Part shown: piece after piece, positions 1 to 64,000 of the stretch
How positions within the stretch are numbered: the stretch's first letter is position 1
How the letters are laid out: each line of letters starts with the position of its first letter
Origin: Dehalococcoidia bacterium
GTDB lineage: Bacteria; Chloroflexota; Dehalococcoidia; GIF9; UBA5629
NCBI GenBank assembly: GCA_050011565.1
Contig: JBEKIW010000001.1
Location: 256,001 to 320,000, forward strand
DNA: 64,000 nucleotides
Direction of reading: 5' to 3'
Position numbers and translations under genes: made by a program
Notes under the pieces: generated by a model
Told to the model about the DNA's origin: nothing
The model's input: the letters and a program-made list of their open reading frames with translations, nothing else
Databases searched by the model: none

Positions 1-123
1 TGCAGATTCTTCGACAGGCTCAGAATGAGCGAGGTAGGGGTTAGCGGGCCGTGCGTAAAATAAACTTTTTGGGGCTTTTAACGTTTCTTATAGTGCAAGT
101 CCTGTATTGGGAGGGATGACATA

Positions 124-345
124 ATGATAGATACCAGCAGATTAACGCTCAGAGAAATAGAGATACTACGTCTCATCGCGGTCGGCCATTTGAATAAACA
201 GATTGCCGCGGATTTCAATATCAGCGAACAGGCCATTAAGAATAATATGACCAGAATATTGAGAAAGCTCGATGCCGTAAACCGCACCGAGGCTGTGGTC
301 AAAGCAGCCGTGTTCGGCCTGGTACCGCTCGACTCAGACCAATAG
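124..345 (+). CDS. Stand-alone LuxR/NarL-type HTH transcriptional regulator
   Basis: LTLREIEILRLIAVGHLNKQIA...ISEQAIKNNMTRILRKLDAVNRTEAV matches the LuxR/GerE C-terminal HTH pattern; GGAGG-like RBS upstream. Confidence 0.85.
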   Translation: MIDTSRLTLREIEILRLIAVGHLNKQIAADFNISEQAIKNNMTRILRKLDAVNRTEAVVKAAVFGLVPLDSDQ

Positions 346-690
346 CCGTCGTCCCGAGCACAAACTACGGGAGAGTCCTCAAAAAGGCTCTCCCTTTTTG
401 ATTTCTTAGACAGGCTTGCCTCGCCCGATTGTCTACAGCTTTCGACGAGATATTAGTCACATAATAATCTGAGATAATGTAGTATATTAATAATAGAGTT
501 AAGAAGAGGAGGTTAGGGTATGACAAAGAGATTTCTGTTATGCCGACTCTTGATCGGTAGTCGCCCTCAGCCGGGAGCGTAGGTGAAGAAGTAGTGATGT
601 GCAACTGCCGGTTGGGGGAGGAGAAGGTTCCCAAGCTCCTTGGCAAGCGTTTGAGGGTTCATCCGAAAACGAGCCACTTTGGTGAAGGGA

Positions 691-771
691 GCCAAGAGGA
701 AGGAGTAGTGGAACGAAGCTAGGGGCAGGCTTGAGGTTATCGAGGCTGTCCTTTTTTATGTCCTGACGGCC
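691..771 (+). terminator. Intrinsic terminator-like element, copy A of an ~80-nt duplicated sequence
   Basis: Imperfect hairpin GGGCAGGCTTGA...TCGAGGCTGTCC followed by TTTTTT; homologous to 1166-1240. Confidence 0.55.
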
Positions 772-872
772 AAGGCTAATGCGAACGTGTAAATAAACCT
801 TTTTGCCGTATCACCAGTTTAATTAATTAGAATATAAGTGTTGACATAAATTTATGACGAGGGCCAAAGTAG

Positions 873-1160
873 ATGTGGCAGATACATTTTTGTCCCCACT
901 GCGGGGCCAGAGCCGCGTATAGCGCCAGATTCTGCGGCACTTGCGGTTTTGACTTAACATCGGTAGCGCCAGAGGTACCGCCTCCGTCCTATGACTATCA
1001 GTATCCGTATCAGCAATGGGTACCATCGGCGGCGTATATAGATCAAGTACAGCAGAGATTCGTACCTGGAAGTGATATAAATGCCAGGCCGATGAGCGCC
1101 GAGATTTCAAAGCTGCTGGGAGACTTATTCGATAAACGCCTTAAATACAACAAGGCATAG
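873..1160 (+). CDS. Small zinc-ribbon domain protein
   Basis: N-terminal FCPHCG...ARFCGTCG (two CxxC motifs). Confidence 0.7.
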   Translation: MWQIHFCPHCGARAAYSARFCGTCGFDLTSVAPEVPPPSYDYQYPYQQWVPSAAYIDQVQQRFVPGSDINARPMSAEISKLLGDLFDKRLKYNKA

Positions 1161-1165
1161 GGCAA

Positions 1166-1240
1166 GCAAAGAGAAAAGTAGTAGAAAGAAACCAAGGACA
1201 GCCTAGATGATATCGAGGCTGTTTTTTTATGCCTGCGGCC
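1166..1240 (+). terminator. Intrinsic terminator, copy B of the duplicated element
   Basis: ACAGCCT-loop-AGGCTGT followed by a T run, directly after the 873-1160 stop. Confidence 0.65.
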
Positions 1241-1269
1241 CCATCTAAACGTATTTAACCAGCCATAGA

Positions 1270-2565
1270 CTACAGAGTAGAATCAGGGTTCGTCTCATCT
1301 GTAGCTTTTTTTGCCGTCTCTGAGTCCGGTGGTATAGGTATGGCCGGAGCTTCAGTAATTACAGGATAGTCTGAGGCAGCCGGTGCCGATGGCGCCGCTT
1401 CCAGCACCTGGCCGGGTACGGCAGCCGGCATGGGATATGTCGTCAATGTCGGTTCAGGAGTTGGAGCCGGTTCGACTACCGGCAAAGATGATACCGGCAG
1501 TGCCGGTTCGGGTGTGATTTCCGGTGACGGAACTGTTGCCACCGCAAAATCCGGGTTTAACTCATTTGTGGCTTCAGGAGTCTGTAATGTCTCAGGTGCC
1601 GGCGTGGTTTCCGGTGAGGGTTCTATTGCGGTAGCAGAATCAATGTTTAGCTCATTCGTAGCTTCTGGAGTCTGTAAAGTCTCCGGTGCCGGCACGGCTG
1701 GAATCTCAGTAATTACAGGAGTCTCTGTTGCAGCTGGTGTAGATGGGGTCGTTTCCAGCACCTGGTCGGGGACATCAACCGGTGTCGAATATGTGGCTAA
1801 GGCAGGCTCCGGAGCCGGTGTCAGTTCAGCTGAGTCTGATACTGATGGCTCAAATGTTACCGGAGATAGTATTGCTGCGGGGAGCTCCCCAGTTGTTATT
1901 TCATTCGCTGCCATAGGCTCGGTTGCCGGAGTGCCGGCTGTTACATCTGTTAATATCGGGTGCGGGAAGGTTACGCACTGTGGGTCAGGGCTGCGTGAAG
2001 GATGTGGATTTGGACAGGGCGAAGGATGTGGATGTGGACAGGGTGAAGGTTCAGGTTGGGGGGAGGGAGGTCCGAAAGGATGATTTCCCCAAGGGCTATA
2101 GTGATTACCAAAAAGATATGGATAAAAATAATAAGAAGAAAGTAGCCATGAGCTTGGTGAATAACAGGTCGTGGGACAGGGCGGTGTATAAGAGCAGGGT
2201 AATTGATATGAACTCGGTGGTTGGTATGTGCAGGGATTGTAATAATAGGGTGACGCGGTCACACATCCATACGGACTAATCAGATTGTTGTTGACACAGT
2301 CTTGCGCAGCTTTATCACAGGTGCTGCACTCCGTCGATGTCTGTTGGAGCTGGTTTTGAAGCTGCTGGTTCTGATTCTGCACGTTTTGAAGCGCCTCTTG
2401 CGTGGCCTGCAGGTTATTTTGCGTCGTTTCCAGCGATAAACTCAGCGCCTGTACTTTGTATTGAAGTTCCTGCAGGTCTTTCTGGCTGGCAGCAGGAGTA
2501 CAGGCAGCACCGAGGAATGTAACTAAAAGTAGTAGTGAAGCTAGCCCGCATACCTTTTTTAACAT
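1270..2565 (-). CDS. Putative lipoprotein with coiled coil, Cys/Tyr/Pro-rich segment and long Pro/Thr/Glu-rich repeat tail
   Basis: Signal peptide ending in lipobox-like LGAAC; Gln/Leu heptads; internal PAPETLQTPEATNELN repeats; GGAGG RBS. Confidence 0.7.
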   Translation of the reverse strand: MLKKVCGLASLLLLVTFLGAACTPAASQKDLQELQYKVQALSLSLETTQNNLQATQEALQNVQNQNQQLQNQLQQTSTECSTCDKAAQDCVNNNLISPYGCVTASPYYYNPCTYQPPSSYQLPCSYTPPCPTTCYSPSSWLLSSYYFYPYLFGNHYSPWGNHPFGPPSPQPEPSPCPHPHPSPCPNPHPSRSPDPQCVTFPHPILTDVTAGTPATEPMAANEITTGELPAAILSPVTFEPSVSDSAELTPAPEPALATYSTPVDVPDQVLETTPSTPAATETPVITEIPAVPAPETLQTPEATNELNIDSATAIEPSPETTPAPETLQTPEATNELNPDFAVATVPSPEITPEPALPVSSLPVVEPAPTPEPTLTTYPMPAAVPGQVLEAAPSAPAASDYPVITEAPAIPIPPDSETAKKATDETNPDSTL

Positions 2566-2790
2566 GATGCACCTCCTTAGTGAAGGATATTACCACCTAA
2601 ACCATGGTTGTTCAGGAAACGACCAAGCGAGTTAACAACCCTGTTTAAGTGGCCCAATTGAACTATAAAACAGTAAATTGGGTTTGTCAAATAACGATAG
2701 GCTTGAAAGGGCCGTTTTTTGATGAATCGGTGAAAATTTTACAATTCACTACCGGCTTTCTAGACGTAAAATGAGCAGTTGCAGATTTGA

Positions 2791-5700
2791 TTAGGACGTG
2801 GATGGTCTGGCTCGGACTACCGTGGGAGTGTACACCATTTCATAGAGCCGGGCATATAAGCCGCTACGGCGCAGAAGCTCTTCATGCAGGCCCTGTTCCA
2901 CAATCCGCCCGTTATCGATTACCAGGATAAGGTCGGCATCGCGAATAGTCGATAGCCGGTGGGCGATGACTACCGTAGTGCGTCCTTTCAGGAGATTTCG
3001 CAGACCTTGCTGGAGGACGTGTTCGCTGTACGAGTCGACGCTGGCGGTAGCTTCATCCAGCAGTAGTATGGCTGGATTTGCCAGTAGCGCCCTGGCAAAG
3101 CTGATAAGCTGGCGCTGCCCCATGCTCAGGTTTTGTCCGCGCTCCTGCAGTTCGGTATCGTAGCCGTTTTCCAGACGTACAATGAAATCGTGGGCACCTA
3201 CTGCCCTGGCGGCGGCTATTATTTCATCCTCGCCAGCCTCAAGGTTACCATAGCGGATGTTGTCCCTGACCGTTCCGGAGAACAGGAACGGGTCTTGCAG
3301 CACCAGGCCCAACTGCCGTCGGTAGCCGGCGGTATCTATACCGCGTAAATCATGGCCATCGATTAGTATGCGCCCTTTATCGACGTCGTAAAAGCGGGCG
3401 ATGAGGCTGACGATGGTGCTCTTGCCGGCGCCGGTGGGACCGACCAGTGCCACCGTCTTTCCCTGAGGCATACGCAGGTTTACATCGTGAATCACTTCAA
3501 CATCAGGTTCGTAGCTGAAGGAAACGCCCTCGAACTTGATATCACCTTGTATTCGAGATAGCTTGGTTCCTGTGCCATCCGCCATTTCCGGCTTTACGTC
3601 GAGGAGTTCGAAGACACGTGCGCCCGAGGCCATTGCCATCTGCAGCTGGGAGTACTCCATGGTCAGCGACCTGATGGGGTCAAAGAAGTTCTGCATATAG
3701 AGGACAAAGGCAAGCAGTGTGCCTACAAGAAGCGTGCCGCTCAGCACACCTGTCCCGCCGTAAAGGACGATGATAACGGTCGATAGCGCCAGTAGCAGTT
3801 CCACTCCGGGCATCATGGCCGCCGAAAATTTGGCTGCCTGCACGTTGGCGTCGAAATGGTCGTAATTTACCCGGTCGAAGTGCTGAGAGTTCAGTTCCTC
3901 CCGGGACAGGCTCTGAATAACCCGCACCCCGGAGATGTTTTCCTGCAACGCGGCATTTACCGGCGCCAGCGCCTGCCTTACCTTGATAAAGGAGCGGCGG
4001 GCTGTTGTCTGCCATAGCATTATGAACAGAAAGAGCAGCGGCACCACCGTCAGAGTGAGCAGCGCCAGCTTGAAGTTCATGGCAGACATGGCAATTATAA
4101 TGGCAATCAGGCTGACTATCTCGCCGGCTACCCAGAAGACGCCGGAATCAAGGAAGTCGCCTACTTCGCCCACGTCGTCCTGCACGCGCGACATGACACG
4201 TCCGACCTCGTTGCTTTCGATGAACCTTAGAGACAGACGCTGCAGGTGGTTGAATAGCTGGCTGCGCAGGTTGAGCAGTATGCTCTGTCCCAGGCGCGCT
4301 TCAGCCCTGATCTGGGCGTAATAAGATACGCCGTTGAGCAGCGCCACGCCAAGAAAAAGAAGGACGATGATGTTCAACCCGCTGAGATTGCCGGCCACAA
4401 TATATTTATCTTCTGCCACTCCCACCAGGTACGGATTAGCTACTATGGTAAAGGTATAGAGCAATGTGGCCACGATGGTCAGGGGCAGTGCCACTTTGTA
4501 CGACGCGAAATATTTGGCCAGGCGCGAAACCACGCGGGAGTCATAGGGTTTGCCGAAGACGATATCGTCCGATATGCGCAGGCTGCTAAGTCGTTCGCTT
4601 CTGACACGCGTGGTCTGGTGGCCGTCTCCTTCGGGAAAGACGGAAGCCATCTCCTCCTCAGCCAAAGGCAAAGTCGCCGGCTCGATAAAGTCTTCCTGCT
4701 GCTCGAACTGCAGACCGTAGAGCTGCTGGTACCAGCCATTTCTGGCAAGTAGTTCCTCGTGTTTGCCGCGCTCGATAATCTGGCCGTCCTTCAGCACCAG
4801 AATTAAATCAGCCATCTGCACCGACCGCAGACGGTGGGCAATGATGAACGTGGTCCGGCCGACCGGCAGCTCCGCCAGAGCCTGCTGTAAGAGGTACTCG
4901 GTCTCGGCGTCCAAACTCGATGTAGAATCGTCCATTATTAAAATACGCGGGTTGAGTAACAGAGTGCGGGCAATCGCCAGCCGCTGCTTCTGACCGCCGG
5001 AAAGGGTTATACCCCGCTCGCCCACCCAGGTCTCGTAGCCCTCAGGCAGGCTGGTGATGAAGTCGTGCAGCCGAGCGGTCTTCGCCGCTTCCATTATCTC
5101 CTCCAGGCTGGCATCCGGCTTGCCGTAGCTAATATTTTCCCGGATGGTAGCCGAAAAGAGAAAGGTATCCTGATGGACAATGCCGACATGCCGCCGCAGA
5201 GAGGCAAGCGACATGTCCCTGATGTCCGTGCCGTCGATAGTAATGCGGCCGGAGGTTACGTCATAGAAGCGCGGTATCAAATTGGCTACGGTGGACTTGC
5301 CGCTGCCGCTGGCGCCGACGAGAGCTATCACCTGCCCGGGTTGAGCTTCGAAGCTGACGTCTTTCAACGCAGTGCCGTGGGAATCATAGCTGAAGCAAAC
5401 GTTCTCGAATTTGACCAGCCCCTTCACTTCGTTGATATCGATGGCGTCGGGCTTCTCAATTACCGGTGATACCTGGTCGATGATTTCAAAGATGCGACGT
5501 CCGGAAGCCATAGCCCGGGAGAAGAGTATGCTCAACCATCCCAGTATGTAGACCGGCGTACTGAGCATGACCAGGTAAATCAGGAACTGGGCAAGTTCAC
5601 CCTGTGTTAGGCTGCCGGCTATTACCAGCCTGCCTCCGTACCACAGGACGACCCCCATGGCCGCCAGAAGAGCAAAGCTCATAGCCGGGCTGTTGGAAGC

Positions 5701-6417
5701 CAGTTGGTTGTTGGCTTCAATCTCCTGGTTGTATATGACTTCGGCCTGGCTGCGGAATTTCCGGCTCTCGAATTCCTCGCGAGCGAAAGCCCGCACCACC
5801 CTTACACCGGTCAGGTTTTCCTGTAATATGGTGCCCAGGTCACCGATGCCCTGTTGAATTTTCATCCACAGCACACGTAGTCTCTGGTTTATGGCGACGG
5901 TGCGGAAGGAGATGAAGGGAAGAACGCTTAAACTGATTAAGGCCAGCTTCCAGTTGAGCATCAGGAGAACGATGGTTATGGCTACCATAAGCAGGACAAA
6001 ATAAAGGCCTCGCAGCAGGGCGAAACCGACAAACATGCGGACTGACTCGACATCTGAAGTAGCCCGGGACATAAGCTGGCCGGTTTGAGAGCGGTCGTGA
6101 AAGGCGTAGCTGAGGCTCTGGAGACGGTTGTAAATTGTATTACGGAGGTCATAGGCAACTCTATTGGAGAGAAATTCAGCCAGGTAGCCCTGCCAGTAGC
6201 TGGACACGCTGCGCAGTATGCCGGCTACAGCTATAGCCAGCGCCGTCAGCACCAGGGCGCTGTGCTGGCCTGAGCCCAGTGCCAGGTCAATAGCCTGACC
6301 GGTAAAGCGGGGTATGGCTATGGTCAGCGCCGCTCCGGCAAAAAGACAAAAATAAGCTATAGCTGCCCGCGGCCAATACTTCCAAAAAAGCGCCGCAACA
6401 CGTACAAAGATACGCAT
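2791..6417 (-). CDS. Fused full-length ABC exporter (TMD-NBD-TMD-NBD), multidrug/lipid type IV family
   Basis: Two Walker A motifs (GASGSGKST, GPTGAGKST), signatures LSGGQ and LSMGQ, two membrane domains. Confidence 0.92.
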   Translation of the reverse strand: MRIFVRVAALFWKYWPRAAIAYFCLFAGAALTIAIPRFTGQAIDLALGSGQHSALVLTALAIAVAGILRSVSSYWQGYLAEFLSNRVAYDLRNTIYNRLQSLSYAFHDRSQTGQLMSRATSDVESVRMFVGFALLRGLYFVLLMVAITIVLLMLNWKLALISLSVLPFISFRTVAINQRLRVLWMKIQQGIGDLGTILQENLTGVRVVRAFAREEFESRKFRSQAEVIYNQEIEANNQLASNSPAMSFALLAAMGVVLWYGGRLVIAGSLTQGELAQFLIYLVMLSTPVYILGWLSILFSRAMASGRRIFEIIDQVSPVIEKPDAIDINEVKGLVKFENVCFSYDSHGTALKDVSFEAQPGQVIALVGASGSGKSTVANLIPRFYDVTSGRITIDGTDIRDMSLASLRRHVGIVHQDTFLFSATIRENISYGKPDASLEEIMEAAKTARLHDFITSLPEGYETWVGERGITLSGGQKQRLAIARTLLLNPRILIMDDSTSSLDAETEYLLQQALAELPVGRTTFIIAHRLRSVQMADLILVLKDGQIIERGKHEELLARNGWYQQLYGLQFEQQEDFIEPATLPLAEEEMASVFPEGDGHQTTRVRSERLSSLRISDDIVFGKPYDSRVVSRLAKYFASYKVALPLTIVATLLYTFTIVANPYLVGVAEDKYIVAGNLSGLNIIVLLFLGVALLNGVSYYAQIRAEARLGQSILLNLRSQLFNHLQRLSLRFIESNEVGRVMSRVQDDVGEVGDFLDSGVFWVAGEIVSLIAIIIAMSAMNFKLALLTLTVVPLLFLFIMLWQTTARRSFIKVRQALAPVNAALQENISGVRVIQSLSREELNSQHFDRVNYDHFDANVQAAKFSAAMMPGVELLLALSTVIIVLYGGTGVLSGTLLVGTLLAFVLYMQNFFDPIRSLTMEYSQLQMAMASGARVFELLDVKPEMADGTGTKLSRIQGDIKFEGVSFSYEPDVEVIHDVNLRMPQGKTVALVGPTGAGKSTIVSLIARFYDVDKGRILIDGHDLRGIDTAGYRRQLGLVLQDPFLFSGTVRDNIRYGNLEAGEDEIIAAARAVGAHDFIVRLENGYDTELQERGQNLSMGQRQLISFARALLANPAILLLDEATASVDSYSEHVLQQGLRNLLKGRTTVVIAHRLSTIRDADLILVIDNGRIVEQGLHEELLRRSGLYARLYEMVYTPTVVRARPSTS

Positions 6418-6618
6418 TTTCTCTTGTATTTATATTAGCACTTATTGCCCGACTAATGCTGCCATATTCCCTCCAAAAAGGCTGGACTTATATTTGGGGC
6501 TTTGCTAGACTTACGCGGATATTTCAACGCCCTATTACCGGAGGGACTATGAGAAAAGTTTATAAATTATTTACGATCATATGCGCCGGTAACATCTATC
6601 ACAGAAGGAGGTAACGCC

Positions 6619-7122
6619 ATGCAGTGGTCCAGCCCACCACCGATGACTATCGACCGGAACAAGCAGTACACGGCAACGATAAAGACCAACTACGGAGATA
6701 TAGTATTGCAGTTCTTTCCTAAAGATGCGCCTATTACCGTGAACAATTTCGTTTTCCTGGCTGGCCAGGGCTTCTACAATGGGGTGAAGTTTCATCGCGT
6801 GGTGAAGGGTTTCGTAATTCAGGGCGGTGACCCGACGGGTACCGGCACCGGCGGGCCGGGATACAGGTTTGCCGATGAAAAAATTACTAAAGACTATGTT
6901 GCCGGTACTCTGGCTATGGCCAATGCCGGGACCGATACCAACGGCAGCCAGTTCTTCGTCACCTTAGTCGACCTCAGCGGCAGCCTGCCCAAAAAATATA
7001 CTATCTTCGGACAGGTTACTAGCGGCTTCGACGTAGTGCAGAAGATAGGTGATGTACCGGTGGATGGTTCGTCGCCGATAAAGGGCGTCCTTATAGACAG
7101 CATTACCATAGAGGGAAAATAG
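6619..7122 (+). CDS. Cyclophilin-type peptidyl-prolyl cis-trans isomerase
   Basis: FHRVVKGFVIQGGDPTGTGTGGPGY and LAMANAG..TNGSQFF motifs. Confidence 0.95.
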   Translation: MQWSSPPPMTIDRNKQYTATIKTNYGDIVLQFFPKDAPITVNNFVFLAGQGFYNGVKFHRVVKGFVIQGGDPTGTGTGGPGYRFADEKITKDYVAGTLAMANAGTDTNGSQFFVTLVDLSGSLPKKYTIFGQVTSGFDVVQKIGDVPVDGSSPIKGVLIDSITIEGK

Positions 7123-7153
7123 CTGTTCTTATTGTCTTGATCCAGGCAGCCCG

Positions 7154-9388
7154 CTATGTTTGATTTTTGGGGCCCTGTTCGGCGGATTCTCTGCTATAGC
7201 CCTCTTCTTCCAGCTTCTCCATAATCCGGGCGGCTCTGGGATAGCCGATGCGTAGCCGGCGCTGCAAAAAGGAAGTAGAGACGTATTTGTGCTCTTTGGC
7301 TAGCTGTCTGGCAGACTCCATCATGGAATCATCACCGCCTTTTTCTGCCGAGACTAGCCGGCTCATGTCCTCGAACCGGACCGGCTCCGTCTCCGGCCGG
7401 CGCTGATTGCCCCAGAAATAGACTACTCTCTCGGTCTCGGTATCCGAGACAAAGGTGCCTTGAAGTCGTTTCGGCTTGCTGGCGTCGGTGGGCATATAAA
7501 GCATATCGCCTCTGCCCAGCAGCTTCTCGGCGCCGGCAGCATCCAGTATGGTACGCGAGTCTACCTGTGAGGTGAGGGCAAAGCTGATGCGGGTGGGGAA
7601 ATTGGCTTTGATGAGGCCGGTAACTACGTCAACGGATGGCCGTTGAGTAGCCACAATCAGATGTATGCCGGTAGCTCGCGCCAGTTGGGCCAGGCGGCAC
7701 AGCGTGCGCTCCACCTCATCGAAAGCTGCCATCATCAAGTCAGCCAGCTCATCGATGACCACTACAATACAGGGCATCGCTTCGCCGGGATGCCGGCTCT
7801 TGTTATAGCCTTCGATATTGCGTGCCCCAACCTGAGCGAACTTCTGGTAGCGGTTGTCCATTTCTTGATTGAGCCAACGGAGTGCCATTACCGCTTTGTC
7901 GGCATCAACAACCACCGGAGCCACCAGGTGTGGTAATGAGTTGAAATTGACCAGCTCCACTCGCTTGGGGTCGATCATGATGAACTGGACGTCGTCAGGT
8001 GTGTTGTGGATGAGCAGGCAGCAGATAGTGGAGTTGAGGCAGGCGGTCTTGCCGCTGCCGGTGGCGCCGGCAATAAGCAGGTGCGGCATCCGGGCGAGGT
8101 CGGCAGCCACTGTTTCACCGCCGGCGCCCTTGCCCATAGCCAGAGCCAGCTTCGATTTGGCGCAGGCTTTTTGGAAGGAGGCGGACTCGATTACGCTTCT
8201 CAGGTTGACCAGGCCGAATGAAGTATTGGGGACTTCGATGCCTACTATCGATTTTCCGGGCACCGGGGCTTCGATCCTGATGCTCGATGCCGCCAGGGCT
8301 AAAGCCAGGTCGCTGGCCAGTGCGCTGATGCGGTCTACTTTAACTCTGGTTTTCGATATCTCCTCGGTGCGGACTTGAATTTCACCGTCTTTATCCCGTT
8401 CTCTAATATCCTTGTACTTGCGGTCCCAACCCGGCTCGACTCCGAACTGGGTCACGGTGGGGCCGACATTTATCTGGACTACCTTGGCATCGACACCATA
8501 GCTGGCTAAAGCTTCCTGGATGAGCTCTGCTCGCTTTTCAATTTCGCTCTGGCTTAGCTCCACCTCTGTGGGCTTGTCCAATATAGTTAGGGGCGGCAGT
8601 TGCCAGCCTCCGGGGGTGAGTACCGGCCGATATTTTCCCGGTTCCCAGGCTTCGGGTGGAGGCGGCTCGGCAGCTTTCATCGGCGTTATGACCGGTGGTG
8701 GTGCCTCTGCCGGCGCTTCTTTGGTTTCTACTTTACCAAAATTAATTTCTGCCGGTGTCGATTCGGGTTTAACCTTGGGATGGCGCTGGCTGGCCTGACG
8801 GATGGCTTGCCAGATAAGCAAAAAGAGCTTGCCTATACCCCTGAATATGGTCTTGAATATATTGGTTATTAAGCCCCATGTCCAGCGGGGGACTATGATG
8901 AGGATACCAAGGAAAATAAGACCGGCCAGCCGTAGTGCGGCTATTGTGTAGGAATCGGTGATAATGCTCTGGCCGATACTGCCGCCGAGAGTTGCCTCGC
9001 TGACGATGCCGCTGCCGGGGCTGAAAAAGGCTAATATGCCCCAGACAGCAAAGGCTAAAGGAATGCCGCCCAGCCACCACTTCCAGTATCTGGTGAAGAG
9101 CCAGAACCGTCCGCTGGCAATCATCCAGATTAGTATTCCCAGAAATACGGCAGTCAGGACTAATCCCAGACCGAAGAGGCCAAGCAGACCTTCCCAGGTG
9201 GCAACAATCCAGTCGGTTATATTTCCCCAGGTAGCGGCAGCCCAGTTCGATATATTGGGCCAGAACCAGACTATGAGTCCGACGATGACTACCGCCAGTA
9301 GCAGCCGTAAAAAAGGCCCCAGGTAATTCTTTTTTTTCTTGCCTTTGCCGCTGTCTGAAGTTTTGGTGGTCTTCTTTTTCTTAGGCAT
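7154..9388 (-). CDS. ftsK: DNA translocase FtsK/SpoIIIE
   Basis: N-terminal TM segments; PHLLIAGATGSGKT, IDPKRVEL and ATQRPSVDVVTGLIKAN motifs; gamma domain LQRRLRIGYPRAAR. Confidence 0.96.
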   Translation of the reverse strand: MPKKKKTTKTSDSGKGKKKKNYLGPFLRLLLAVVIVGLIVWFWPNISNWAAATWGNITDWIVATWEGLLGLFGLGLVLTAVFLGILIWMIASGRFWLFTRYWKWWLGGIPLAFAVWGILAFFSPGSGIVSEATLGGSIGQSIITDSYTIAALRLAGLIFLGILIIVPRWTWGLITNIFKTIFRGIGKLFLLIWQAIRQASQRHPKVKPESTPAEINFGKVETKEAPAEAPPPVITPMKAAEPPPPEAWEPGKYRPVLTPGGWQLPPLTILDKPTEVELSQSEIEKRAELIQEALASYGVDAKVVQINVGPTVTQFGVEPGWDRKYKDIRERDKDGEIQVRTEEISKTRVKVDRISALASDLALALAASSIRIEAPVPGKSIVGIEVPNTSFGLVNLRSVIESASFQKACAKSKLALAMGKGAGGETVAADLARMPHLLIAGATGSGKTACLNSTICCLLIHNTPDDVQFIMIDPKRVELVNFNSLPHLVAPVVVDADKAVMALRWLNQEMDNRYQKFAQVGARNIEGYNKSRHPGEAMPCIVVVIDELADLMMAAFDEVERTLCRLAQLARATGIHLIVATQRPSVDVVTGLIKANFPTRISFALTSQVDSRTILDAAGAEKLLGRGDMLYMPTDASKPKRLQGTFVSDTETERVVYFWGNQRRPETEPVRFEDMSRLVSAEKGGDDSMMESARQLAKEHKYVSTSFLQRRLRIGYPRAARIMEKLEEEGYSRESAEQGPKNQT

Positions 9389-9396
9389 ATCTTGAT

Positions 9397-11055
9397 TTAT
9401 ACTTCTACAGCTGTGGTGAGAATCATAGGGCGGCGTCGGGTTTGCTCGTAAAAGAACTTGCTCAAAGTATCCTTCACCTTGGTATCAATGAAGCTCCATT
9501 CCAGCGGGTGCCCGCCGCTGTGGTCTAATGCGGCTTTTACCAGGTCTCGGCCTTGCTCCAGTATAGTTTCGCCTTCTTTCATATCCACGAAGCCCCTTGA
9601 AACAATATCAGGACGGCCTACAACTCTGCCCTTTTCCTTGTCGATAGCAACAATTACCACCACAATTCCATCCTTGGAGAGCAGTTTCCGGTCGCGGAGG
9701 ATGACGCTGGCCAGGTCTCCCATAACCAGTCCATCCACATAGACGTTACCTGTAGGCAGTTTGCCGGCTATTCTGCCCTTTTCGCGGTCCAGCTCAAGTA
9801 TGCTTCCGTTTTCTAGGACGAAGATGTTAGTTTCGGGTATGCCGAGGCTTTTAGCCAGCTTAGCATGCAGGCTCAAATGACGGTATTCGCCGTGGATGGG
9901 AACAAAGAATTTAGGCCTGACCATACTAAGTAAAAGTTTCAGTTCCTCCTGGCTGCCGTGTCCGTGGACATGTACTTGAGCTAACTTCTCATAAACCACA
10001 TTAGCGCCCTGGCGAAACAGGTTATCGATCGTCCGGTTGACTAGCGCTTCGTTACCCGGTACGGGCGTAGCTGACATTATTACCGTGTCTCCAGGAATAA
10101 TTTTAACCTGGTTATTGTCCCGATTGGCAATGCGCACCAGGGCTGAAGTCGGCTCTCCCTGGCTGCCGGTGGTCAGAAGGATAATCTTGTCGTGGGGGAA
10201 GCGGTGGATTTCTTCAAAGTGGCGAATAACATCGGGTGGAGAAGTGAGATATCCCAGTTCCGACGCGATGCGCACCGTATCTCTCATGCTGCGGCCGATA
10301 ATGAATACATGACGGTTATGTTTGACGGCAGCGTCAATTACCTGTTGAATGCGGGAAATTAGGGAAGAAAAGGTGGTGATAATTACCCTTCCCGGAGCAT
10401 CGGCTATAATTCGTGCCAACGCTTCACCGACCACAGTCTCCGACGGCGTATATCCCGGAAGCTCGGCATAGGTCGAATCAGCAAGAAGCAGGAGTACCCC
10501 TTGAGTTCCTAACTGGGCGAGCTTGGCCAGTTCGGTAGGTTTGCCGTCGACCGGTGTGTAGTCGATTTTGAAATCACCGCTGTGGACCACCATACCTATA
10601 GGCGTGTGAATAATAAATCCCAGTGAATCGGGGATGCTGTGGCACACGGAGAAAGGCTCTATTTTGAAATTGCCCAGTGGAAACTTAACGCCGGGCTGAA
10701 CTGTCTTGAGGGTGGCTTTTTTCTGATATCGGTGTTCCTTTAACTTTACACTAATCAAGCCATTGGTAAGCCTGGTTCCGTAAACCGGTACGTCGAGCTG
10801 AGGCAGTATGTAAGGAAGAGCACCGATATGGTCTTCGTGTCCGTGGGTTATTATTATGCCTCGCAGCTTCTCCCGCCTTTCCAGCAGGTAGCTTATGTTC
10901 GGGATGACCAGGTCAACTCCCAGCATATCCTCTTCCGGGAACATCAGTCCGGCGTCGATTATGACGATGTCATTGGCGAACTCGATAGCCATCATATTTT
11001 TACCGATTTCGCCTAGTCCGCCGAGGGGGATTATCCGGAGTTTCTGTTTGCTCAT
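9397..11055 (-). CDS. rnj: Ribonuclease J
   Basis: PLGGLGEIGKNM, THGHEDHIG, TGSQGEP and PIHGEYRH motifs. Confidence 0.96.
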   Translation of the reverse strand: MSKQKLRIIPLGGLGEIGKNMMAIEFANDIVIIDAGLMFPEEDMLGVDLVIPNISYLLERREKLRGIIITHGHEDHIGALPYILPQLDVPVYGTRLTNGLISVKLKEHRYQKKATLKTVQPGVKFPLGNFKIEPFSVCHSIPDSLGFIIHTPIGMVVHSGDFKIDYTPVDGKPTELAKLAQLGTQGVLLLLADSTYAELPGYTPSETVVGEALARIIADAPGRVIITTFSSLISRIQQVIDAAVKHNRHVFIIGRSMRDTVRIASELGYLTSPPDVIRHFEEIHRFPHDKIILLTTGSQGEPTSALVRIANRDNNQVKIIPGDTVIMSATPVPGNEALVNRTIDNLFRQGANVVYEKLAQVHVHGHGSQEELKLLLSMVRPKFFVPIHGEYRHLSLHAKLAKSLGIPETNIFVLENGSILELDREKGRIAGKLPTGNVYVDGLVMGDLASVILRDRKLLSKDGIVVVIVAIDKEKGRVVGRPDIVSRGFVDMKEGETILEQGRDLVKAALDHSGGHPLEWSFIDTKVKDTLSKFFYEQTRRRPMILTTAVEV

Positions 11056-11064
11056 GTTCGTGGT

Positions 11065-11661
11065 CTAGAAGAGGCTTAGCTGCTGTGGCTCAGCTTCGTC
11101 TTCCGTTAATTTCTCCGCCTGGGCTAATATTTGTGGTATTTTGACCATGTCGGTCTCGATGGTCTTCCTCAGGCTTCCCTGATGAAGAGCTGCCGCCGGG
11201 TGATACATGGCGTAGTAGATGACGTCATCTTGCCTCTTCGCTTTGCCGTGAACCTGGCTGATGCTCTGGTTAGGGAAGTATTTCGCCATTGAGTAACGAC
11301 CTAGAGTAACAATCATTTTGGGGTGGATGAGCTCAATCTGACGTGCTAACCATTTACTGCAGGCTTGAATTTCGCCGGGTAACGGGTCTCGGTTGGATGG
11401 AGGACGGCACTTAATGACATTAGCGATGTATACTTGCTCACGTTTCAGGCTGATTGAGGCTAATAATTCCTCCAGGTATTTTCCCGCGGGGCCAACGAAC
11501 GGACGTCCTTGTTGGTCTTCATGCCATCCGGGTGCTTCGCCGATAAAAAGGAGAGTTGCATTTTCTGGCCCTTCACCGGGCACGGCTCTGGTGCGGTGTT
11601 TGCCTAACTCGCAGTCCTGGCAGCGTTCGATTTCTTGGTTCAGCTCAGTAAGCGCTGACAT
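11065..11661 (-). CDS. Uracil-DNA glycosylase family 4 (Fe-S)
   Basis: CxxC, GEAPG..EDQQGRPFVG, KCRPP.NRDP and YHPAAAL motifs. Confidence 0.93.
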   Translation of the reverse strand: MSALTELNQEIERCQDCELGKHRTRAVPGEGPENATLLFIGEAPGWHEDQQGRPFVGPAGKYLEELLASISLKREQVYIANVIKCRPPSNRDPLPGEIQACSKWLARQIELIHPKMIVTLGRYSMAKYFPNQSISQVHGKAKRQDDVIYYAMYHPAAALHQGSLRKTIETDMVKIPQILAQAEKLTEDEAEPQQLSLF

Positions 11662-11699
11662 CTGAGGAAATCATAGCATAGCCTTCCTTGCCGGTCAAT

Positions 11700-12050
11700 T
11701 TAAGTTAGCGCCAGGACGAGGCTGATGGCGGCGAGGCAGAGGACCGCCACGGAGATACCTATGAATAGCCTGTTCCTGTTCATTGAGAAGAAGACAATAG
11801 ATAAGATGACCTGTACGATGGGTACCAGCAAAAGGACTAAAATTCCAATGCTGATAACTATAGCCGCGGGTATCTGCTCTAACCTGACCAGTGGCTGTAT
11901 GTCTTTAAAGCCGGAAATATAGATAAGTATAATAAATCCGATAACAACCAGCGCTAAAGAGATGGCAGTGCCGAGTCGGAAAGCCAGGCTAACCCAGTTT
12001 TCTAATCGGCCTTCATCCAACTTTGTGTTTTTCATTATTTTGTCTCGCAC
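11700..12050 (-). CDS. DUF1634-like small membrane protein
   Basis: Three hydrophobic helices; sits directly after the TauE gene, a common pairing. Confidence 0.65.
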   Translation of the reverse strand: MRDKIMKNTKLDEGRLENWVSLAFRLGTAISLALVVIGFIILIYISGFKDIQPLVRLEQIPAAIVISIGILVLLLVPIVQVILSIVFFSMNRNRLFIGISVAVLCLAAISLVLALT

Positions 12051-12052
12051 GC

Positions 12053-12940
12053 TTATAGTACGTTCGCCGTTTTAAGGAACATCAATATAGCTACAAGTAA
12101 CAGGAAGATGCCGAATATGCGTCTAAGCCATATTCCTCCGGTTCTTTGTGTTAATTCAACACCTATTCTGGAGCCTACAACTATACTAATAACCAATGGG
12201 GCAATTATGAACGGATATATGTTGCCATAATATTGATAGATGAAGGCGCCGGTGGCAGCTGTGAGTGCTATCATGAAGGTGCTGGTGGCTATAGCGGCTT
12301 TCATCGGTATCCCCATGACCAGGTGCATTACGGGAACATTTATGATGCCGCCGCCGACGCCAAGCAGGCTGGAGAGTAAACCGGCGAAGAAGCTTGTTCC
12401 CAATCCCGCAGCCGTCCTATTCACTTTGTAATCAACAATTTTGTCCAAGCTCCGGTCATTATAGGAGTCCGCCAGGGAATTAGATAAACTGTGTGGAGTA
12501 TTATTCGGCTCGACTGAATGGGCATCTGACTGATTATCAGCAGATATGAAATGCTGGCGTGTCACCATAGTGTAAGCCACGTAAATGAGTACCAGTCCGA
12601 AAAGCGCGCTTAATATAGACGGGGCGATTATGGCGGCAGCAAAGCCGCCGATGATAGCCCCGGGTATGGTCGTTGTTTCCAGAAGCAGGCCCAATTTTAC
12701 ATTTGTCAGTCCCGCCTTGGTGTATATACCGGCTGCGGTGCATGCATTAGCCACAATGGCTACCAGGCTGCTGCCGACGGCTACCTGTATTGGCAGATGT
12801 AAAGCCAGGGTGAGTATGGGCACGATGATGAGGCCGCCGCCGACTCCCAGCATCGAGCCCAGCAGGCCGGCTACTAATCCTGTGCCACCTAATGCCCAGA
12901 GGTTTATGTCAGTCAAAGCTATTGTTAGACATAGTAGCAT
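12053..12940 (-). CDS. Sulfite exporter TauE/SafE family membrane protein
   Basis: Duplicated (G/S)xLGVGGGxIxVP motif; multiple TM segments; start codon uncertain. Confidence 0.88.
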   Translation of the reverse strand: MLLCLTIALTDINLWALGGTGLVAGLLGSMLGVGGGLIIVPILTLALHLPIQVAVGSSLVAIVANACTAAGIYTKAGLTNVKLGLLLETTTIPGAIIGGFAAAIIAPSILSALFGLVLIYVAYTMVTRQHFISADNQSDAHSVEPNNTPHSLSNSLADSYNDRSLDKIVDYKVNRTAAGLGTSFFAGLLSSLLGVGGGIINVPVMHLVMGIPMKAAIATSTFMIALTAATGAFIYQYYGNIYPFIIAPLVISIVVGSRIGVELTQRTGGIWLRRIFGIFLLLVAILMFLKTANVL

Positions 12941-13076
12941 TGGTTGTTGTAAGAGGTCAACGGAAAGTTGTTAATTGATAGGTTAGAGCAGATATGCCAA
13001 CCTACCCAAATCGTTATTGCACCATTGTGGTGCTGCGGAAATCAATGATATACTGTGCAGATAAGAAAGCTCGGTA

Positions 13077-13805
13077 TTGATGAAAAGGATAGATGGTCGC
13101 GCCAGCGATGAACTTCGGCCAATAAACGTTAGCTTGGGCTACCAGGCTTTTGCTGAAGGCTCAGCATTGATAGAGCTGGGGCGAACCAGAGTGCTGTGCT
13201 CAGTAAGTGTAGAGGACAGGGTTCCTCATTTCCTCAAAGGCGAGGGTACGGGCTGGGTTACTGCTGAATATGCCATGCTACCCCGTTCTACGCTGACCCG
13301 CACTCCTCGCAACCTCTCTCCTGAAAGGCAAGCCGGTAGAAATCAGGAAATACAGCGACTAATAGGTCGGAGCTTGAGGGCGGTAACCGACCTGGCAGCT
13401 CTGGGCGAAAGGACGTTTACCATTGACTGTGATGTGTTACAGGCTGATGGCGGTACCCGGACGGCAGCGATAACCGGTGGGTATGTAGCTCTGTTTGTGG
13501 CATTACATAATCTGAAAAAACGGGGCATGCTATCATCAATTCCGCTTAAAGGCGCGGTAGCCGCTACCAGTGTCGGTATTGTCGGTAGAGAGGCGCTACT
13601 CGACCTCTGCTACGAGGAAGATTTTCAAGCAGCCGTTGACTTCAATGTGGTGATGACGGATAAGGGTGAATTCGTGGAAATCCAGGGTACTGCGGAGGGC
13701 AAGCCTTTCTCCAAGGAAACGGTTGATTCTCTGCTGGCGCTGGCCCAAAAGGGCATCAAGCAGTTGCTTAAAATCCAAGAGTCAGCTTTAGCCGGGTTAG
13801 ACTAA
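13077..13805 (+). CDS. rph: Ribonuclease PH
   Basis: [44 protein letters not shown] and EIQGTAEG motifs. Confidence 0.97.
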
Positions 13806-15076
13806 GGCCGGACGTGCCCATCGCCGATAATAATCCACTTATAGCTGGTTATCTCTCTTAGCGCCATTGGGCCGCGGGCATGGAATTTTTGGGTGCTGAT
13901 GCCTATTTCGGCTCCCAGGCCGAACTGGCTCCCATCGGTGAAACGGGTGCTGGCATTAGCATAGACACAGGCAGTATCCACTTCGTTGAGGAAACGTGCC
14001 GCCGCCGCTTTATCCTCGGCAACGATAGCCTCGGAATGTCCTGAGCCGTAGCGTTCGATATGCTCCAGCACTTCATCCAGTGAATCGACAATTTTAATAG
14101 CCGCGATAAGCGCCAGGAATTCTTTACCCCAGTCATCCTCTTTTGCCGGCACGAGTTTAAGCGAAGGAATCGGCCCGAGAATAGATAAAGTGCGCTTATC
14201 GCAGTGCATCTCTACCCCAGCCTTTGCCCATTCCTTGGCGATTAAGGGCAGGTACTTAGGAGCTATTGAAGCGTGGACTAGAAGGGTATCCAGCGCGTTG
14301 CAAACAGTGGGCCGCTGGACCTTGGCGTTATAGGCGATGGCTACTGCCTTGTTTAAATCAGCGCTTTTGTCTACATAGGTATGGCAAACGCCGATGCCGC
14401 CGGTAAGTACAGGCATAGAGGCCTTTTCCGCCACAGATTCAATCAGGCCGGCACCGCCGCGAGGTATTATAAGGTCAATAGTGCCCTTCATCTTAAGCAT
14501 GTGTTCGACAAGTGCCCTGTCTGTTGACTCTATAATCTGGACAGCGCCCTGAGGTACACCGGCTTTGTAAGCGGCTTCCTGGACAACTCTGGCCAGTGCC
14601 AGATTTGAGCGGAGTGCTTCCTTGCCGCCGCGCAGGATAACAGCGTTTCCCGATTTGAGGCATAGTACCGAAATGTCTACAGTGACATTAGGCCGGCTCT
14701 CATAGATGGCACCGATAACCCCGAGAGGTACGCGCTTCTTACTGATTTGCAAACCATTGGGTAGCGTGCGTTCTTCAATTAGTTCACCTACAGGGTCGGG
14801 CAGAGCGGCTACGGTTCTGACATCGTTGCCAATGCCATCCAGCCGGCTCGGGTTTAACATCAGCCGGTCGAGCAGGACTGCGCTCATGCCTGAAGCTTTA
14901 GATTTCTTATAATCCTGGCTGTTGGCGGATAAGATTTCTTTTTGCCTGGCTTGAAGGGCGTCTGCGATAGCGAGCAAAGCCTTATTCTTAATTTCAGTGG
15001 GCAGAAAGGCGAGCTTCTTCGATGCTGCCTTAGCTGCCTTACCTTTTTCTTCGAGCTCAGTTACCGGAGATTTCAT
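13802..15076 (-). CDS. proA: Gamma-glutamyl phosphate reductase
   Basis: [27 protein letters not shown] and [23 protein letters not shown] motifs. Confidence 0.97.
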
Positions 15077-15086
15077 ATTTTACTCC

Positions 15087-16199
15087 TTACACCAACGCCA
15101 TATTGTTTCTGTGAATCAGTTCGGCTCCATATTCATAGCCGAGAAGGCTTGAGATCTCGTCAGAATGCGCGCCTTTTATGGAAGCGATATCCCTGGCACT
15201 GTAGTTTGGCATACCGCAGCCGAGGTGGTTGCCATTTGAATCATAAATATCCACCACGTCACCGCGCTGGAATTCGCCGTCTACACCTACCACGCCGGCG
15301 GGCAGCAGACTGCGGTTTTGCTTTTTAAGAGCCAGGACAGCCCCATCGTCAATTATCAGTTTGCCCTTGCAAGCCAGTCCGCTGAGCATCCATCGTTTTT
15401 TGCTTTCCAATTTGCTGGTACGCGGCGGAAATATGGTGCCTATATTTTTCCCGAGCGTTATCTGTGTCAGTACGTCAGGCTTACGTCCGTTAGCTATAAC
15501 TACGGTTACACCAGAAGCAGTAGCCAGTTTAGCAGCCTCGAGTTTAGTTATCATACCGCCGACACCGTAAGAATTGGCGGTATCGCCAGCGGCGCGTTCT
15601 ATCTCGGCATCTATCTTATCAATCCGGGGGATGAGCTTGGCTTCCGGGTTACACTGGGGGTCTGCGTTATAGAGGCCGTCGATATCTGTAAGCAGGGCTA
15701 AAAGGTCGGCATCGACCAGATTGGCTACCATGGCCGACAGGTTGTCATTGTCGCCGAAGGTGAGCTCACCGAGTTCATCAGTGGCAACGACGTCGTTCTC
15801 GTTTACGATGCAAATTACACCTAATTCAATAAGGGCTAGAAGCGTGTTGCGAGCATTCAGGTAACCGGCGCGGTCAATCAAGTCGGACTTTGTCAGCAGC
15901 GCCTGGGCGACGATTATTTTATATTTACTGAAAAGCTGTTCGTAGACATTCATAAGCTGGCTTTGTCCCACCGAGGCCAGGACTTGCTTGAAAGGTATGT
16001 CTTTGTGTTCCTTTGCCAGGCCCAATTTTTGTATACCGGCGGCAACTGCTCCTGAAGATACGATGATTATCTCGTGCCCTTGCTGATGAAGGCGAGCCAC
16101 CTGTTCCGCAAGACTTGACATAATGCTAGAATCAAGGCTACCAGTCCCTCCGGTAAGCAGGTTGGTACCGAACTTAGCTATCAAACGCCGATAACGCAT
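15087..16199 (-). CDS. proB: Glutamate 5-kinase
   Basis: KFGT, SSGAVAAG, NENDVV, FGDNDNLSA and GGMITKL motifs plus C-terminal PUA domain; start placed at the ATG at 16199 (MRYRRLIAK). Confidence 0.96.
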   Translation of the reverse strand: MRYRRLIAKFGTNLLTGGTGSLDSSIMSSLAEQVARLHQQGHEIIIVSSGAVAAGIQKLGLAKEHKDIPFKQVLASVGQSQLMNVYEQLFSKYKIIVAQALLTKSDLIDRAGYLNARNTLLALIELGVICIVNENDVVATDELGELTFGDNDNLSAMVANLVDADLLALLTDIDGLYNADPQCNPEAKLIPRIDKIDAEIERAAGDTANSYGVGGMITKLEAAKLATASGVTVVIANGRKPDVLTQITLGKNIGTIFPPRTSKLESKKRWMLSGLACKGKLIIDDGAVLALKKQNRSLLPAGVVGVDGEFQRGDVVDIYDSNGNHLGCGMPNYSARDIASIKGAHSDEISSLLGYEYGAELIHRNNMALV

Positions 16200-16289
16200 G
16201 GTGTGTAAATTATAGCGCTGTGGAAGATAGCCAACAAGTAATAGGCTCGCTTTTAGATGTAGTGGCAAGGCTTCGCCTAGCCGAAGCTC

Positions 16290-16577
16290 GCAAATTCCAA
16301 ATATTAAGCACTAAATTTCAAACAATATCAAAATTCGAATTCACCAAATTCGAAAAGTCGTGCGTCTCTGTTTTTATAGCTTTCGTTTTTATGTTATTGC
16401 GAGGAGCCCTGCCACGGAAGGGCGACGTGGCAAACTCAGACATTGCTTCGCCTTCGGCTTGTCATGACAAATGAATAATCTTGGCTATTGCTATTTGGGT
16501 TTTTGGATTTGTTTAGGATTTGGAGCTTTGGATTCGGTGTTTTGCAACGGGGTGTAGCGGCGAGGCTTTAGCCGCTA
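16290..16577. repeat. Composite intergenic repeat region: AT-rich AAATTCCAAA/TTTGGATTT arms, a degenerate TGCGAGGAGC...CATTGCTTCG...ATGACA REP-like unit and a GTAG-headed hairpin
   Basis: Inverted low-complexity arms at 16291-16355 and 16495-16545, related to 28417-28452; GTAGCGGCGAGGCTTTAGCCGCTA at 16554-16577. Confidence 0.45.
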
Positions 16578-16578
16578 A

Positions 16579-19500
16579 TTATCTCCTCAAAGCAATTAGC
16601 AGGGCTACTATCAGCATAATTATGGCTGTAACGCCGACGATAAACCACCAGTTAGTATTGGTCGGTTGGGAAACCTTGAGAATTTCAAACTCGCCGCTAA
16701 GGCCGGCTACTTCCACCTGATGTTTCCCAGCCGCATAGCCGGCAGTGGTGAAGTTCACTGTTTGGCTTGTCCCGGCGGCAGCGGTAACTTGCTTTGTAGA
16801 TGTTATTACCCCATCCACTTTCAACTGAAGACTATAATCTCCGCTCTTTTCCCCTGTGTTGGTCACCTTAATGCTAACTGTAACCTCCTGGTTGGGCTGA
16901 GCATGAGACGGGTTAACAGTCAGGTTACTCACCTCAAATTCAGCCGGTTTAGGTTCCGCCAACCTGGCTAGGACGGCGACAGGTGAGAAGTGGCTTGCCA
17001 GACCTTGCGCCTTGCCGAGTTCAGCCACGACGCCTGGCACCGGTGCCAATGCCTGCCAGCCTTGAGCCGCGTCAAAGTTGGCGATGAACACCTCCGTCGC
17101 ATTGGTGGGCAGCTTTTTAGGGTCGTACGTCAAAGTCAACGTGGCCGGTGGCAATATGGTGACGGGAGACGGTACTGTGGCGTACGAGGTAGGATAGGCG
17201 CTAATCTCGTATACCGGACCGACTATTGTGGTGTTCTCGGGAGCTGGTGGTGGGGCGGATGACTCACGGAATCTAAGCAGCAGCGGTACTCTATCACCGG
17301 CGAGTACTAATTTGGTGTCTTTATCGAGCTCAAGCACATATTTGCCCGATGCATCTTTGGCAATACAAGTTTCACAAAGTACGCCCTTACCAGTCATACT
17401 GGCCATGGTTGTGGTCCCCTGCATGTCTACCGCCAGTGTTGCCGGGCAGGCGACGAGTGATGCAGGTAGGCCGCCTCCACCACTTCCGCCAATTAGAGGT
17501 TGAGGTGTTGGTAGTTGGACGGATAAAGTCATACTGTCTATGCTAGTGCAGCCTTTGCTGTCAGTGACTGTTACAGTATATGTAGTATTGGTGTTCGGTG
17601 AGGCAGTCGGATTGGCGGATGCAGGATTGTTCAGATCGGTAGCGGGCACCCAACTATAGGTGTAGGGTGGTATGCCACCGGAAGCTGTTGGACTGCCGCC
17701 TATTACGGTCGAGCTGCCGGAAATTATTGTAAGGTCGGGGCCGGCATTAACGATTGGTCTGGTGTTTATGGTAACGGTCTTGTTATTACTGCTGGAGCAG
17801 CCTTTGGCGTTTGTGTAGCTGTAAGTGACGATATATGGTCCTGGTAGCAGACCTGTTGGGTTGAAATCAGAGCCGGAGACGCCGGTTCCGCTCCAGGTAC
17901 CTCCTGATGGGGAAGCACCTATCAGTGCTATAGGGTCACCTCCTTCACAGACATCCTGGTTAGGGCCGGCATCAACCGGCGTGGCGCAGGCATAACCGAC
18001 AGAGTATTTGCCGGTAGAACTCTTGCCGCTGAACCACATTTTATAAGGACAGGTATCACCGCCGAAGTTTGCGGCATCGTATAATACCCATGGTGTATAG
18101 GTTCTATCGTTCCTCCACGGCATGCCGTCGTCTTTATAAAAAATAGGGTTGCCAGGGTGCTTAGTCCAGTTTATGCCATCTGTCGACGTAGCATAGCCTA
18201 TGCCGTGATTAGTTTCCACACCGCCGCCGTACCACATCTGCCAGTTACCTGAAAGGTTTAGCACGCTGCAATATCCGACGCCAGTATTATCCCAATCTAA
18301 TGCGGTTCCCGGGCTCAGAACAGGGTTATTGACATATCTTTTCCAGTGTGTCCCATCGGCGGAATAGGCGAGACCGATGGCCTCGTTAGTGCCGTCGGTT
18401 CCCATATAATAGATAACATATTTGTTGTTCCAGATGTTGATGTCGTCGGGGAAGCCGCTTGAATTGTAGATTAAATCGCAGGGGCCATAAGAGCCAGTAT
18501 TCCAGTCAGGCCAGGAGTTGGTGACTAATGGATAAGTACCATCTTGAGTAAGAGCTTGGTCATTTGTCCAGTTGACTCCGTCGGTAGATTCCGCATATCT
18601 CAGAGCGTTAATACTGTAGAGATATGCCGTATCCTCGTACCACATCTTATAGAAAATTCCGTTGCCAAAGCCGTCAGGTCGGTATTTTACCAGTGGATGA
18701 TTTGCGCCGGTCACTAATCCAAATACGGGGTTTGGTCCAGCGGTCCAGTTGATGCCATCAGCGGATTCGGCATAACCTATTTGGCGCGTGCCTGTTCCGT
18801 CGTCCGAGCCGAACCACATCTTATAATAAGCAGTGTTACCATGCCCTGAAAACTGATTAGCGTCATATATTACTTTGGGGTAATAAGCCATAGCGCCACC
18901 GCCGGGCAGCCCCTGGCCGAATACCGGATTATTGCCGTACTCTACCCAGTCGCAGGGTGTGGGGGTAGGGGCAACTGTCAGGTTAGCCATCCCAAGTTTC
19001 CACTGTATCCAGTTTGAACTATCTAGGTTTGGATTGTCTGAGCCGAGGAACCATATCTGGTAATTGCTCCCTGTCTTGACCACCGAGGGCATCCATACGC
19101 TTTGGCTTCTCCATGCCACCCCGTCAGATGTTGTAAATAACGTTTGACTACGTGTCCAGTTTATGCCGTCGGTAGATGTAGCGTAGCCTATCCCGTTCAA
19201 GGCTTGGTATGTCGTCTCTTTTCCGCCTGAGTAGAACGCTTCCCAGTCTGTCGGGCTGTTCTTTATGACCTTGAACCATCCTATATGGTCGCAGTCAAAG
19301 TCGCTAGTGACCAGCGTTCCTGCAAATACCGGCGTGGCATAACCTGCCGCGGTCGGGTCGTAGCCTGTCCAGTTGTAGCCGTCACTGGAAAAGGCCATGA
19401 CTACGAGTTCCTTTCCGCCGTATGCTCCAAGCTCCCACTGGACGTTGGCATATATCCTGAATGTCCAGTCCGTACCCGTATTGGATGCTCCGGGGGTATA

Positions 19501-20031
19501 GACGACATCGGCTATACCATAGGTTACTCCCGTGGCAGCACTATATACTGGGGGTCCGAATTGGGTAACGGGTATGTGGTTAAACCAGTTTATTCCGTCC
19601 GGTGATTCAGCATATCTCCATCCGCTTATGCTATTTTGGTTCAGCCCTGCATACCACATGCGGTAATACATGGTCAATGAGCTTGGGTCGGTACCGCTGT
19701 TGGCTCCGGTGAATCCTGTGCTGTAGTATTTTACATCTGCGTGATACTGCGCATCCGATATTATGGGGTTGCCGCTATATGGAGTCCACGTTATGCCGTC
19801 GGGTGACTGGGCGAGATTAATCGAGGCAAAATTATTTCCGGCATAATATAGTTTATAGTTTACGTTGTCCTTAATGACATAGGCTTGATCCGGGATGAGT
19901 GTGGAGAATACAGGTGATGGGCTTTCATTGATGGTGAAGGTAACCGAGGACGCTATTGCCGGTGCTGCCATCAAGCTAAAGCTCACCCCCAGCACCATGG
20001 CAAACAAAACATTAAAGATCTTCTTTTTCAT
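16579..20031 (-). CDS. Large secreted, C-terminally anchored protein with two five-bladed beta-propeller (GH32/43/130-like) regions, Ig/PKD-like repeats, Gly linker, shared anchor module, CARDB-like domain and TM
   Basis: Signal peptide; many YAxSxDGINW Asp-box-like repeats; VDAGP/VNAGPD Ig repeats; C-terminal NWW-TM-RR. Confidence 0.8.
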   Translation of the reverse strand: MKKKIFNVLFAMVLGVSFSLMAAPAIASSVTFTINESPSPVFSTLIPDQAYVIKDNVNYKLYYAGNNFASINLAQSPDGITWTPYSGNPIISDAQYHADVKYYSTGFTGANSGTDPSSLTMYYRMWYAGLNQNSISGWRYAESPDGINWFNHIPVTQFGPPVYSAATGVTYGIADVVYTPGASNTGTDWTFRIYANVQWELGAYGGKELVVMAFSSDGYNWTGYDPTAAGYATPVFAGTLVTSDFDCDHIGWFKVIKNSPTDWEAFYSGGKETTYQALNGIGYATSTDGINWTRSQTLFTTSDGVAWRSQSVWMPSVVKTGSNYQIWFLGSDNPNLDSSNWIQWKLGMANLTVAPTPTPCDWVEYGNNPVFGQGLPGGGAMAYYPKVIYDANQFSGHGNTAYYKMWFGSDDGTGTRQIGYAESADGINWTAGPNPVFGLVTGANHPLVKYRPDGFGNGIFYKMWYEDTAYLYSINALRYAESTDGVNWTNDQALTQDGTYPLVTNSWPDWNTGSYGPCDLIYNSSGFPDDINIWNNKYVIYYMGTDGTNEAIGLAYSADGTHWKRYVNNPVLSPGTALDWDNTGVGYCSVLNLSGNWQMWYGGGVETNHGIGYATSTDGINWTKHPGNPIFYKDDGMPWRNDRTYTPWVLYDAANFGGDTCPYKMWFSGKSSTGKYSVGYACATPVDAGPNQDVCEGGDPIALIGASPSGGTWSGTGVSGSDFNPTGLLPGPYIVTYSYTNAKGCSSSNNKTVTINTRPIVNAGPDLTIISGSSTVIGGSPTASGGIPPYTYSWVPATDLNNPASANPTASPNTNTTYTVTVTDSKGCTSIDSMTLSVQLPTPQPLIGGSGGGGLPASLVACPATLAVDMQGTTTMASMTGKGVLCETCIAKDASGKYVLELDKDTKLVLAGDRVPLLLRFRESSAPPPAPENTTIVGPVYEISAYPTSYATVPSPVTILPPATLTLTYDPKKLPTNATEVFIANFDAAQGWQALAPVPGVVAELGKAQGLASHFSPVAVLARLAEPKPAEFEVSNLTVNPSHAQPNQEVTVSIKVTNTGEKSGDYSLQLKVDGVITSTKQVTAAAGTSQTVNFTTAGYAAGKHQVEVAGLSGEFEILKVSQPTNTNWWFIVGVTAIIMLIVALLIALRR

Positions 20032-20095
20032 CCTGAAATCTCCGTCTCTTTGATTTCGGCAAAAGCCATTTATACCTTTTTCCCTTTTTCTGAAT

Positions 20096-20184
20096 AAAAA
20101 AACCGACTCACCTTTGGGTCGGTTTCACTATTAGCTCGGCACAGGTCAAGTGACCAAATTTCGACTGGTGCTTCATCGCCCCCC
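20096..20184 (-). ncRNA. c-di-GMP-II-like riboswitch copy 1 with overlapping intrinsic terminator
   Basis: Minus strand reads GGGGCGAUGAAGCAC...UUUGGUCACUU...GUGCCGAGCUAAUAGUGAAACCGACCC, then AACCGAC/GUCGGUU-U-run; matches the remembered c-di-GMP-II pattern (kink-turn, GUCAC/GUGA pseudoknot). Confidence 0.85.
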
Positions 20185-20225
20185 AATTCGGATATTCTAA
20201 ATTAGCTATCTTATCTAGCGGCTGC

Positions 20226-20254
20226 ATAGTCTCATACACTGCCGGCACTGTCAA
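20226..20254 (-). promoter_or_regulatory. Sigma70-type promoter TTGACA-17-TGnGACTAT
   Basis: Perfect -35 and 17-bp spacer; same layout at 24637, 28184 and 32746. Confidence 0.65.
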
Positions 20255-20382
20255 GTATCTTAACCTATCAGGACTTCACCATAAGTAGTACCTTTTTCCT
20301 ATAAACTCTGGTACCTTTGGGTGATGTGGCGGGATAGGCCATGCGACAGCGAGGCTTTAGCCTCGCCCGGACATGCTTCAAT

Positions 20383-21831
20383 TTAGCTTCGGCAGCTTTC
20401 AGTAGATTTATCAGTGGGTATGGCTGCAGATGCAGGTGCCGTCTTTTTGCGGTCTTTAAACCATCTCCAGCCCAAGATCGACCATATGGCTAGCACCAGG
20501 ACTGTAATTCCACCTATAAGCCACCAGTTGACTACAGATGGCACGGATGCTTTGATTACCTCAAATTCACCAACAAGACCGGCAACTTCTACCTGATGTT
20601 TGCCGGCAGTGTCACCGGTGGTGGTGAAATTCACTACTTGACTTTTCCCAGCGGCAACGGTTACCTGTGTGGTTGATTTCACTGCGCCATCGATTTTTAG
20701 CTCCAGACTATAATCTCCGTTTTTCCCACCGGTATTAGCCACGTTAACGCTAACTGTAATTTCCTGGTTTAGCTGAGTCTGGGTTGGGCTGACGGTCAGG
20801 TTGCTCACCTCAAATTTAGCTGGCGCTGCCTCTTCGAACTTGGCTAAGACTGCGAAAAGGGAGAAGTGGTTTAACAGGCCGTGTGCTTTACCGATTTCGG
20901 CGACGGCACCAGGTACTGGTGTCAGCGGCAGCCAGCCTTTTGTTGAGTCGTAGTCGTCGATGAACACCTCCGTAGTCTTTTCAGGTAATTTACTGGGGTC
21001 ATAACTCAAAATCAATCTGGCTGATGGCGATATGGCTATGGGCGATGGTGTCGTCTCGGAGGCTGAGGCATAAGCTGCGAACTCGTAGACCGGGCCTACT
21101 ATCATGGTATTTTCATCAGTTGGCAGTGAGTTGGATGCGATTTTGACTTTCAGTAGCAACGGTACTATATTGCCGGCAAGCATTACCTTGGTATCTTTAT
21201 CGAGTTCAAGTGTATTTTTACCAGAACTATCCTTGGCCAGGCACGCCTCACAGAGTACGCCGTCCTTAGTCATACTGGCGGTGGTTATGTTGCCCTGCAC
21301 GTCTGCGGTAAGTGTTAACGGGCAAGCATAGAATGATGCCGATAAGCCACCTGCGCTGCTACCCTGGCCACCACCGCCACCTCCTCCCCCTCCTGAGTAA
21401 CACAATGTTGTTCCCTGAGGGGTGTTGGAAAGCGGTGTCCACGTCCCAGTGGCGTCAGCCGCCTTGATAGCAAAGTAGTACGTGGTACATGGATTTAGCC
21501 CAATGACTAGGAGTGTCTCAGGGGAGCCAGGCGGTTGGGGTGTTGGTGGAGTTGCCAGTTGGATGGCTGCCTGCCACTCAGCCTCAGTAGTGATAGGAGA
21601 TAGAGAGTAGCGAATATCGTATTGAGTCGCCGGTCCCCAGCCGGGGGTAAGCTGTGGTGAATTCCAGGTCAAGGTCAGGCTGGTGTAGGTAGGGTCACCC
21701 ACCGCCAGGGTAATAGTATTACCGCCGACGGTGAAGCTGCCGGTTATGGAATTATCGGCGTAAGCCTGTGCCGGCGCGAGGCACAACAGCAGGCTCAGTA
21801 ATATAATATATTTCAGTATGGATTTGTTCAT
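20383..21831 (-). CDS. Secreted Fn3-domain protein with shared anchor module, CARDB-like domain and C-terminal TM
   Basis: Signal peptide ending AYA; Fn3 pattern (LTLTW...YDIRYS...GLNPCTTYYFAIKA); poly-Gly linker; NWW-TM-basic tail. Confidence 0.8.
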   Translation of the reverse strand: MNKSILKYIILLSLLLCLAPAQAYADNSITGSFTVGGNTITLAVGDPTYTSLTLTWNSPQLTPGWGPATQYDIRYSLSPITTEAEWQAAIQLATPPTPQPPGSPETLLVIGLNPCTTYYFAIKAADATGTWTPLSNTPQGTTLCYSGGGGGGGGGQGSSAGGLSASFYACPLTLTADVQGNITTASMTKDGVLCEACLAKDSSGKNTLELDKDTKVMLAGNIVPLLLKVKIASNSLPTDENTMIVGPVYEFAAYASASETTPSPIAISPSARLILSYDPSKLPEKTTEVFIDDYDSTKGWLPLTPVPGAVAEIGKAHGLLNHFSLFAVLAKFEEAAPAKFEVSNLTVSPTQTQLNQEITVSVNVANTGGKNGDYSLELKIDGAVKSTTQVTVAAGKSQVVNFTTTGDTAGKHQVEVAGLVGEFEVIKASVPSVVNWWLIGGITVLVLAIWSILGWRWFKDRKKTAPASAAIPTDKSTESCRS

Positions 21832-21843
21832 ATATGCCCACAG

Positions 21844-22983
21844 TTAGTAGTATGTCCTTCTCCGCATCATCAGTATGATGATTATCAGCACCAGTATCAC
21901 CACCCCGCCACCTATAGCCCCGATGAGAAGCCAGTTAATGTTACCGGCAGTCGCTGAAGACCCGCCCGTGCCCAGCTCCAGCTTTTCTTCTTTGCTGGAG
22001 ACATAGGGTTTACCACCAATATCAAGCTCGAGCTTAAAAGTATAGGTTGTCTTCTGCCAGCCTCCGGCTGGAATGTAATTGTAGCTTAATCCGGCCCTGC
22101 CTTTTTCTAGCGGGGCTAACGTGGCTAGCGTGGTCTCATCCAAAGGAGCGCCGCCTTCTGTTACCCTCAGTATTACTTTAGCTTCAGGGAAGGCCTCAAG
22201 CAGATTGTTTACCGTATAGACTACCTGAGCAAAAGCCAGCTCGTTGGTTTTGGTATTGTAATTAGGAACGATGCCGAAACCTTCGAAGTAAACCGTCTTG
22301 ACTTCCAATGTGATTTTTTTGGTCTCGTTGGCAGCCACGCTGAAGCTTTTATCAGCTAATTTGTTGCCGCCAACATAGGCTTCAGCCAGATAGTTACCCG
22401 GCGCTACTTTCATCTTGAGGTTTCCCGTCTCAGAATAGCCAACACTGAGATTTTGGTTGCTGGCTTGCTTATACAATTTGACCATGGCTGGTATAGCCAC
22501 GCCGTCGGGGGTGACAGAAGTCACCTCGACCGAGCCGGCTTCACCGGTGACGGTTAGCTTGGCGGTTTGCCCGGCAGCCCCCAAAAGTTTTATGCCCTCA
22601 CCTTCCTTGTAGGCTTCGGCAGTGACCTTGAGTGTATACTGACCCGGGATGGCAGCATCGCTCACATTAACGCCTATGGTCACCCTTTTCTGCTCACCAG
22701 CCTTGAGCGGGAAATCATTTTCCGAAAGCACCAGCTCTACACCGGCGGGAGTTTCCGTGGCTAATCTGATGTTGAAGTCCTCAGTGCCGTTGTTGAAGAC
22801 AGCCACATAGACGTCGGGGGCACTGAGGCTAGTACCCTGGGGTATTTCGAAATCCTGGCGGTAGAAGCTGCCTGACATCGCCAGCCCACCGGCATTTGCT
22901 GGCGGTGGTAAAAGCAGGCTGGCCATCAACAGGAGACTGAGGAGTGCAAGCCACCCAACCCCATGCTGTTTTATTGAAAGCAT
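21844..22983 (-). CDS. Secreted Ig-fold, C-terminally anchored protein (NEW3/DUF916-like; candidate assembly chaperone)
   Basis: Signal peptide from the ATG at 22983; VFNNG...LKAGEQKRVTIGVNV..AIPGQYTLKV pattern; NW-TM-RRR end. Confidence 0.65.
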   Translation of the reverse strand: MLSIKQHGVGWLALLSLLLMASLLLPPPANAGGLAMSGSFYRQDFEIPQGTSLSAPDVYVAVFNNGTEDFNIRLATETPAGVELVLSENDFPLKAGEQKRVTIGVNVSDAAIPGQYTLKVTAEAYKEGEGIKLLGAAGQTAKLTVTGEAGSVEVTSVTPDGVAIPAMVKLYKQASNQNLSVGYSETGNLKMKVAPGNYLAEAYVGGNKLADKSFSVAANETKKITLEVKTVYFEGFGIVPNYNTKTNELAFAQVVYTVNNLLEAFPEAKVILRVTEGGAPLDETTLATLAPLEKGRAGLSYNYIPAGGWQKTTYTFKLELDIGGKPYVSSKEEKLELGTGGSSATAGNINWLLIGAIGGGVVILVLIIIILMMRRRTYY

Positions 22984-23218
22984 ATCATTTCCTTTTCCGA
23001 GCGCATTTACCAGCGTTCCTTTTACAATGTAGACTCGACCCAAAATATCCCCTTAGCCTCGGGGCTCAGCGCTCTATACGCGATGTAGCCTAGAGGCTGC
23101 ATTAATTATAAAGGATAAACACGTCGAAAGTCACGGAGCTAAAGTCTGCTGGCTACGTCTCATGTGTTATTGCTCGTAGCCTGAATCATAGAGTATTATC
23201 CTATAGCTTTGACTTAAG

Positions 23219-23254
23219 GTCGTAGCGGTGAGGTTTTAGCCTCACCGCTACGAC
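23219..23254. repeat. Perfect 15-bp GTAG-type REP-like hairpin
   Basis: GTCGTAGCGGTGAGG-TTTTAG-CCTCACCGCTACGAC just 3' of the 341-aa gene; no U-run. Confidence 0.7.
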
Positions 23255-23276
23255 ACTGGTAAACGATTTAAGAACC

Positions 23277-24302
23277 CTAGCGATTAGTAATCTGGTAGTA
23301 GATGCTGCCGCTGTAAGTATCAGGTGTAATGCCGGATGCACTGAGCGATAGCCACAAGGTGTTGGTGTTGACATCATCGCCGCCTTCGGTGGTGAGGGTT
23401 CCTGTGATGTCTGTATCAGTGTAGCTCGTCTTATTTACGATAACTGCACTACCCAGGGCGTTGATGTCGTTCCCCATAAGGGCAAATTCGCCCGGGTCGG
23501 TGGGTGGATTACCGCCGCTCTCATCAAGGGCTACAGTCTCAGCACTGACGGCACCGGTCCAATTTGTTGACTTGATATTTTCCGCGTAGTTGCCGTTGGC
23601 GATGTAGTTAATCTTTATGTCGGTCTCTGGATTGGCGGCACCAGCGAATAGCAAGCCCAAGTCCACGGGGCCCCAATCTACCAATAGAGGGGGAGTTATA
23701 GTGATTTCACCGTACCAGTTCATTGCCGTATCGCGGTCATACATTTCACCCGTTTGGGCACTCTTATTGGTTACCAGACCCTGAGCATCCCAATTAGCCG
23801 TACCGGTGCTCTCGGTGGCTACCTTACCGGGGGTGAAGGCAAATATCCAGTCGCCGGTTGTGAGTTCCGGATTGGCTGGCGCTGTACACGTACCAAGCAC
23901 CCAGGTGGTGCCGCCGCCGGTGGGATTGATAGTCCAGGTTGTTCCGCTGGCATTCCAGGTTAGTATGGCGCAGGTCTGGGTATTGGGTGTGGTCGGTGCA
24001 ACCGGGTCGTTGCCGGCACTATCATAGAATAGGGTTACCTCGACCGTGTCCAGATTGCTCAGCTTATTGACGGAACCAACCGTTACCTTGACGTAGTATT
24101 CGGTTAATGGGTCCATGGAAAGGGCAGGGTTTAGGCAGGTAATGTCGGTAAAGATTCCTATTGCAGACACGGTTGGGGGTTGGCTTCTGGCACCGAAGCT
24201 TCCTGTGGTTGTTCCTCCTGTATCAGCATAAGCTGCCGGCACCAGCAGCAGCGATAGAACTGCTACTAGGGCGAGTATGGTAGATAATTTCGTTTTAAAC
24301 AT
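23277..24302 (-). CDS. Secreted 341-aa beta-rich protein with no TM anchor (candidate major fibre subunit)
   Basis: Signal peptide ending AYA; Thr/Gly-rich; ends ITPDTYSGSIYYQITNR; homologous to the C-terminal ~290 aa of 24840-28010. Confidence 0.75.
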   Translation of the reverse strand: MFKTKLSTILALVAVLSLLLVPAAYADTGGTTTGSFGARSQPPTVSAIGIFTDITCLNPALSMDPLTEYYVKVTVGSVNKLSNLDTVEVTLFYDSAGNDPVAPTTPNTQTCAILTWNASGTTWTINPTGGGTTWVLGTCTAPANPELTTGDWIFAFTPGKVATESTGTANWDAQGLVTNKSAQTGEMYDRDTAMNWYGEITITPPLLVDWGPVDLGLLFAGAANPETDIKINYIANGNYAENIKSTNWTGAVSAETVALDESGGNPPTDPGEFALMGNDINALGSAVIVNKTSYTDTDITGTLTTEGGDDVNTNTLWLSLSASGITPDTYSGSIYYQITNR

Positions 24303-24387
24303 TTTTTATGTTTAACCTCCTTTGTGTTTTTTGGATATTTTATTGCAGGTCATTTAGTAATGCTTTTTGTCATTCTGGCCTTTTACC

Positions 24388-24453
24388 CTGTCATTCTGAG
24401 GGAGCATATCGACCGAAGAATCCGGAGACTCTTCGCTTGGCTCAGAGTGACAG
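24388..24453. repeat. REP-like palindromic element (GTCATTCTGAG...CGAAGAATC...CTTCG...CTCAGAGTGAC)
   Basis: Nested inverted repeats; a related half-copy lies at positions 5-30. Confidence 0.6.
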
Positions 24454-24500
24454 ATTAATAAACCGCTTTGGTTTAAGTATTATCACCTCCTATTTTGTCT

Positions 24501-24597
24501 AAAAAGAAACCGACCATTAAAAAACGGGTCGGTTTCACTACTGGCTCCACACAGGTCAAGTGACCACATTGCGACCGGTGCTTCATCGCCCCCCCCC
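24501..24597 (-). ncRNA. c-di-GMP-II-like riboswitch copy 2 with terminator
   Basis: Same aptamer core as copy 1 (GCGAUGAAGCACCGGUC...UGGUCACUUGACCUGUGU...UAGUGAAACCGACCC) followed by GGUCGGUUUCUUUUU. Confidence 0.85.
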
Positions 24598-24636
24598 AAT
24601 CTTACGTTCTACTTAGTTATCGTATCTTACGGCTAC

Positions 24637-24665
24637 ATAATCTCATACGGCTTTGTCAATGTCAA
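24637..24665 (-). promoter_or_regulatory. Sigma70-type promoter TTGACA-17-TGnGATTAT
   Basis: Conserved with the other three riboswitch leaders. Confidence 0.65.
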
Positions 24666-24839
24666 GTATCTTAACCTATCAGGACTTCACCATAGGCAGT
24701 ACTTTTTTCCCATAAGGTTTAGTACTTTTGTAGGGTTGGCAGCAGACAATGCAATTCGATGTGATTTGATCTCGCCCAAAATGCTCATATGGTCTAAAAA
24801 GGTTGCTTCCACAATGTAATCACTTAATAGTAACTAAGA

Positions 24840-27800
24840 CTAGCGTTCGGCAATCTGGTAGTAGATATTGCCGCCATAAATTACGGGAGCAATGCCTACC
24901 TCACTGAGCGATAGCCATAGACTATTGTTGGTGATAGTAACGCCGGCTTCGGTGGTAAGGCCTCGAGTGTCATTTATGTGGTTATAGCTACTGGTGACAG
25001 TGATTGCACTACTTGGCTCGTTGATGTCATTTGCCATGAGGGCAAATTCGCCTGGATTGGTAGGTGGGTCACCTGTAGAGAGAGTTACGGTCTCACTGCC
25101 GCCGACCCAGTCTTCTGACCTGATGTCTTCATAGTAGTTGCCGTTGGCAATGTATTTAATACTTACGGCCTCTGGATTCGGGGTATCCTCGAATTTAAGA
25201 CCCAGCGGCACTTCACCCCAGTCGACTGAAGGGGTATTAACGGTAATTTCACCATACCAGTTCATGTCCTTGTTGCGGACATATCTTTCGCCTGTTTGGG
25301 TGGGGTTACGGATTGCCTTACCCTGGGCATCCCAATCTGCTACCCCGATATTCTCGGTGGCTACTTTTCCTGGTTTGAAGGCGAATATCCAGGCACCGCT
25401 GGTGGTATTCAATGGCGGCTGGAAGCACCCGCCGGTCTCTATTGTCCATGACGTAGGGGCACCGGAGGAGATAGTCCAGGTAGGTGTAGAGCCGACACCG
25501 CAGGTCAGTATGGCACAGGTCTGAGTATTGCCACTCGTCGGTGCCGTCATATCGTCGGCGCCGGTTTCATTATAGAAAAGAGTTACCTGGACTGTTTGGA
25601 GGTGTTCCAGGTTATTAGATAGAGTGACCGACAGCCTGGCGTAGTATGTGAATTGTGGAGTCATGGAATCGGCAATTGTGGTGCAGCCAGGGTCTTCATA
25701 GATTTCTAATTCAGTAACAGTTGGGATGCTAGCCGGGTTGACGGTGACGTCTACACTAGCGTTGTTCTGGCAGCCATAGGAGTTGGTGACGGTTAAGATA
25801 TATTCTCCTGCCATTGATATAGTGGCGTTGGGTATGGAAGGTGACTGCGCCAGGCTGGAGAAGCCATTTGGCCCGGTCCAGGAATATGAACTCATTCCGT
25901 TAGGTCCGCCGGTTAACAGAATGGTATTGCCCTCCTCGACGGGCGAGTTGCCCGAGGCTGAGGCTGTAGGCCTGGGATTGACGATGACATTGACTGAGTC
26001 CGAGGCGGTGCAGTGGTATTCGTAGGTTAGCTCGTAGATTACGCCTCCGGGATTGGCGGTCACGGTGCCCCCAGTCGTTTGTTCATTGGCGGCTCTTATC
26101 TCCAGTATGTTTGTGCCTATCTGAAGGGTAGGCGAATAAGACTCAACTGATTGCCAGCCTGATGAAGCGACCCAATTATCGGTTAAATCGCTGTCTTCCC
26201 ATGGTATGCCATTATAGTCTGTGAGCTGGGCTAAGCCGAGAAAGATTCCATTCATATAGGCTTCGTAGCCGTTATCACAGGTGATGCGAAGTGTGGCGTT
26301 TGTTGGAGCGGTAGCAATGTCGAAGCTGCGCTCGAAGTAGACTACGTCGCCTGCCTCAGGATGGACTACCTGATAGCTTTCCCATATCCACTGGGCAGTA
26401 TTATTGGGATAACCGAAGTTGTAGTCCAGGCCTGACCACCAGTTGGGGTGCACCCAGGCTAAAACGGCATTATGTGGTGTAGCACCATTGCCTCGGGTGA
26501 CCATAGTATTATTGTCGCTGACAACCTTGTTGCTGCACATAGCGCTATCGGTGACGGTGACAGCCACAGTGCCGGCGCCGCTGGCGATATATTCATTGCC
26601 TTGATATGAGCCTGGTGCAGTGCTGACGCTCCAGTCGTAGGTATAAGGCGGGGCGCCGCCAGCGGCATTGGCGGTTAGTGTAGTACTGCCGCCTTCGCAG
26701 AAGGCTGGGTTGCCGTTGATAGATACGGCGAGAGATGATGGCGTGGTGACGGTGACCTGGGTGCTGTTAGTGCACTGGCAGCCGCCGACAGTGACGGTTA
26801 TGCCGATGGTGACCGGGCCAGTTGAGCCAGCTCTCCAGGTAATGGAGCTGGTGCCCTGTCCTGCGGTTATGGTGCCGTTGGTTATCGACCAGGTATAGGT
26901 GGCCCCGCCTCCGGCATCTGGGACTGAGGCGGTATTACCAGTGGAGTTGGCGTAGACTGAAGAAGGTGCGGTGATGGTGCAGTCGATTGTTATAACGGTG
27001 ACCTGGGTGCTGTTAGTACACTGGCAGCCGCTGGCGGTGATGGTGATACCCAGGGTGACGTTGCCGCTGGGGCCGGCGGTATAGGTGATGGAGTTAGTAG
27101 TTCCGCCTGCGGTGATGGTGCCGTTGGATATAGTCCAGGTATAGGTAGCGCCGGTCACGGCTGTGACCGAGGCATGGTTACCGGTGGAGTTAGCGCAGAC
27201 TGAAGCTGGAGTTGGGGTGATGGTGCAGTCAGGGTTTGGTTTGATGGCGAGGGTAACGGCCCGCCAACGTTCACTACCTGTGCCGGTGAGGTCGAACGCT
27301 GCTGTACCTGTGGCTCCAATGGCCGATTGAGTTATGTCAGCGGCACCACCGCTGCTGGTACCCGACCCGCTATAGCTCTCGATGCTGAAGCGGCCTGTAT
27401 GCCCTGATGGATATCCGGCACCGGCTCCCAGATCGCCATCGGCCCCGTAGATACGGAGCACCAGTGTGTCAGCGACTGTGGTGGTGACACTTGGTGCTGT
27501 GGGGGTGTTTGAGTTACCGGTAGCGGAACCAGATACATTGATGGGATTCCCGGTGCAAAAGTTGCTATAGCGGAGAATGGCACCGACTGCCTGTTCGCTG
27601 CCGGACCACGTGATTGTGTAGGAGCTCGGCTCGGATGCTCCTGCGACCTTGTAAAACACGCCGAGTCTAATTTCATTAGACCCAGTCCCGCTGCTCCCCT
27701 CGTTGATTAGTGTCCACCCCGAAGGCGTACTGATGGCTCCGGTGCCATCCTTCGACAGAATGGCGATGAGCAGATCGCCTTGTGCAGTACCAGTCGGCTT

Positions 27801-28010
27801 GTTGATGGTCAGGCTGGTTCCGTTGGAACCGAGAGTGGCTGTAGCAAGGCTTTGGTAAGTTGGCGGGCCGGCGGCCTGAACGGTCGATACTGGCACAAGC
27901 GCTGCCATAAAGGCACTAACAATCAGTACCGCAGTAAAGATGCTCCTTGCAGCTATCACAAAGATTCTACTGCGCATGGTTATCTGTTTTGTGTTTATTA
28001 ACCTCTTCAT
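24840..28010 (-). CDS. Large secreted multidomain adhesin-like protein: N-terminal beta domain, tandem Ig/PKD-like repeats, galactose-binding-like domain and a C-terminal domain shared with the 341-aa protein
   Basis: Signal peptide; two ~82-aa DCTIT...GCQCTNSTQVTV repeats; AQWIW...CDNGYEAYMNG...NPGG lectin-like fold; ends IYGGNIYYQIAER; no TM anchor. Confidence 0.78.
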   Translation of the reverse strand: MKRLINTKQITMRSRIFVIAARSIFTAVLIVSAFMAALVPVSTVQAAGPPTYQSLATATLGSNGTSLTINKPTGTAQGDLLIAILSKDGTGAISTPSGWTLINEGSSGTGSNEIRLGVFYKVAGASEPSSYTITWSGSEQAVGAILRYSNFCTGNPINVSGSATGNSNTPTAPSVTTTVADTLVLRIYGADGDLGAGAGYPSGHTGRFSIESYSGSGTSSGGAADITQSAIGATGTAAFDLTGTGSERWRAVTLAIKPNPDCTITPTPASVCANSTGNHASVTAVTGATYTWTISNGTITAGGTTNSITYTAGPSGNVTLGITITASGCQCTNSTQVTVITIDCTITAPSSVYANSTGNTASVPDAGGGATYTWSITNGTITAGQGTSSITWRAGSTGPVTIGITVTVGGCQCTNSTQVTVTTPSSLAVSINGNPAFCEGGSTTLTANAAGGAPPYTYDWSVSTAPGSYQGNEYIASGAGTVAVTVTDSAMCSNKVVSDNNTMVTRGNGATPHNAVLAWVHPNWWSGLDYNFGYPNNTAQWIWESYQVVHPEAGDVVYFERSFDIATAPTNATLRITCDNGYEAYMNGIFLGLAQLTDYNGIPWEDSDLTDNWVASSGWQSVESYSPTLQIGTNILEIRAANEQTTGGTVTANPGGVIYELTYEYHCTASDSVNVIVNPRPTASASGNSPVEEGNTILLTGGPNGMSSYSWTGPNGFSSLAQSPSIPNATISMAGEYILTVTNSYGCQNNASVDVTVNPASIPTVTELEIYEDPGCTTIADSMTPQFTYYARLSVTLSNNLEHLQTVQVTLFYNETGADDMTAPTSGNTQTCAILTCGVGSTPTWTISSGAPTSWTIETGGCFQPPLNTTSGAWIFAFKPGKVATENIGVADWDAQGKAIRNPTQTGERYVRNKDMNWYGEITVNTPSVDWGEVPLGLKFEDTPNPEAVSIKYIANGNYYEDIRSEDWVGGSETVTLSTGDPPTNPGEFALMANDINEPSSAITVTSSYNHINDTRGLTTEAGVTITNNSLWLSLSEVGIAPVIYGGNIYYQIAER

Positions 28011-28031
28011 TTTTTCGTTTTACTGAACTAG

Positions 28032-28119
28032 AAAAACCGACCGCAAAAATGGGTCGGTTTCACTATTGGCTCGGCGCCGGCCAAGTGACCAAATTTCGGC
28101 TGGTGCTTCATCGCCCCCC
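28032..28119 (-). ncRNA. c-di-GMP-II-like riboswitch copy 3 with terminator
   Basis: Same core with a compensatory stem change (GCC/GGC instead of GUC/GAC); terminator ACCGACC/GGUCGGUUUUU. Confidence 0.85.
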
Positions 28120-28183
28120 ATTTAATATTTTTTTCGGCTGGCATATTGCCATGATTTCTGTTTACATTCTATTCAGTAACAGA

Positions 28184-28212
28184 ATAATCGCATATAGGGG
28201 AGGCACTGTCAA
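28184..28212 (-). promoter_or_regulatory. Sigma70-type promoter TTGACA-17-TGnGATTAT
   Basis: Conserved with the other leaders. Confidence 0.65.
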
Positions 28213-28300
28213 GTATCTTATCCTATCAGGACTTTACTATAAACAGGACTATGGTACTATCAGGGTTGGTACCTTTGGGTGATATAGTGGGGTGAATGAG

Positions 28301-28403
28301 GTAGCGGCAGGGGTTTTAGCTCCGGCAGGCATGGATGATTTCAGTAGTATGTAGGGGTGGGGTTTTAACCCCGCCCGCGCGACCTTAAAAGGTCGCAATT
28401 ACA
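28301..28403. repeat. GTAG-headed REP-like hairpin cluster
   Basis: GTAGCGGCAGGGGTTTTAGCTCC, GTAGGGGTGGGGTTTTAACCCCGCCC and GCGACCTT-AA-AAGGTCGC hairpins. Confidence 0.5.
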
Positions 28404-28631
28404 TGTTTTGGTCATTAGTTGTTTGTGATTTGGAGCTTGGGATTTAGTGCTTGATAAGCTGAGCTTGTACATGAAGCATCTGCTCTCATCTGCCACCAAG
28501 CACACGTGTTTAACTGTCTACAGTACTATTTTGCCACGGGATTCGGTACCTTTGCGGGATTGTGTGATGAGATTGGATAGGGTAGAGTTAGTATAGGACG
28601 ACAACAGACAACTTTAGGGAGGTTTATTAAC

Positions 28632-28859
28632 ATGGCACGTCGTAATGGGAATGGTCTGCTGACCGCAAGACAGGTAGCTCGGCTTCTCAACGTGCATGTT
28701 AACACGGTGCGGCGATGGAATGACCGGGGAATACTAAAGGCGTACCGCATAGGTCCACGAGGCGACCGGAGATTCAACAAGGCAGATATCGATATGTTTC
28801 TTGCCGGAAACGGTCAGCCCGACAATGAGACCGAGGCTGCCCTGGTACTTGTTAGTTGA
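28632..28859 (+). CDS. Small excisionase/BldC-like (HTH_17, MerR-like winged HTH) DNA-binding protein
   Basis: LLTARQVARLLNVHVNTVRRW...G.LKAYRIGPRGDRRF; GGAGG RBS. Confidence 0.85.
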   Translation: MARRNGNGLLTARQVARLLNVHVNTVRRWNDRGILKAYRIGPRGDRRFNKADIDMFLAGNGQPDNETEAALVLVS

Positions 28860-28932
28860 AGACACGAATTAGCGGAATATCTTTTTGCTTCACGCTGCGT
28901 TTAGGTACCAGATTGTAGCCAGCTCGGATTAA

Positions 28933-31900
28933 TTAGCTAAACCGCCTCCGTCTTATGAGCATCCATATAGCCAGCGCCAGTATTATGGCAGCGATAATGC
29001 CGCCGATAGGCCACCAGTTAATAGATGGCGGCCCGGCTACCACAAATTCGCCGGTCAGGCTGGCTATCTCTATCTGATATTTGCCGATAGCGTCTTCAGC
29101 TACAGTGAAACTCACTATCTGGTTTGCTCCAGCCCCAAGCGTTATCTGTTTGGTTGATTCGACCACACCATTGACTTTCAGTTCCACTGTATAATCTCCG
29201 CTGGTGCCGCCTGTGTTGGACACATTAACGCTGATGGTAACTTGCTGTGCGGGTTGGGTCTGAGTTGGGTTGATGTTTAATTTGCTTACTTCAAAGTTAG
29301 GTGCCACCTTTGCCAGCTTGGCCAGTAAAGTATCGGGTACGAAGTAGTTCAGCGTGCCGCGGGCTTGACCGACCTCGGCGACAACTCCCTCCGAGCCCAT
29401 GGCTAGCCAACCCTGGTTGGGATTGGGGTAGTAGGAGAGTAGCACCTCCGAGACATTCTTGGGCAGCTCATTGGGGTCATAAGCTGAAGACATAGTAAAT
29501 AGCGGAGAAATGGTAATCGGAGATGGAGTCAGTCCATTCAGGGAAGCATAAGCATTGATCTCGTAGGTAGGTCCGATTGTTTTTGCATTAACTGCTGGTG
29601 GTGACGAGCCAACCGTTGTTATTTTGATGAGTTGTGGTACCTTATTGCCTTCCAGAGTTAGTTTTGTTCCCTCTTTGGCTTCCCAGCTATTATGTTTTGG
29701 CGGGTCGAAAGCCAGACAATTTTCACAAAGGACTCCGTCTGAGGTCATTGTGGCTGTGGTTGTTTGGCCCAGCATATTTACCGTGAGCGTCAGTGGGCAG
29801 GCAGATGCTGTGGCTGTAGGGGCTGCCGCGGCAAGAACACTTGCGGGTATGCCACCTATACCGCCACCTCCGCCGCCACCACTGATGGGAGGGGGCATTG
29901 GCAAGTACATGTTTACGGAAACAGAAGCAGTGGCGCAGGTGTAGCATGTGGGAGCCTTGGCGGATATCGTGGCTGGGGACGAGTTGGTGCTGGAGGTGAA
30001 GACAGCAGTGGCGATGCCGCTGGTGGTGGTCTTGGGGCTTTCGATGGAACCTGTGTCCGTAGTAAAGATGATTTGGGTGCCATCAGGAATATGCCCTTGG
30101 GCTGAAGTATCCTGCCCATCAGAGTTCTTGGTCATGTCCGCGGTGATGACGGAGGTTGATACACCGTCTGCCGGGATGCTCGGCGGGTTGGCGCTCAGGT
30201 TGAGCACCAGCCAGGGGTCGTACGTGACGTTGTCTGACACCTTATCGCCGCTGCCCGGGCCGACGGCTCCAGGACCGTCATTGCAGCCCCACCAGTTATT
30301 GGTGGCGTCCAGAGTACCGATGCCAGCGTTGTTAGCGCCGTAAACCGTGTTGCAGACGATGTTGTTGAAGCTGGCGCTGACATTGGCAGCGTTAACTTCG
30401 GATTCAACCAGGATGCCATTACCATTGCTAGATAACATATTGCCCATAAGGGTGCTACCGGCGGCCACAGAGCCGAATAAGCGAATACCGTTTACCCAAG
30501 AAGAGACGGTATTGTTAGTGATGGTGGCCGCGATGCTTCCAGCTGCGTCGTTTGCAGAAGTATCGCCGATTATGATGCCGTCAGCCGATGTTGACCCACT
30601 TGTGAGCTGGTTATTATCTATGGTGATTGCTAGGGATGCACCGGCGACGTATGTTTGAGCCATAATCGCCGCTTCCTCCCACCCGGGGATGTCCTTTACG
30701 CCACTCACGGTATTGCCCACAAAGGAAACAGTGTATGAACCCGCCGTATAGTACTGAGCCCCCATAGGCTCTCGTCCCACCGTTCCGCCAGTCACTGTGT
30801 TAGCCTGCGCTGCAACGCTGCTATCCTGGGCTATGATCCCGAATTGGCAGTCAGTTATGATGTTGTTGTTGGCGGTGGAACCACCGCTGTTGTTAAAAAG
30901 GATGCCCGCGGCCCACCATGTTTCCGGGACATATTCAAGGTTGCTAATCGTATTATAATTCACCGTCGCTACAGCGGCCCAGCCGATATCAACGCCGTTC
31001 TGAACCTCGTCCCCGACAGGTAGAGGACCTCGCCCAGTAATCGTGTTGTGATGTATGTTGACGGTGAGCGTATTTCCCTTGGCGTTTATGCCCTCCTTGT
31101 CGAAGTTCGTGATTGTTGAACCTTTGACTTCCACAGAGACGGTGTTCGTTGCCGCTGAGAGATACATGCCATAGCCACGGTCTGAAGTAGAATCCAAAGC
31201 TCCTCCTCCAACCACACTGACAGTATCCATTGTGCCGCCGGTCTCACGGTAGAAGATACCGGCAAGGTAATCGGCTCCGGTCGGCATGGTGGTAACACTG
31301 CTTTCATCGACTTTCAGATTCTTCACCGTTACCGCGCTGCCATCGGAAACGTTGGCTACAATGATGCCGGCAATCTGCTTCGTGCCGCCACCCGCGGACA
31401 AGCCGCTGAACACCTGCGTGAGTATGGCAGCCGAAGAAGGCTTTACAATGGTAGTATCACCAGCACCCTGCAACGTCAGGCTCTTGTTTATCACTACCTG
31501 CTCATCATACGTCCCCGCCGCCACATTCACCGTGCTGCCAGCCACGGCATCGACGCCATCCTGGATAGTGGCGAAGGCATCATAGCCGAAGACGTGCCCA
31601 TCAACTATCTCACCCTCATATTTACCTGCCCAGTCATCGTCTACCCACACTTCCGTGGGAGTTCCCTGAACAGCCGCCACACCACCCCATGTCACAGTAC
31701 CGTCGCCAGCAGCATATTCCCAGTTCCCGACGAATACGAATGGATTGACCGCAGATTTATTTACGGCGGCTTCAGGTACATCCTGATATTGCGGCGCATC
31801 AAACATCTGGAACCACGTCATAGCCGCATTATTCAAAGGGTTGGTGGTCTTATGCACACGCTGAAACGCAGTAACCCGGAAACCATTGCCCGGCCCCAAG

Positions 31901-32466
31901 TCATGGAATATCATCTTAAAGTCAAATGTGTCGTACTCCGCATCGCCTGTGCAATGATATCCGCCATTCGCAAGTTGTGACCCTGCGTTCTGATACGGTG
32001 TGTTCCAGCCAAAACCCGGTCCCTGGAACTGGTTTGTGGCATCTGTATACCATTGCTGACTCAAATAATACAGAGCCTGATTCCATCCAGCCCACATCTG
32101 GTTCATCCATGCGGAGCTCCTGGGATTGATACACGGTCCAAGAGCTGTCTGGTTAGTGATTCCAAGTTGAAAACCGGTCTTAAAGGTAGGTGCTGGCAAA
32201 GGAGGCGTATAAGGGCAGGACCAGTTGAGCGTACGACTGTCCTTCATGTCCACGTTCATCGCGTACAGGACCAAGTCGCCAGCAGTTAAGTTAAACGTTG
32301 CTGGAAACACTGTCCCTGAACCACCACACCACTCCCCTACCCCTGTCGTTATCGATCCTCCAGGAAACACAAAGGAACCGTCTGCCTTCACCGGGCTTGC
32401 CGGCGCTAGGCTGAAGCTTAGCGACAGCACCAAGGCAAATAAAATGCTAAAAATCTTCTTTTTCAC
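28933..32466 (-). CDS. Large secreted, C-terminally anchored protein with right-handed beta-helix, invasin/Big_1-like domain, shared anchor module, CARDB-like domain and TM
   Basis: GTG start with MKKKIF signal peptide; TIQDGVDAV...VNVAAGTYDEQVVINKSLTLQG beta-helix start; DATNNWWG; SANPPSIPADGVSTSVITA; NWW-TM-RRR. Confidence 0.8.
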   Translation of the reverse strand: MKKKIFSILFALVLSLSFSLAPASPVKADGSFVFPGGSITTGVGEWCGGSGTVFPATFNLTAGDLVLYAMNVDMKDSRTLNWSCPYTPPLPAPTFKTGFQLGITNQTALGPCINPRSSAWMNQMWAGWNQALYYLSQQWYTDATNQFQGPGFGWNTPYQNAGSQLANGGYHCTGDAEYDTFDFKMIFHDLGPGNGFRVTAFQRVHKTTNPLNNAAMTWFQMFDAPQYQDVPEAAVNKSAVNPFVFVGNWEYAAGDGTVTWGGVAAVQGTPTEVWVDDDWAGKYEGEIVDGHVFGYDAFATIQDGVDAVAGSTVNVAAGTYDEQVVINKSLTLQGAGDTTIVKPSSAAILTQVFSGLSAGGGTKQIAGIIVANVSDGSAVTVKNLKVDESSVTTMPTGADYLAGIFYRETGGTMDTVSVVGGGALDSTSDRGYGMYLSAATNTVSVEVKGSTITNFDKEGINAKGNTLTVNIHHNTITGRGPLPVGDEVQNGVDIGWAAVATVNYNTISNLEYVPETWWAAGILFNNSGGSTANNNIITDCQFGIIAQDSSVAAQANTVTGGTVGREPMGAQYYTAGSYTVSFVGNTVSGVKDIPGWEEAAIMAQTYVAGASLAITIDNNQLTSGSTSADGIIIGDTSANDAAGSIAATITNNTVSSWVNGIRLFGSVAAGSTLMGNMLSSNGNGILVESEVNAANVSASFNNIVCNTVYGANNAGIGTLDATNNWWGCNDGPGAVGPGSGDKVSDNVTYDPWLVLNLSANPPSIPADGVSTSVITADMTKNSDGQDTSAQGHIPDGTQIIFTTDTGSIESPKTTTSGIATAVFTSSTNSSPATISAKAPTCYTCATASVSVNMYLPMPPPISGGGGGGGIGGIPASVLAAAAPTATASACPLTLTVNMLGQTTTATMTSDGVLCENCLAFDPPKHNSWEAKEGTKLTLEGNKVPQLIKITTVGSSPPAVNAKTIGPTYEINAYASLNGLTPSPITISPLFTMSSAYDPNELPKNVSEVLLSYYPNPNQGWLAMGSEGVVAEVGQARGTLNYFVPDTLLAKLAKVAPNFEVSKLNINPTQTQPAQQVTISVNVSNTGGTSGDYTVELKVNGVVESTKQITLGAGANQIVSFTVAEDAIGKYQIEIASLTGEFVVAGPPSINWWPIGGIIAAIILALAIWMLIRRRRFS

Positions 32467-32530
32467 TCTGAAACCTCCGGCTATTTGATTTCGATAAAAG
32501 CCACTTATACCTTTTCCCCTTTTTCCGAAT

Positions 32531-32618
32531 AAAAAAACCGACCGCTAAAATGGGTCGGTTTCACTACTGGCTCGGCATCAGCCAAGTGACCAAATTGCGG
32601 CTGGTGCTTCATCGCCCC
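32531..32618 (-). ncRNA. c-di-GMP-II-like riboswitch copy 4 with terminator
   Basis: Same core (GGGGCGAUGAAGCACCAGCC...UUUGGUCACUUGGCUGAUGCCGAGCCAGUAGUGAAACCGACCC) followed by GGUCGGUUUUUUU. Confidence 0.85.
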
Positions 32619-32745
32619 ACCCTCCTACGTTGTAGTGTTTATAAATTATTGTTAGTTAATCACCTACCTGTCGGCTCGTTTCGGAAACTGCTTTGAGCCG
32701 TGTTGGAATTCATCCAAACAGAATCCCCAGTGTATGTTTGAGTAC

Positions 32746-32774
32746 ATATTCGCATAGTATCAATTGTTTGTCAA
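32746..32774 (-). promoter_or_regulatory. Sigma70-type promoter TTGACA-17-TGnGAATAT
   Basis: Same geometry as the other three leaders. Confidence 0.55.
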
Positions 32775-32963
32775 TAGGATTTACATGATTTTTTCATTAA
32801 AACTTCACCGAATCTTCACATTTCTGGCCATTTGGGGCAGATTTATCGCAGGGAATCACCCGTTTAGGAATTAGTACTAGTTTACAGCGTGACTAAACTA
32901 CGCGTCAAAACGTGACCTACGGGTGATTCGGAAAAAGACCAGACCGTATACACTAGTTTTGAT

Positions 32964-33980
32964 ATGGCCAGCGTTAAGTTTACATTGTTATTGCTTGTCC
33001 TCCTTTGCTCCCTGGCAACTTTTGCATTAATGCCGGCTGTGCAAAATATCTCTGACGCATCAGGCACTGTAGCTGTTCTCCCTTCAGAGTTTGAATCTAG
33101 CGCTCATGAATCAGCGGTAATGGCTGCGAATGGTGATTATTCGGGTAGGCAATGGGCTATACCGAAGATTATGGCGCCTCAGGCCTGGGAAGTTACATCA
33201 GGGGCAAACAACGTGGTCATCGCCGTATTGGATACGGGCATCGACAAGCAGCAGGAGGACCTCGTGGGCAAAGTGATAGCCGAAGTGAATTTCACGGACA
33301 GCCTAACGACTGACGATATATATGGCCACGGGACACATATAGCCGGCGTCATCGCCGCATGGGCGGGGAGCGGTGCCGGTGTTGCCGGTTTAGCACCTGA
33401 TTGTCGCTTAATGAACGTCAAAGTAGCTGATGACCAGGGCAGGTTCGATAGTTCGGTGGCAGCCAGGGGCGTTATCTGGGCAGTGGACCACGGCGCCAAT
33501 GTCATAAATATGAGTCTGGTTAGCACCGAGCCATCACCAAGATTAGAGGAAGCAATCAACTATGCCTGGAACCAGGGAGCCGTGGTGATAGCTGCGGCTG
33601 GCAACCTTGTAGGTGACAAGATAGTATATCCGGCCTACTATTCGAATTGTATTGCCGTGGCGGCCACCGACAGTAACGATTGTGTGGCCTCGTGGTCGAG
33701 TCAAGGAGATTGGGTGGATGTGGCTGCTCCCGGCGTAGATATCTATTCTACACTGCCTGATAACAAATATGGTAGCAAGAGCGGCACTTCGATGGCCGCA
33801 GCCCATGTATCCGGATTGGCCGGCCTGCTCTTTGCGTTAGAGAAAGATAGGAATAACGACGGCCTTGTCAATGACGAGGTTAGAGCCGCCATTGAGAATG
33901 GCTGTGACGGACTTACCGGTGCTGTTAAAGGGCGCATTAATGCTTTCCATGCCGTAAGCAACGCATTAACCTCCAATTAG
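32964..33980 (+). CDS. Secreted subtilisin-family (S8) serine protease
   Basis: Catalytic triad motifs VLDTGID, HGTHIAG and SGTSMAAAHV; signal peptide. Confidence 0.93.
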   Translation: MASVKFTLLLLVLLCSLATFALMPAVQNISDASGTVAVLPSEFESSAHESAVMAANGDYSGRQWAIPKIMAPQAWEVTSGANNVVIAVLDTGIDKQQEDLVGKVIAEVNFTDSLTTDDIYGHGTHIAGVIAAWAGSGAGVAGLAPDCRLMNVKVADDQGRFDSSVAARGVIWAVDHGANVINMSLVSTEPSPRLEEAINYAWNQGAVVIAAAGNLVGDKIVYPAYYSNCIAVAATDSNDCVASWSSQGDWVDVAAPGVDIYSTLPDNKYGSKSGTSMAAAHVSGLAGLLFALEKDRNNDGLVNDEVRAAIENGCDGLTGAVKGRINAFHAVSNALTSN

Positions 33981-34034
33981 CCAGAACGAAGCAATCTCGA
34001 CACTGTTTACCTCCCGAGATTGCTTCGTTCTGGC
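33980..34034. terminator. Perfect 20-bp inverted repeat after the protease (terminator or REP)
   Basis: GCCAGAACGAAGCAATCTCG ... CGAGATTGCTTCGTTCTGGC. Confidence 0.7.
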
Positions 34035-34107
34035 TTTCTCTACAGTATAACGGTGGATAGACTTTAGTCTTTACAATTTCATCGCCCCGGCAGTATAATC
34101 TGGGGCG

Positions 34108-35625
34108 ATGTCAAAAATGAATCAAGACCTGCTTGGTCTACTGGCCAAGGTATCCGATATTCTCACCCAGCTAAACTGCCCCGCTTATATAGTCGGTGGC
34201 TTCGTTCGCGACTGGCTGCTGGGCAGGAAGACAGACGATATCGATATTGCCGTAAAAGGTGACGCCTTGAGCATAGCTCAGCAAGTAGCCAGAGCCATCG
34301 ATGGAAAATATGTTTTGCTTGATGAAACCAATAAGATAGCTCGGGTGGTTATTACCGGCGAGAACCTCTGGCACCTGGACTTCACCTCTTTTTCAAACGA
34401 TATACAGGACGACCTGGCACGGCGCGATTTCACCATCGATGCCATGGCGGTTGAGCTTCAAGCTCTGATTTTCGGTTCACCTAAACTCATTGACCCATTC
34501 TCGGGAAAAAGCGATCTGAAGAAGAAGTTAATCCGCGCTGTAAGTCAACGGATTTTTATCGACGATGCGGCCAGGCTGCTTCGGGCTGTCAGATTAGCCG
34601 CTGAGCTTGGCTTCAAGATTGCGCCCGCAACCGAAAGTCTGATTAGAAAAGATTGCCAACTAGCCAGGCTGGTACCAGGTGAGCGGGTGCGAGAAGAGCT
34701 GGTGAGGTTGTTGGCCCTACCCGGTTCTGCCGCGTCGATACGCTATCTGGATAAATTGGGTTTACTTATCGCGATAATTCCAGAACTACAAGAGCTGAAA
34801 GGAGCCAGGCAGCCGAAGGAGCACTATTGGGATGTCTTCAACCATTCAGTGGAGACCGTGGCAACGGCCGAATTATTGCTGCGAGAGAGCAAGTGGAAAT
34901 ATGGTGAGGACGATTTGTTAACCGCAACCCCGTGGTCGGAAGAGATAAGTCGGCATTTCGATGAAGAGGTGTCCAGCGGCAGCAATCGCAGGCTGCTGCT
35001 TAAGCTGGGCGCGCTGATGCATGATATCGCTAAACCGGCGACCAGGACAGTTGATGAAACGGGCAGGACACGTTTTTTAGGTCATGGAAAAGAGGGCGCG
35101 GCTATAGCAGTTACAGTTTTGGAAAGGCTGCGGTTCAGTAGTCGGGAGACAAGATTGGTGGAGAATCTGATTTATCACCATCTCCGTCCGGCTCAGATGG
35201 CTAACGACGGTCTGCCTACCAGCCGGGCAGTTTATCGTTACTTTCGTGATACCGAGGGTGCGGGAATCGATGTATTATTTATAGCCCTGGCTGATTATCT
35301 GGCTACGCATGGTCCGAAACTTGACATTGAAGAATGGAAACAGCATAATCTGTTGATTAGTTTTATACTGACTGAGCATTCCAGGCAAGAAACTAAGGTT
35401 TTGCCGGTCAAGTTGATAGATGGTCACGATTTAATGGATATATTCGGCTTGAGGCCGGGGCGTTTGCTGGGCGAGCTTTTGGCCGAGGTGCGAGAGTCTC
35501 AAGCGGCTGAAGAACTGAGTACCAGAGACGAAGCTCTGGAACTGGTGCGCAAAGAATTGGAGAAACGGCAGGCGGCACGGCCTGTTGAGATTATGCAACC
35601 AAATCAAATTGATAGAAACAGGTAG
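34108..35625 (+). CDS. cca: CCA-adding enzyme / poly(A) polymerase family nucleotidyltransferase with HD domain
   Basis: VGGFVRD, DIDI, DLARRDFTIDAMA, RLLRAVR and LMHDIAKP motifs. Confidence 0.88.
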   Translation: MSKMNQDLLGLLAKVSDILTQLNCPAYIVGGFVRDWLLGRKTDDIDIAVKGDALSIAQQVARAIDGKYVLLDETNKIARVVITGENLWHLDFTSFSNDIQDDLARRDFTIDAMAVELQALIFGSPKLIDPFSGKSDLKKKLIRAVSQRIFIDDAARLLRAVRLAAELGFKIAPATESLIRKDCQLARLVPGERVREELVRLLALPGSAASIRYLDKLGLLIAIIPELQELKGARQPKEHYWDVFNHSVETVATAELLLRESKWKYGEDDLLTATPWSEEISRHFDEEVSSGSNRRLLLKLGALMHDIAKPATRTVDETGRTRFLGHGKEGAAIAVTVLERLRFSSRETRLVENLIYHHLRPAQMANDGLPTSRAVYRYFRDTEGAGIDVLFIALADYLATHGPKLDIEEWKQHNLLISFILTEHSRQETKVLPVKLIDGHDLMDIFGLRPGRLLGELLAEVRESQAAEELSTRDEALELVRKELEKRQAARPVEIMQPNQIDRNR

Positions 35626-35639
35626 TTACAGGTAGTTAA

Positions 35640-36974
35640 TTGAGAAGAGGAAATACACCCTTACTAATTTTTATACTGGTTCTATTCGGTTTCTGCCTGT
35701 GGGTGATATGGCCGGGCAATGGCATATTTGGCAGGAATGAGTTCACCTTAGGGCTTGACCTCAAGGGAGGCAGCCATCTGGTTTACAGCATTGACCTGTC
35801 CAAGAAGGACCCGGCACAGTCAAATGCTGATGTCATCGATGGTGTAAAACAGAAAATCGAGCGCCGAGTTAATGCGTATGGTGTAACCGAGCCTATAGTC
35901 CAGTCGATTAATAATGAACGGGGTAGCTTTGTTCTTGTTCAACTTCCGGGAGTCACGGACATCGACCAGGCACTTAAGCTTATTGGTCAGACGGCTGAGC
36001 TTGATTTCAGAGAACGCGTGGTCGATTCCAGCGGCAATCCGGTGCTTGATGAAAATGGCAATCCGGAGTGGGTCATTGCTAAAGCTAAAGGCAGCGACGG
36101 ACAGGAAAGGGAGCTTGCCGGCAAGTATCTAAAGCCGAATGCCCAGGTGGTTTTAACGCCGCAGACTAACGAGCCTGAAGTGGCTTTCGAATGGAACTCT
36201 GAAGGCGCCGTCCTGTTTGAACAGATTACCCAGCGCAATCTGCAGAAACCACTGGGCATATTCCTGGATAACCAGCTTATCTCGGCGCCAACGGTGCAAT
36301 CCGTGATTAAGGAGAAAGGCGTTATTACCGGTCTTAATTTAGAAGCAGCCAAAACACTAGCTATACAGCTTAACTCGGGCTCTCTGGATGTCCCCCTGAC
36401 TCTGGTTGAACGCAGAGATATTGGGGCTACTCTGGGGGAGGATTCTCTAAAGAAAAGTCTTCAGGCCGGGATAATCGGGTCGGCCATGGTGATTATATTT
36501 ATGATTGCCTATTACCGTTTCTCGGGTCTCATGGCCTGCCTGGCACTGATAGTTTACGTGGTTTTGAACCTGGCTATTTTTAAGTTAATTCCGGTAGTTT
36601 TGACGCTTCCCGGTATTGCCGGTTTTCTGGTATCGGTAGGCATGGGAGTAGATGGCAATGTCCTTGTAGCCGAGCGTCTGAAAGAAGAATTGAGACGCGG
36701 GCGTACTCTTGGGGCGGCGATAGAAGAGGGCTTCCGCCAGTCCTGGTCAGCCATTCTTGATGCTAATGTAACCGTTTTTATCGCTTGTGCCGTCCTTTAC
36801 TGGTTGGGAAATACCTTCGGCAATTTTTTGGTTCTGGGTTTTGCTACAACTCTGTTCATCGGTACGGCCTTGAGCATGTTTACACAGGTTGTGGTTACCC
36901 GGACTTTCCTGCGTACCATTGTTGGGCTCGGCATGGCTAAAAGCCCGGGCGCTTATGGAGTAGCGAAGCAATGA
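35640..36974 (+). CDS. secD: Protein translocase subunit SecD
   Basis: LGLDLKGG, RRVNAYGVTEP, TLPGIAG and GMGVDGNV motifs. Confidence 0.96.
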   Translation: MRRGNTPLLIFILVLFGFCLWVIWPGNGIFGRNEFTLGLDLKGGSHLVYSIDLSKKDPAQSNADVIDGVKQKIERRVNAYGVTEPIVQSINNERGSFVLVQLPGVTDIDQALKLIGQTAELDFRERVVDSSGNPVLDENGNPEWVIAKAKGSDGQERELAGKYLKPNAQVVLTPQTNEPEVAFEWNSEGAVLFEQITQRNLQKPLGIFLDNQLISAPTVQSVIKEKGVITGLNLEAAKTLAIQLNSGSLDVPLTLVERRDIGATLGEDSLKKSLQAGIIGSAMVIIFMIAYYRFSGLMACLALIVYVVLNLAIFKLIPVVLTLPGIAGFLVSVGMGVDGNVLVAERLKEELRRGRTLGAAIEEGFRQSWSAILDANVTVFIACAVLYWLGNTFGNFLVLGFATTLFIGTALSMFTQVVVTRTFLRTIVGLGMAKSPGAYGVAKQ

Positions 36975-37879
36975 TTGATTTGGTGGGTAAAAGAAACTGG
37001 TTTTTCCTTATCTCGGCCATTGTAATCATTCCCGGCATAATCTCATTGGCGGTCTTCGGTCTTAAACCGGGAGTAGATTTCAGCAGCGGCACAGCTATGA
37101 CCTTACACTTCGATAAGGCGGTGGAGTTAGCCCAGGTACGTCAGCAGCTAACCACCCTGGGTTTTGACCAGGCTGTTGTTCAGCCGGCTGGCGAAGGTGA
37201 TTTCTTTATTCGACTCCCGGAATTATCCACTGAGCAAACAACCAAGCTCAAGGACAGTTTGCAGACCGGGTTAGATACTACAATTACGATTAGTAGCCTT
37301 TACTCTGTTTCGCCGACTGTAGCTGCCGGGACAGTGCGCAACACTTTCATCGCTGTGGTTGTGGCTGCCATAGGCATCTTGCTATATATTTCCTGGGCAT
37401 TTCGTAAAATGCCTAACCCCATACGGTGGGGTACCTGCGCTATTATTGCTCTGGCGCATGACCTGGTAGTGGTTGTCGCTGTATTCTCCATTTTGGGATG
37501 GGCGGCCGGCCTGGAAGTCGATGCCTTGTTTGTCACGGGTGTTCTGGCAGTTGTCGGCGTCAGCGTGAATAATATCGTGGTTGTGTTCGACCGCATTCGA
37601 GAGAACAACAAGAGAGGTGTGAGCCGTGACTTCGCGGTGGTGGCAAACTACGGCATCGTTGAGTCGTTAGGTCGTTCTCTGAATACGGGTCTGGCTACTC
37701 TTTTTGTTATAGTGGCGCTTTATCTGCTGGGTGGAGTGACTACTCATACTCTGGTGCTGGCGCTTATGATTGGCATAGCTACTGGAATCTATTCTTCCCT
37801 GTGCATTGCCGGGCAGCTTTTGGTAGTTTGGGAAAAGGGCCTCTCTCCTCGGAAAAAGGAAGCCACGAGCACCGCCTAA
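36971..37879 (+). CDS. secF: Protein translocase subunit SecF
   Basis: GVDFSSGT, ALAHD and VVFDRIREN motifs; ATGA overlap with secD. Confidence 0.96.
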   Translation: MIDLVGKRNWFFLISAIVIIPGIISLAVFGLKPGVDFSSGTAMTLHFDKAVELAQVRQQLTTLGFDQAVVQPAGEGDFFIRLPELSTEQTTKLKDSLQTGLDTTITISSLYSVSPTVAAGTVRNTFIAVVVAAIGILLYISWAFRKMPNPIRWGTCAIIALAHDLVVVVAVFSILGWAAGLEVDALFVTGVLAVVGVSVNNIVVVFDRIRENNKRGVSRDFAVVANYGIVESLGRSLNTGLATLFVIVALYLLGGVTTHTLVLALMIGIATGIYSSLCIAGQLLVVWEKGLSPRKKEATSTA

Positions 37880-37924
37880 ACATAAACGCTGCCTACCTTC
37901 TGCCGACTCGAACATTAATCAAGA

Positions 37925-38956
37925 CTATATCTGGTGAATCTCCTTCACCATTTTTATGAAATTGTCAAAGCTCACGGGTCTTGACCTTGCCTCCTTTTTG
38001 CCCAAAGGGTCGGCAATTTGATTGTTTCCGCGAAGAATATCAAGTGTAGCAGCCACAGATAGAGACAAGGCTTCAAGGTTATAGCCACCTTCCAGCATAA
38101 AAACCATGCGCCCTTGACATAACATATCGGCTAAGGTCTTAATAATTTCTGTCAACCTGGCAAAACCTGAGACGCTTAGCTGCATTGACGCCAGGCTGTC
38201 AGCCCAGTGGGCATCGTAACCGGCGGAGACCATGATTAGCTGCGGCTCGAAGCGCTTAGCCACCGGTGCCAGGATATCTTCGAAAACTGTCTGATATTCA
38301 TCGTCACCCCAGCCGGCCAGCAGGGGAACGTTGACGGTAAACCCTTCGCCATCTCTGGCTCCGGTCTCATCGATGCTGCCCGTTCCTGGATAAAACGGGT
38401 ATTCATGCGTGGAGAAATAAAGGACATGCTGGTCAGCATAGAACGTATCTTGTGTGCCATTGCCATGGTGGACATCGAAATCAATAATAAGTATTCGATT
38501 GATATCGAAGTTGGCTAGGGCGTACTTGGCGGCTACAGCTATGTTGTTAAATATACAGAAGCCCATAGCTTGCCAGCATGTAGCATGGTGCCCGGGCGGC
38601 CTGACCAGGGCGAAAGCGCTATTGACCTGTCTGTTCATCACCGCATCAAGCGCTGTCAAAGCACCGCCGGCAGCGTACACGGCCGCATTGTATGAGCCCG
38701 GCGACGTTACGGTATCAGGGTCGAGCCAACCACCGCCTCTTTCCGTTTGGCTTTGAATTCTAGAGATATATTCGGGTGCGTGCACAGCTGCTAATTCATT
38801 AATAGTGGCGGCACGTGGTGACAGCGAGACAAGTTTGTCTTTCAGGTGGGTCTCCTCCAGAAGGGACATGGTGGTTGTCAGCCTTTGGCTGTTCTCGACA
38901 TGCGTCCCGGTATCGTGTTCCAGATAGACCGGGTCGTAAATCAGGCCGACTCTCAT
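37925..38956 (-). CDS. Histone deacetylase family (Zn-dependent) deacetylase
   Basis: RPPGHHA, GFCIFNN, DFDVHHGNGTQ, SAGYDAH and LEGGY motifs. Confidence 0.95.
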   Translation of the reverse strand: MRVGLIYDPVYLEHDTGTHVENSQRLTTTMSLLEETHLKDKLVSLSPRAATINELAAVHAPEYISRIQSQTERGGGWLDPDTVTSPGSYNAAVYAAGGALTALDAVMNRQVNSAFALVRPPGHHATCWQAMGFCIFNNIAVAAKYALANFDINRILIIDFDVHHGNGTQDTFYADQHVLYFSTHEYPFYPGTGSIDETGARDGEGFTVNVPLLAGWGDDEYQTVFEDILAPVAKRFEPQLIMVSAGYDAHWADSLASMQLSVSGFARLTEIIKTLADMLCQGRMVFMLEGGYNLEALSLSVAATLDILRGNNQIADPLGKKEARSRPVSFDNFIKMVKEIHQI

Positions 38957-39111
38957 TGCTATTTTGCCCTTTGAAATTTGCTGGGAAGCAATCTATGAAA
39001 AAGAGCATATCTATGATAGCAAAGCTGGACATAATGGGCAATAGATTGCCTCTCAAGATGACAGAAATATGTGGTTTAACTAATGTACCGGACGAGTAGG
39101 TTCTCTTGCAT

Positions 39112-39948
39112 TTAGGTTGTTTTGCCATTTTTACTCACATAATCAACCAATTCTATCCACGTTTTGAAGGGCATTTTTAAACCCGCAGCGAAAGCTGGTG
39201 TCTGGTTATCGAGCGCCATGTGCGGGCGAAGGAAGTTATAGTGAACGATAAAGCCCTCGGAGATTGTTTTGGCAGTTTCCATTGTCTTTAAGCCTCTCAT
39301 AACTTTTGTTCGTTCCTTAACTGTGCCTTGAAACCTCTCAATAATGTTCGTGTTTATTTCGGCTGTAACTCCCTTAGCCCTGATGTGCTTACTATCTGCA
39401 CCGAAAACCTGCTCAATGGCGTCAGGGTAAGCTCCCATGCCGTCTGAGACAATGTAGCTCGGCGTACCTATAACTCGGTCTCTGGCTTCGCTGAGTATCG
39501 CTATGGCTGACCGCATGTTCCGAGTTTGGGTTAAATGAGTAGCCAGTAAGAAGCGAGTTCTCGCCTCAATGACATCCCACAGCCAGACATTCCTACCCGC
39601 TACCTTAATCATGGTTTCATCGATAATCCAACGCCAAGATGTCTTTATCTTGGTTTTCTCGGTTATCCCTTGTGCTAGTGTGGAGAATTTGATTACCCAG
39701 CGCCAGACTGTCACGGGGTCTGCTTTTATACCCTCGGTAACCAGTAAATGACGGCTGATGTCGGCTAGAGATAGCCCATCGTAGAATAAGCCCATTGATT
39801 CACCTACTGTAGCTGCATTGAAGCGCATACCTTCAAGTGCCAGACGGCCTGAGAATTTACGATGGCAGTTATTGCACTTGTAGTACTGAAAGCCAGCCTT
39901 AGAGCCGTATTTCATGGTGCGGGGTGAATTACAGAATTTGCAGTTCAT
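39112..39948 (-). CDS. IS6-family DDE transposase with N-terminal Zn ribbon
   Basis: CxxC...CxxC; TVWRWV; W.IDET.IKV; IVSDG..AY; NIIERFQGTVK; YNFLRPH. Confidence 0.9.
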   Translation of the reverse strand: MNCKFCNSPRTMKYGSKAGFQYYKCNNCHRKFSGRLALEGMRFNAATVGESMGLFYDGLSLADISRHLLVTEGIKADPVTVWRWVIKFSTLAQGITEKTKIKTSWRWIIDETMIKVAGRNVWLWDVIEARTRFLLATHLTQTRNMRSAIAILSEARDRVIGTPSYIVSDGMGAYPDAIEQVFGADSKHIRAKGVTAEINTNIIERFQGTVKERTKVMRGLKTMETAKTISEGFIVHYNFLRPHMALDNQTPAFAAGLKMPFKTWIELVDYVSKNGKTT

Positions 39949-40553
39949 GCCGTTATATTGGGTTTACCATCCTTAATATATTTGGCAAATACTCTCTGAT
40001 AAAGTATTTCACCATCCTCCTCTATTATTCGAAGTGTCATCTTCCAATCACCTATTAAATCAATGTCCCATACGGTATCTAAAGGCTGCAAATTGTCCGT
40101 CATTCCCTTACGGTACATCACAGCAATGGTTTTCGGGTATTCACTCGAAAATAAAGAAAACATGGTATTTCTATCATCAATGTTTGATGTGACTTCATAG
40201 ACATTCCCCGTAACAATAGCTCTATTATTTTCAAATACAGCCTTTGCAAATAGTTTTAAAGATAATTTCCCTAACCCAGGCAACCAGTGACCGATTTTAG
40301 TTTTTACATCAAATGTCCAAAATGACTGTTGCCGATTATTAGCTTTTGGGTTAACATTCGGCGTCACTTTTATATTCCTGCGCATTCGCTTTAATGCATG
40401 GTTGCGTATTAAAACACCCGCCCAATTAGCTGCCATGCTCGACCCCCAGCCAAGAATAAAAGCCGCAATTAACGAAAACCAGGGCATAATATGCCTCCAC
40501 CCACGTGCAGCACCTACTAATAGACCGCTGACCATATATACAGTTTCTCTCAT
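39945..40553 (-). CDS. Hypothetical membrane-anchored passenger protein
   Basis: AT-rich ORF with GGAGGAGG RBS before the ATG at 40553; N-terminal hydrophobic helix; ATGA overlap with the transposase. Confidence 0.65.
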   Translation of the reverse strand: MRETVYMVSGLLVGAARGWRHIMPWFSLIAAFILGWGSSMAANWAGVLIRNHALKRMRRNIKVTPNVNPKANNRQQSFWTFDVKTKIGHWLPGLGKLSLKLFAKAVFENNRAIVTGNVYEVTSNIDDRNTMFSLFSSEYPKTIAVMYRKGMTDNLQPLDTVWDIDLIGDWKMTLRIIEEDGEILYQRVFAKYIKDGKPNITA

Positions 40554-40725
40554 TTTGTACCTCCTCCGCCCCACCATACCACCGCCTAAATTTATTCACA
40601 ACCCCCTCCGCAAGAGAACCCACGAGTAAGTAATCTTGAACAAGCAGTAAAAATAGCATATAATAACCTCGTATAACTAGGCATTTTCCCGGATAACCAA
40701 GCGCTCTGGACTACAGGAGGCATTT

Positions 40726-41559
40726 ATGGTCAAACTGGTTACTGATAGCGCGTCTGATTTACCACCTGAAGTTGTGAAAGAGCTGGAAATTACAGTGGTT
40801 CCGTTGCATATTCAATTCGGCAGCGAGACCTATAAAGATAGGGTTGATCTGAGTCCTGAGAAATTTTACGATAAGCTGGAGCACAGTTCTGTGCTGCCTA
40901 CTACCGCCGCACCCAGCCCAGGCATGTTTTCTGAAGTCTTTGATGATTTGGCTACAAAGTACAGCCAGATTCTAGGCGTGTTTGTATCTCGCAAGTTGAG
41001 TGCCACCTATGACGCGGCACTACAGGGTATCAAGCTAATGAAAAGAAAATGCGAGGTTGAGGTTGCTGATTCCACGCTCGGCATAATGGGGGAAGGATTA
41101 TTGGTTATGGAGGCGGCTAAAAAAGCGATAGCCGGAGCCAGCCTCAACGAACTAATAAATTTAATATCAGATACTATCCCTCGAATACATGTCCGGGTGA
41201 CTCTCGATACGCTGGAATATTTAGCCAGGGGAGGTCGTATCGGCAGGGTGCAGGCTTTCCTGGGTGCCATGCTCAGGATGAATCCGATAATCGGCTTAAA
41301 AGACGGTGTGGCTTTTCCTGCTGCCAGGGTGCGTTCCAGAGCCAAGGCTACCGAATGGCTTTTTGAGTTTGCAGAGAAGTTCAGCAAGGTGAAAGCGCTG
41401 GCTGTAGAGTACGGAACTAACGTGGATGAGGCAAAGACTTTTGCCAGGCGCATGGCTTCCGTATTTCCAAAAGCCTCAATCTATTTGTCGAATGTTAGTC
41501 CTGTCATTGGCACGCATACCGGCCCCAATCTTTTAAGTGTGACTGTCCTGGAAGGGTAG
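40726..41559 (+). CDS. DegV family fatty-acid-binding protein
   Basis: VTDSASDLP, PTTAAPSPG, SRKLSATY, TLEYLARGGRIG and VIGTHTGP motifs. Confidence 0.95.
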   Translation: MVKLVTDSASDLPPEVVKELEITVVPLHIQFGSETYKDRVDLSPEKFYDKLEHSSVLPTTAAPSPGMFSEVFDDLATKYSQILGVFVSRKLSATYDAALQGIKLMKRKCEVEVADSTLGIMGEGLLVMEAAKKAIAGASLNELINLISDTIPRIHVRVTLDTLEYLARGGRIGRVQAFLGAMLRMNPIIGLKDGVAFPAARVRSRAKATEWLFEFAEKFSKVKALAVEYGTNVDEAKTFARRMASVFPKASIYLSNVSPVIGTHTGPNLLSVTVLEG

Positions 41560-41659
41560 TAGTTGGCTACGAGTTTCTTTGCCATGTTTCCAGAATTTGT
41601 AATCCTTAGGAAATCGCACCCTCATTTGGTTTCTCACTCATATGCTTGCCCTATTCGGT

Positions 41660-41983
41660 TTAAGCGGGAACTTTATTACGGATTTGCTTAACTTTTGTTC
41701 GTGCCTCGATAGAAATATCTAAGTCAAGAGCATTTGCAACTTTAAAAAACGTACTCAGACTGATATTGCAATCACCCTTTTCCAATCTAGATATGGCTGG
41801 TTGTTTTGTTCCAATAAGATCTGCAAGTTGTTTTTGACTAATACGCAATTGATTTCTGCGTTCTATCAAACTTCGTATCATGTCATATTTAGGACGCAAG
41901 GCCTCGTACGCTTTGCTAATTCCTGGTCTTTCAAGTAATTCTGCCTCAAAGTCTTCATATCTTGTGCCTTTTTTGTTCGCCAT
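41660..41983 (-). CDS. XRE-family HTH antitoxin (HigA-like)
   Basis: ISQKQLADLIGTKQPAISRLEKG HTH; downstream of a RelE-like gene. Confidence 0.85.
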   Translation of the reverse strand: MANKKGTRYEDFEAELLERPGISKAYEALRPKYDMIRSLIERRNQLRISQKQLADLIGTKQPAISRLEKGDCNISLSTFFKVANALDLDISIEARTKVKQIRNKVPA

Positions 41984-42060
41984 TGTTGTACCTTTCTATT
42001 TAACGTTTAATAACATTATATAACATTACATATTATATTATAACACATATGTTATATATG

Positions 42061-42408
42061 TCAAGACCTTAATTTATGATTTTTCATTCTTTGTGTTGCT
42101 ATCTTTTTATCGCCTTCTGGTATTTTGTTCCCCTTTTTCATAATAGCATGCAATAATACAAACGTGCGTCCTGTGTGAGCAAAGAAAAAAATACGATATA
42201 TATCCGAACTGTGTTTGATTCTAATTTCCCTAATACCGGATTTATCCACTTTGGTTACATAAGGACTTCCCAGCATAATGTTGAATTGTCTCAATAACTT
42301 GAATACATGTAAAATTTCTGCTATCGCCCCATCAGATTGCCCTAAAATGGAATCTTTTACAGGCTCGCTACCATCATCATCAATATAGAATACAACCTGC
42401 CAATCCAT
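42061..42408 (-). CDS. RelE/ParE-superfamily toxin (Gp49/DUF891, HigB-like)
   Basis: W.VVFY....GSEPV...REIRI.....YRIFF......FVLLHA..KK..K.P pattern; toxin-first gene order. Confidence 0.85.
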   Translation of the reverse strand: MDWQVVFYIDDDGSEPVKDSILGQSDGAIAEILHVFKLLRQFNIMLGSPYVTKVDKSGIREIRIKHSSDIYRIFFFAHTGRTFVLLHAIMKKGNKIPEGDKKIATQRMKNHKLRS

Positions 42409-42530
42409 ATGTGTGCATTATACAATATCATGTTTTAAAGTTGAATATAACCTTATGTCCAAATTGGCCCACTACCCAGCGATTGTTAGGGATGGGACCT
42501 CGTGATATACTGGGGCAATCATGGAGAAAT

Positions 42531-43733
42531 ATGTCGCTGGACCTGTCTAAATTAGTCGGTCAGATTGTAGATTTAGCCGCCAGCTTGAAGTCGAAGGCGG
42601 GGGAAAAACAGGCTAAGCTTGAATTCGCCTTGAAGACTTTTAAGTCTTGTGCTGCTGATATTAACGGTTTAAAACAGAAGGTTGAGGCGGGCAAGACCAC
42701 CTGGCTGGTAGCCGGTCTAAAGGAAAGTATCGACCTCGCGCAGACGGCGCCAGGCTGCCCCGGTGATTTTATAATTTTGGCCAGCGATGGTTCTCACATC
42801 GATGTTGACCGCCACCAGTCGGCTCACTGCTTTCTTATCAACATCGGCGTGGCCCAGCTGCAGTACGGTCCAAATCCTGATGCTCAGCTCTTGAACTTTC
42901 CATCCCTGTATTTCAAAGATGGAGAGGTGGCTATTACCTCCGCCGACGGCCGCCAGATGCCGATAGAGGGGCAGCTTCTGGGTATAAAGCGCGGTATAGA
43001 GGAATGCCGCTGGCTGGCTGAGCGGATAAAGGAATTGGATGCAGATTTACCTTTGGTGGCGCTGCTTGACGGCTCCCTGATTTTGTGGCGCCTGGCTGAG
43101 CAGGTCTACCCCGATTTTGTTATCCGTGAGCTTTTGATAGACGGCTTTTTAAAATACTTTAGCCAGTTAAAAGAGCTTAACCGGCGTCGGCAGCTGGCTG
43201 TAGCCAGTTATATCAGTTTTCCCCGCAGCACCGAGGTGGTTAATCTGCTGCGTCTGGCTATCTGTCCGCACCAACAGGTAGACTGCGACCGCTATTGCTC
43301 GGGCAAGTTTGAAGGCAGAGAATGTGATGTTGTGGGCGGCTTGCTCGACCGTGACCTTTTTGCCCGGCTGTTAGCCCCCGGGCAGCGGTCGGCCTTATTT
43401 AGCAGCCGCTCTTCAGTCGTTGTTAAATACTACGGAGCTAATGAGATCAACTTTTTCTACGTCAGGCTAGATGGGGAAGTAGCCCGAGTAGAAGTTCCGC
43501 TATGGGTAGCTGAAAATGAGAAACTGGTTGAGCTGATTCATTCCACAATTTTAGACCAATGCCGGCGAGGATTAGGTTACCCGGTTGCACTGAGCGAAGC
43601 GCATGAGCAAGCGGTGGTGAACGCTGCTGACCGGGAGCAGTTCTGGGAACTGGTGAACCAGATTCTTGTTGAGGATGGAATTTTTCTGGAGAGCTCGGCT
43701 AAGAGTGAAAGCAAGAGAGCGAGATGGATATAA
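42531..43733 (+). CDS. nurA: NurA-family nuclease
   Basis: ASDGSHI, LLDGSL and GYPVALSEAHEQAVV motifs; start placed at the ATG at 42531. Confidence 0.88.
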   Translation: MSLDLSKLVGQIVDLAASLKSKAGEKQAKLEFALKTFKSCAADINGLKQKVEAGKTTWLVAGLKESIDLAQTAPGCPGDFIILASDGSHIDVDRHQSAHCFLINIGVAQLQYGPNPDAQLLNFPSLYFKDGEVAITSADGRQMPIEGQLLGIKRGIEECRWLAERIKELDADLPLVALLDGSLILWRLAEQVYPDFVIRELLIDGFLKYFSQLKELNRRRQLAVASYISFPRSTEVVNLLRLAICPHQQVDCDRYCSGKFEGRECDVVGGLLDRDLFARLLAPGQRSALFSSRSSVVVKYYGANEINFFYVRLDGEVARVEVPLWVAENEKLVELIHSTILDQCRRGLGYPVALSEAHEQAVVNAADREQFWELVNQILVEDGIFLESSAKSESKRARWI

Positions 43734-43767
43734 AGAAAAATAAAAAGTTAAAAACCAAAGGTAAAAA

Positions 43768-44358
43768 ATGGATAAGGTGAGTAAAATAGGGGAGGTTGTT
43801 GAGGCCGGCAGCGCCGAGTTTATAGCTCAATGTTATAAGCTCAACCAGGCGCCGCCTCTGGGCAGTCTGGTGAAAACGCAGGACAAGCTTATTGAAATCT
43901 ATGGCGTTGTCTATAATGTAGAGACTCACAGCCTTGAGCCGGGGCGGCGTGTGGTGGCTAGAGGCGAGAATCTGGAGGCGGAGGAGGAGATTTTTGCGGC
44001 CAATCCGCAGCTATCCAGGCTTTTAACAACGGATTTCAGAGTCCTGATAGTAGGGCATGTCGAAGGGAAAAGCTGGCATCACTATCTGCCGCCGAAATCT
44101 GCTTCCATTCATAGCTTTGTCTAGACCTGTCGGCTTGAAGAAGTCAGGGCGTTTACGCAGTCATTAGATTTTCTCAGTTTGATTGTGAATGCTAGAATAC
44201 CTGTCCCGGTTGATGAGGTCGCCGGTGCTTGTCTTCGTTACGCCAGCCGGGCCCATGGTGACCCCAATGCTTTTCTGGTCAAAGCCGGTAAAGAGCTGGC
44301 CCGTATGCTGAGCCGCGATGTCAATAGATTGAATTCGCTTCTAAAGAGGCTTAAGTAA
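43768..44358 (+). pseudogene. HAS-barrel-like protein of the nurA-herA operon interrupted by one in-frame TAG (44122-44124)
   Basis: The frame stays open for 77 codons after the TAG and ends at TAA 44356-44358, overlapping the herA ATG. Confidence 0.75.
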
Positions 44359-45989
44359 TGACAGACCAAAGCTCCGAAGAGCAGACCCGTTTAGGCGTTG
44401 TGGTTTCCGGTTCCCTTACCCGGGGTGTGGAGGTCAGGCTTGATGCACCGGTTTCAGTAGAGGACATGGCAGTGGGTCGGTACGTGGCCATCGAAGGGGC
44501 AAAGCACCGTTTCTTCGGCATGATTACCGATGTCAGCCTGGAGACTATCGACCCGAGTGTAGCCATAACACCGCCTGATATCTCCGACCCATTTATTGCT
44601 CAGGTAGTCACCGGCACCACTACTTACGGTAAGCTTCGGGTGTTGCCCATGTTGACGATAGGTGGTGATGCCGCCAGCATACTTGAGGGGCCTCAACCGG
44701 CGAAGACGGTGCCGGCACATTTCTCGGCAGTGAAGCTGGCTTCCCAGCGTGATGTTGAGATAGTTTTCGGTGCTGAAGATGAAAAGCGGTTTTATGTAGG
44801 AACACCGTTGGATATGGAGACCAAGGTCTGCCTTGATATCCCGGAATTTGTTAAGCGTTCCAATGGAGTTTTCGGCAAGAGCGGTACGGGCAAGACCTTT
44901 CTTACCCGTTTGCTACTTATTGGTATGCTGCAAAAAAATGCAGCGGTCAGCCTGGTCTTCGACATGCACAGCGAGTATGGTTGGGAAGGTAAAACAGAGA
45001 AAGGTTACAAAGTAAAGGGTTTAAAGCAACTATTTCCGTCGAAAGTGGCAATTTTTACTTTGGATGAGGAAAGCTCTAAACGCAGAAGAGTTAGCACCGA
45101 TGTCGTGGTCAGGATAGGTTATGACGAAATCGAGCCTGAAGACATTGAATTACTCCGGCAGACGCTGAACCTTACCGAAGTTTCGGCTCAAACGGTCTAT
45201 CAACTGGCGCGGGAGTTCGGCGATAGAAAATGGCTGGAGACCGTGCTGAATTTGAACGAAGAAGACGGTAAGCAATTAATTTCCAGACTGAATATTCATG
45301 ACAGCACCTATCGTAATTTACGGCGCGGACTGGAGAACTTGCGGCGTTTTTCTTTTTTGGTACCACGTGCACGCGAAAATTCAGTCCAGCGCATACTGGA
45401 ATATTTAGACAGGGGCATAAATGTAATACTTGAATTCGGCAGATTTGATGACTTTGCTGCTTATATTCTGGTGGCTAATCTACTGAGCCGGAGAATACAT
45501 GCAAAATATCGGGAGAACGCAGAGCGGGAAATGGGTGGAGAGGTGGCGCCGTCCCACCCTCTGGTTATCACTATTGAAGAAGCCCATCGCTTTCTTAATC
45601 CTGAATTTTCATCTCAAACCATCTTCGGCAGAATCGCCCGGGAGATGAGGAAATACAATGTTACTTTGCTCGTAATCGACCAGCGCCCCAGCGGTATAGA
45701 CGGCGAAATCATGTCGCAATTAGGAACGAAGATAACCTGCCTTCTGGATGATGAGCGGGACCTCGACAGCGTGCTCACAGGTACGTCGGGCAAAAGCGAG
45801 TTAAAATCGGTATTATCCAAGTTGGAGACCAAGCAACAGGCGCTTATCTTCGGCCACGCTGTACCTATGCCGGTGGTTATTAAGACTCGAGAGTATGGCA
45901 CTGCCGAGTCTTACAAAGAGCTTGGTTTTCTTGAAGCCGCCGAGCTGAAAAAGAAAACAGAAAAAGATATGGAAGATTTATGGGAATAA
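44358..45989 (+). CDS. herA: HerA-family ATPase/DNA translocase
   Basis: N-terminal HAS barrel; GKSGTGKT, FDMHSEYG, IEEAHRF, IAREMRKY and DQRPS motifs. Confidence 0.9.
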   Translation: MTDQSSEEQTRLGVVVSGSLTRGVEVRLDAPVSVEDMAVGRYVAIEGAKHRFFGMITDVSLETIDPSVAITPPDISDPFIAQVVTGTTTYGKLRVLPMLTIGGDAASILEGPQPAKTVPAHFSAVKLASQRDVEIVFGAEDEKRFYVGTPLDMETKVCLDIPEFVKRSNGVFGKSGTGKTFLTRLLLIGMLQKNAAVSLVFDMHSEYGWEGKTEKGYKVKGLKQLFPSKVAIFTLDEESSKRRRVSTDVVVRIGYDEIEPEDIELLRQTLNLTEVSAQTVYQLAREFGDRKWLETVLNLNEEDGKQLISRLNIHDSTYRNLRRGLENLRRFSFLVPRARENSVQRILEYLDRGINVILEFGRFDDFAAYILVANLLSRRIHAKYRENAEREMGGEVAPSHPLVITIEEAHRFLNPEFSSQTIFGRIAREMRKYNVTLLVIDQRPSGIDGEIMSQLGTKITCLLDDERDLDSVLTGTSGKSELKSVLSKLETKQQALIFGHAVPMPVVIKTREYGTAESYKELGFLEAAELKKKTEKDMEDLWE

Positions 45990-45999
45990 AGGAATTTGC

Positions 46000-46434
46000 C
46001 TAGGTGCGTGGGGCCGGCCCTCTGCCAATCTTCATTTGACCCCTGTAATACAGCGAATAGATTTGGTCTATCATCTGATTCCAGGCTTTTTCACCCTTAT
46101 GCTTTCGTAGAGCCAAGCTATAGACTTTGATGTTGTGAGGCAAACTTTCTGCCCTGTCAGAGCAAGGCAAAAGTTTGGAGCAGGGAAATTCCGAACAGTC
46201 ACAACAGAAGTCCACGCCTTTCTCTTGGGCGCAGACAAAAGTGGCACACTGTTCGCCTATGACAGGGCAGTGGCCCTCGACGCCTCGGCATCCCGGGCAC
46301 GTAGCTTTTTCCGGAGGGATATTCATACGTTGTGCCAGAGTGTCTCTCAATTTCTCATCTGACAACGCTTTATACAACGGACACATGCCGCAGTGAATCC
46401 CGCACGGTGCTGCCAGTCCAGCTTGTTCAGTCAT
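46000..46434 (-). CDS. DUF3795-like Cys-rich protein
   Basis: APCGIHCGMCP...CPGCR...C....CA.EKGVDFCCDC.EFPC pattern. Confidence 0.8.
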   Translation of the reverse strand: MTEQAGLAAPCGIHCGMCPLYKALSDEKLRDTLAQRMNIPPEKATCPGCRGVEGHCPVIGEQCATFVCAQEKGVDFCCDCSEFPCSKLLPCSDRAESLPHNIKVYSLALRKHKGEKAWNQMIDQIYSLYYRGQMKIGRGPAPRT

Positions 46435-48022
46435 TTACAATTACCTCCTTCAATGTGGGAATACCCTGAATGTCCAGTTTGTAGTTCTTGACATAAGGTT
46501 TTACCAGAAGATAAGTCTTTCCGAACCACAGAGGCAGGCAGGCGGCTTCGTCTACTATTTTTTGCTCTGCTTGCTGGTACAGGGAAAATCTAGTGGTCTC
46601 ATTCTGTTCGATGCCGGCCTGGTCAAGCAAAGCGTCTACCTGCGGGTTGCTGTAATTACCGGTGTTATATTCGGCACCGGTGTGGAATAGTATATCCAGG
46701 AAGTTCTGCGGGTCGGGATAGTCAGCAATCCAACCGCTGACATACATCTGGTCCGCCTCTTGTCTTAAGAAATAGGAGAATATCTCCGGCTCAAGCTGCC
46801 TAACGCTTACTTCGACACCAAGGTTTTCCCGCCAGTCCTGGAGTATGGCTCCTAAATATTCCGGTATATTACCGCCTAATCCCGAGTCGGTCAGCGTGAT
46901 AGGTGGCAGATTGGAAACACTGCCGTATTTTGAACTGGCGATCAGGCTTTTAGCCCTGGCTACATCATAGGTAAGGCCTTGTAGTTTCTCGTTATAGCCG
47001 GGCATGCTCGGTGGCAGTATGCCGTCAGCTTTGGTCATCACGTCTTTGATGATTATCTTGATGATTCGCTCTTTGTTCACTGCGCAGCAAAAAGCGCGCC
47101 GGATATTGACATCATCAAAGGGGGGCTTCTGCGTATTGAAACCTATGTAAAAGAAACTCAACTCGGGGAATGTGGTTAATTCACTGTAAAACGGACCGCG
47201 TTTATCCGTTGCCCTCTCTATATTATACTCATCGACTTGAGCCACATCGATTTCGCCCATTTCATACAATGACACAGGAATACCGGCAAGGAGATGAAAA
47301 ACTACCTTGACAGTAGCCGGTTGATTATAATAAAACTCATTCGGCTCCAACACTAACGTGTCATCCTTTTTCCATTCCATAAGCTTGAATGGGCCGGTCC
47401 CGTTTGGCTTCATCCACCAGTCTTTGCCAGATTCCACATTAGCTTTATCGACAACAAACGCGGTAGGGTAGGTCAGCTTGGCCAGAAAATAGACCTTGGG
47501 TGCATCGATGGTGACCTTCAACGTGTAGTCATCGATAACCTCGACGCCGCTGATTGCCGTAGCTTTGCCCGCCAACATATCTTTCACCCCGATGATATCG
47601 CCTAAATAAGTAGCTGCTGTCTGTGAGTTGGTTTCAGGAAGGCAGGCCCTTTCCCATGAATATTTAAAGTCGCGCGCCGTAACCTCCTTACCATCCTGGA
47701 ACTTTATTCCCTGGCGCAAGTAAAAAGTGTAAGTCTGGCCGCCATTGCTTATTTGCCACCTTTCAGCGATGTCAGGCACAGGTTCTGCCTCAGCACCGAG
47801 ACGGGCTAGGCCGCTGAAGATTTGCATAACATAGGTTTGTGAAGTTGCCTCACTGGATATTGCAGGGTCAAGGGTTATCGGGCCGCTATCCCAGAGGTTG
47901 AGAGCTCCCTTTTCTCGAATAGATGTTGGTGTTGTCCCTGGCTGGCATTTAATGACAAAGGGCAAGGCAACAAGAAAACAAATAATAGCGCCGAGCAGTG
48001 TAAAATACCATATCTTTTTCAT
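46427..48022 (-). CDS. Peptide/nickel ABC transporter substrate-binding protein (family 5)
   Basis: TLDP, YTFYLRQGIKFQDG, PNGTGPFKL, PPFDDVNIRRA and GWIADYPDP motifs. Confidence 0.92.
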   Translation of the reverse strand: MKKIWYFTLLGAIICFLVALPFVIKCQPGTTPTSIREKGALNLWDSGPITLDPAISSEATSQTYVMQIFSGLARLGAEAEPVPDIAERWQISNGGQTYTFYLRQGIKFQDGKEVTARDFKYSWERACLPETNSQTAATYLGDIIGVKDMLAGKATAISGVEVIDDYTLKVTIDAPKVYFLAKLTYPTAFVVDKANVESGKDWWMKPNGTGPFKLMEWKKDDTLVLEPNEFYYNQPATVKVVFHLLAGIPVSLYEMGEIDVAQVDEYNIERATDKRGPFYSELTTFPELSFFYIGFNTQKPPFDDVNIRRAFCCAVNKERIIKIIIKDVMTKADGILPPSMPGYNEKLQGLTYDVARAKSLIASSKYGSVSNLPPITLTDSGLGGNIPEYLGAILQDWRENLGVEVSVRQLEPEIFSYFLRQEADQMYVSGWIADYPDPQNFLDILFHTGAEYNTGNYSNPQVDALLDQAGIEQNETTRFSLYQQAEQKIVDEAACLPLWFGKTYLLVKPYVKNYKLDIQGIPTLKEVIVND

Positions 48023-48035
48023 TGGTCTTTGAGCC

Positions 48036-48725
48036 TCATACTAGATTTTTCGCTTTCATGCTTAGATGTTCACTATCGCAGATAATTATATGGTCGAGGA
48101 CTTCGATGCCTATTATTTCACCGGCTTCAATGAGGCGTTTAGTCATCTTGATGTCGTCTTCTGATGGCGTTGGGTCGCCCGAGGGATGGTTATGTATAAA
48201 GATAACTGAAGCGGCGCTGGAAGAGATCGCGTCCTTAAACACTTCACGCGGATGCACTATACTGCAATCAAGGCTGCCTATGGAGACGGTACTGGTTTTT
48301 ATCAAATGATTTCTGGTATCCAGGCAGATTACAAGAAAATGTTCCTTCTTCTTACCTTTCAGCAGGTTTCTAGCCGTTTTTACAACATCCTCAGGGGATT
48401 TAACTGTTATTTTCGTGGTTTCGCTTGAGGAATTTTCCAGCCGTTTGCTCAACTCAAAGGTGGCTTTGATTTGAGCGGCTTTTGCCGGGCCGATACCTTT
48501 TATTTGTGTCAGCTCTTCAATGGAGGCAGAAGCCAGATTCTTAAGGTTGCCGAATCTGCTTAGCAGTTTTTGGGCGGTGACAATTACCGATTCGCCTTTG
48601 ATTCCTCGACCAAGAATCAAGGCTAGAATCTCCTGGCTGGAGAGAGCTTCACTGCCAAGCTTTGATAACCTCTCCCTGGGCCGTTCTGAGAGAGGCAGGT
48701 CGTGCACAGTGAAAGAGTTCTTCAA
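48036..48725 (-). CDS. radC: RadC/JAB domain protein
   Basis: ERPRERL, IKGIGPAKA, VHPREVF, HNHPSGDPTPS and LDHIII motifs. Confidence 0.95.
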   Translation of the reverse strand: MKNSFTVHDLPLSERPRERLSKLGSEALSSQEILALILGRGIKGESVIVTAQKLLSRFGNLKNLASASIEELTQIKGIGPAKAAQIKATFELSKRLENSSSETTKITVKSPEDVVKTARNLLKGKKKEHFLVICLDTRNHLIKTSTVSIGSLDCSIVHPREVFKDAISSSAASVIFIHNHPSGDPTPSEDDIKMTKRLIEAGEIIGIEVLDHIIICDSEHLSMKAKNLV

Positions 48726-49927
48726 TCAACCCCCAATAATGCATCAGCCGTTACCATCTTGCCTGATATCTCGTCCCAGATAGATTTTCCTTTAGCGGCT
48801 TCCCGGAGCGAGTCGAACTTCACTTTAGACTGGCTTGGCACCGGGCTGGTTATATATTTTTGCCATATTGCGTCTAGTCCATCCTGGTCGAAGCCGTAAA
48901 CCTGGGTTAGTGCATCATCGTAGGTGTTGCCTTCTTTGAATAAATTCAATAGCTGAAGCATTTTATCTCTGCCGTAGTTTTGGATGAGGAACCGAATGAG
49001 GCTTTGACTTTCAGCATAGGAGATATAAGCCTCTTCAGGTATGGCTGAAAACGGGCTGGCCAAACTGCGCACGGAAATAAGGTTGTTTTGATCGATTGCC
49101 TTTTGCAGTACCGACTCGAGATAGGCGTCTGGCTCGCCTTCGGCATACATAGCTAAGCCTTCGTCCAACCAAAAAGGTAGATTAGCTCCGTAAGGGCTGA
49201 AAGTTATTTGATGAGTTACCATGTGACCCAGTTCGTGAGCTAAAGCCCCTTTGCCCCAGTCCAATTCGTTTGTAGGAATACCGATGGCGATGATGCCGTA
49301 TTCAGTGAAAGCGACACCACCTGTCCATTCTTGCGGGAAAACCATAGCGCCACGGAGGTCTTCCGTAGTGGCATATATGTATAAGTTAACCGGTTGTTTG
49401 AGATATACGCCGGTGTCTTGGGCCAGTCTATCCAATGCCTGTTGACAGGCAGCCATCAGTTGGTCAACAAAATCTTGGTTACCTTTATACCAGAATAGGC
49501 TAATTTGACCTGAAGTTACTTTCTGCCAGTTATAGCGGAGGTCATCGAAGCGAACTTTTTGGGAGGGGGTAGTCAGACGGTCGCCGGACGTATCTTCAAT
49601 TGTCCACCAGTATGTGACTGTCGCTCCGGCCGGCAGGTTGGCTTTCCTCATATCCCAGACCCATTGTGCCTGTACTTTTGTAGATGGGGTGAATACAGGC
49701 CAGGCCTCGTCGGTTACCGGCGCGTAGTTCATCATGTCAACCTGATAATGCAGGCGCAATTTAATGATATTATTCTGGCTTTGAGCCTTGATGTTGAACG
49801 CCAGTGCGGAGGGAAAATATATCTGCGCCGAGCTGTCAAGCAGTGAAATTCCGTCCTGGGCATGGGTAATGGTTGGCGTAATAACCAGAATAGCGGCCAG
49901 GACTAGCGGAATGAACCATTTAGTCAT
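48722..49927 (-). CDS. Secreted peptidase MA-like (gluzincin) metalloprotease
   Basis: Signal peptide; LAHELGH zinc motif and WLDEGLA. Confidence 0.85.
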   Translation of the reverse strand: MTKWFIPLVLAAILVITPTITHAQDGISLLDSSAQIYFPSALAFNIKAQSQNNIIKLRLHYQVDMMNYAPVTDEAWPVFTPSTKVQAQWVWDMRKANLPAGATVTYWWTIEDTSGDRLTTPSQKVRFDDLRYNWQKVTSGQISLFWYKGNQDFVDQLMAACQQALDRLAQDTGVYLKQPVNLYIYATTEDLRGAMVFPQEWTGGVAFTEYGIIAIGIPTNELDWGKGALAHELGHMVTHQITFSPYGANLPFWLDEGLAMYAEGEPDAYLESVLQKAIDQNNLISVRSLASPFSAIPEEAYISYAESQSLIRFLIQNYGRDKMLQLLNLFKEGNTYDDALTQVYGFDQDGLDAIWQKYITSPVPSQSKVKFDSLREAAKGKSIWDEISGKMVTADALLGVD

Positions 49928-51028
49928 TTTCCCACTCCCAGTTTGTGACGCAGATAGGCGGTGATAAAATCATCCAGTCCTCCATCCAGGACGGCGGTAG
50001 CATTGCCGGTTTCATATTTCGTCCGATGGTCTTTGACCATTTGGTAGGGGTGCAGGACGTAGCTTCGGATCTGGTTGCCCCAGCCGGCTTCAATGCGCTC
50101 ACCCTTAAGTTTGGCTTTTTCAATCTCTTTCTCCTCACGATTCAGTTCAAGAAGCCGGGCGTATAGCACTTTCAGCGCACTTTCCTTGTTCTGTCGCTGA
50201 GAACGTTGACTTTGACAACTTACTACCATCCCTGTGGGAAGATGCGTTATTCTAACAGCACTGCTTGTTTTTTGCATGTGCTGCCCGCCGGGTCCACTCG
50301 ACCTGAAGGTATCTATTTTCAAATCCTCAGCTTTTACTTTGATATCTATTTCCTCCTCGGCTTCAGGAAGGATTTCAACCAGAACGAACGAAGTATGCCG
50401 GGCGTGGTCGGCGTCGAACGGAGACAGGCGAACTAGACGGTGAACCCCATGTTCTGACTTCAAATAACCGTAAGCATAATCTCCTTTAATTTCTACTGTG
50501 GCGCTCTTGATGCCGGCTTCTTCGCCAGTTGAGGTATCCAGTATTTCAGTTTTATATTTATGCTGCTCTGCCCAGCGCAAGTACATCCTGAAAAGCATTT
50601 CTGCCCAGTCCTGGGACTCGGTGCCGCCGGCGCCGGCATGCACAGTCAAGATGGCAGTTCTGGCATCGTATTCTTCGCTCAACAGCAGTCTGGTTTCCAG
50701 TTCATTGAGTTGAGAGGTTATTTCCTCGATATGCTGCTGTATTTCTCCTTGAAGAGACTGGTCGTTTTCTTCGATAGCTAATGTCGTCATGTCAAGAAGT
50801 TCGGTATTTTCTTTCTCCAGTTGACGCCAGGTCTGGACGGTGTTTTTAGCTGCTCCCAGTTGACGCATGATAGACTGCGCCCTGGTTTGGTCTAACCAGA
50901 AGTCTGGCTGTGTGGTCTCAGTCTCCAGCCTGGCGGTTTCCTTTTCCCTGCTTGGAATGTCAAAGACGCACCAGCATATCCGAGATTCGGCGGTTTAGAG
51001 CTTCCAGTTTATCTTTTTCTTCCTGCAT
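49924..51028 (-). CDS. prfB: Peptide chain release factor 2 (programmed +1 frameshift)
   Basis: SPF and GGQ motifs; upstream ORF MQEEKDKLEALNRRISDMLVRL ends at CTT TGA C (50959-50965) and the +1 frame continues DIPSREKE...DFW into the main ORF. Confidence 0.96.
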
Positions 51029-51059
51029 GGCTAATAACTCCTATTCTACACTTAGATTA

Positions 51060-51776
51060 TTATAACAAGTGATTGACAGGCAATCTCTGCGGGCGGTTGC
51101 TAACGATGGTCATGGATTTACCGCTGGCAGCAAGATGAGCTAGTCGAGAGGGCTCTGGAAGCCGATAGCGGCGGCAGCACCTCATCACCCAGTGAATAGC
51201 TGTAGACAAATCAATCCTGTGACCGATAGAGATATAAATCGGGTTAGCATTGACTTTACTACATAGAGCGACACCGATGATTTCGCCGTTATCCATAAGT
51301 TCAGTATAATCGCCAACTTCAGCAGTTACCGGTGAATGAGTTCCGCACAGACGTGATTTGGCACAACCTATACTCGGCATATCGAGGAGTAGACCCAGAT
51401 GTGAGGCGATTCCGAAGCGTCTGGGGTGGGCAATTCCCTGGCCGTCTACCATAATAAGGTCGGGGTTTATGGATAGTTTCTGGCAGGCAGCTAGTATAAG
51501 CGGAGCCTCTCTGAAAGATAAAAGGCCGGGTATGTAGGGAAAACTGAGTTTATCTTTAGCAGTCTTTACCTCAGCAACCTCCAGTTCCGGGTAGCTGAGA
51601 ATGACCACGGCAGCCCGGGCGATCCCAGTGGAGTCTGGAGCTGATATATCGACGCCGGCGACAAATCTGGGTTTGATAGTTTCGCTTTGGCGAGATATCT
51701 GGCTGGCCAGCTCCAATTGTATCTGTTTAGCTTCGGCAACGCTTATTTGCCAGCCGTGCAAATTATGTATTTTCAC
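51060..51776 (-). CDS. nfi: Endonuclease V
   Basis: VAGVD, FPYIPGLLSFRE, VDGQGIAHPRRFGIASHLG, GCAKSRL and YRLPEP motifs; GTG start inferred. Confidence 0.95.
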   Translation of the reverse strand: MKIHNLHGWQISVAEAKQIQLELASQISRQSETIKPRFVAGVDISAPDSTGIARAAVVILSYPELEVAEVKTAKDKLSFPYIPGLLSFREAPLILAACQKLSINPDLIMVDGQGIAHPRRFGIASHLGLLLDMPSIGCAKSRLCGTHSPVTAEVGDYTELMDNGEIIGVALCSKVNANPIYISIGHRIDLSTAIHWVMRCCRRYRLPEPSRLAHLAASGKSMTIVSNRPQRLPVNHLL

Positions 51777-51831
51777 ATTATTGATTATAATGGCTGAGTA
51801 CACTGGAGGCAACATCCGAAGTAGAGCCGTA

Positions 51832-51861
51832 TTGACAGTTTAGGTGCGTTGGGTGCATAAT
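51832..51861 (+). promoter_or_regulatory. Putative rpsP promoter TTGACA-18-CATAAT
   Basis: Consensus-like -35 and -10 upstream of rpsP. Confidence 0.55.
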
Positions 51862-51905
51862 AGCCTACAAAAATTCTCAAGGAGGCCTATCTAAATAGAT
51901 AACCC

Positions 51906-52250
51906 ATGGTGAAGATAAGATTGCGGCGGATTGGTACCAGGAATAAACCTATATATCGTATGGTGGCAGCTGATGAGAGGTCACCACGCGATGGTAAATT
52001 TATTGAGATTATCGGGCATTATAATCCATTGACTGAGCCAGAGACCTTTGTTGTTGATGAAGAAAAAGCACTGAAGTGGCTTAAGTATGGCGCCCAGCCA
52101 ACGGGAACTGCATTAAGACTGCTTACTAAGGCCGGCGTAGTGGATAAGTTCAAGCCGGTTGCTGAAAAGAATGTACGAGCAACAAAGCCGAAAAAAGTGA
52201 AGACCAAAGCCGGAACGAAAGCCAAATCAACTACAGAGGAGTCATCATAA
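51906..52250 (+). CDS. rpsP: 30S ribosomal protein S16
   Basis: MVKIRLRR.G...[22 protein letters not shown]. Confidence 0.97.
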
Positions 52251-52480
52251 TGAAGGAGCTAATAGAATACATCGCCAAGTCTATTGTTAATGCACCTGAT
52301 GATGTAAGAGTTACTGAGGAGACTGATGACAAGAGTATGGTGGTGGTGAAACTAGAAGTCGCTGCGGATGATAAGGGTAGAGTAATCGGCAGGCAGGGTC
52401 GTGTGGCTGAGGCGATGAGGACTCTGCTACGTGTGGTAGCGACCAAGGAGGGTGTTCGCGTCAGGCTTGAGATTTTATAA
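52250..52480 (+). CDS. khpA: KH-domain RNA-binding protein KhpA
   Basis: [26 protein letters not shown]; conserved position after rpsP. Confidence 0.92.
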   Translation: MKELIEYIAKSIVNAPDDVRVTEETDDKSMVVVKLEVAADDKGRVIGRQGRVAEAMRTLLRVVATKEGVRVRLEIL

Positions 52481-52573
52481 TTGACCTGTCATATTCAAAG
52501 CAGGTCTGTATTCCCCTATTACTAACCCCACAATTTCTGCAGATAATTAGCTGTCTTTACCTAGTGAAAACCG

Positions 52574-52995
52574 TCACCGCAGTTCCGATTTTCGACGTCT
52601 CCTTTCAGCTACCTTAAGGCGGACAAGAGAACGAAGAAGAGCAGCTTGGACTTGTGCCACGTCTAATTCCGGAGTACGGGTTTTGAGCCTTTCTTCAGCC
52701 CGGTGTTTAGCCGCTTCAGCGCGTTCAATATCGATTTCTTCAGCGCGCTCACAAGCATCGGCCAGGATTATGATTTTGTCGGGACGTACTTCAAGGAAAC
52801 CGCCGGAAACAAACAAATACGTTTCTTCGCTGTCCTTCCTTATGAGGACCTCTCCCGGTTTGAGCATGGTTATTAAAGGAGCATGATGCGGCAGTATGCC
52901 CAGCTCTCCCTCAACGCCCGGGGCAACTACAGTATTGACGTCGTCAGAGAAAACTTGGCGCTCAGCGGTTATGATTTCGAGTTTAAGTGTTGCCA

Positions 52996-52996
<1 letters not shown>
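52574..52996 (-). CDS. atpC: ATP synthase F1 epsilon
   Basis: PGVEGELGILPHHAPL, VSGGFLEV. Confidence 0.96.
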
Positions 52997-55261
<2,265 letters not shown>

Positions 55262-55269
55262 TCATTCCT

Positions 55270-56781
55270 CTAATAGCTCGCGCCTTGTTTAAACTCCGCT
55301 ATGGCTTTCTTTAACGATTCCTCAGTTTCGGGTTTTATCATTTTATCTGTGATAATAAGTTTGCTGACTTCAGGGTGATTTGTTTCCATGAAGTAGTGGA
55401 ATGCCTGCTCAAAGGCGGCTACTTTCTCAACCGGGACATCATCCAGATAGCCGTTGGTCACGGCATAGAGGATAGTTACCTCTTTCTCAAGAGACATTGG
55501 AGTATATTGAGGTTGTTTTAGTATCTCAGTGACACGTTGTCCACGTTCAATCTGTGAACGTGTGGCTTTATCCAGGTCGGCGGTACCGAATTGAGCAAAT
55601 GTAGCCAGTTCGCGATATTGTGCCATGTCCAATCTCAGTTTGCCGGCTACCTGTCTCATGGCTCTGGTTTGGGCATTGCCACCAACTCTCGATACCGATA
55701 GGCCGGCATTTAGCGCCGGGCGAATACCACTATTGAACAAATCTGTCTCCAGATAAATCTGGCCGTCGGTGATAGAAATAACGTTAGTTGGAATGTAAGC
55801 AGCCAGGTCACCGGCCTGGATTTCAACAATGGGCAGAGCCGTAAGAGAACCTCCGCCCAGCTCCTGGTTTAACTTGGCAGCTCGTTCCAACAGTCGGCTG
55901 TGAAGATAAAAAACATCACCCGGGTAAGCCTCGCGGCCCGGTGGTCGTCTGAGGATCAATGATATTTGTCGATAAGCCCAGGCGTGCTTGGTTAAATCGT
56001 CATAGATAACCAATGCATCTTTTCCCTGTTCCATAAATTCTTCGCCGATAGCACAACCCGAGTAGGGGGCTAAGTACTGCAAGGACGCCGGGTCAGAAGC
56101 GTTAGCAACGACTACTATGGTATATTCCATGGTGCCGTACTTCTTAAAGATATCTATTACTTGCGCTACCTTAGACGTTTTCTGGCCTATAGCCACATAA
56201 ATACAGATAAGGTCGCCGCCTTTCTGGCTGATGATGGTGTCTAGGGCGATGGCTGATTTGCCTATTGACCGGTCACCGATGATAAGTTCACGCTGCCCAC
56301 GGCCGATAGGAATCAAGGCGTCCACTATCTTTATCCCAGTGTGGACTGGTGTGTTTACCGGCTGTCTCATTACAACGTTAGGCGCAACCCTTTCTACAGG
56401 TCTGGTCTTGGTCGTCTTAATCGGTCCTTCCTCGTCCAAGGGATTGCCCAGTGGGTCTATCACACGGCCGATAAGGCTATCACCTACAGGAACTTCAACT
56501 ACCCTGCCCGTGCTGCGGACTTCGTCGCCTTCTTTGATATGGGTGTAATCGCCAAGTATTACTGCGGCGACGTTGTCCTCTTCTAAGTTGAGAGCCAGGC
56601 CCATAATGTCATTCGGGAATTCCAGCAACTCGTTATATTTGGCTCCCTGAAGTCCATGGATGCGAGCCACGCCATCGCCTACTTCGATTACCGTTCCCAC
56701 ATCTACCATGGCTACGGTAGACCCAAATTGCTTGATTTGCTCTTTAATTACAGAGACTATATCTCGACCACCTGTTGTCAT
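55270..56781 (-). CDS. atpA: ATP synthase F1 alpha
   Basis: [40 protein letters not shown]. Confidence 0.98.
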
Positions 56782-56802
56782 TTTTCACCCCCTTATGGGT
56801 AG

Positions 56803-57342
56803 TTATTTCCGGGTTTCAGCCAACCTCTTCTTTAACATTTCTAATCTGTTGCGGATACTACCATCGATAAGGCTATCGTCTATTCTGGCGATAAAACCAC
56901 CCAGAATATCCGGATTGATTTGAACGTTCATGCTCACTTTCTTTCCGACCAGTGCTTCAAGGTTCTGACCAAGCTTTTCTCTTTCCACATCGTCGAGCGG
57001 AACGGCTGTGGTAACCTCTGCATTTTTTATGCCATAGTGCTCATTCAATAAGCGGCTATATTCGTCTGAGATTTGGCCGGCCGTTTTGAGCTTTCCCTTG
57101 GAAATTAGTAGATAGACTAGATTCAGGGCCATGGGATTTGTTTTTCCCAATTTCTCTTGTACCAGTTTTGTCTTCAGGTCGAAAGGTATTTTGGGATTTT
57201 CCGCCAGGCCTACAAATTCATCATCTTCTACGAGTTTGGCAATCTTTGTCAGGTTAGACTGCCACTCTTTAAGTTTATTGCTTTCCAGAGCAATCTCGAA
57301 GACTGCCTGAGCGTATCGTTTAACAGATGTTGTTACCGGCAT
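56803..57342 (-). CDS. atpH: ATP synthase F1 delta
   Basis: KRYAQA.F, ILGGFIARI.D.LIDGSI. Confidence 0.94.
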   Translation of the reverse strand: MPVTTSVKRYAQAVFEIALESNKLKEWQSNLTKIAKLVEDDEFVGLAENPKIPFDLKTKLVQEKLGKTNPMALNLVYLLISKGKLKTAGQISDEYSRLLNEHYGIKNAEVTTAVPLDDVEREKLGQNLEALVGKKVSMNVQINPDILGGFIARIDDSLIDGSIRNRLEMLKKRLAETRK

Positions 57343-57356
57343 TTGAACACAGCCTT

Positions 57357-57857
57357 CTATTTCTTTTCAAAAGTGGTGCTCTCCTTAAGCACCTCATCAA
57401 TGATTTTGCGATGTTTCTTTTTATCTAATGTTTCATTGATGACTTTTTCTGCAGCGAGGATAGCGATATCAGCAAATTCGGCGCGTAATTCCTCAATACT
57501 TTTATCTCTTTCTCGCTGTATCTCGCTGCGAGCTTTGGCGATCAATGACTCAGCCTCCTGGCGAGCACCTTGTTTTGCTTCTTCCTTTAATCTTTCTCCT
57601 ATTTGCGTCGCCTGGGCTATGACGCCCTGTCCCTCTTTGCGCGCTTTTTCCAGTTGAGCCTTGATTTCCTCTTCGCTATGAGCAGTTTCTTGCCTGATTT
57701 TTTCGGCTTGCTCCAGGCTCTCCCTTATTTTAGCTTGCCTGTCCTCGAGCATCTTGAGCACCGGCTTATACAAGAATATGCTCAGTACCGTAAACAAAAT
57801 GGCAAAGCTTACGAGAAAAGACACCAACAGTGGTAGGTTAATTCCAATACCTTCCAT
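57357..57857 (-). CDS. atpF: ATP synthase Fo subunit b
   Basis: N-terminal TM, YKPVLKMLEDRQ..I, coiled coil. Confidence 0.94.
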   Translation of the reverse strand: MEGIGINLPLLVSFLVSFAILFTVLSIFLYKPVLKMLEDRQAKIRESLEQAEKIRQETAHSEEEIKAQLEKARKEGQGVIAQATQIGERLKEEAKQGARQEAESLIAKARSEIQRERDKSIEELRAEFADIAILAAEKVINETLDKKKHRKIIDEVLKESTTFEKK

Positions 57858-57950
57858 ACAATCACCTGACTTTTTTAGTTCATTGATTATCCGTAATGGC
57901 AGCTAGGCGCCAGCCATTGAATCGAGGCCGAATTATTAAGCTTGGTGAGC

Positions 57951-58067
57951 TCATGCTTGAGCCAAAATAAAGACCAGGATTATCATGCTGAAAGCTACTA
58001 CAACACCGATGGTTATAGCTGCGCTGATAAGGCCGCCTATGAAACCTGGTAGTCCACCTTCTTCCAT
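57951..58067 (-). CDS. Unannotated 38-aa single-TM peptide within the atp operon
   Basis: MEEGGLPGFIGGLISAAITIGVVVAFSMIILVFILAQA*; AAGGAG RBS right after the atpE stop. Confidence 0.6.
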   Translation of the reverse strand: MEEGGLPGFIGGLISAAITIGVVVAFSMIILVFILAQA

Positions 58068-58082
58068 TTCTAATTCTCCTTG

Positions 58083-58328
<246 letters not shown>

Positions 58329-59291
58329 TTAATTTGCATGCTCCGGCTCCTCCTCATGCGGAGCCATGGCAATAACGCCAAATACAAGAGTTAAGCCGGC
58401 GAAAATCAGTGCCTGAAGAACGCCGACCAATAATTCTAACCCGTAGAAGGGTATAGATGCCACCAATGGCACTAGAAACGAGACTACCAACAGCAATATC
58501 TCACCGGCTGTCATATTGCCAAAGAGACGGAAGGTGAAGCTGACGATACGGATAAAATGGCTGAGAATTTCCAGTCCGCCTATGAACAGGTTAATGAAAC
58601 CGAACATAATACCACTGATGGCAGGTCGGATCTTCCCCTTGAACAAACTTACGAAACCGTCACGTATTTGACCGAAATTAAAGAAGCTGTTGAGATAATG
58701 GAAGAAACCGAGTGACCGTAGCCCCCAAAATTCAACAGAGACAAAGGAGATTATAGCGATGGAAAGGGGAAGGTTAATATCAGTATTTGCCGCCCGGAGC
58801 AAAGGTATAAAGGTACCGTTGTGCTCGATAATACCTATGGTTCCAAAGAATGGTAGAAGGGCCAGCAAGGCATTAGTCCAAACGTAGAGGAATATAGTGG
58901 CTACTAAGGGGAAAAGGGTGCGAGCATGATTTTCTCCGGCTACGCCTTTAACGAAGTTCAACATTGTTTCTACGATCAGTTCAGCAAAGTTTTGAAGCTT
59001 TCCCGGTATTAATTTCATCTTGCGGGTGGCGGCGTAAAATAAACCACCTAAAACTATTATTGTTAACCAGGCAGCTATGAGAGTATTGGTAATCGTAAAT
59101 GCTGAGATGTGGACTATGCCCTCCGATGGGAGTTGTACTTGGGGCTTGGCGACAGCCAGGAAGCTGGGAGCTTTGATGCCCAGTAGACTCGAGCCTAGTG
59201 GCCCAACCACGAGTCCGGTTAATAAAAGAGCCAGTAGAATAATAGCCACCCAGGCCATGATTTTTATTGAGCAGCCACAACCCATATTCAT
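58329..59291 (-). CDS. atpB: ATP synthase Fo subunit a
   Basis: PGKLQNFAE, SFTFRLFGNMTAGE and LQALIF motifs; start at MNMGCG inferred. Confidence 0.95.
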   Translation of the reverse strand: MNMGCGCSIKIMAWVAIILLALLLTGLVVGPLGSSLLGIKAPSFLAVAKPQVQLPSEGIVHISAFTITNTLIAAWLTIIVLGGLFYAATRKMKLIPGKLQNFAELIVETMLNFVKGVAGENHARTLFPLVATIFLYVWTNALLALLPFFGTIGIIEHNGTFIPLLRAANTDINLPLSIAIISFVSVEFWGLRSLGFFHYLNSFFNFGQIRDGFVSLFKGKIRPAISGIMFGFINLFIGGLEILSHFIRIVSFTFRLFGNMTAGEILLLVVSFLVPLVASIPFYGLELLVGVLQALIFAGLTLVFGVIAMAPHEEEPEHAN

Positions 59292-59292
59292 C

Positions 59293-59604
59293 TCACAGTT
59301 TCCGCTCCTTGCCCTTGTCTTGCTCCTTTTGCTCCTTATAGAATCGGCGCAGCATCTGGTACAGGCCGTAAAAGGCAATCAATGTGCCCAGGAAGAAGCC
59401 AATGAGTGTAAATAAAGGGCGGCTGTCAAACCTTCCCGGGCTGTCGAGCCAGAAGCCTATCATCGTTGGGATAGTAATGCTCAAGGCTACATACCAGCCA
59501 ACGGTGAAAAGAAACCAGAGTGGGCGGACCCATTCCTTTGATATCGGTTTATTGGGCTTAGGCTGCGCCACTGTGTAGTAGATCTTTTCTTGAAGTAAAG
59601 TCAT
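59293..59604 (-). CDS. AtpZ/AtpI-family membrane protein
   Basis: VGWYVA.SI..P..IG.WLD.....PLFTLIG..LG; first gene of the atp operon. Confidence 0.85.
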   Translation of the reverse strand: MTLLQEKIYYTVAQPKPNKPISKEWVRPLWFLFTVGWYVALSITIPTMIGFWLDSPGRFDSRPLFTLIGFFLGTLIAFYGLYQMLRRFYKEQKEQDKGKERKL

Positions 59605-59968
59605 ATTGCTATTTCTGTAATCCGCTCTATGTGTCTTACGGCGTTTGAGTTACAAAGTTTCATAAGCTGGAGAAGTCACTATCTTCTTTGATGCTCTTTG
59701 CCGAAACACATTATAATCTAGCAGATTAGGAAATAGCTGTCATCGACCTTAGGACTAATTTTAATATGTACTTAAAGCCGATTCCAGAAATAGTTCGAGC
59801 ACATTGGATCGGCATTATCTGTTTAGTGTCTATCCAGCAGCCTTACCCGCAACCGCCACGTTTGTCGTATGCAAATCTACGTAATTGTTAAGCAACTAGG
59901 TAAAAAGCTCAGCTAAAAGTGGTTCGCTTTGAACGAACCCAGTGAGTCCACTACATGCGTATAAATAT

Positions 59969-60751
59969 TCATGATTTACGCTTACCTAAATCGTCCAGGT
60001 TAAGTGTATTAATGAAATCCTTGAAGGCTGACAGCTTCTTCAACTCTTGCTCGTCGACCTTCCCTTTAGTACCTGGTTTATCCCCACTTTTATCTGTGGG
60101 TATAGGCTTTCCCGTTTCCCGGTCCAGTATGATGCCGGCCTTGTCCAGGACTGCCTCCTCAACATATATGGGCACTGTGGCTCTTACCGCCAAAGCGATG
60201 GCATCGCTGGGTCGGGAATCAAGCTTTATCCTGGTGAGTAACCATTGACTGGTCCCTTTGTCGTAGCGAAGTACAAACATCAGGCCGTCCTCATTCATTG
60301 CCTCAATGAATCTATCGCCTGATTCCTGCCATTCGTTGGCTATTTCAAGTTTGTATTCTCTTCCCTGCCAGATAATAGACAGCCGCGAGCCATTGTCATG
60401 TCCCCGGCGCGAACTGCTTTCGGGTGTAAACTTAACACCTACCGGTTTTGGAATGTCAGTTGACTCGAAAATAATCTGCGCATAAAAGGTATCAGCGCGC
60501 AGGTCATTTACAACAATTTTACTCACTACCGTGCCAGATGCTGTTTCCAGCGCGAAGATGGCGTTTTTCAGTAAGTCATGTGTCATGGGCCGTGCTAAGT
60601 CAACATTCTGCAATTTTATCGAGATAGCATCTGCTTCTGATGGGCCAATCCAGATAGGCAGGTAGCGGTCTGATTCTTTCTCCTTAAGGATTACCACGTG
60701 CTGATAGTTCATCAGGCTTACCCGAATGCTATCAATCGTCATCTCTATCAT
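59969..60751 (-). CDS. Bifunctional nuclease family (DUF151) protein with an internal insertion
   Basis: RYLPIWIG.SEA.AI, RPMTHDL, TFYA.I and DSRPSDAIALA motifs. Confidence 0.88.
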   Translation of the reverse strand: MIEMTIDSIRVSLMNYQHVVILKEKESDRYLPIWIGPSEADAISIKLQNVDLARPMTHDLLKNAIFALETASGTVVSKIVVNDLRADTFYAQIIFESTDIPKPVGVKFTPESSSRRGHDNGSRLSIIWQGREYKLEIANEWQESGDRFIEAMNEDGLMFVLRYDKGTSQWLLTRIKLDSRPSDAIALAVRATVPIYVEEAVLDKAGIILDRETGKPIPTDKSGDKPGTKGKVDEQELKKLSAFKDFINTLNLDDLGKRKS

Positions 60752-60881
60752 TAGTGCTCCTCCGTGTCCTAAGCAAAAATAATTGTACTCTATCACATTT
60801 TAGGTGTCAATTTGCCTCAGATACACTGCTTCCGTAAAATATTGAGGTAGGCTTTTCTCGGACTAAGGACTTGGAGTTGAT

Positions 60882-61334
60882 TTGAAAGTAATTGTGCAGC
60901 GAGTCACCAAAGCATCGGTGAGTGTGAACGGCGAGGTTGTTGGAAAAATCGGCCGTGGTTTAGTTGTCCTGGTTGGTGTGGCTCGGGAGGACACCGAGAG
61001 GGACGCAATTTACATGGCCGATAAGATAGTAAATCTCCGTATCTTTGCCGATGAGGCCAGTAAGTTCAATCTTTCGGCGCTGGAAACCGGAGCCGAGATT
61101 CTGATTGTAAGCCAGTTTACCCTCCTGGCTGATACACGGAAAGGGCGCCGGCCAAGTTTTGAGGCAGCGGCTCCGCCCGAACAGGCGGAAGCCCTGGTGA
61201 ACTTTTTTATTGGCCGGGTACGTGATGCCGGGCTTCAGGTGGAGACAGGTCGCTTTCAGCAACACATGTTGGTGGAAATACATAACGATGGGCCGGTCAC
61301 CATAGCACTGGATAGCAGGGATAAGATTCACTGA
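60882..61334 (+). CDS. dtd: D-aminoacyl-tRNA deacylase
   Basis: QRV..ASV, LRIF.D, VSQFTL, KGRRPSF and NDGPVT motifs. Confidence 0.96.
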   Translation: MKVIVQRVTKASVSVNGEVVGKIGRGLVVLVGVAREDTERDAIYMADKIVNLRIFADEASKFNLSALETGAEILIVSQFTLLADTRKGRRPSFEAAAPPEQAEALVNFFIGRVRDAGLQVETGRFQQHMLVEIHNDGPVTIALDSRDKIH

Positions 61335-61349
61335 ATATCAATTAATTGC

Positions 61350-61366
61350 TAATGCAATTAGTTGCA
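61350..61366. promoter_or_regulatory. Fur-family operator candidate TAATGCAATTAGTTGCA overlapping the -35 of a TTGCAA-17-TATACT promoter
   Basis: Palindromic TGCAA-N4-TTGCA; exact 17-bp copy at 61847-61863. Confidence 0.7.
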
Positions 61367-61399
61367 AATAGGCACTATTTTTGTTATACTTTAACCGAT

Positions 61400-61816
61400 A
61401 TGAGTTGCGCTCAAGTGCTCAGGGGAATGGGCTATCGATTGACACCGCAAAGGATGATGGTGGTCGAGGCTCTGCATGATACCGATAAACATGTCAGTGC
61501 CGAGGAGATATATGCCAGGGTGAAAGAGAAATACCCTTACGCCAACATTTCTACGGTTTACCGGACACTGGAATTGCTTAAGGAACTTGAGCTGGTTAAC
61601 GAGATCGCCCTGGGAGACGGGTGTGTTCGCTTCCATCCCGCCGAGAAAGGGCGTCATCATCATCTGGTATGTCAGAAATGCCATAGTATAATCGACTTGC
61701 CCGAATCAGCACTGGCTCCTTTGGAAGACGTCCTTTCGGAAAAACATCAGTTTAAAGCTGATTTAAAACATACGGCTGTTTTCGGCCTGTGTTCCGAATG
61801 CCAGGATAAGGCTTAG
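61400..61816 (+). CDS. Fur-family metal-responsive repressor (Zur/Nur-like)
   Basis: G.RLTPQR, H.SAEEIY, STVYRTL, HHHLVCxxC and C-terminal CxxC. Confidence 0.93.
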   Translation: MSCAQVLRGMGYRLTPQRMMVVEALHDTDKHVSAEEIYARVKEKYPYANISTVYRTLELLKELELVNEIALGDGCVRFHPAEKGRHHHLVCQKCHSIIDLPESALAPLEDVLSEKHQFKADLKHTAVFGLCSECQDKA

Positions 61817-61846
61817 CAGAGCCAAGCAATTTTTATTTTTGGGTAT

Positions 61847-61863
61847 TAATGCAATTAGTTGCA
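61847..61863. promoter_or_regulatory. Second Fur-family operator copy upstream of cbiM
   Basis: Identical TAATGCAATTAGTTGCA. Confidence 0.7.
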
Positions 61864-61906
61864 GTTGCATTTTATTGAATAGAAAGCTATTGGAGGACGT
61901 TTTTAG

Positions 61907-62548
61907 ATGCATATTCCAGATGGTTTCATCAGTACACCGGTGGCAGTAGCCGGAATCGCAGTGGCTGCTGGCAGCGTGGCCTATGCAGTAAAGGCGACGA
62001 ACAAGAAAATGGGTGAGAGGCAGGTGCCTATGATGGGTGTCTTGGCTGCCTTCATTTTCGCAGCGCAAATGCTGAATTTCCCGGTGGCTGGAGGGACTTC
62101 TGGGCATTTCGTAGGCGCAGCACTGGCTGCAATCATATTAGGGCCGTGGTCGGCGGTCCTGATAATGAGCTGTGTGCTGATGGTCCAATGTCTCATATTT
62201 CAGGATGGCGGTCTGCTCGCGCTGGGCGCGAACATACTCAATATGGGCGTGATTGCCGTGTTTGTCAGTTATTTCACTTATAAGGGCATATTTGCCGCTA
62301 TAAGGGGCAGCAAGACGGGACGGTTGGTCGCCGCTGGCGTAGGAGCTTGGATATCAGTTGTGGTATCGGCACTGGCCTGCGCCGCCGAGCTTTCTATTTC
62401 GCGCACCGTGCCCTGGCAAATAGCCATCCCGGCCATGGGGATAGTTCATATGGCCATCGGTGTCGGTGAAGGGCTTATCACAGTCGCGGTGGTTGCCCTA
62501 GTTATGGGTACGCGTCCTGACCTGCTGGAACTGCAACAAGCTACTTAA
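61907..62548 (+). CDS. cbiM: ECF-type Ni/Co transporter substrate component CbiM/NikM
   Basis: MHIPDGF N-terminus; AAFIFAAQMLNFPV.GGTSGH and DGGL.ALGAN motifs. Confidence 0.93.
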   Translation: MHIPDGFISTPVAVAGIAVAAGSVAYAVKATNKKMGERQVPMMGVLAAFIFAAQMLNFPVAGGTSGHFVGAALAAIILGPWSAVLIMSCVLMVQCLIFQDGGLLALGANILNMGVIAVFVSYFTYKGIFAAIRGSKTGRLVAAGVGAWISVVVSALACAAELSISRTVPWQIAIPAMGIVHMAIGVGEGLITVAVVALVMGTRPDLLELQQAT

Positions 62549-62564
62549 GGAGGTAAAGACAGGA

Positions 62565-62849
62565 ATGAAATTCAAATGGTGGCATGGAGTCCTGATTCTA
62601 GCCTTGCTTTTGGTAATATTGTCTCCTTTGGCTTCTTCGTCGCCAGATGGTTTGGAAAGGGTGGCTGAAGATAAAGGTTTTATTCATGTAGCTCTTGCCC
62701 CTCTCTTCAATATTTTCCCTGATTATGTGGTACCTGGAGTGACGAATGAAGCTGTGGCCACAATTCTGGCTGGAATAGTGGGCACTCTTATACTCTTTGG
62801 CATTGGCTATGGGCTGGCTAAGTTATTGAGGACAAAAGGTGAAGCATAG
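62565..62849 (+). CDS. PDGLE-domain protein (NikN-like)
   Basis: ASSSPDGLERVAE...FPDY. Confidence 0.9.
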   Translation: MKFKWWHGVLILALLLVILSPLASSSPDGLERVAEDKGFIHVALAPLFNIFPDYVVPGVTNEAVATILAGIVGTLILFGIGYGLAKLLRTKGEA

Positions 62850-63609
62850 CTTTATTGACGAATATAGCCACCTGAATAGCGTTATCCACAGGCTTGACCC
62901 GCGGACTAAGCTTATTGCCAGCCTGGCTTTTATCGTAGCTGTTGTGTTGACGCCGACCAGTAATTGGCGGGTTTTTGCCTTTTATTTTGCCATTATTGCT
63001 TTTATGCTGGCATTCTCCAGGTTGCCATCCGCTTATGTTCTAAAGAGATCTCTGGTGATTTTGCCCTTTGTTTTGTTGATTGCTATCTTTATCCCCTTTT
63101 TTAAAGAGGGGGAGGTGGCTGGAAGCTATAATATCTGGCTGTGGCAAATCTCGATAACCTATGATGGCTTGCTGATTCTGGCCAATGTTGTAGTTAAGTC
63201 TTGGCTCTGTATTTTGGCTCTGATTTTGCTGTCATCGACAACCAGGCTCGATGACTTACTAAAAGCACTTAAGCAATTGGGAATGCCGCAGGTGATGATA
63301 TTGATACTTTCTTTTATGTATAGGTACATTTTCGTGCTGGTCGACGAGGTAATGCGAATACAACAAGCTCGCGATAGCCGTAATTTTGGAGGCAGCCGGC
63401 TTCATCATCTAAAGACTATTGGCAACATGGTGGGCACTTTATTTATCAGGAGCTACGAGCGGGGTGAAAGAATATATGCCGCCATGTTAGCCAGAGGTTT
63501 TGACGGTCAAGTTCGCACTTTGCATAAACTGAGATTCAAACAGGCCGACGCCTATTTTGGTGCAGCGTTTAGTCTGGTACTTGTTTTACCATACATTATC
63601 TGGTTGTAG
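62839..63609 (+). CDS. cbiQ: ECF transporter T component CbiQ/NikQ
   Basis: HRLDPRTKL, YRYIFVL.DE..R...AR.SR and RSYERGERIY.AM.ARGF motifs. Confidence 0.93.
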   Translation: MKHSFIDEYSHLNSVIHRLDPRTKLIASLAFIVAVVLTPTSNWRVFAFYFAIIAFMLAFSRLPSAYVLKRSLVILPFVLLIAIFIPFFKEGEVAGSYNIWLWQISITYDGLLILANVVVKSWLCILALILLSSTTRLDDLLKALKQLGMPQVMILILSFMYRYIFVLVDEVMRIQQARDSRNFGGSRLHHLKTIGNMVGTLFIRSYERGERIYAAMLARGFDGQVRTLHKLRFKQADAYFGAAFSLVLVLPYIIWL

Positions 63610-63614
63610 GCGTT

Positions 63615-64000
63615 ATGGACAAAGTAATAGAAATTAAAAACCTTTCTTACAACTATCCCGATGGGCATAGGGGGCTAAGTAGCGTTGACCTGGTTGTTTG
63701 GCCCGGTGACAATGTGGCGGTGATTGGCCCTAATGGTGCCGGGAAATCGACACTTTTGCTTCATCTAAATGGTATCCTCCGCGGCAATAGTACTGTGAAG
63801 ATTTGCGGATTGACTGTGGAAGAAAAAAATCTGAAAGAGATAAGGAAGAAAGTCGGCTTGATATTCCAGGACCCTGAAGACCAGCTTTTTTCGTTGAATG
63901 TTTTTGATGACGTTGCCTTCGGGCCTATAAATATGGGCTTAACCGAATCTGAGGTGAAACAGCACGTTGCCCAGGCACTCGAGTGGGTGAATATGGCGGG
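63615..64000 (+). CDS. cbiO: ECF transporter ATPase CbiO/NikO (truncated by the window end)
   Basis: MDKVIEIKNLSYNYPDG...GPNGAGKSTLL...VGLIFQDPEDQLF. Confidence 0.92.
   Translation, partial: MDKVIEIKNLSYNYPDGHRGLSSVDLVVWPGDNVAVIGPNGAGKSTLLLHLNGILRGNSTVKICGLTVEEKNLKEIRKKVGLIFQDPEDQLFSLNVFDDVAFGPINMGLTESEVKQHVAQALEWVNMA

Follow-up and report, generated by a model that had tools for sequence, protein, structure and literature searches.

Gene content and regulation of the locus

The window, a 64,000-nucleotide stretch of DNA likely from an uncultured Chloroflexota bacterium, carries a gene cluster without prior annotation in which six genes lie on the reverse strand: A (1150 aa; 16579..20031), B (482 aa; 20383..21831), C (379 aa; 21844..22983), D (341 aa; 23277..24302), E (1056 aa; 24840..28010) and F (1177 aa; 28933..32466). 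On the forward strand, a 75-aa HTH_17/MerR-type regulator (28632..28859; PF12728, E 5e-13) is encoded inside this island and a secreted subtilase (32964..33980; PF00082, E 6.7e-48) at its edge. An ORF check of the window recovered every ORF listed by an earlier sequence-only reading of this DNA, with the HTH gene and the divergent subtilisin in the places that it had given them.

Rfam matches across the 64 kb are limited to four c-di-GMP-II riboswitches (RF01786; 57-63 bits against a gathering score of 53.5), all on the reverse strand, which bear out the four riboswitch leaders of the earlier reading. They precede A (20108..20192; 57 bits), the D-C-B genes (24518..24602; 60.7 bits), E (28043..28127; 63 bits) and F (32544..32628; 57.9 bits), and make up four of the five over-cut-off c-di-GMP-II matches of the genome, which also has five GGDEF genes over cut-off. 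A simple promoter and terminator scan gave no excess over shuffled sequences and missed the riboswitch terminators; RNA folding found them as hairpins at 20100-20125 (-10.3 kcal/mol), 24507-24535 (-12.3 kcal/mol, 7 U in 8), 28034-28060 (-14.3 kcal/mol, 6 U in 8) and 32535-32561 (-12.7 kcal/mol). Since each riboswitch overlaps its terminator, the four are likely ON switches. The proposed induction at high c-di-GMP is thus likely at this locus, but does not extend to the family as a whole: riboswitches occur in only 8 of the 27 D-family loci scanned, and this mode of control is confined to some lineages. Further, a 26-nt promoter core ending in TTGAC (24661..24686, reverse strand) recurs at 20250-20275 and 28208-28233; even with up to 4 mismatches allowed, the genome has no match beyond these 3, and the core is conserved in relatives.

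D defines a pilin-like family with a putative N-terminal donor strand

D comprises a signal peptide, a putative donor strand (residues 27-40), an Ig domain (44-194) and a predicted strand-accepting pilin domain (195-341). Its models (pLDDT 92.7 and 96.9) accordingly show an N-terminal strand (GTTTGSF) followed by the Ig and C-terminal domains, with the strand unpaired yet confidently placed in the monomer. Within the donor core (residues 30-38, GTTTGSFGA; 24189..24215, reverse strand), G34 and F36 are each present in 97 of 99 alignment rows, and 160 D-type donor strands give the consensus GxTxGxF. With an E cut-off of 0.001 the family counts 653 representatives, and its members follow an architectural pattern: the acceptor domain is C-terminal in 249 of 262 members, while the donor motif is found in 147 of 162 short members versus 8 of 75 long ones.

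This family is recognised by no profile library searched. D has no Pfam, NCBIfam or PDB sequence match, the D and C profiles retrieved nothing meaningful from the PDB by sequence, ten distant homologues are all named 'hypothetical protein', and the covariation signal is weak. Whole-protein fold searches were dominated by generic Ig matches to the N-terminal domain. The isolated region 195-341, however, aligns over its full length to pilin domains, from just past their donor strand to the C-terminus: TLP-1b (Z 7.7, rmsd 3.6, 129 residues aligned), CsuA/B (Z 7.5, rmsd 3.5, 118 aligned) and the pilin domains of FimH and CfaE (Z 6.1-6.6). Its end-to-end match to the incomplete Ig pilin domains of chaperone-usher systems, which end in strand F, is middling (Z 5.3-7.5); all Z-scores are below 8, a range that the tool calls common, and none of the Foldseek E-values falls under 0.001. 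Nevertheless, the best 10 Foldseek rows for the acceptor domain are all subunits of strand-exchange fibres (TM 0.42-0.53). WxL and Pam subunit structures are absent among the fold matches listed, though D might still have such a fold. Among the Atlas clusters nearest to D, the named ones are WxL at 0.75-0.76, which is a lead only; a 'virus' cluster is unsupported, as no TM exceeded about 0.3 in the viral library.

Taken together, the presence of donor and acceptor in one protein, the pilin-like fold and the motif pattern of the family suggest that D is likely a major pilin, in keeping with the major-subunit role first proposed for it. The earlier observation that D and E lack a membrane anchor also stands: within their final 70 residues, hydropathy over a 19-residue stretch peaks at 0.84 and 1.13, as opposed to 2.0-3.1 in the other four proteins.

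E and B as probable complementary ends of a proposed fibre

The C-terminal region of E (residues 763-1056) is 52% identical to D 43-341 over 303 columns (E 2e-83), confirming the homology noticed earlier. E thus retains both D-type domains behind a variable N-terminal payload with PKD repeats, to which PKD domain matches were obtained, but has lost the donor strand (34th percentile on the donor profile). This architecture makes E a likely tip adhesin, as had been surmised. Only 19 of the 25 loci carry an intact E-type gene.

B presents the reciprocal arrangement: a donor-like strand (residues 27-35, NSITGSFTV; 21727..21753, reverse strand), an Fn3 domain, a Gly linker, a shared module, a CARDB domain and a TM helix, with no acceptor domain. 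Its strand scores 17.1 bits against 10.8 for the best unrelated ORF, and on a profile made from D strands only B ranks second among the 582 secreted ORFs of the genome. The same holds for the genes that follow C across the loci: on the donor profile all 24 reach at least the 96.6th percentile and 21 at least the 99th, significant matches to the acceptor domain are lacking in every one, and 20 have a C-terminal TM segment while 4 do not. Such a donor-only anchor gene follows C in 24 of 27 loci; no B-type gene was seen after C in L042, L043, L048 and L049.

The shared module, at the C-terminus of A, B and F, is 45-60% identical among them. In G304, a genome of the same genus, the same site holds a single-domain pilin starting ATTAAVTVTA, and the anchor, on the same C-terminal module as B, starts QTATVTVTA; G266 likewise pairs a pilin with a matching anchor strand. 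The anchor strand therewith appears to change along with the pilin family, and the swap in G304 amounts to a natural test of the terminator model. Donor-like strand, TM helix and strand swap point to B as a likely donor-only terminator and membrane anchor, which gives substance to its earlier description as a membrane base.

C is a predicted membrane-anchored chaperone

C consists of three Ig-like domains and a C-terminal TM helix; a TTG start at 23043 is an alternative, but the length of its homologues, about 379 aa, speaks for the ATG. The model of C with D scores 0.88, whereas the best of 3 controls scores 0.00, and the mark used is reached by 116 of 157 solved pairs versus 2 of 215 mismatched pairs; between runs contact agreement is at least 96% and partner pLDDT at least 86. 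In this model residues 128-140 of C lie alongside the last strand of D (329-340) in parallel orientation, and residues 34-37 of C are paired with D 195-200. The same parallel-strand geometry is described for ElrE-ElrD (bioRxiv 10.64898/2026.10.17.759780). We therefore predict that C fills the pilin groove of D in the manner of a pilus chaperone, which lends weight to the chaperone role previously assigned to this Ig-fold protein, although the pass may stem from resemblance to solved chaperone-pilin pairs.

By sequence, C shows a weak likeness to DUF916 (PF06030; E 0.084, under the cut-off), which 13 of 75 family members also match weakly (best 0.0022); in profile comparisons, domain 1 resembles DUF916 at 76% and 40%. 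PF11797 (DUF3324) is absent among the matches listed for C, as is PapD_N for C itself and among the best 25 of 79 families for its alignment. Direct kinship with the G304 lipoprotein was discarded at 20% by profiles.

Using the C alignment to locate related loci, we found a D-family gene adjoining C in every one of the 25 loci for which upstream DNA was available, and in 12 of 14 in the reverse direction. The gene order is fixed across classes. The cluster itself has a scattered occurrence, in 16 of 401 genomes of the class; as the related genomes are kin, these counts are not independent. The sequence-only reading named two outcomes that would have overturned it, D folding as a complete monomer or a known S-layer or enzyme domain with no inter-subunit groove, or D homologs lacking the adhesin, chaperone and anchor neighbours; neither outcome was obtained.

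A, F and the accessory genes

A and F are co-regulated TM-anchored surface proteins that ride as passengers. A combines a glycoside-hydrolase-like propeller region (PF04041, E 2.4e-7) with CARDB, and F a beta-helix-like and an invasin D3-like region with CARDB. Considered as pilus subunits, both were rejected as having neither donor (91st and 62nd percentiles, respectively) nor acceptor. Both also vary among relatives: A is whole in L053, shortened in L054 and missing in L055, and F is absent from this position in both L054 and L055. Hence the six-protein system first envisaged contracts to a core of four genes, D, C, B and E, with A and F outside it. The HTH_17 gene is kept in L053 and L055. 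The subtilase, found in 7 of 27 related loci, including where the cluster occupies another genomic site, and also beside the other pilin cassette of G304, is probably a linked accessory gene.

A probable membrane-chaperone pilus and its alternatives

The sequences show a reciprocal pattern, with a donor-like strand on D and B but not E, and an acceptor on D and E but not B. Judging from genes and models, we hold it probable that D, E, C and B constitute a strand-exchange pilus with a membrane chaperone, likely c-di-GMP-switched. C would fill the groove of D and then hand it over, D would polymerise by strand exchange, E would sit at the tip, and B would end the fibre and anchor it in the membrane; the order of assembly, and adhesion as its purpose, are part of the same proposal, with A and F as separate surface proteins under the same signal.

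The same strand-exchange contacts might instead hold together a surface coat, or a short stalk in which B carries one or a few copies of D topped by E. With D, C and B behind a common leader, their copy numbers could be near equal; this organism has no detectable peptidoglycan transpeptidase and, as Dehalococcoidia do, needs a protein envelope. We nonetheless think a stalk or coat unlikely: D bears both donor and acceptor, the mark of the repeating subunit in Elr, Pam (as these are described) and chaperone-usher pili; it comes first behind the riboswitch, about 290 nt with a hairpin-like stretch separating it from C; and the patchy distribution is unlike that of a core envelope protein.

Somewhat less likely still is that C is a permanent membrane base holding the last subunit, with D polymerising without a catalytic chaperone like TasA and archaeal fibres. 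The TM anchor of C, its invariant, donor-motif-like N-terminal SGxF and the several loci with C and no B-type gene would fit this. However, the model lodges an internal strand of C in the groove, as chaperones do, and places the N-terminal SGSF on strand A, for which reason we rejected it as a pilin-type donor; C reaches only the 86th percentile on the donor profile, and a separate donor-only anchor usually follows it. That these are unrelated Ig surface proteins under a shared regulator, their pilus likeness a by-product of common beta-sandwich folds, is very improbable despite the middling fold scores, the passenger-like A and F and the want of Pfam support for any pilus family, given the reciprocal distribution of donor and acceptor, the swapped strands of G304 and G266, the fixed gene order and the control-tested C-D complex in the expected register.

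If the pilus reading is correct, a genome (99.2% complete) with no detectable wall (PBP) transpeptidase, sortase or usher (PF00577, the E. coli positive control being detected) hosts a candidate pilus; the lack of sortase and usher noted earlier for the window thereby extends to the whole genome. The locus would also link c-di-GMP to a candidate adhesive fibre in uncultured Dehalococcoidia, and it supplies a set of four genes suitable for reconstitution in E. coli. More tentatively, usher-less membrane-chaperone strand-exchange pili might form a large class, for the most part unannotated, among cells that lack an outer membrane, with Chloroflexota alone having three interchangeable versions (two-domain, single-domain and true WxL/DUF916 pairs) at one site and on one anchor module, between which a nine-residue strand is swapped. 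Related pilin and chaperone clusters may then reach archaea, and the chaperone-usher pathway would be a special case with an added usher.

Comparison with known systems

Membership in the WxL, chaperone-usher and TasA families was rejected, as PF13731, PF00577 and PF12389 are all absent; the genome gave zero over-cut-off matches to WxL, DUF916 and TasA, and PF13731 is likewise found in none of 99 D-family members. Chaperone-usher pili (Csu, CFA/I, P and type 1) share with the present system an incomplete Ig pilin domain, complementation by a chaperone, here predicted, and a tip without a donor strand. They differ in that here there is no usher, the chaperone is membrane-bound, the subunit has two domains and the donor-only terminator carries a TM helix of its own.

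TLP-1 fibrils (PMC11494351) provide the best fold match of the D acceptor (Z 7.7, TM 0.53) and have an N-terminal donor strand, but TLP-1 is a single 236-aa domain with 8-10% identity to D; as reported, its nearest predicted structures come from Flavobacteriales, with no locus described. TasA, archaeal bundling pili and tafi (PMC9245690, PMC11821415) are, as here, strand-exchange fibres of cells without an outer membrane, but by those accounts their polarity is opposite, the tip or initiator donating; here, PF12389 is absent from the genome and signal peptidase from the locus genes. In Clostridioides difficile, Cdi-2-4 (PMC6366702) is described as a class II c-di-GMP riboswitch lifting termination before the major pilin gene pilA1, as predicted here, but it controls type IV pili, whereas here four copies serve a strand-exchange cluster and two passengers.

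The system had been called undescribed; its kind is not, as two preprints of 2026 describe strand-exchange pili with a membrane chaperone, namely Elr/WxL of Enterococcus and other Bacilli (bioRxiv 10.64898/2026.10.17.759780) and Pam of CPR bacteria (bioRxiv, PMC13278184), the pilins of the latter being reported as CPR-only. As described, Elr likewise has a small subunit with an N-terminal donor ending in Phe, a large tip with a C-terminal acceptor, no donor and a variable payload, a TM-anchored chaperone with a strand lying parallel to the last strand, and a donor-only terminator. By contrast, PF13731, PF06030 and PF11797 all lack an over-cut-off match here, the D profile reached only 17% probability against 12 Chloroflexota WxL proteins, and between the donor consensus GxTxGxF and the published [S/T]x[G/A]x[V/I]xF only the Phe agrees. 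Here, moreover, the subunit has an extra Ig domain, the chaperone three domains and the cluster riboswitch control, and the terminator has a TM helix in place of LPxTG and sortase.

According to its report, Pam resembles the present system in its two-domain pilin with a C-terminal truncated Ig domain (here seen in models), chaperones with a C-terminal TM helix, absence of usher and sortase, and a terminator, PamR (N-terminal strand, FnIII, TM helix), that matches the layout of B. However, the Pam donor is the inter-domain linker, whereas here it appears to lie N-terminal of both domains: the linker is still present in tips, from which the N-terminal strand is missing, while terminators copy that strand. 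The Pam tip is a single domain, unlike the large, payload-bearing E, and it is by the published description that D is set apart from PamA/PamB, no Pam entry being among the fold matches listed. What is new is the pilin family, the topology, the phylum and the membrane terminator. The apparent subunit order of donor, spacer Ig and acceptor was not found in the literature searched, and, both reports calling their own system lineage-confined (Bacillota; CPR), our findings suggest the same assembly route for a third phylum.

The D-C-B-E cassette and its genomic setting

The sequence-only reading had placed an island of six genes, an HTH regulator and a divergent subtilisin between proB and the CCA gene, and we confirmed at its coordinates the ORFs A-F, together with the HTH_17 gene and a subtilase in divergent orientation. 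All six are on the reverse strand and are read in the order F (1177 aa, 28933-32466), E (1056 aa, 24840-28010), D (341 aa, 23277-24302), C (379 aa, 21844-22983), B (482 aa, 20383-21831) and A (1150 aa, 16579-20031). We consider it well supported that four of these constitute a real predicted pilus cassette, in which D would be the major pilin, E the tip adhesin, C a membrane chaperone and B a donor-only terminator and membrane anchor. The closest named homologues of C are from Dehalococcoidales or Dehalococcoidia MAGs (77-82% identity) and have the proB flank in common, which makes the source a likely Dehalococcoidia. In two genomes of the same family, proB and the CCA gene are nearly adjacent, indicating that the cluster block is an insertion. 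The proposed homology of D to the C-terminal part of E also holds, with 52% identity to E 763-1056. Farther along the window, a 278-aa transposase-like ORF, recognized by eye from the sequence (39112-39948, forward strand), lies where GC content begins to fall, in a stretch near 40-42 kb.

The probable subunit D

D has no match in Pfam, NCBIfam or the PDB sequences; one search recovered 208 homologues and a profile search 653 representatives. It is present in 16/401 genomes sampled from the class and 3/401 from the phylum, its own genome being counted in both. An AxA-type site occurs shortly upstream of the N-terminal strand in 134 of 160 D proteins, none of which has a lipobox or twin-arginine motif. 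The structural model (pLDDT 92.7) predicts residues 27-43 as unpaired yet confident, followed by two beta domains (44-194 and 198-340). The first resembles generic Ig folds (Z 8-9.5); a 188-aa paralogue in the related locus L043 consists of strand and acceptor with no Ig domain, suggesting that the latter is a dispensable spacer. The second, modelled by itself (pLDDT 96.9), is predicted to align over its full length with pilin domains, from just past their donor strand to the C-terminus (Z 7.7 for TLP-1b, 7.5 for CsuA/B and 6.6 for CooA and FimH). Since glycosidase and ASH domains in the same match list score 6.6-7.0 and no entry reaches Z 8, the fold is on its own only suggestive. With Foldseek, the top ten rows are PapE, PapA, CfaB, TLP-1 and CfaE entries, none with E < 0.001. 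In the Atlas, clusters resembling D (0.96-0.97, TM 0.71) and one resembling C (0.90) are both labelled mostly archaeal, the label resting on few recorded members.

Donor strands and the probable terminator B

In the proposed arrangement, a short N-terminal donor strand fits into the groove of the next subunit's C-terminal acceptor domain. Mature D starts GTTTGSF after the signal peptide, with G34 and F36 each found in 97/99 alignment rows. We crudely classed 262 D-family proteins as short (162) or long (75), excluding 25 as fragments: the donor motif precedes the domain in 147/162 short forms versus 8/75 long forms, and the domain is C-terminal in 249 of the 262. A donor profile built from 160 D strands was scored on the 582 genomic ORFs that have a hydrophobic stretch near the N-terminus. 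It ranks D first and B second, with E, A and F at the 34th, 91st and 62nd percentiles, respectively.

We then hand-picked the secreted gene after C in 24 of 27 loci (the other three have no downstream DNA; the second gene was taken in L076). All 24 reach at least the 96.6th percentile on this profile and 21 at least the 99th, a TM segment lies at the C-terminus of 20, and in none is the acceptor domain significantly matched, although, the genomes behind these and the other locus counts being kin of one another, the counts are not independent. Wherever D has GKF, B has GKF or GRF (L056, L057, L058, L072). Counting against the cassette reading, covariation is weak, E is whole in only 19/25 loci, and no B-type gene was seen in L042, L043, L048 and L049. 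One C family (L042:10240-15825, L048, L049) has long low-complexity C-terminal tails with no B-type gene following, and the stalk of one terminator (L071:2294-4003) corresponds to domains 2-3 of C.

The predicted chaperone C

A D-family gene lies immediately upstream of C in all 25 loci with upstream DNA (the small form in 23), and C is at most two genes from D in 12 of 14 genomes, the remaining two stopping at contig edges. C is more conserved than D, and its first domain has a weak likeness to DUF916. Complex models of C with D lacking its donor strand scored 0.88, 0.88 and 0.87 against 0.00 for the best control; the score mark is met by 116/157 solved and 2/215 mismatched pairs, counts that are only approximate for the alignments used here. 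The runs share at least 96% of contacts, with partner pLDDT at least 86. As solved chaperone-pilin pairs exist, this pass speaks for likeness rather than binding. In the models, C 128-140 runs parallel to the last strand of D (pairs 334-133, 336-135, 338-137) and C 34-37 antiparallel to D 196-200. The Elr preprint (10.64898/2026.10.17.759780) reports a chaperone strand in parallel orientation for ElrE and for chaperone-usher pili. We infer from the model that a pocket near Y330, opposite E129 of C, may be left free for F36 of D.

A natural strand swap

The clearest test of the donor/terminator pairing is a natural swap in G304, a genome of the same genus. Here, the genomic site of the cluster holds a different cassette (L090:1866-7235) with two DUF2341 proteins, a 165-aa protein, a small Ig-like lipoprotein and an anchor. 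The C-termini of both DUF2341 proteins match the 165-aa protein from residue 32-35 onward (E 2e-9, 4e-9). The latter starts ATTAAVTVTA, while the anchor, which has the C-terminal module of B, starts QTATVTVTA; G266, another related genome, shows the same pilin/anchor pairing.

The 165-aa protein typifies a second, single-domain pilin-like family (L090, L093-L104; 165-190 aa, 404 homologues), which has no Pfam match and is found in 10/401 class genomes. It is distantly related to the acceptor domain of D (75%, E 2.5e-5) and unrelated to its Ig domain. The adjacent partner is a one-Ig membrane protein or lipoprotein, for which DUF916 is the best of seven profiles (48%). Like the D cluster, this family sits at the proB-subtilase-CCA site, where it has no Rfam match.

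Probable riboswitch control and the passengers A and F

Rfam recovered the four proposed riboswitch leaders as c-di-GMP-II matches, located upstream of F, E, D and A, and gave no other match in the window. Folding gives each a terminator hairpin of -10 to -14 kcal/mol, and of the 8 bases after it 6-7 are U. In 4/4 leaders the hairpin begins at aptamer position 68/85 and takes up the 3' strand of the aptamer; ten related leaders fold in the same way. By analogy with Clostridioides difficile class II switches, in which the ligand blocks the terminator (PMC6366702), c-di-GMP binding would prevent terminator formation. The genome has five GGDEF genes above cut-off. A riboswitch is present at 8/27 D-family loci scanned, some of the 19 negative loci ending near D, and in one of the eight positive (G313) D is preceded by two class I-GGC riboswitches in tandem. 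Hence, the predicted c-di-GMP control is lineage-limited, yet uses two riboswitch classes. Elsewhere in the genome, a fifth c-di-GMP-II riboswitch overlaps with the beginning of a 1240-aa ORF (L092:1917-5639, G000 C4) with DUF11 and a gingipain-like C25 peptidase, and no obvious signal peptide. The A, D and E promoters have a common long upstream block (20250-20320, 24661-24735 and 28208-28280) with repeated GGTAC/AGTAC boxes spaced about 22 nt apart, from its sequence a candidate operator, possibly of the HTH_17 protein.

The anchor module of B recurs in A and F, with a fourth copy elsewhere in the genome, and A and F are variably present among close relatives. They are surface proteins under the c-di-GMP signal of the cluster, i.e. 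passengers. A 560-aa protein with this module adjoins a MEDS-HTH_17 regulator (L091:6017-8636, G000 C7).

Proposed assembly and comparison with known systems

In the order that we propose, the subunits would be exported by Sec, C would bind E, and D would displace C, with D addition repeating until the last groove is filled by the strand of B, whose TM helix would anchor the fibre. A membrane terminator fits with our finding no sortase, usher or PBP transpeptidase in the genome.

We found no description of the D family in the literature searched by full text, which mostly excludes subscription papers. "Chloroflex" is absent from the main texts of the Elr/WxL and Pam (PMC13278184) preprints, whose supplements may list such loci. 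WxL (PF13731) is above cut-off in 12/401 Chloroflexota genomes (L106-L119), with 8/11 scanned neighbour genes passing the PF06030 cut-off; these MAG loci fall beyond the Bacillota range given in the Elr preprint. Both preprints describe a membrane-chaperone strand-exchange route, and the predicted cassette would work like the Elr and Pam pili; by the tests run, it belongs to neither. Pam is nearest in its parts, but the donated strand is Pam's own linker, while Elr comes nearest in where the donor sits and how the tip is built, but relies on WxL, DUF916 and sortase.

Follow-up and report, generated by a model that had tools for sequence, protein, structure and literature searches.

Four candidate class II c-di-GMP riboswitches in a surface-protein island of an uncultured Dehalococcoidia bacterium

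Surface-protein genes of the island

The window analysed here is a stretch of 64,000 nucleotides from the genome of an uncultured Dehalococcoidia bacterium (Chloroflexota), which is 99.2% complete. It includes a variable island, flanked by proBA on one side and an S8 protease/cca pair on the other, at a site common to relatives; the island is occupied by surface-protein genes predicted to be under riboswitch control. The features of the four units are:

16579..20031, minus strand: gA, predicted 1150-aa surface protein under copy 1 (ORF, Pfam, termini)
20096..20125, minus strand: predicted intrinsic terminator of copy 1 (RNAfold hairpin of -10.4 kcal/mol, then a U-run; the 5′ arm is aptamer nt 68-75, AAACCGAC)
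20108..20192, minus strand: predicted c-di-GMP-II aptamer copy 1 (RF01786 57.0 bits, full length; RF03169 47.7; RF03170 44.0)
20226..20254, minus strand: promoter-like site of copy 1 (TTGACA, 17 nt, TG-n-GACTAT; read from the sequence, missed by the consensus scan)
20383..24302, minus strand: gB1-gB2-gB3, presumed operon under copy 2 (ORFs, Pfam, termini)
20383-21831, minus strand: gB3, with a C-terminal TM anchor (ORF, termini)
21844-23043, minus strand: gB2, with a C-terminal TM anchor (ORF, termini)
23277-24302, minus strand: gB1, predicted secreted all-beta protein (ORF, predicted structure)
24501..24535, minus strand: predicted intrinsic terminator of copy 2 (hairpin of -12.4 kcal/mol, then CUUUUU)
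24518..24602, minus strand: predicted c-di-GMP-II aptamer copy 2 (RF01786 60.7 bits)
24637..24665, minus strand: promoter-like site of copy 2 (TTGACA, 17 nt, TG-GATTAT; 10/12 in the consensus scan, a consensus match only)
24840..28010, minus strand: gC, predicted secreted PKD-repeat protein of ~1050 aa under copy 3, start codon uncertain (ORF, Pfam PKD_6, repeats, tblastn)
28030..28060, minus strand: predicted intrinsic terminator of copy 3 (hairpin of -14.4 kcal/mol, then a U-rich tail)
28043..28127, minus strand: predicted c-di-GMP-II aptamer copy 3 (RF01786 63.0 bits)
28184..28212, minus strand: promoter-like site of copy 3 (10/12 in the consensus scan, with TG)
28933..32466, minus strand: gD, predicted 1177-aa surface protein under copy 4 (ORF, Pfam, repeat D6)
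32531..32561, minus strand: predicted intrinsic terminator of copy 4 (hairpin of -12.8 kcal/mol, then a U-run)
32544..32628, minus strand: predicted c-di-GMP-II aptamer copy 4 (RF01786 57.9 bits; P1 U-C mismatch in the Rfam register)

Both gA (Pfam, termini) and gD (Pfam) have a signal peptide, CARDB domains and a C-terminal NWW-TM anchor, to which gA adds a GH130-like region and PKD-like domains and gD adds Invasin_D3. The leader and N-terminus of gD are homologous to those of gA, and an ortholog of gA lies behind a riboswitch in genome G009. The gene order gB1-gB2-gB3 also occurs in four relatives. The predicted structure of gB1 (pLDDT 91.6) gave weak matches to pilin- and adhesin-like folds (E ~1e-4, TM 0.2-0.36), a result that supports putative tandem Ig-like beta-sandwiches and nothing more specific. 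The C-terminal 300 amino acids of gC are paralogous to gB1, and repeats D4, D7, D9 and D10 are common to both genes. The first-pass annotation, made from the letters of the window, had placed each element in the leader of a surface-protein gene, and the signal peptides and surface-protein domains of the downstream proteins agree with that placement. Judged by sequence, the genes that would be switched on code for large proteins with Ig-like, PKD and CARDB domains that are either secreted or held in the membrane by a C-terminal anchor.

Aptamer family, fold and ligand

As the criterion for family membership we required the Rfam covariance model to align from end to end with a score no lower than its gathering score. 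All four minus-strand elements match the c-di-GMP-II model (RF01786) with 57.0-63.0 bits, above its gathering score of 53.5 bits, and each alignment spans model positions 1-84 of 84 (E-values 1e-11 to 5e-10). The class proposed in the first-pass annotation is thereby confirmed for the parent family at four of four sites, and the coordinates given there fall within the RF01786 matches at all of them. Its description of the copies as near-identical is slightly generous, with identities of 86-93% in the 69-nt core and 75-84% across 85 nt. GAUGAAG, GAG, GGUCAC and GUGA, which include the nucleotides that it called invariant, are indeed the same in all four copies, and the change from U-A in copies 1 and 2 to C-G in copies 3 and 4 is real, at the last pair of P3 in the RF01786 alignments. 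We therefore regard the four elements as probable class II c-di-GMP riboswitches, new members of an established family with an apparently ordinary sensor.

The fold was examined in 61 aptamers from 22 genomes of the host organism and its relatives. Standard pairs make up 81.9% of cells, compared with 70.2% after shuffling (0 of 500 shuffles reach 81.9%) and 31-40% when partners are slid, although the many related sequences in this alignment make the shuffle control overstate significance. Of the 28 pairs, 23 show both-sided change. P2 is paired in 97.3% of cells (both-sided change at 3/3 pairs) and P3 in 90.0% (8/8). The inner P1 pairs are G-C in 55-60 of the 61 aptamers, and the outer part of the 11-bp P1 of Rfam is weakly paired in this lineage (63.5% of cells). 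Given the short P1, and a mismatch in copy 4, some copies may bind the ligand weakly. The pseudoknot joins the P3 loop (GGnCAC) to the 3′ strand (GUGn..CC), in the window as UCAC/GUGA plus GG/CC, with 95.9% pairing over its six pairs and both-sided change at three of these. Between P2 and P3 lie G19 (58/61), A20 (61/61), G56 (60/61) and A57 (61/61), the tandem G.A/A.G that we take to be the kink-turn of the aptamer. Nearest-neighbour identity among the aptamers did not separate orthologs from paralogs because the sequences are too short.

A69, A70 and G73 are invariant in the 61 lineage aptamers, and A61 is kept in 60. In the ligand pocket A61 forms the ceiling and A70 intercalates, while G-alpha is read by A69 and G-beta by G73 (PMC13715770). 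The same four nucleotides are present in the Clostridium acetobutylicum aptamer (PDB 3Q3Z, per PMC13715770), with which the numbering of the 3′ side coincides and the kink-turn and pseudoknot are shared. At the first P2 pair, the G-C of the window agrees with the Rfam consensus (g-c) and differs from A14-U60 in 3Q3Z; in the pseudoknot, U-A stands in place of one consensus G-C pair. The floor pair of the pocket is G.A in the window and in 45 of the 61 lineage sequences, whereas it is A.G in the Bacillus halodurans-derived aptamer (PMC13715770) and in the Rfam consensus (A.g).

This reversed purine-purine pair under the ligand is one reason to consider that the aptamers have a shifted specificity and sense 3′,3′-cGAMP, c-di-AMP or another cyclic dinucleotide in place of c-di-GMP. 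A class II aptamer engineered to differ at one nucleotide binds cGAMP isomers (PMC13715770). Within the lineage, however, the floor pair varies freely (GA 45, AA 7, GG 4, AG 3), and A61, A69, A70 and G73 are conserved. The Rfam variants c-di-GMP-II-GAG (RF03169) and c-di-GMP-II-GCG (RF03170) belong to the same clan and have the same fold; all four copies exceed the GAG gathering score (cutoff 40) with 47.7-53.3 bits, and copy 3 also exceeds that of GCG, for which the copies score 40.0-48.8 bits. Nevertheless, neither variant outscores the parent at any copy, and both trail it by 9.3-17.9 bits.

The enzymes of the host point the same way. The genome encodes five GGDEF domains, all of which retain the GGDEF motif and the GHxxGD aspartate, a residue that is replaced in cGAMP-making Hypr GGDEFs. 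Neither a DAC (c-di-AMP cyclase) nor a SMODS-type cyclase was found in the 99.2%-complete genome, with positive controls matched in both searches. Taken together, a shifted specificity is very unlikely, and the variant ligand that the first-pass annotation had allowed for finds no support. The GGDEF and HD-GYP genes (four of the latter) indicate that the host both makes and degrades c-di-GMP. Among the GGDEF, EAL and HD-GYP genes that the same annotation had named as companions to look for elsewhere in the genome, only EAL was not found.

Terminators and direction of switching

Downstream of each aptamer lies a hairpin with a dG of -10.4 to -14.4 kcal/mol and then a U-run; the 5′ arm of the hairpin is AAACCGACC in all four. 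The dual use of the aptamer 3′ strand as terminator arm, noted from the letters alone in the first reading, is thus present at every copy. By an automatic criterion, the layout in which the terminator overlaps AACCG occurs in 61 of 69 matches from 24 genomes. The terminator hairpin is the minimum-free-energy fold of all four leaders in nearest-neighbour folds, which ignore the pseudoknot and the ligand; under the same model, holding the pocket and pseudoknot nucleotides single-stranded costs 12.7-16.4 kcal/mol relative to the free minimum, a difference that carries no information given these two omissions.

The arm includes the ligand-contacting A69, A70 and G73, and the layout is therefore that of a transcriptional ON switch: the strand used by the terminator is part of the ligand-bound fold. 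In the absence of ligand, A68-C76 and the downstream GGUCGGUUU would make up the two arms of an intrinsic terminator that ends transcription ahead of the gene. When c-di-GMP is bound, A68-C76 would be held in the pseudoknot, the ligand pocket (A69, A70, G73) and the base of P1; the terminator would be blocked and RNA polymerase would read through into the gene.

The longest ORF of gC begins ~10 nt past the U-run of copy 3, so that occlusion of a start site is conceivable at this copy, and one could suppose that the switches act on translation or turn genes off, rather than by anti-termination. Yet at copies 1 and 4 some 60 nt separate the terminator from the GGAG ribosome-binding site, which the folds leave unpaired; the spacer of copy 2 is 215 nt; and the leaders show no evident alternative anti-terminator for ligand binding to disrupt. 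We consider such a mode of action extremely improbable.

The reading that we favour is that these are very probably four genuine class II riboswitches, each with its own promoter-like site and each controlling its own gene or operon as an ON switch. What the sequence data show directly is membership of the family by covariance model, covarying pairs, a conserved pocket, a terminator that overlaps the aptamer, and a host with c-di-GMP enzymes; that the ligand binds, in which direction it regulates the genes in vivo, and that the proteins are adhesive is what we infer. As the genes turned on are those of surface proteins, high c-di-GMP most likely remodels the cell surface for attachment.

In Clostridioides difficile, adhesin and type IV pili genes are described as being under class II riboswitches that act as transcriptional ON switches (PMC11477304). 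The elements described here belong to the same Rfam family as the Cdi2 series of that organism (pilin operon, CD2831, CD3246, cmrRST), with an aptamer and overlapping terminator ahead of surface-protein genes and with ON wiring predicted. The systems differ in host, which here is of the phylum Chloroflexota, class Dehalococcoidia; in anchoring, by a C-terminal TM helix as opposed to the sortase motifs of C. difficile; and in arrangement, as the C. difficile units are scattered whereas the four units here are adjacent in one 16-kb island.

Repeated modules and the island in relatives

Four riboswitches in 12.5 kb form the densest cluster among the 191 genomes sampled, which bears out the first-pass description of the cluster as unusual, although only in part: two other genomes have three matches within 7-13 kb (G009:C19 and G174:C16), and pairs of matches occur in several. 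At the same island site, relatives have two or three c-di-GMP-II riboswitches.

The copies share more than the aptamer. The promoter-like site of copy 1 sits in a 118-nt module common with copies 2 (81%) and 3 (69%), and copies 1 and 4 have a leader module in common (repeat D6, 84% over 133 nt). A further, sixth copy in the genome (G000:C1:610164-610247) scores 40.5 bits and has a broken U-run. Together with the P1 mismatch of copy 4, these repeats would fit a history in which promoter-leader modules were duplicated and some copies are now decaying relics that no longer switch. Against this, all four copies in the window keep the invariant nucleotides, compensated helices and an intact terminator, and other species of the genus retain both the gene order and the riboswitches at the island; decay of this kind thus has little probability, and we retain four genuine switches as the preferred interpretation.

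Tandem c-di-GMP-II riboswitches upstream of surface anchor genes are known from Paraclostridium (59 doublets and 9 triplets reported in PMC9481103). They resemble the present island in having class II aptamers close together ahead of surface-protein genes, and differ in placing several aptamers in one leader, whereas every aptamer here comes with a promoter-like site, a terminator and a gene of its own. True tandem aptamers do occur elsewhere in the class (G054:C141, G163:C106 and G141:C1).

The locus adds nothing new on riboswitches themselves, since this class was already known, as were its ON logic and its connection with adhesins; with wiring as in the C. difficile class II switches, the novelty of the locus is limited to the tight cluster, which is a little unusual. 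The finding does provide a direct, testable handle on the role of c-di-GMP in uncultured, wall-less Dehalococcoidia, and the island is a variable surface-protein locus that may decide how cells attach. Because no PilZ gene was found in the 99.2%-complete genome, RNA switches ahead of surface-protein genes appear to be almost the sole outlet of the c-di-GMP signal. Class I riboswitches (c-di-GMP-I, RF01051) gave 0 matches in the genome, as they likewise did in the positive-control genomes.

A broader proposal, which we put forward tentatively and think rather unlikely as a whole, is that riboswitches and not PilZ proteins are the main c-di-GMP receptors of the lineage, that surface proteins are deployed in a graded hierarchy as c-di-GMP rises, and that the repeated promoter-aptamer-terminator modules double as recombination sites through which surface-protein cassettes are gained and lost at the fixed proBA-S8/cca hot spot. 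A graded deployment is conceivable because all four ON switches follow one another on the same strand with P1 helices of unequal strength, and no other recognisable terminator separates the units.

A search for RNA runs that contain positions 23200-32700 gave none. Candidate deletion variants in metagenome runs, with joints at 20187>28184 (X4) and 20368>28379 (X1 and X3), were rejected, as their short side was 20-30 letters and out of register with the repeats. In run X1, a possible source of this DNA, contigs break at ~20254-20278 and ~24665-24689, where the promoter module is repeated, and also within gC; one contig spans copies 3 and 4.

Four c-di-GMP-II aptamers and their conservation

When the whole window was searched against Rfam 15 with cmscan, four matches and no more passed the gathering score; each is to the parent c-di-GMP-II model RF01786 (gathering score 53.5), lies on the minus strand and covers the full model. 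The four elements described in the first-pass annotation lie within these matches.

c-di-GMP-II copies in the window, their terminator hairpins and downstream genes
20108-20192, minus strand: copy 1, 57.0 bits; terminator hairpin 20096-20125, dG -10.4 kcal/mol; upstream of gA (1150 aa; signal peptide, GH130-like region, PKD-like, CARDB, C-terminal NWW-TM anchor)
24518-24602, minus strand: copy 2, 60.7 bits; terminator hairpin 24501-24535, dG -12.4 kcal/mol; upstream of gB1-gB2-gB3
28043-28127, minus strand: copy 3, 63.0 bits; terminator hairpin 28030-28060, dG -14.4 kcal/mol; upstream of gC (PKD repeats)
32544-32628, minus strand: copy 4, 57.9 bits; terminator hairpin 32531-32561, dG -12.8 kcal/mol; upstream of gD (1177 aa; Invasin_D3, CARDB, C-terminal NWW-TM anchor as in gA)

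At the same sites the variant models RF03169 (GAG) and RF03170 (GCG) score 47.7-53.3 and 40.0-48.8 bits, 9.3-17.9 bits under the parent in each copy. Identity among the copies is 75-84% across 85 nt, rising to 86-93% in the 69-nt core. As claimed earlier, the strings GAUGAAG, GAG, GGUCAC and GUGA are invariant, and the last P3 pair is exchanged from U-A in copies 1-2 to C-G in copies 3-4. Judged by sequence, the four elements are genuine additions to a known riboswitch class; their wiring and kind of target appear to be the usual ones.

The window's genome (G000; 2.0 Mb, 8 contigs, 99.2% complete) has six c-di-GMP-II matches, including an intact fifth and a degenerate sixth copy elsewhere. Matches occur in 24 of 41 genomes (G000 and relatives), among them 11 of the 13 other genomes of the same genus. 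Covariation was assessed on the 61 aptamers with 44 bits or more (8 weaker of the 69 matches were left out), counting pairs of the Rfam structure plus the pseudoknot. Standard pairs fill 81.9% of cells versus 70.2% after shuffling (none of 500 shuffles attains the true value), a control that overstates significance because the aligned sequences are related; the fairer control, with slid partners, gave 31-40%. Both-sided changes were detected at 23 of 28 pairs. Pairing reaches 97.3% in P2, 90.0% in P3 and 95.9% in the pseudoknot. P1, an 11-bp helix in Rfam, is 63.5% paired as a whole and its outer half pairs poorly; it is short in this lineage.

The pocket and k-turn are essentially invariant: A61 is present in 60 of 61 aptamers, and A69, A70, G73 and the k-turn residues A20 and A57 in all 61. 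The floor pair beneath the ligand (an unpaired purine between P1 and P2 with its partner) is G.A in all window copies and A.g in the Rfam consensus; across the 61 sequences it is GA in 45, AA in 7, GG in 4 and AG in 3. To us this suggests a tolerant stacking platform and no change in specificity. One pseudoknot pair is U-A here versus G-C in the Rfam consensus. P2 begins with G-C, in agreement with that consensus; the Clostridium acetobutylicum structure 3Q3Z has A-U there.

Terminator overlap, predicted control and ligand

In every leader, aptamer nucleotides 68-76, AAACCGACC, form a hairpin with GGUCGGUUU a short distance further 3' (a few nucleotides), and a U-run comes next; each such hairpin belongs to the minimum-free-energy fold of its full leader. 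The 3'-side numbering coincides with that of the solved C. acetobutylicum aptamer, in which A69 reads one guanine and G73 the other, A70 intercalates between both bases and A61 is the ceiling (PMC13715770). Within the terminator 5' arm lie A69, A70 and G73, the first nucleotides of P1, and A68, C71 and C72, which pair in the pseudoknot. Since pocket and pseudoknot nucleotides lie within this arm, the ligand-bound fold and the terminator should be mutually exclusive, so the c-di-GMP-bound aptamer would preclude the terminator and switch the downstream gene ON. The terminator's use of the aptamer 3' strand and the ON logic thus agree with the first-pass annotation. The predicted control is most likely transcriptional, because the ribosome-binding sites of gA and gD are ~60 nt past their terminators and 215 nt separate the copy 2 aptamer from the start of gB1.

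An automatic test (CCG paired into a hairpin, then a U-rich stretch) found the same overlap in 61 of the 69 lineage matches. Among the misses, at least one (G003:C1:680439) does carry a visible GGUCGGUUUUU; the test overlooked it because a different structure was the minimum-free-energy fold.

According to passages of a review, class II riboswitches of C. difficile turn adhesin and type IV pilus genes ON at the level of transcription (PMC11477304). The arrangement here matches that description, in keeping with the likeness proposed earlier. In Paraclostridium, according to excerpts of another study, multiple class II aptamers precede surface anchor genes as tandems (PMC9481103). Our literature search found no paper joining c-di-GMP, riboswitch and Dehalococcoidia; a single paper mentions both c-di-GMP-II and Chloroflex*, in passages that have nothing to do with each other.

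For the window's proB, every one of the closest relatives is from a MAG with the label Dehalococcoidia, Dehalococcoidales or Chloroflexota. Of the signalling genes suggested for a search, G000 encodes five GGDEF (motif intact in all) and four HD-GYP, but no EAL was found in this 99.2% complete genome, nor were PilZ, DAC (c-di-AMP cyclase) or SMODS-type cyclase; control genomes were positive for each. With GGDEF present and neither DAC nor SMODS found, c-di-GMP is available and other cyclic dinucleotides are unlikely ligands. The variant specificity that had been entertained is thus unlikely, as the lower scores of the variant models also indicate. PilZ was the protein receptor type searched, and the main c-di-GMP receptor here may be RNA.

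A variable island of surface-protein genes

The four riboswitch units lie between two conserved flanks (loci L152-L155 together).

Conserved flanks of the island
13802-16268: proA/proB
32964-35625: S8 peptidase and CCA-adding enzyme (cca)

In four other species of the genus, cassettes that are related but differ in composition sit between these flanks. G009 has gA, gB3-gB1, gC and, where the contig ends, the C-terminal part of gD, and its three riboswitches fall within 7 kb; the G010 island is without gA and gD, and those of G013 and G002 differ again. These islands support the assembled gene order of the window and show the cluster to be a trait of the lineage whose content varies. Copies 1-3 have a 118-nt promoter module in common, and copies 1 and 4 a 133-nt leader and signal-peptide module. 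Between units, a simple low-sensitivity scan of the minus strand detected no other hairpin-plus-U-run, so the riboswitch terminators may also end upstream transcripts.

Such a dense cluster had been called unusual. Four matches within 12.5 kb is indeed the maximum among 191 genomes sampled, but G009:C19 and G174:C16 have three each, and several genomes have two or true tandems. In the class sample, 23 of 151 genomes (G000 included) have matches, with up to 10 copies per genome. What makes the system modestly interesting is this density, its setting in an island of surface-protein genes that varies, and the PilZ receptors that the host apparently lacks.

A ~290-aa C-terminal module is common to gA, gB3 and gD, and a different one of ~300 aa to gB1 and gC. 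The gB1 family comprises 208 "hypothetical" proteins, with source-named matches labelled Dehalococcoidia or Chloroflexi. The AlphaFold model of gB1 is all-beta (pLDDT 91.6); its Foldseek matches, all weak (E ~1e-4, TM 0.2-0.36), are Gram-positive pilins, chaperone-usher pilins and MSCRAMM adhesins. In relatives, a signal peptide usually opens the first ORF behind the riboswitch. Pfam domains there include beta-helix/NosD, PKD, CARDB, Big, InlB-repeat and DUF11; a few first ORFs are response regulators, exo-endo-phosphatases, acyl-CoA dehydrogenases or, once, an alpha/beta hydrolase, and 28 of 60 have no Pfam name.

Other copies and local features

Two further c-di-GMP-II copies lie outside the window.

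Copies elsewhere in G000
C4:6835-6918 (L150), plus strand: fifth copy, intact, 56.8 bits; same terminator design
C1:610164-610247 (L151), minus strand: sixth copy, degenerate, 40.5 bits; terminator U-run broken

The fifth precedes a 1223-aa C25-peptidase-like protein (DUF11, C25 propeptide, Peptidase_C25); the next gene encodes a 1134-aa adenylate/guanylate cyclase-AAA-TPR protein. The sixth, with a leader similar to those of copies 1 and 4, precedes the gene for a protein of 1545 aa that combines ice-binding-like, beta-helix and fn3 domains.

Within gC, 246-nt tandem repeats (PKD-type) occupy 26749-27153; at this place contigs from three metagenome runs have a "goes back 216" joint, which points to a varying number of repeats or to ambiguous assembly. 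Between its terminator and gB1, the copy 2 leader carries a REP-like element, an imperfect palindrome (24389-24450, minus strand; core 24389-24422), with seven genomic copies at up to 6 mismatches. Its depth in metagenome contigs is far above that of its flanks (~100x vs 5x in run X3), and it occurs there next to many different sequences. A 75-aa ORF on the opposite strand (28632-28859, plus), within the 805 nt that separate gD from copy 3, resembles, by eye, an excisionase/MerR-type helix-turn-helix.
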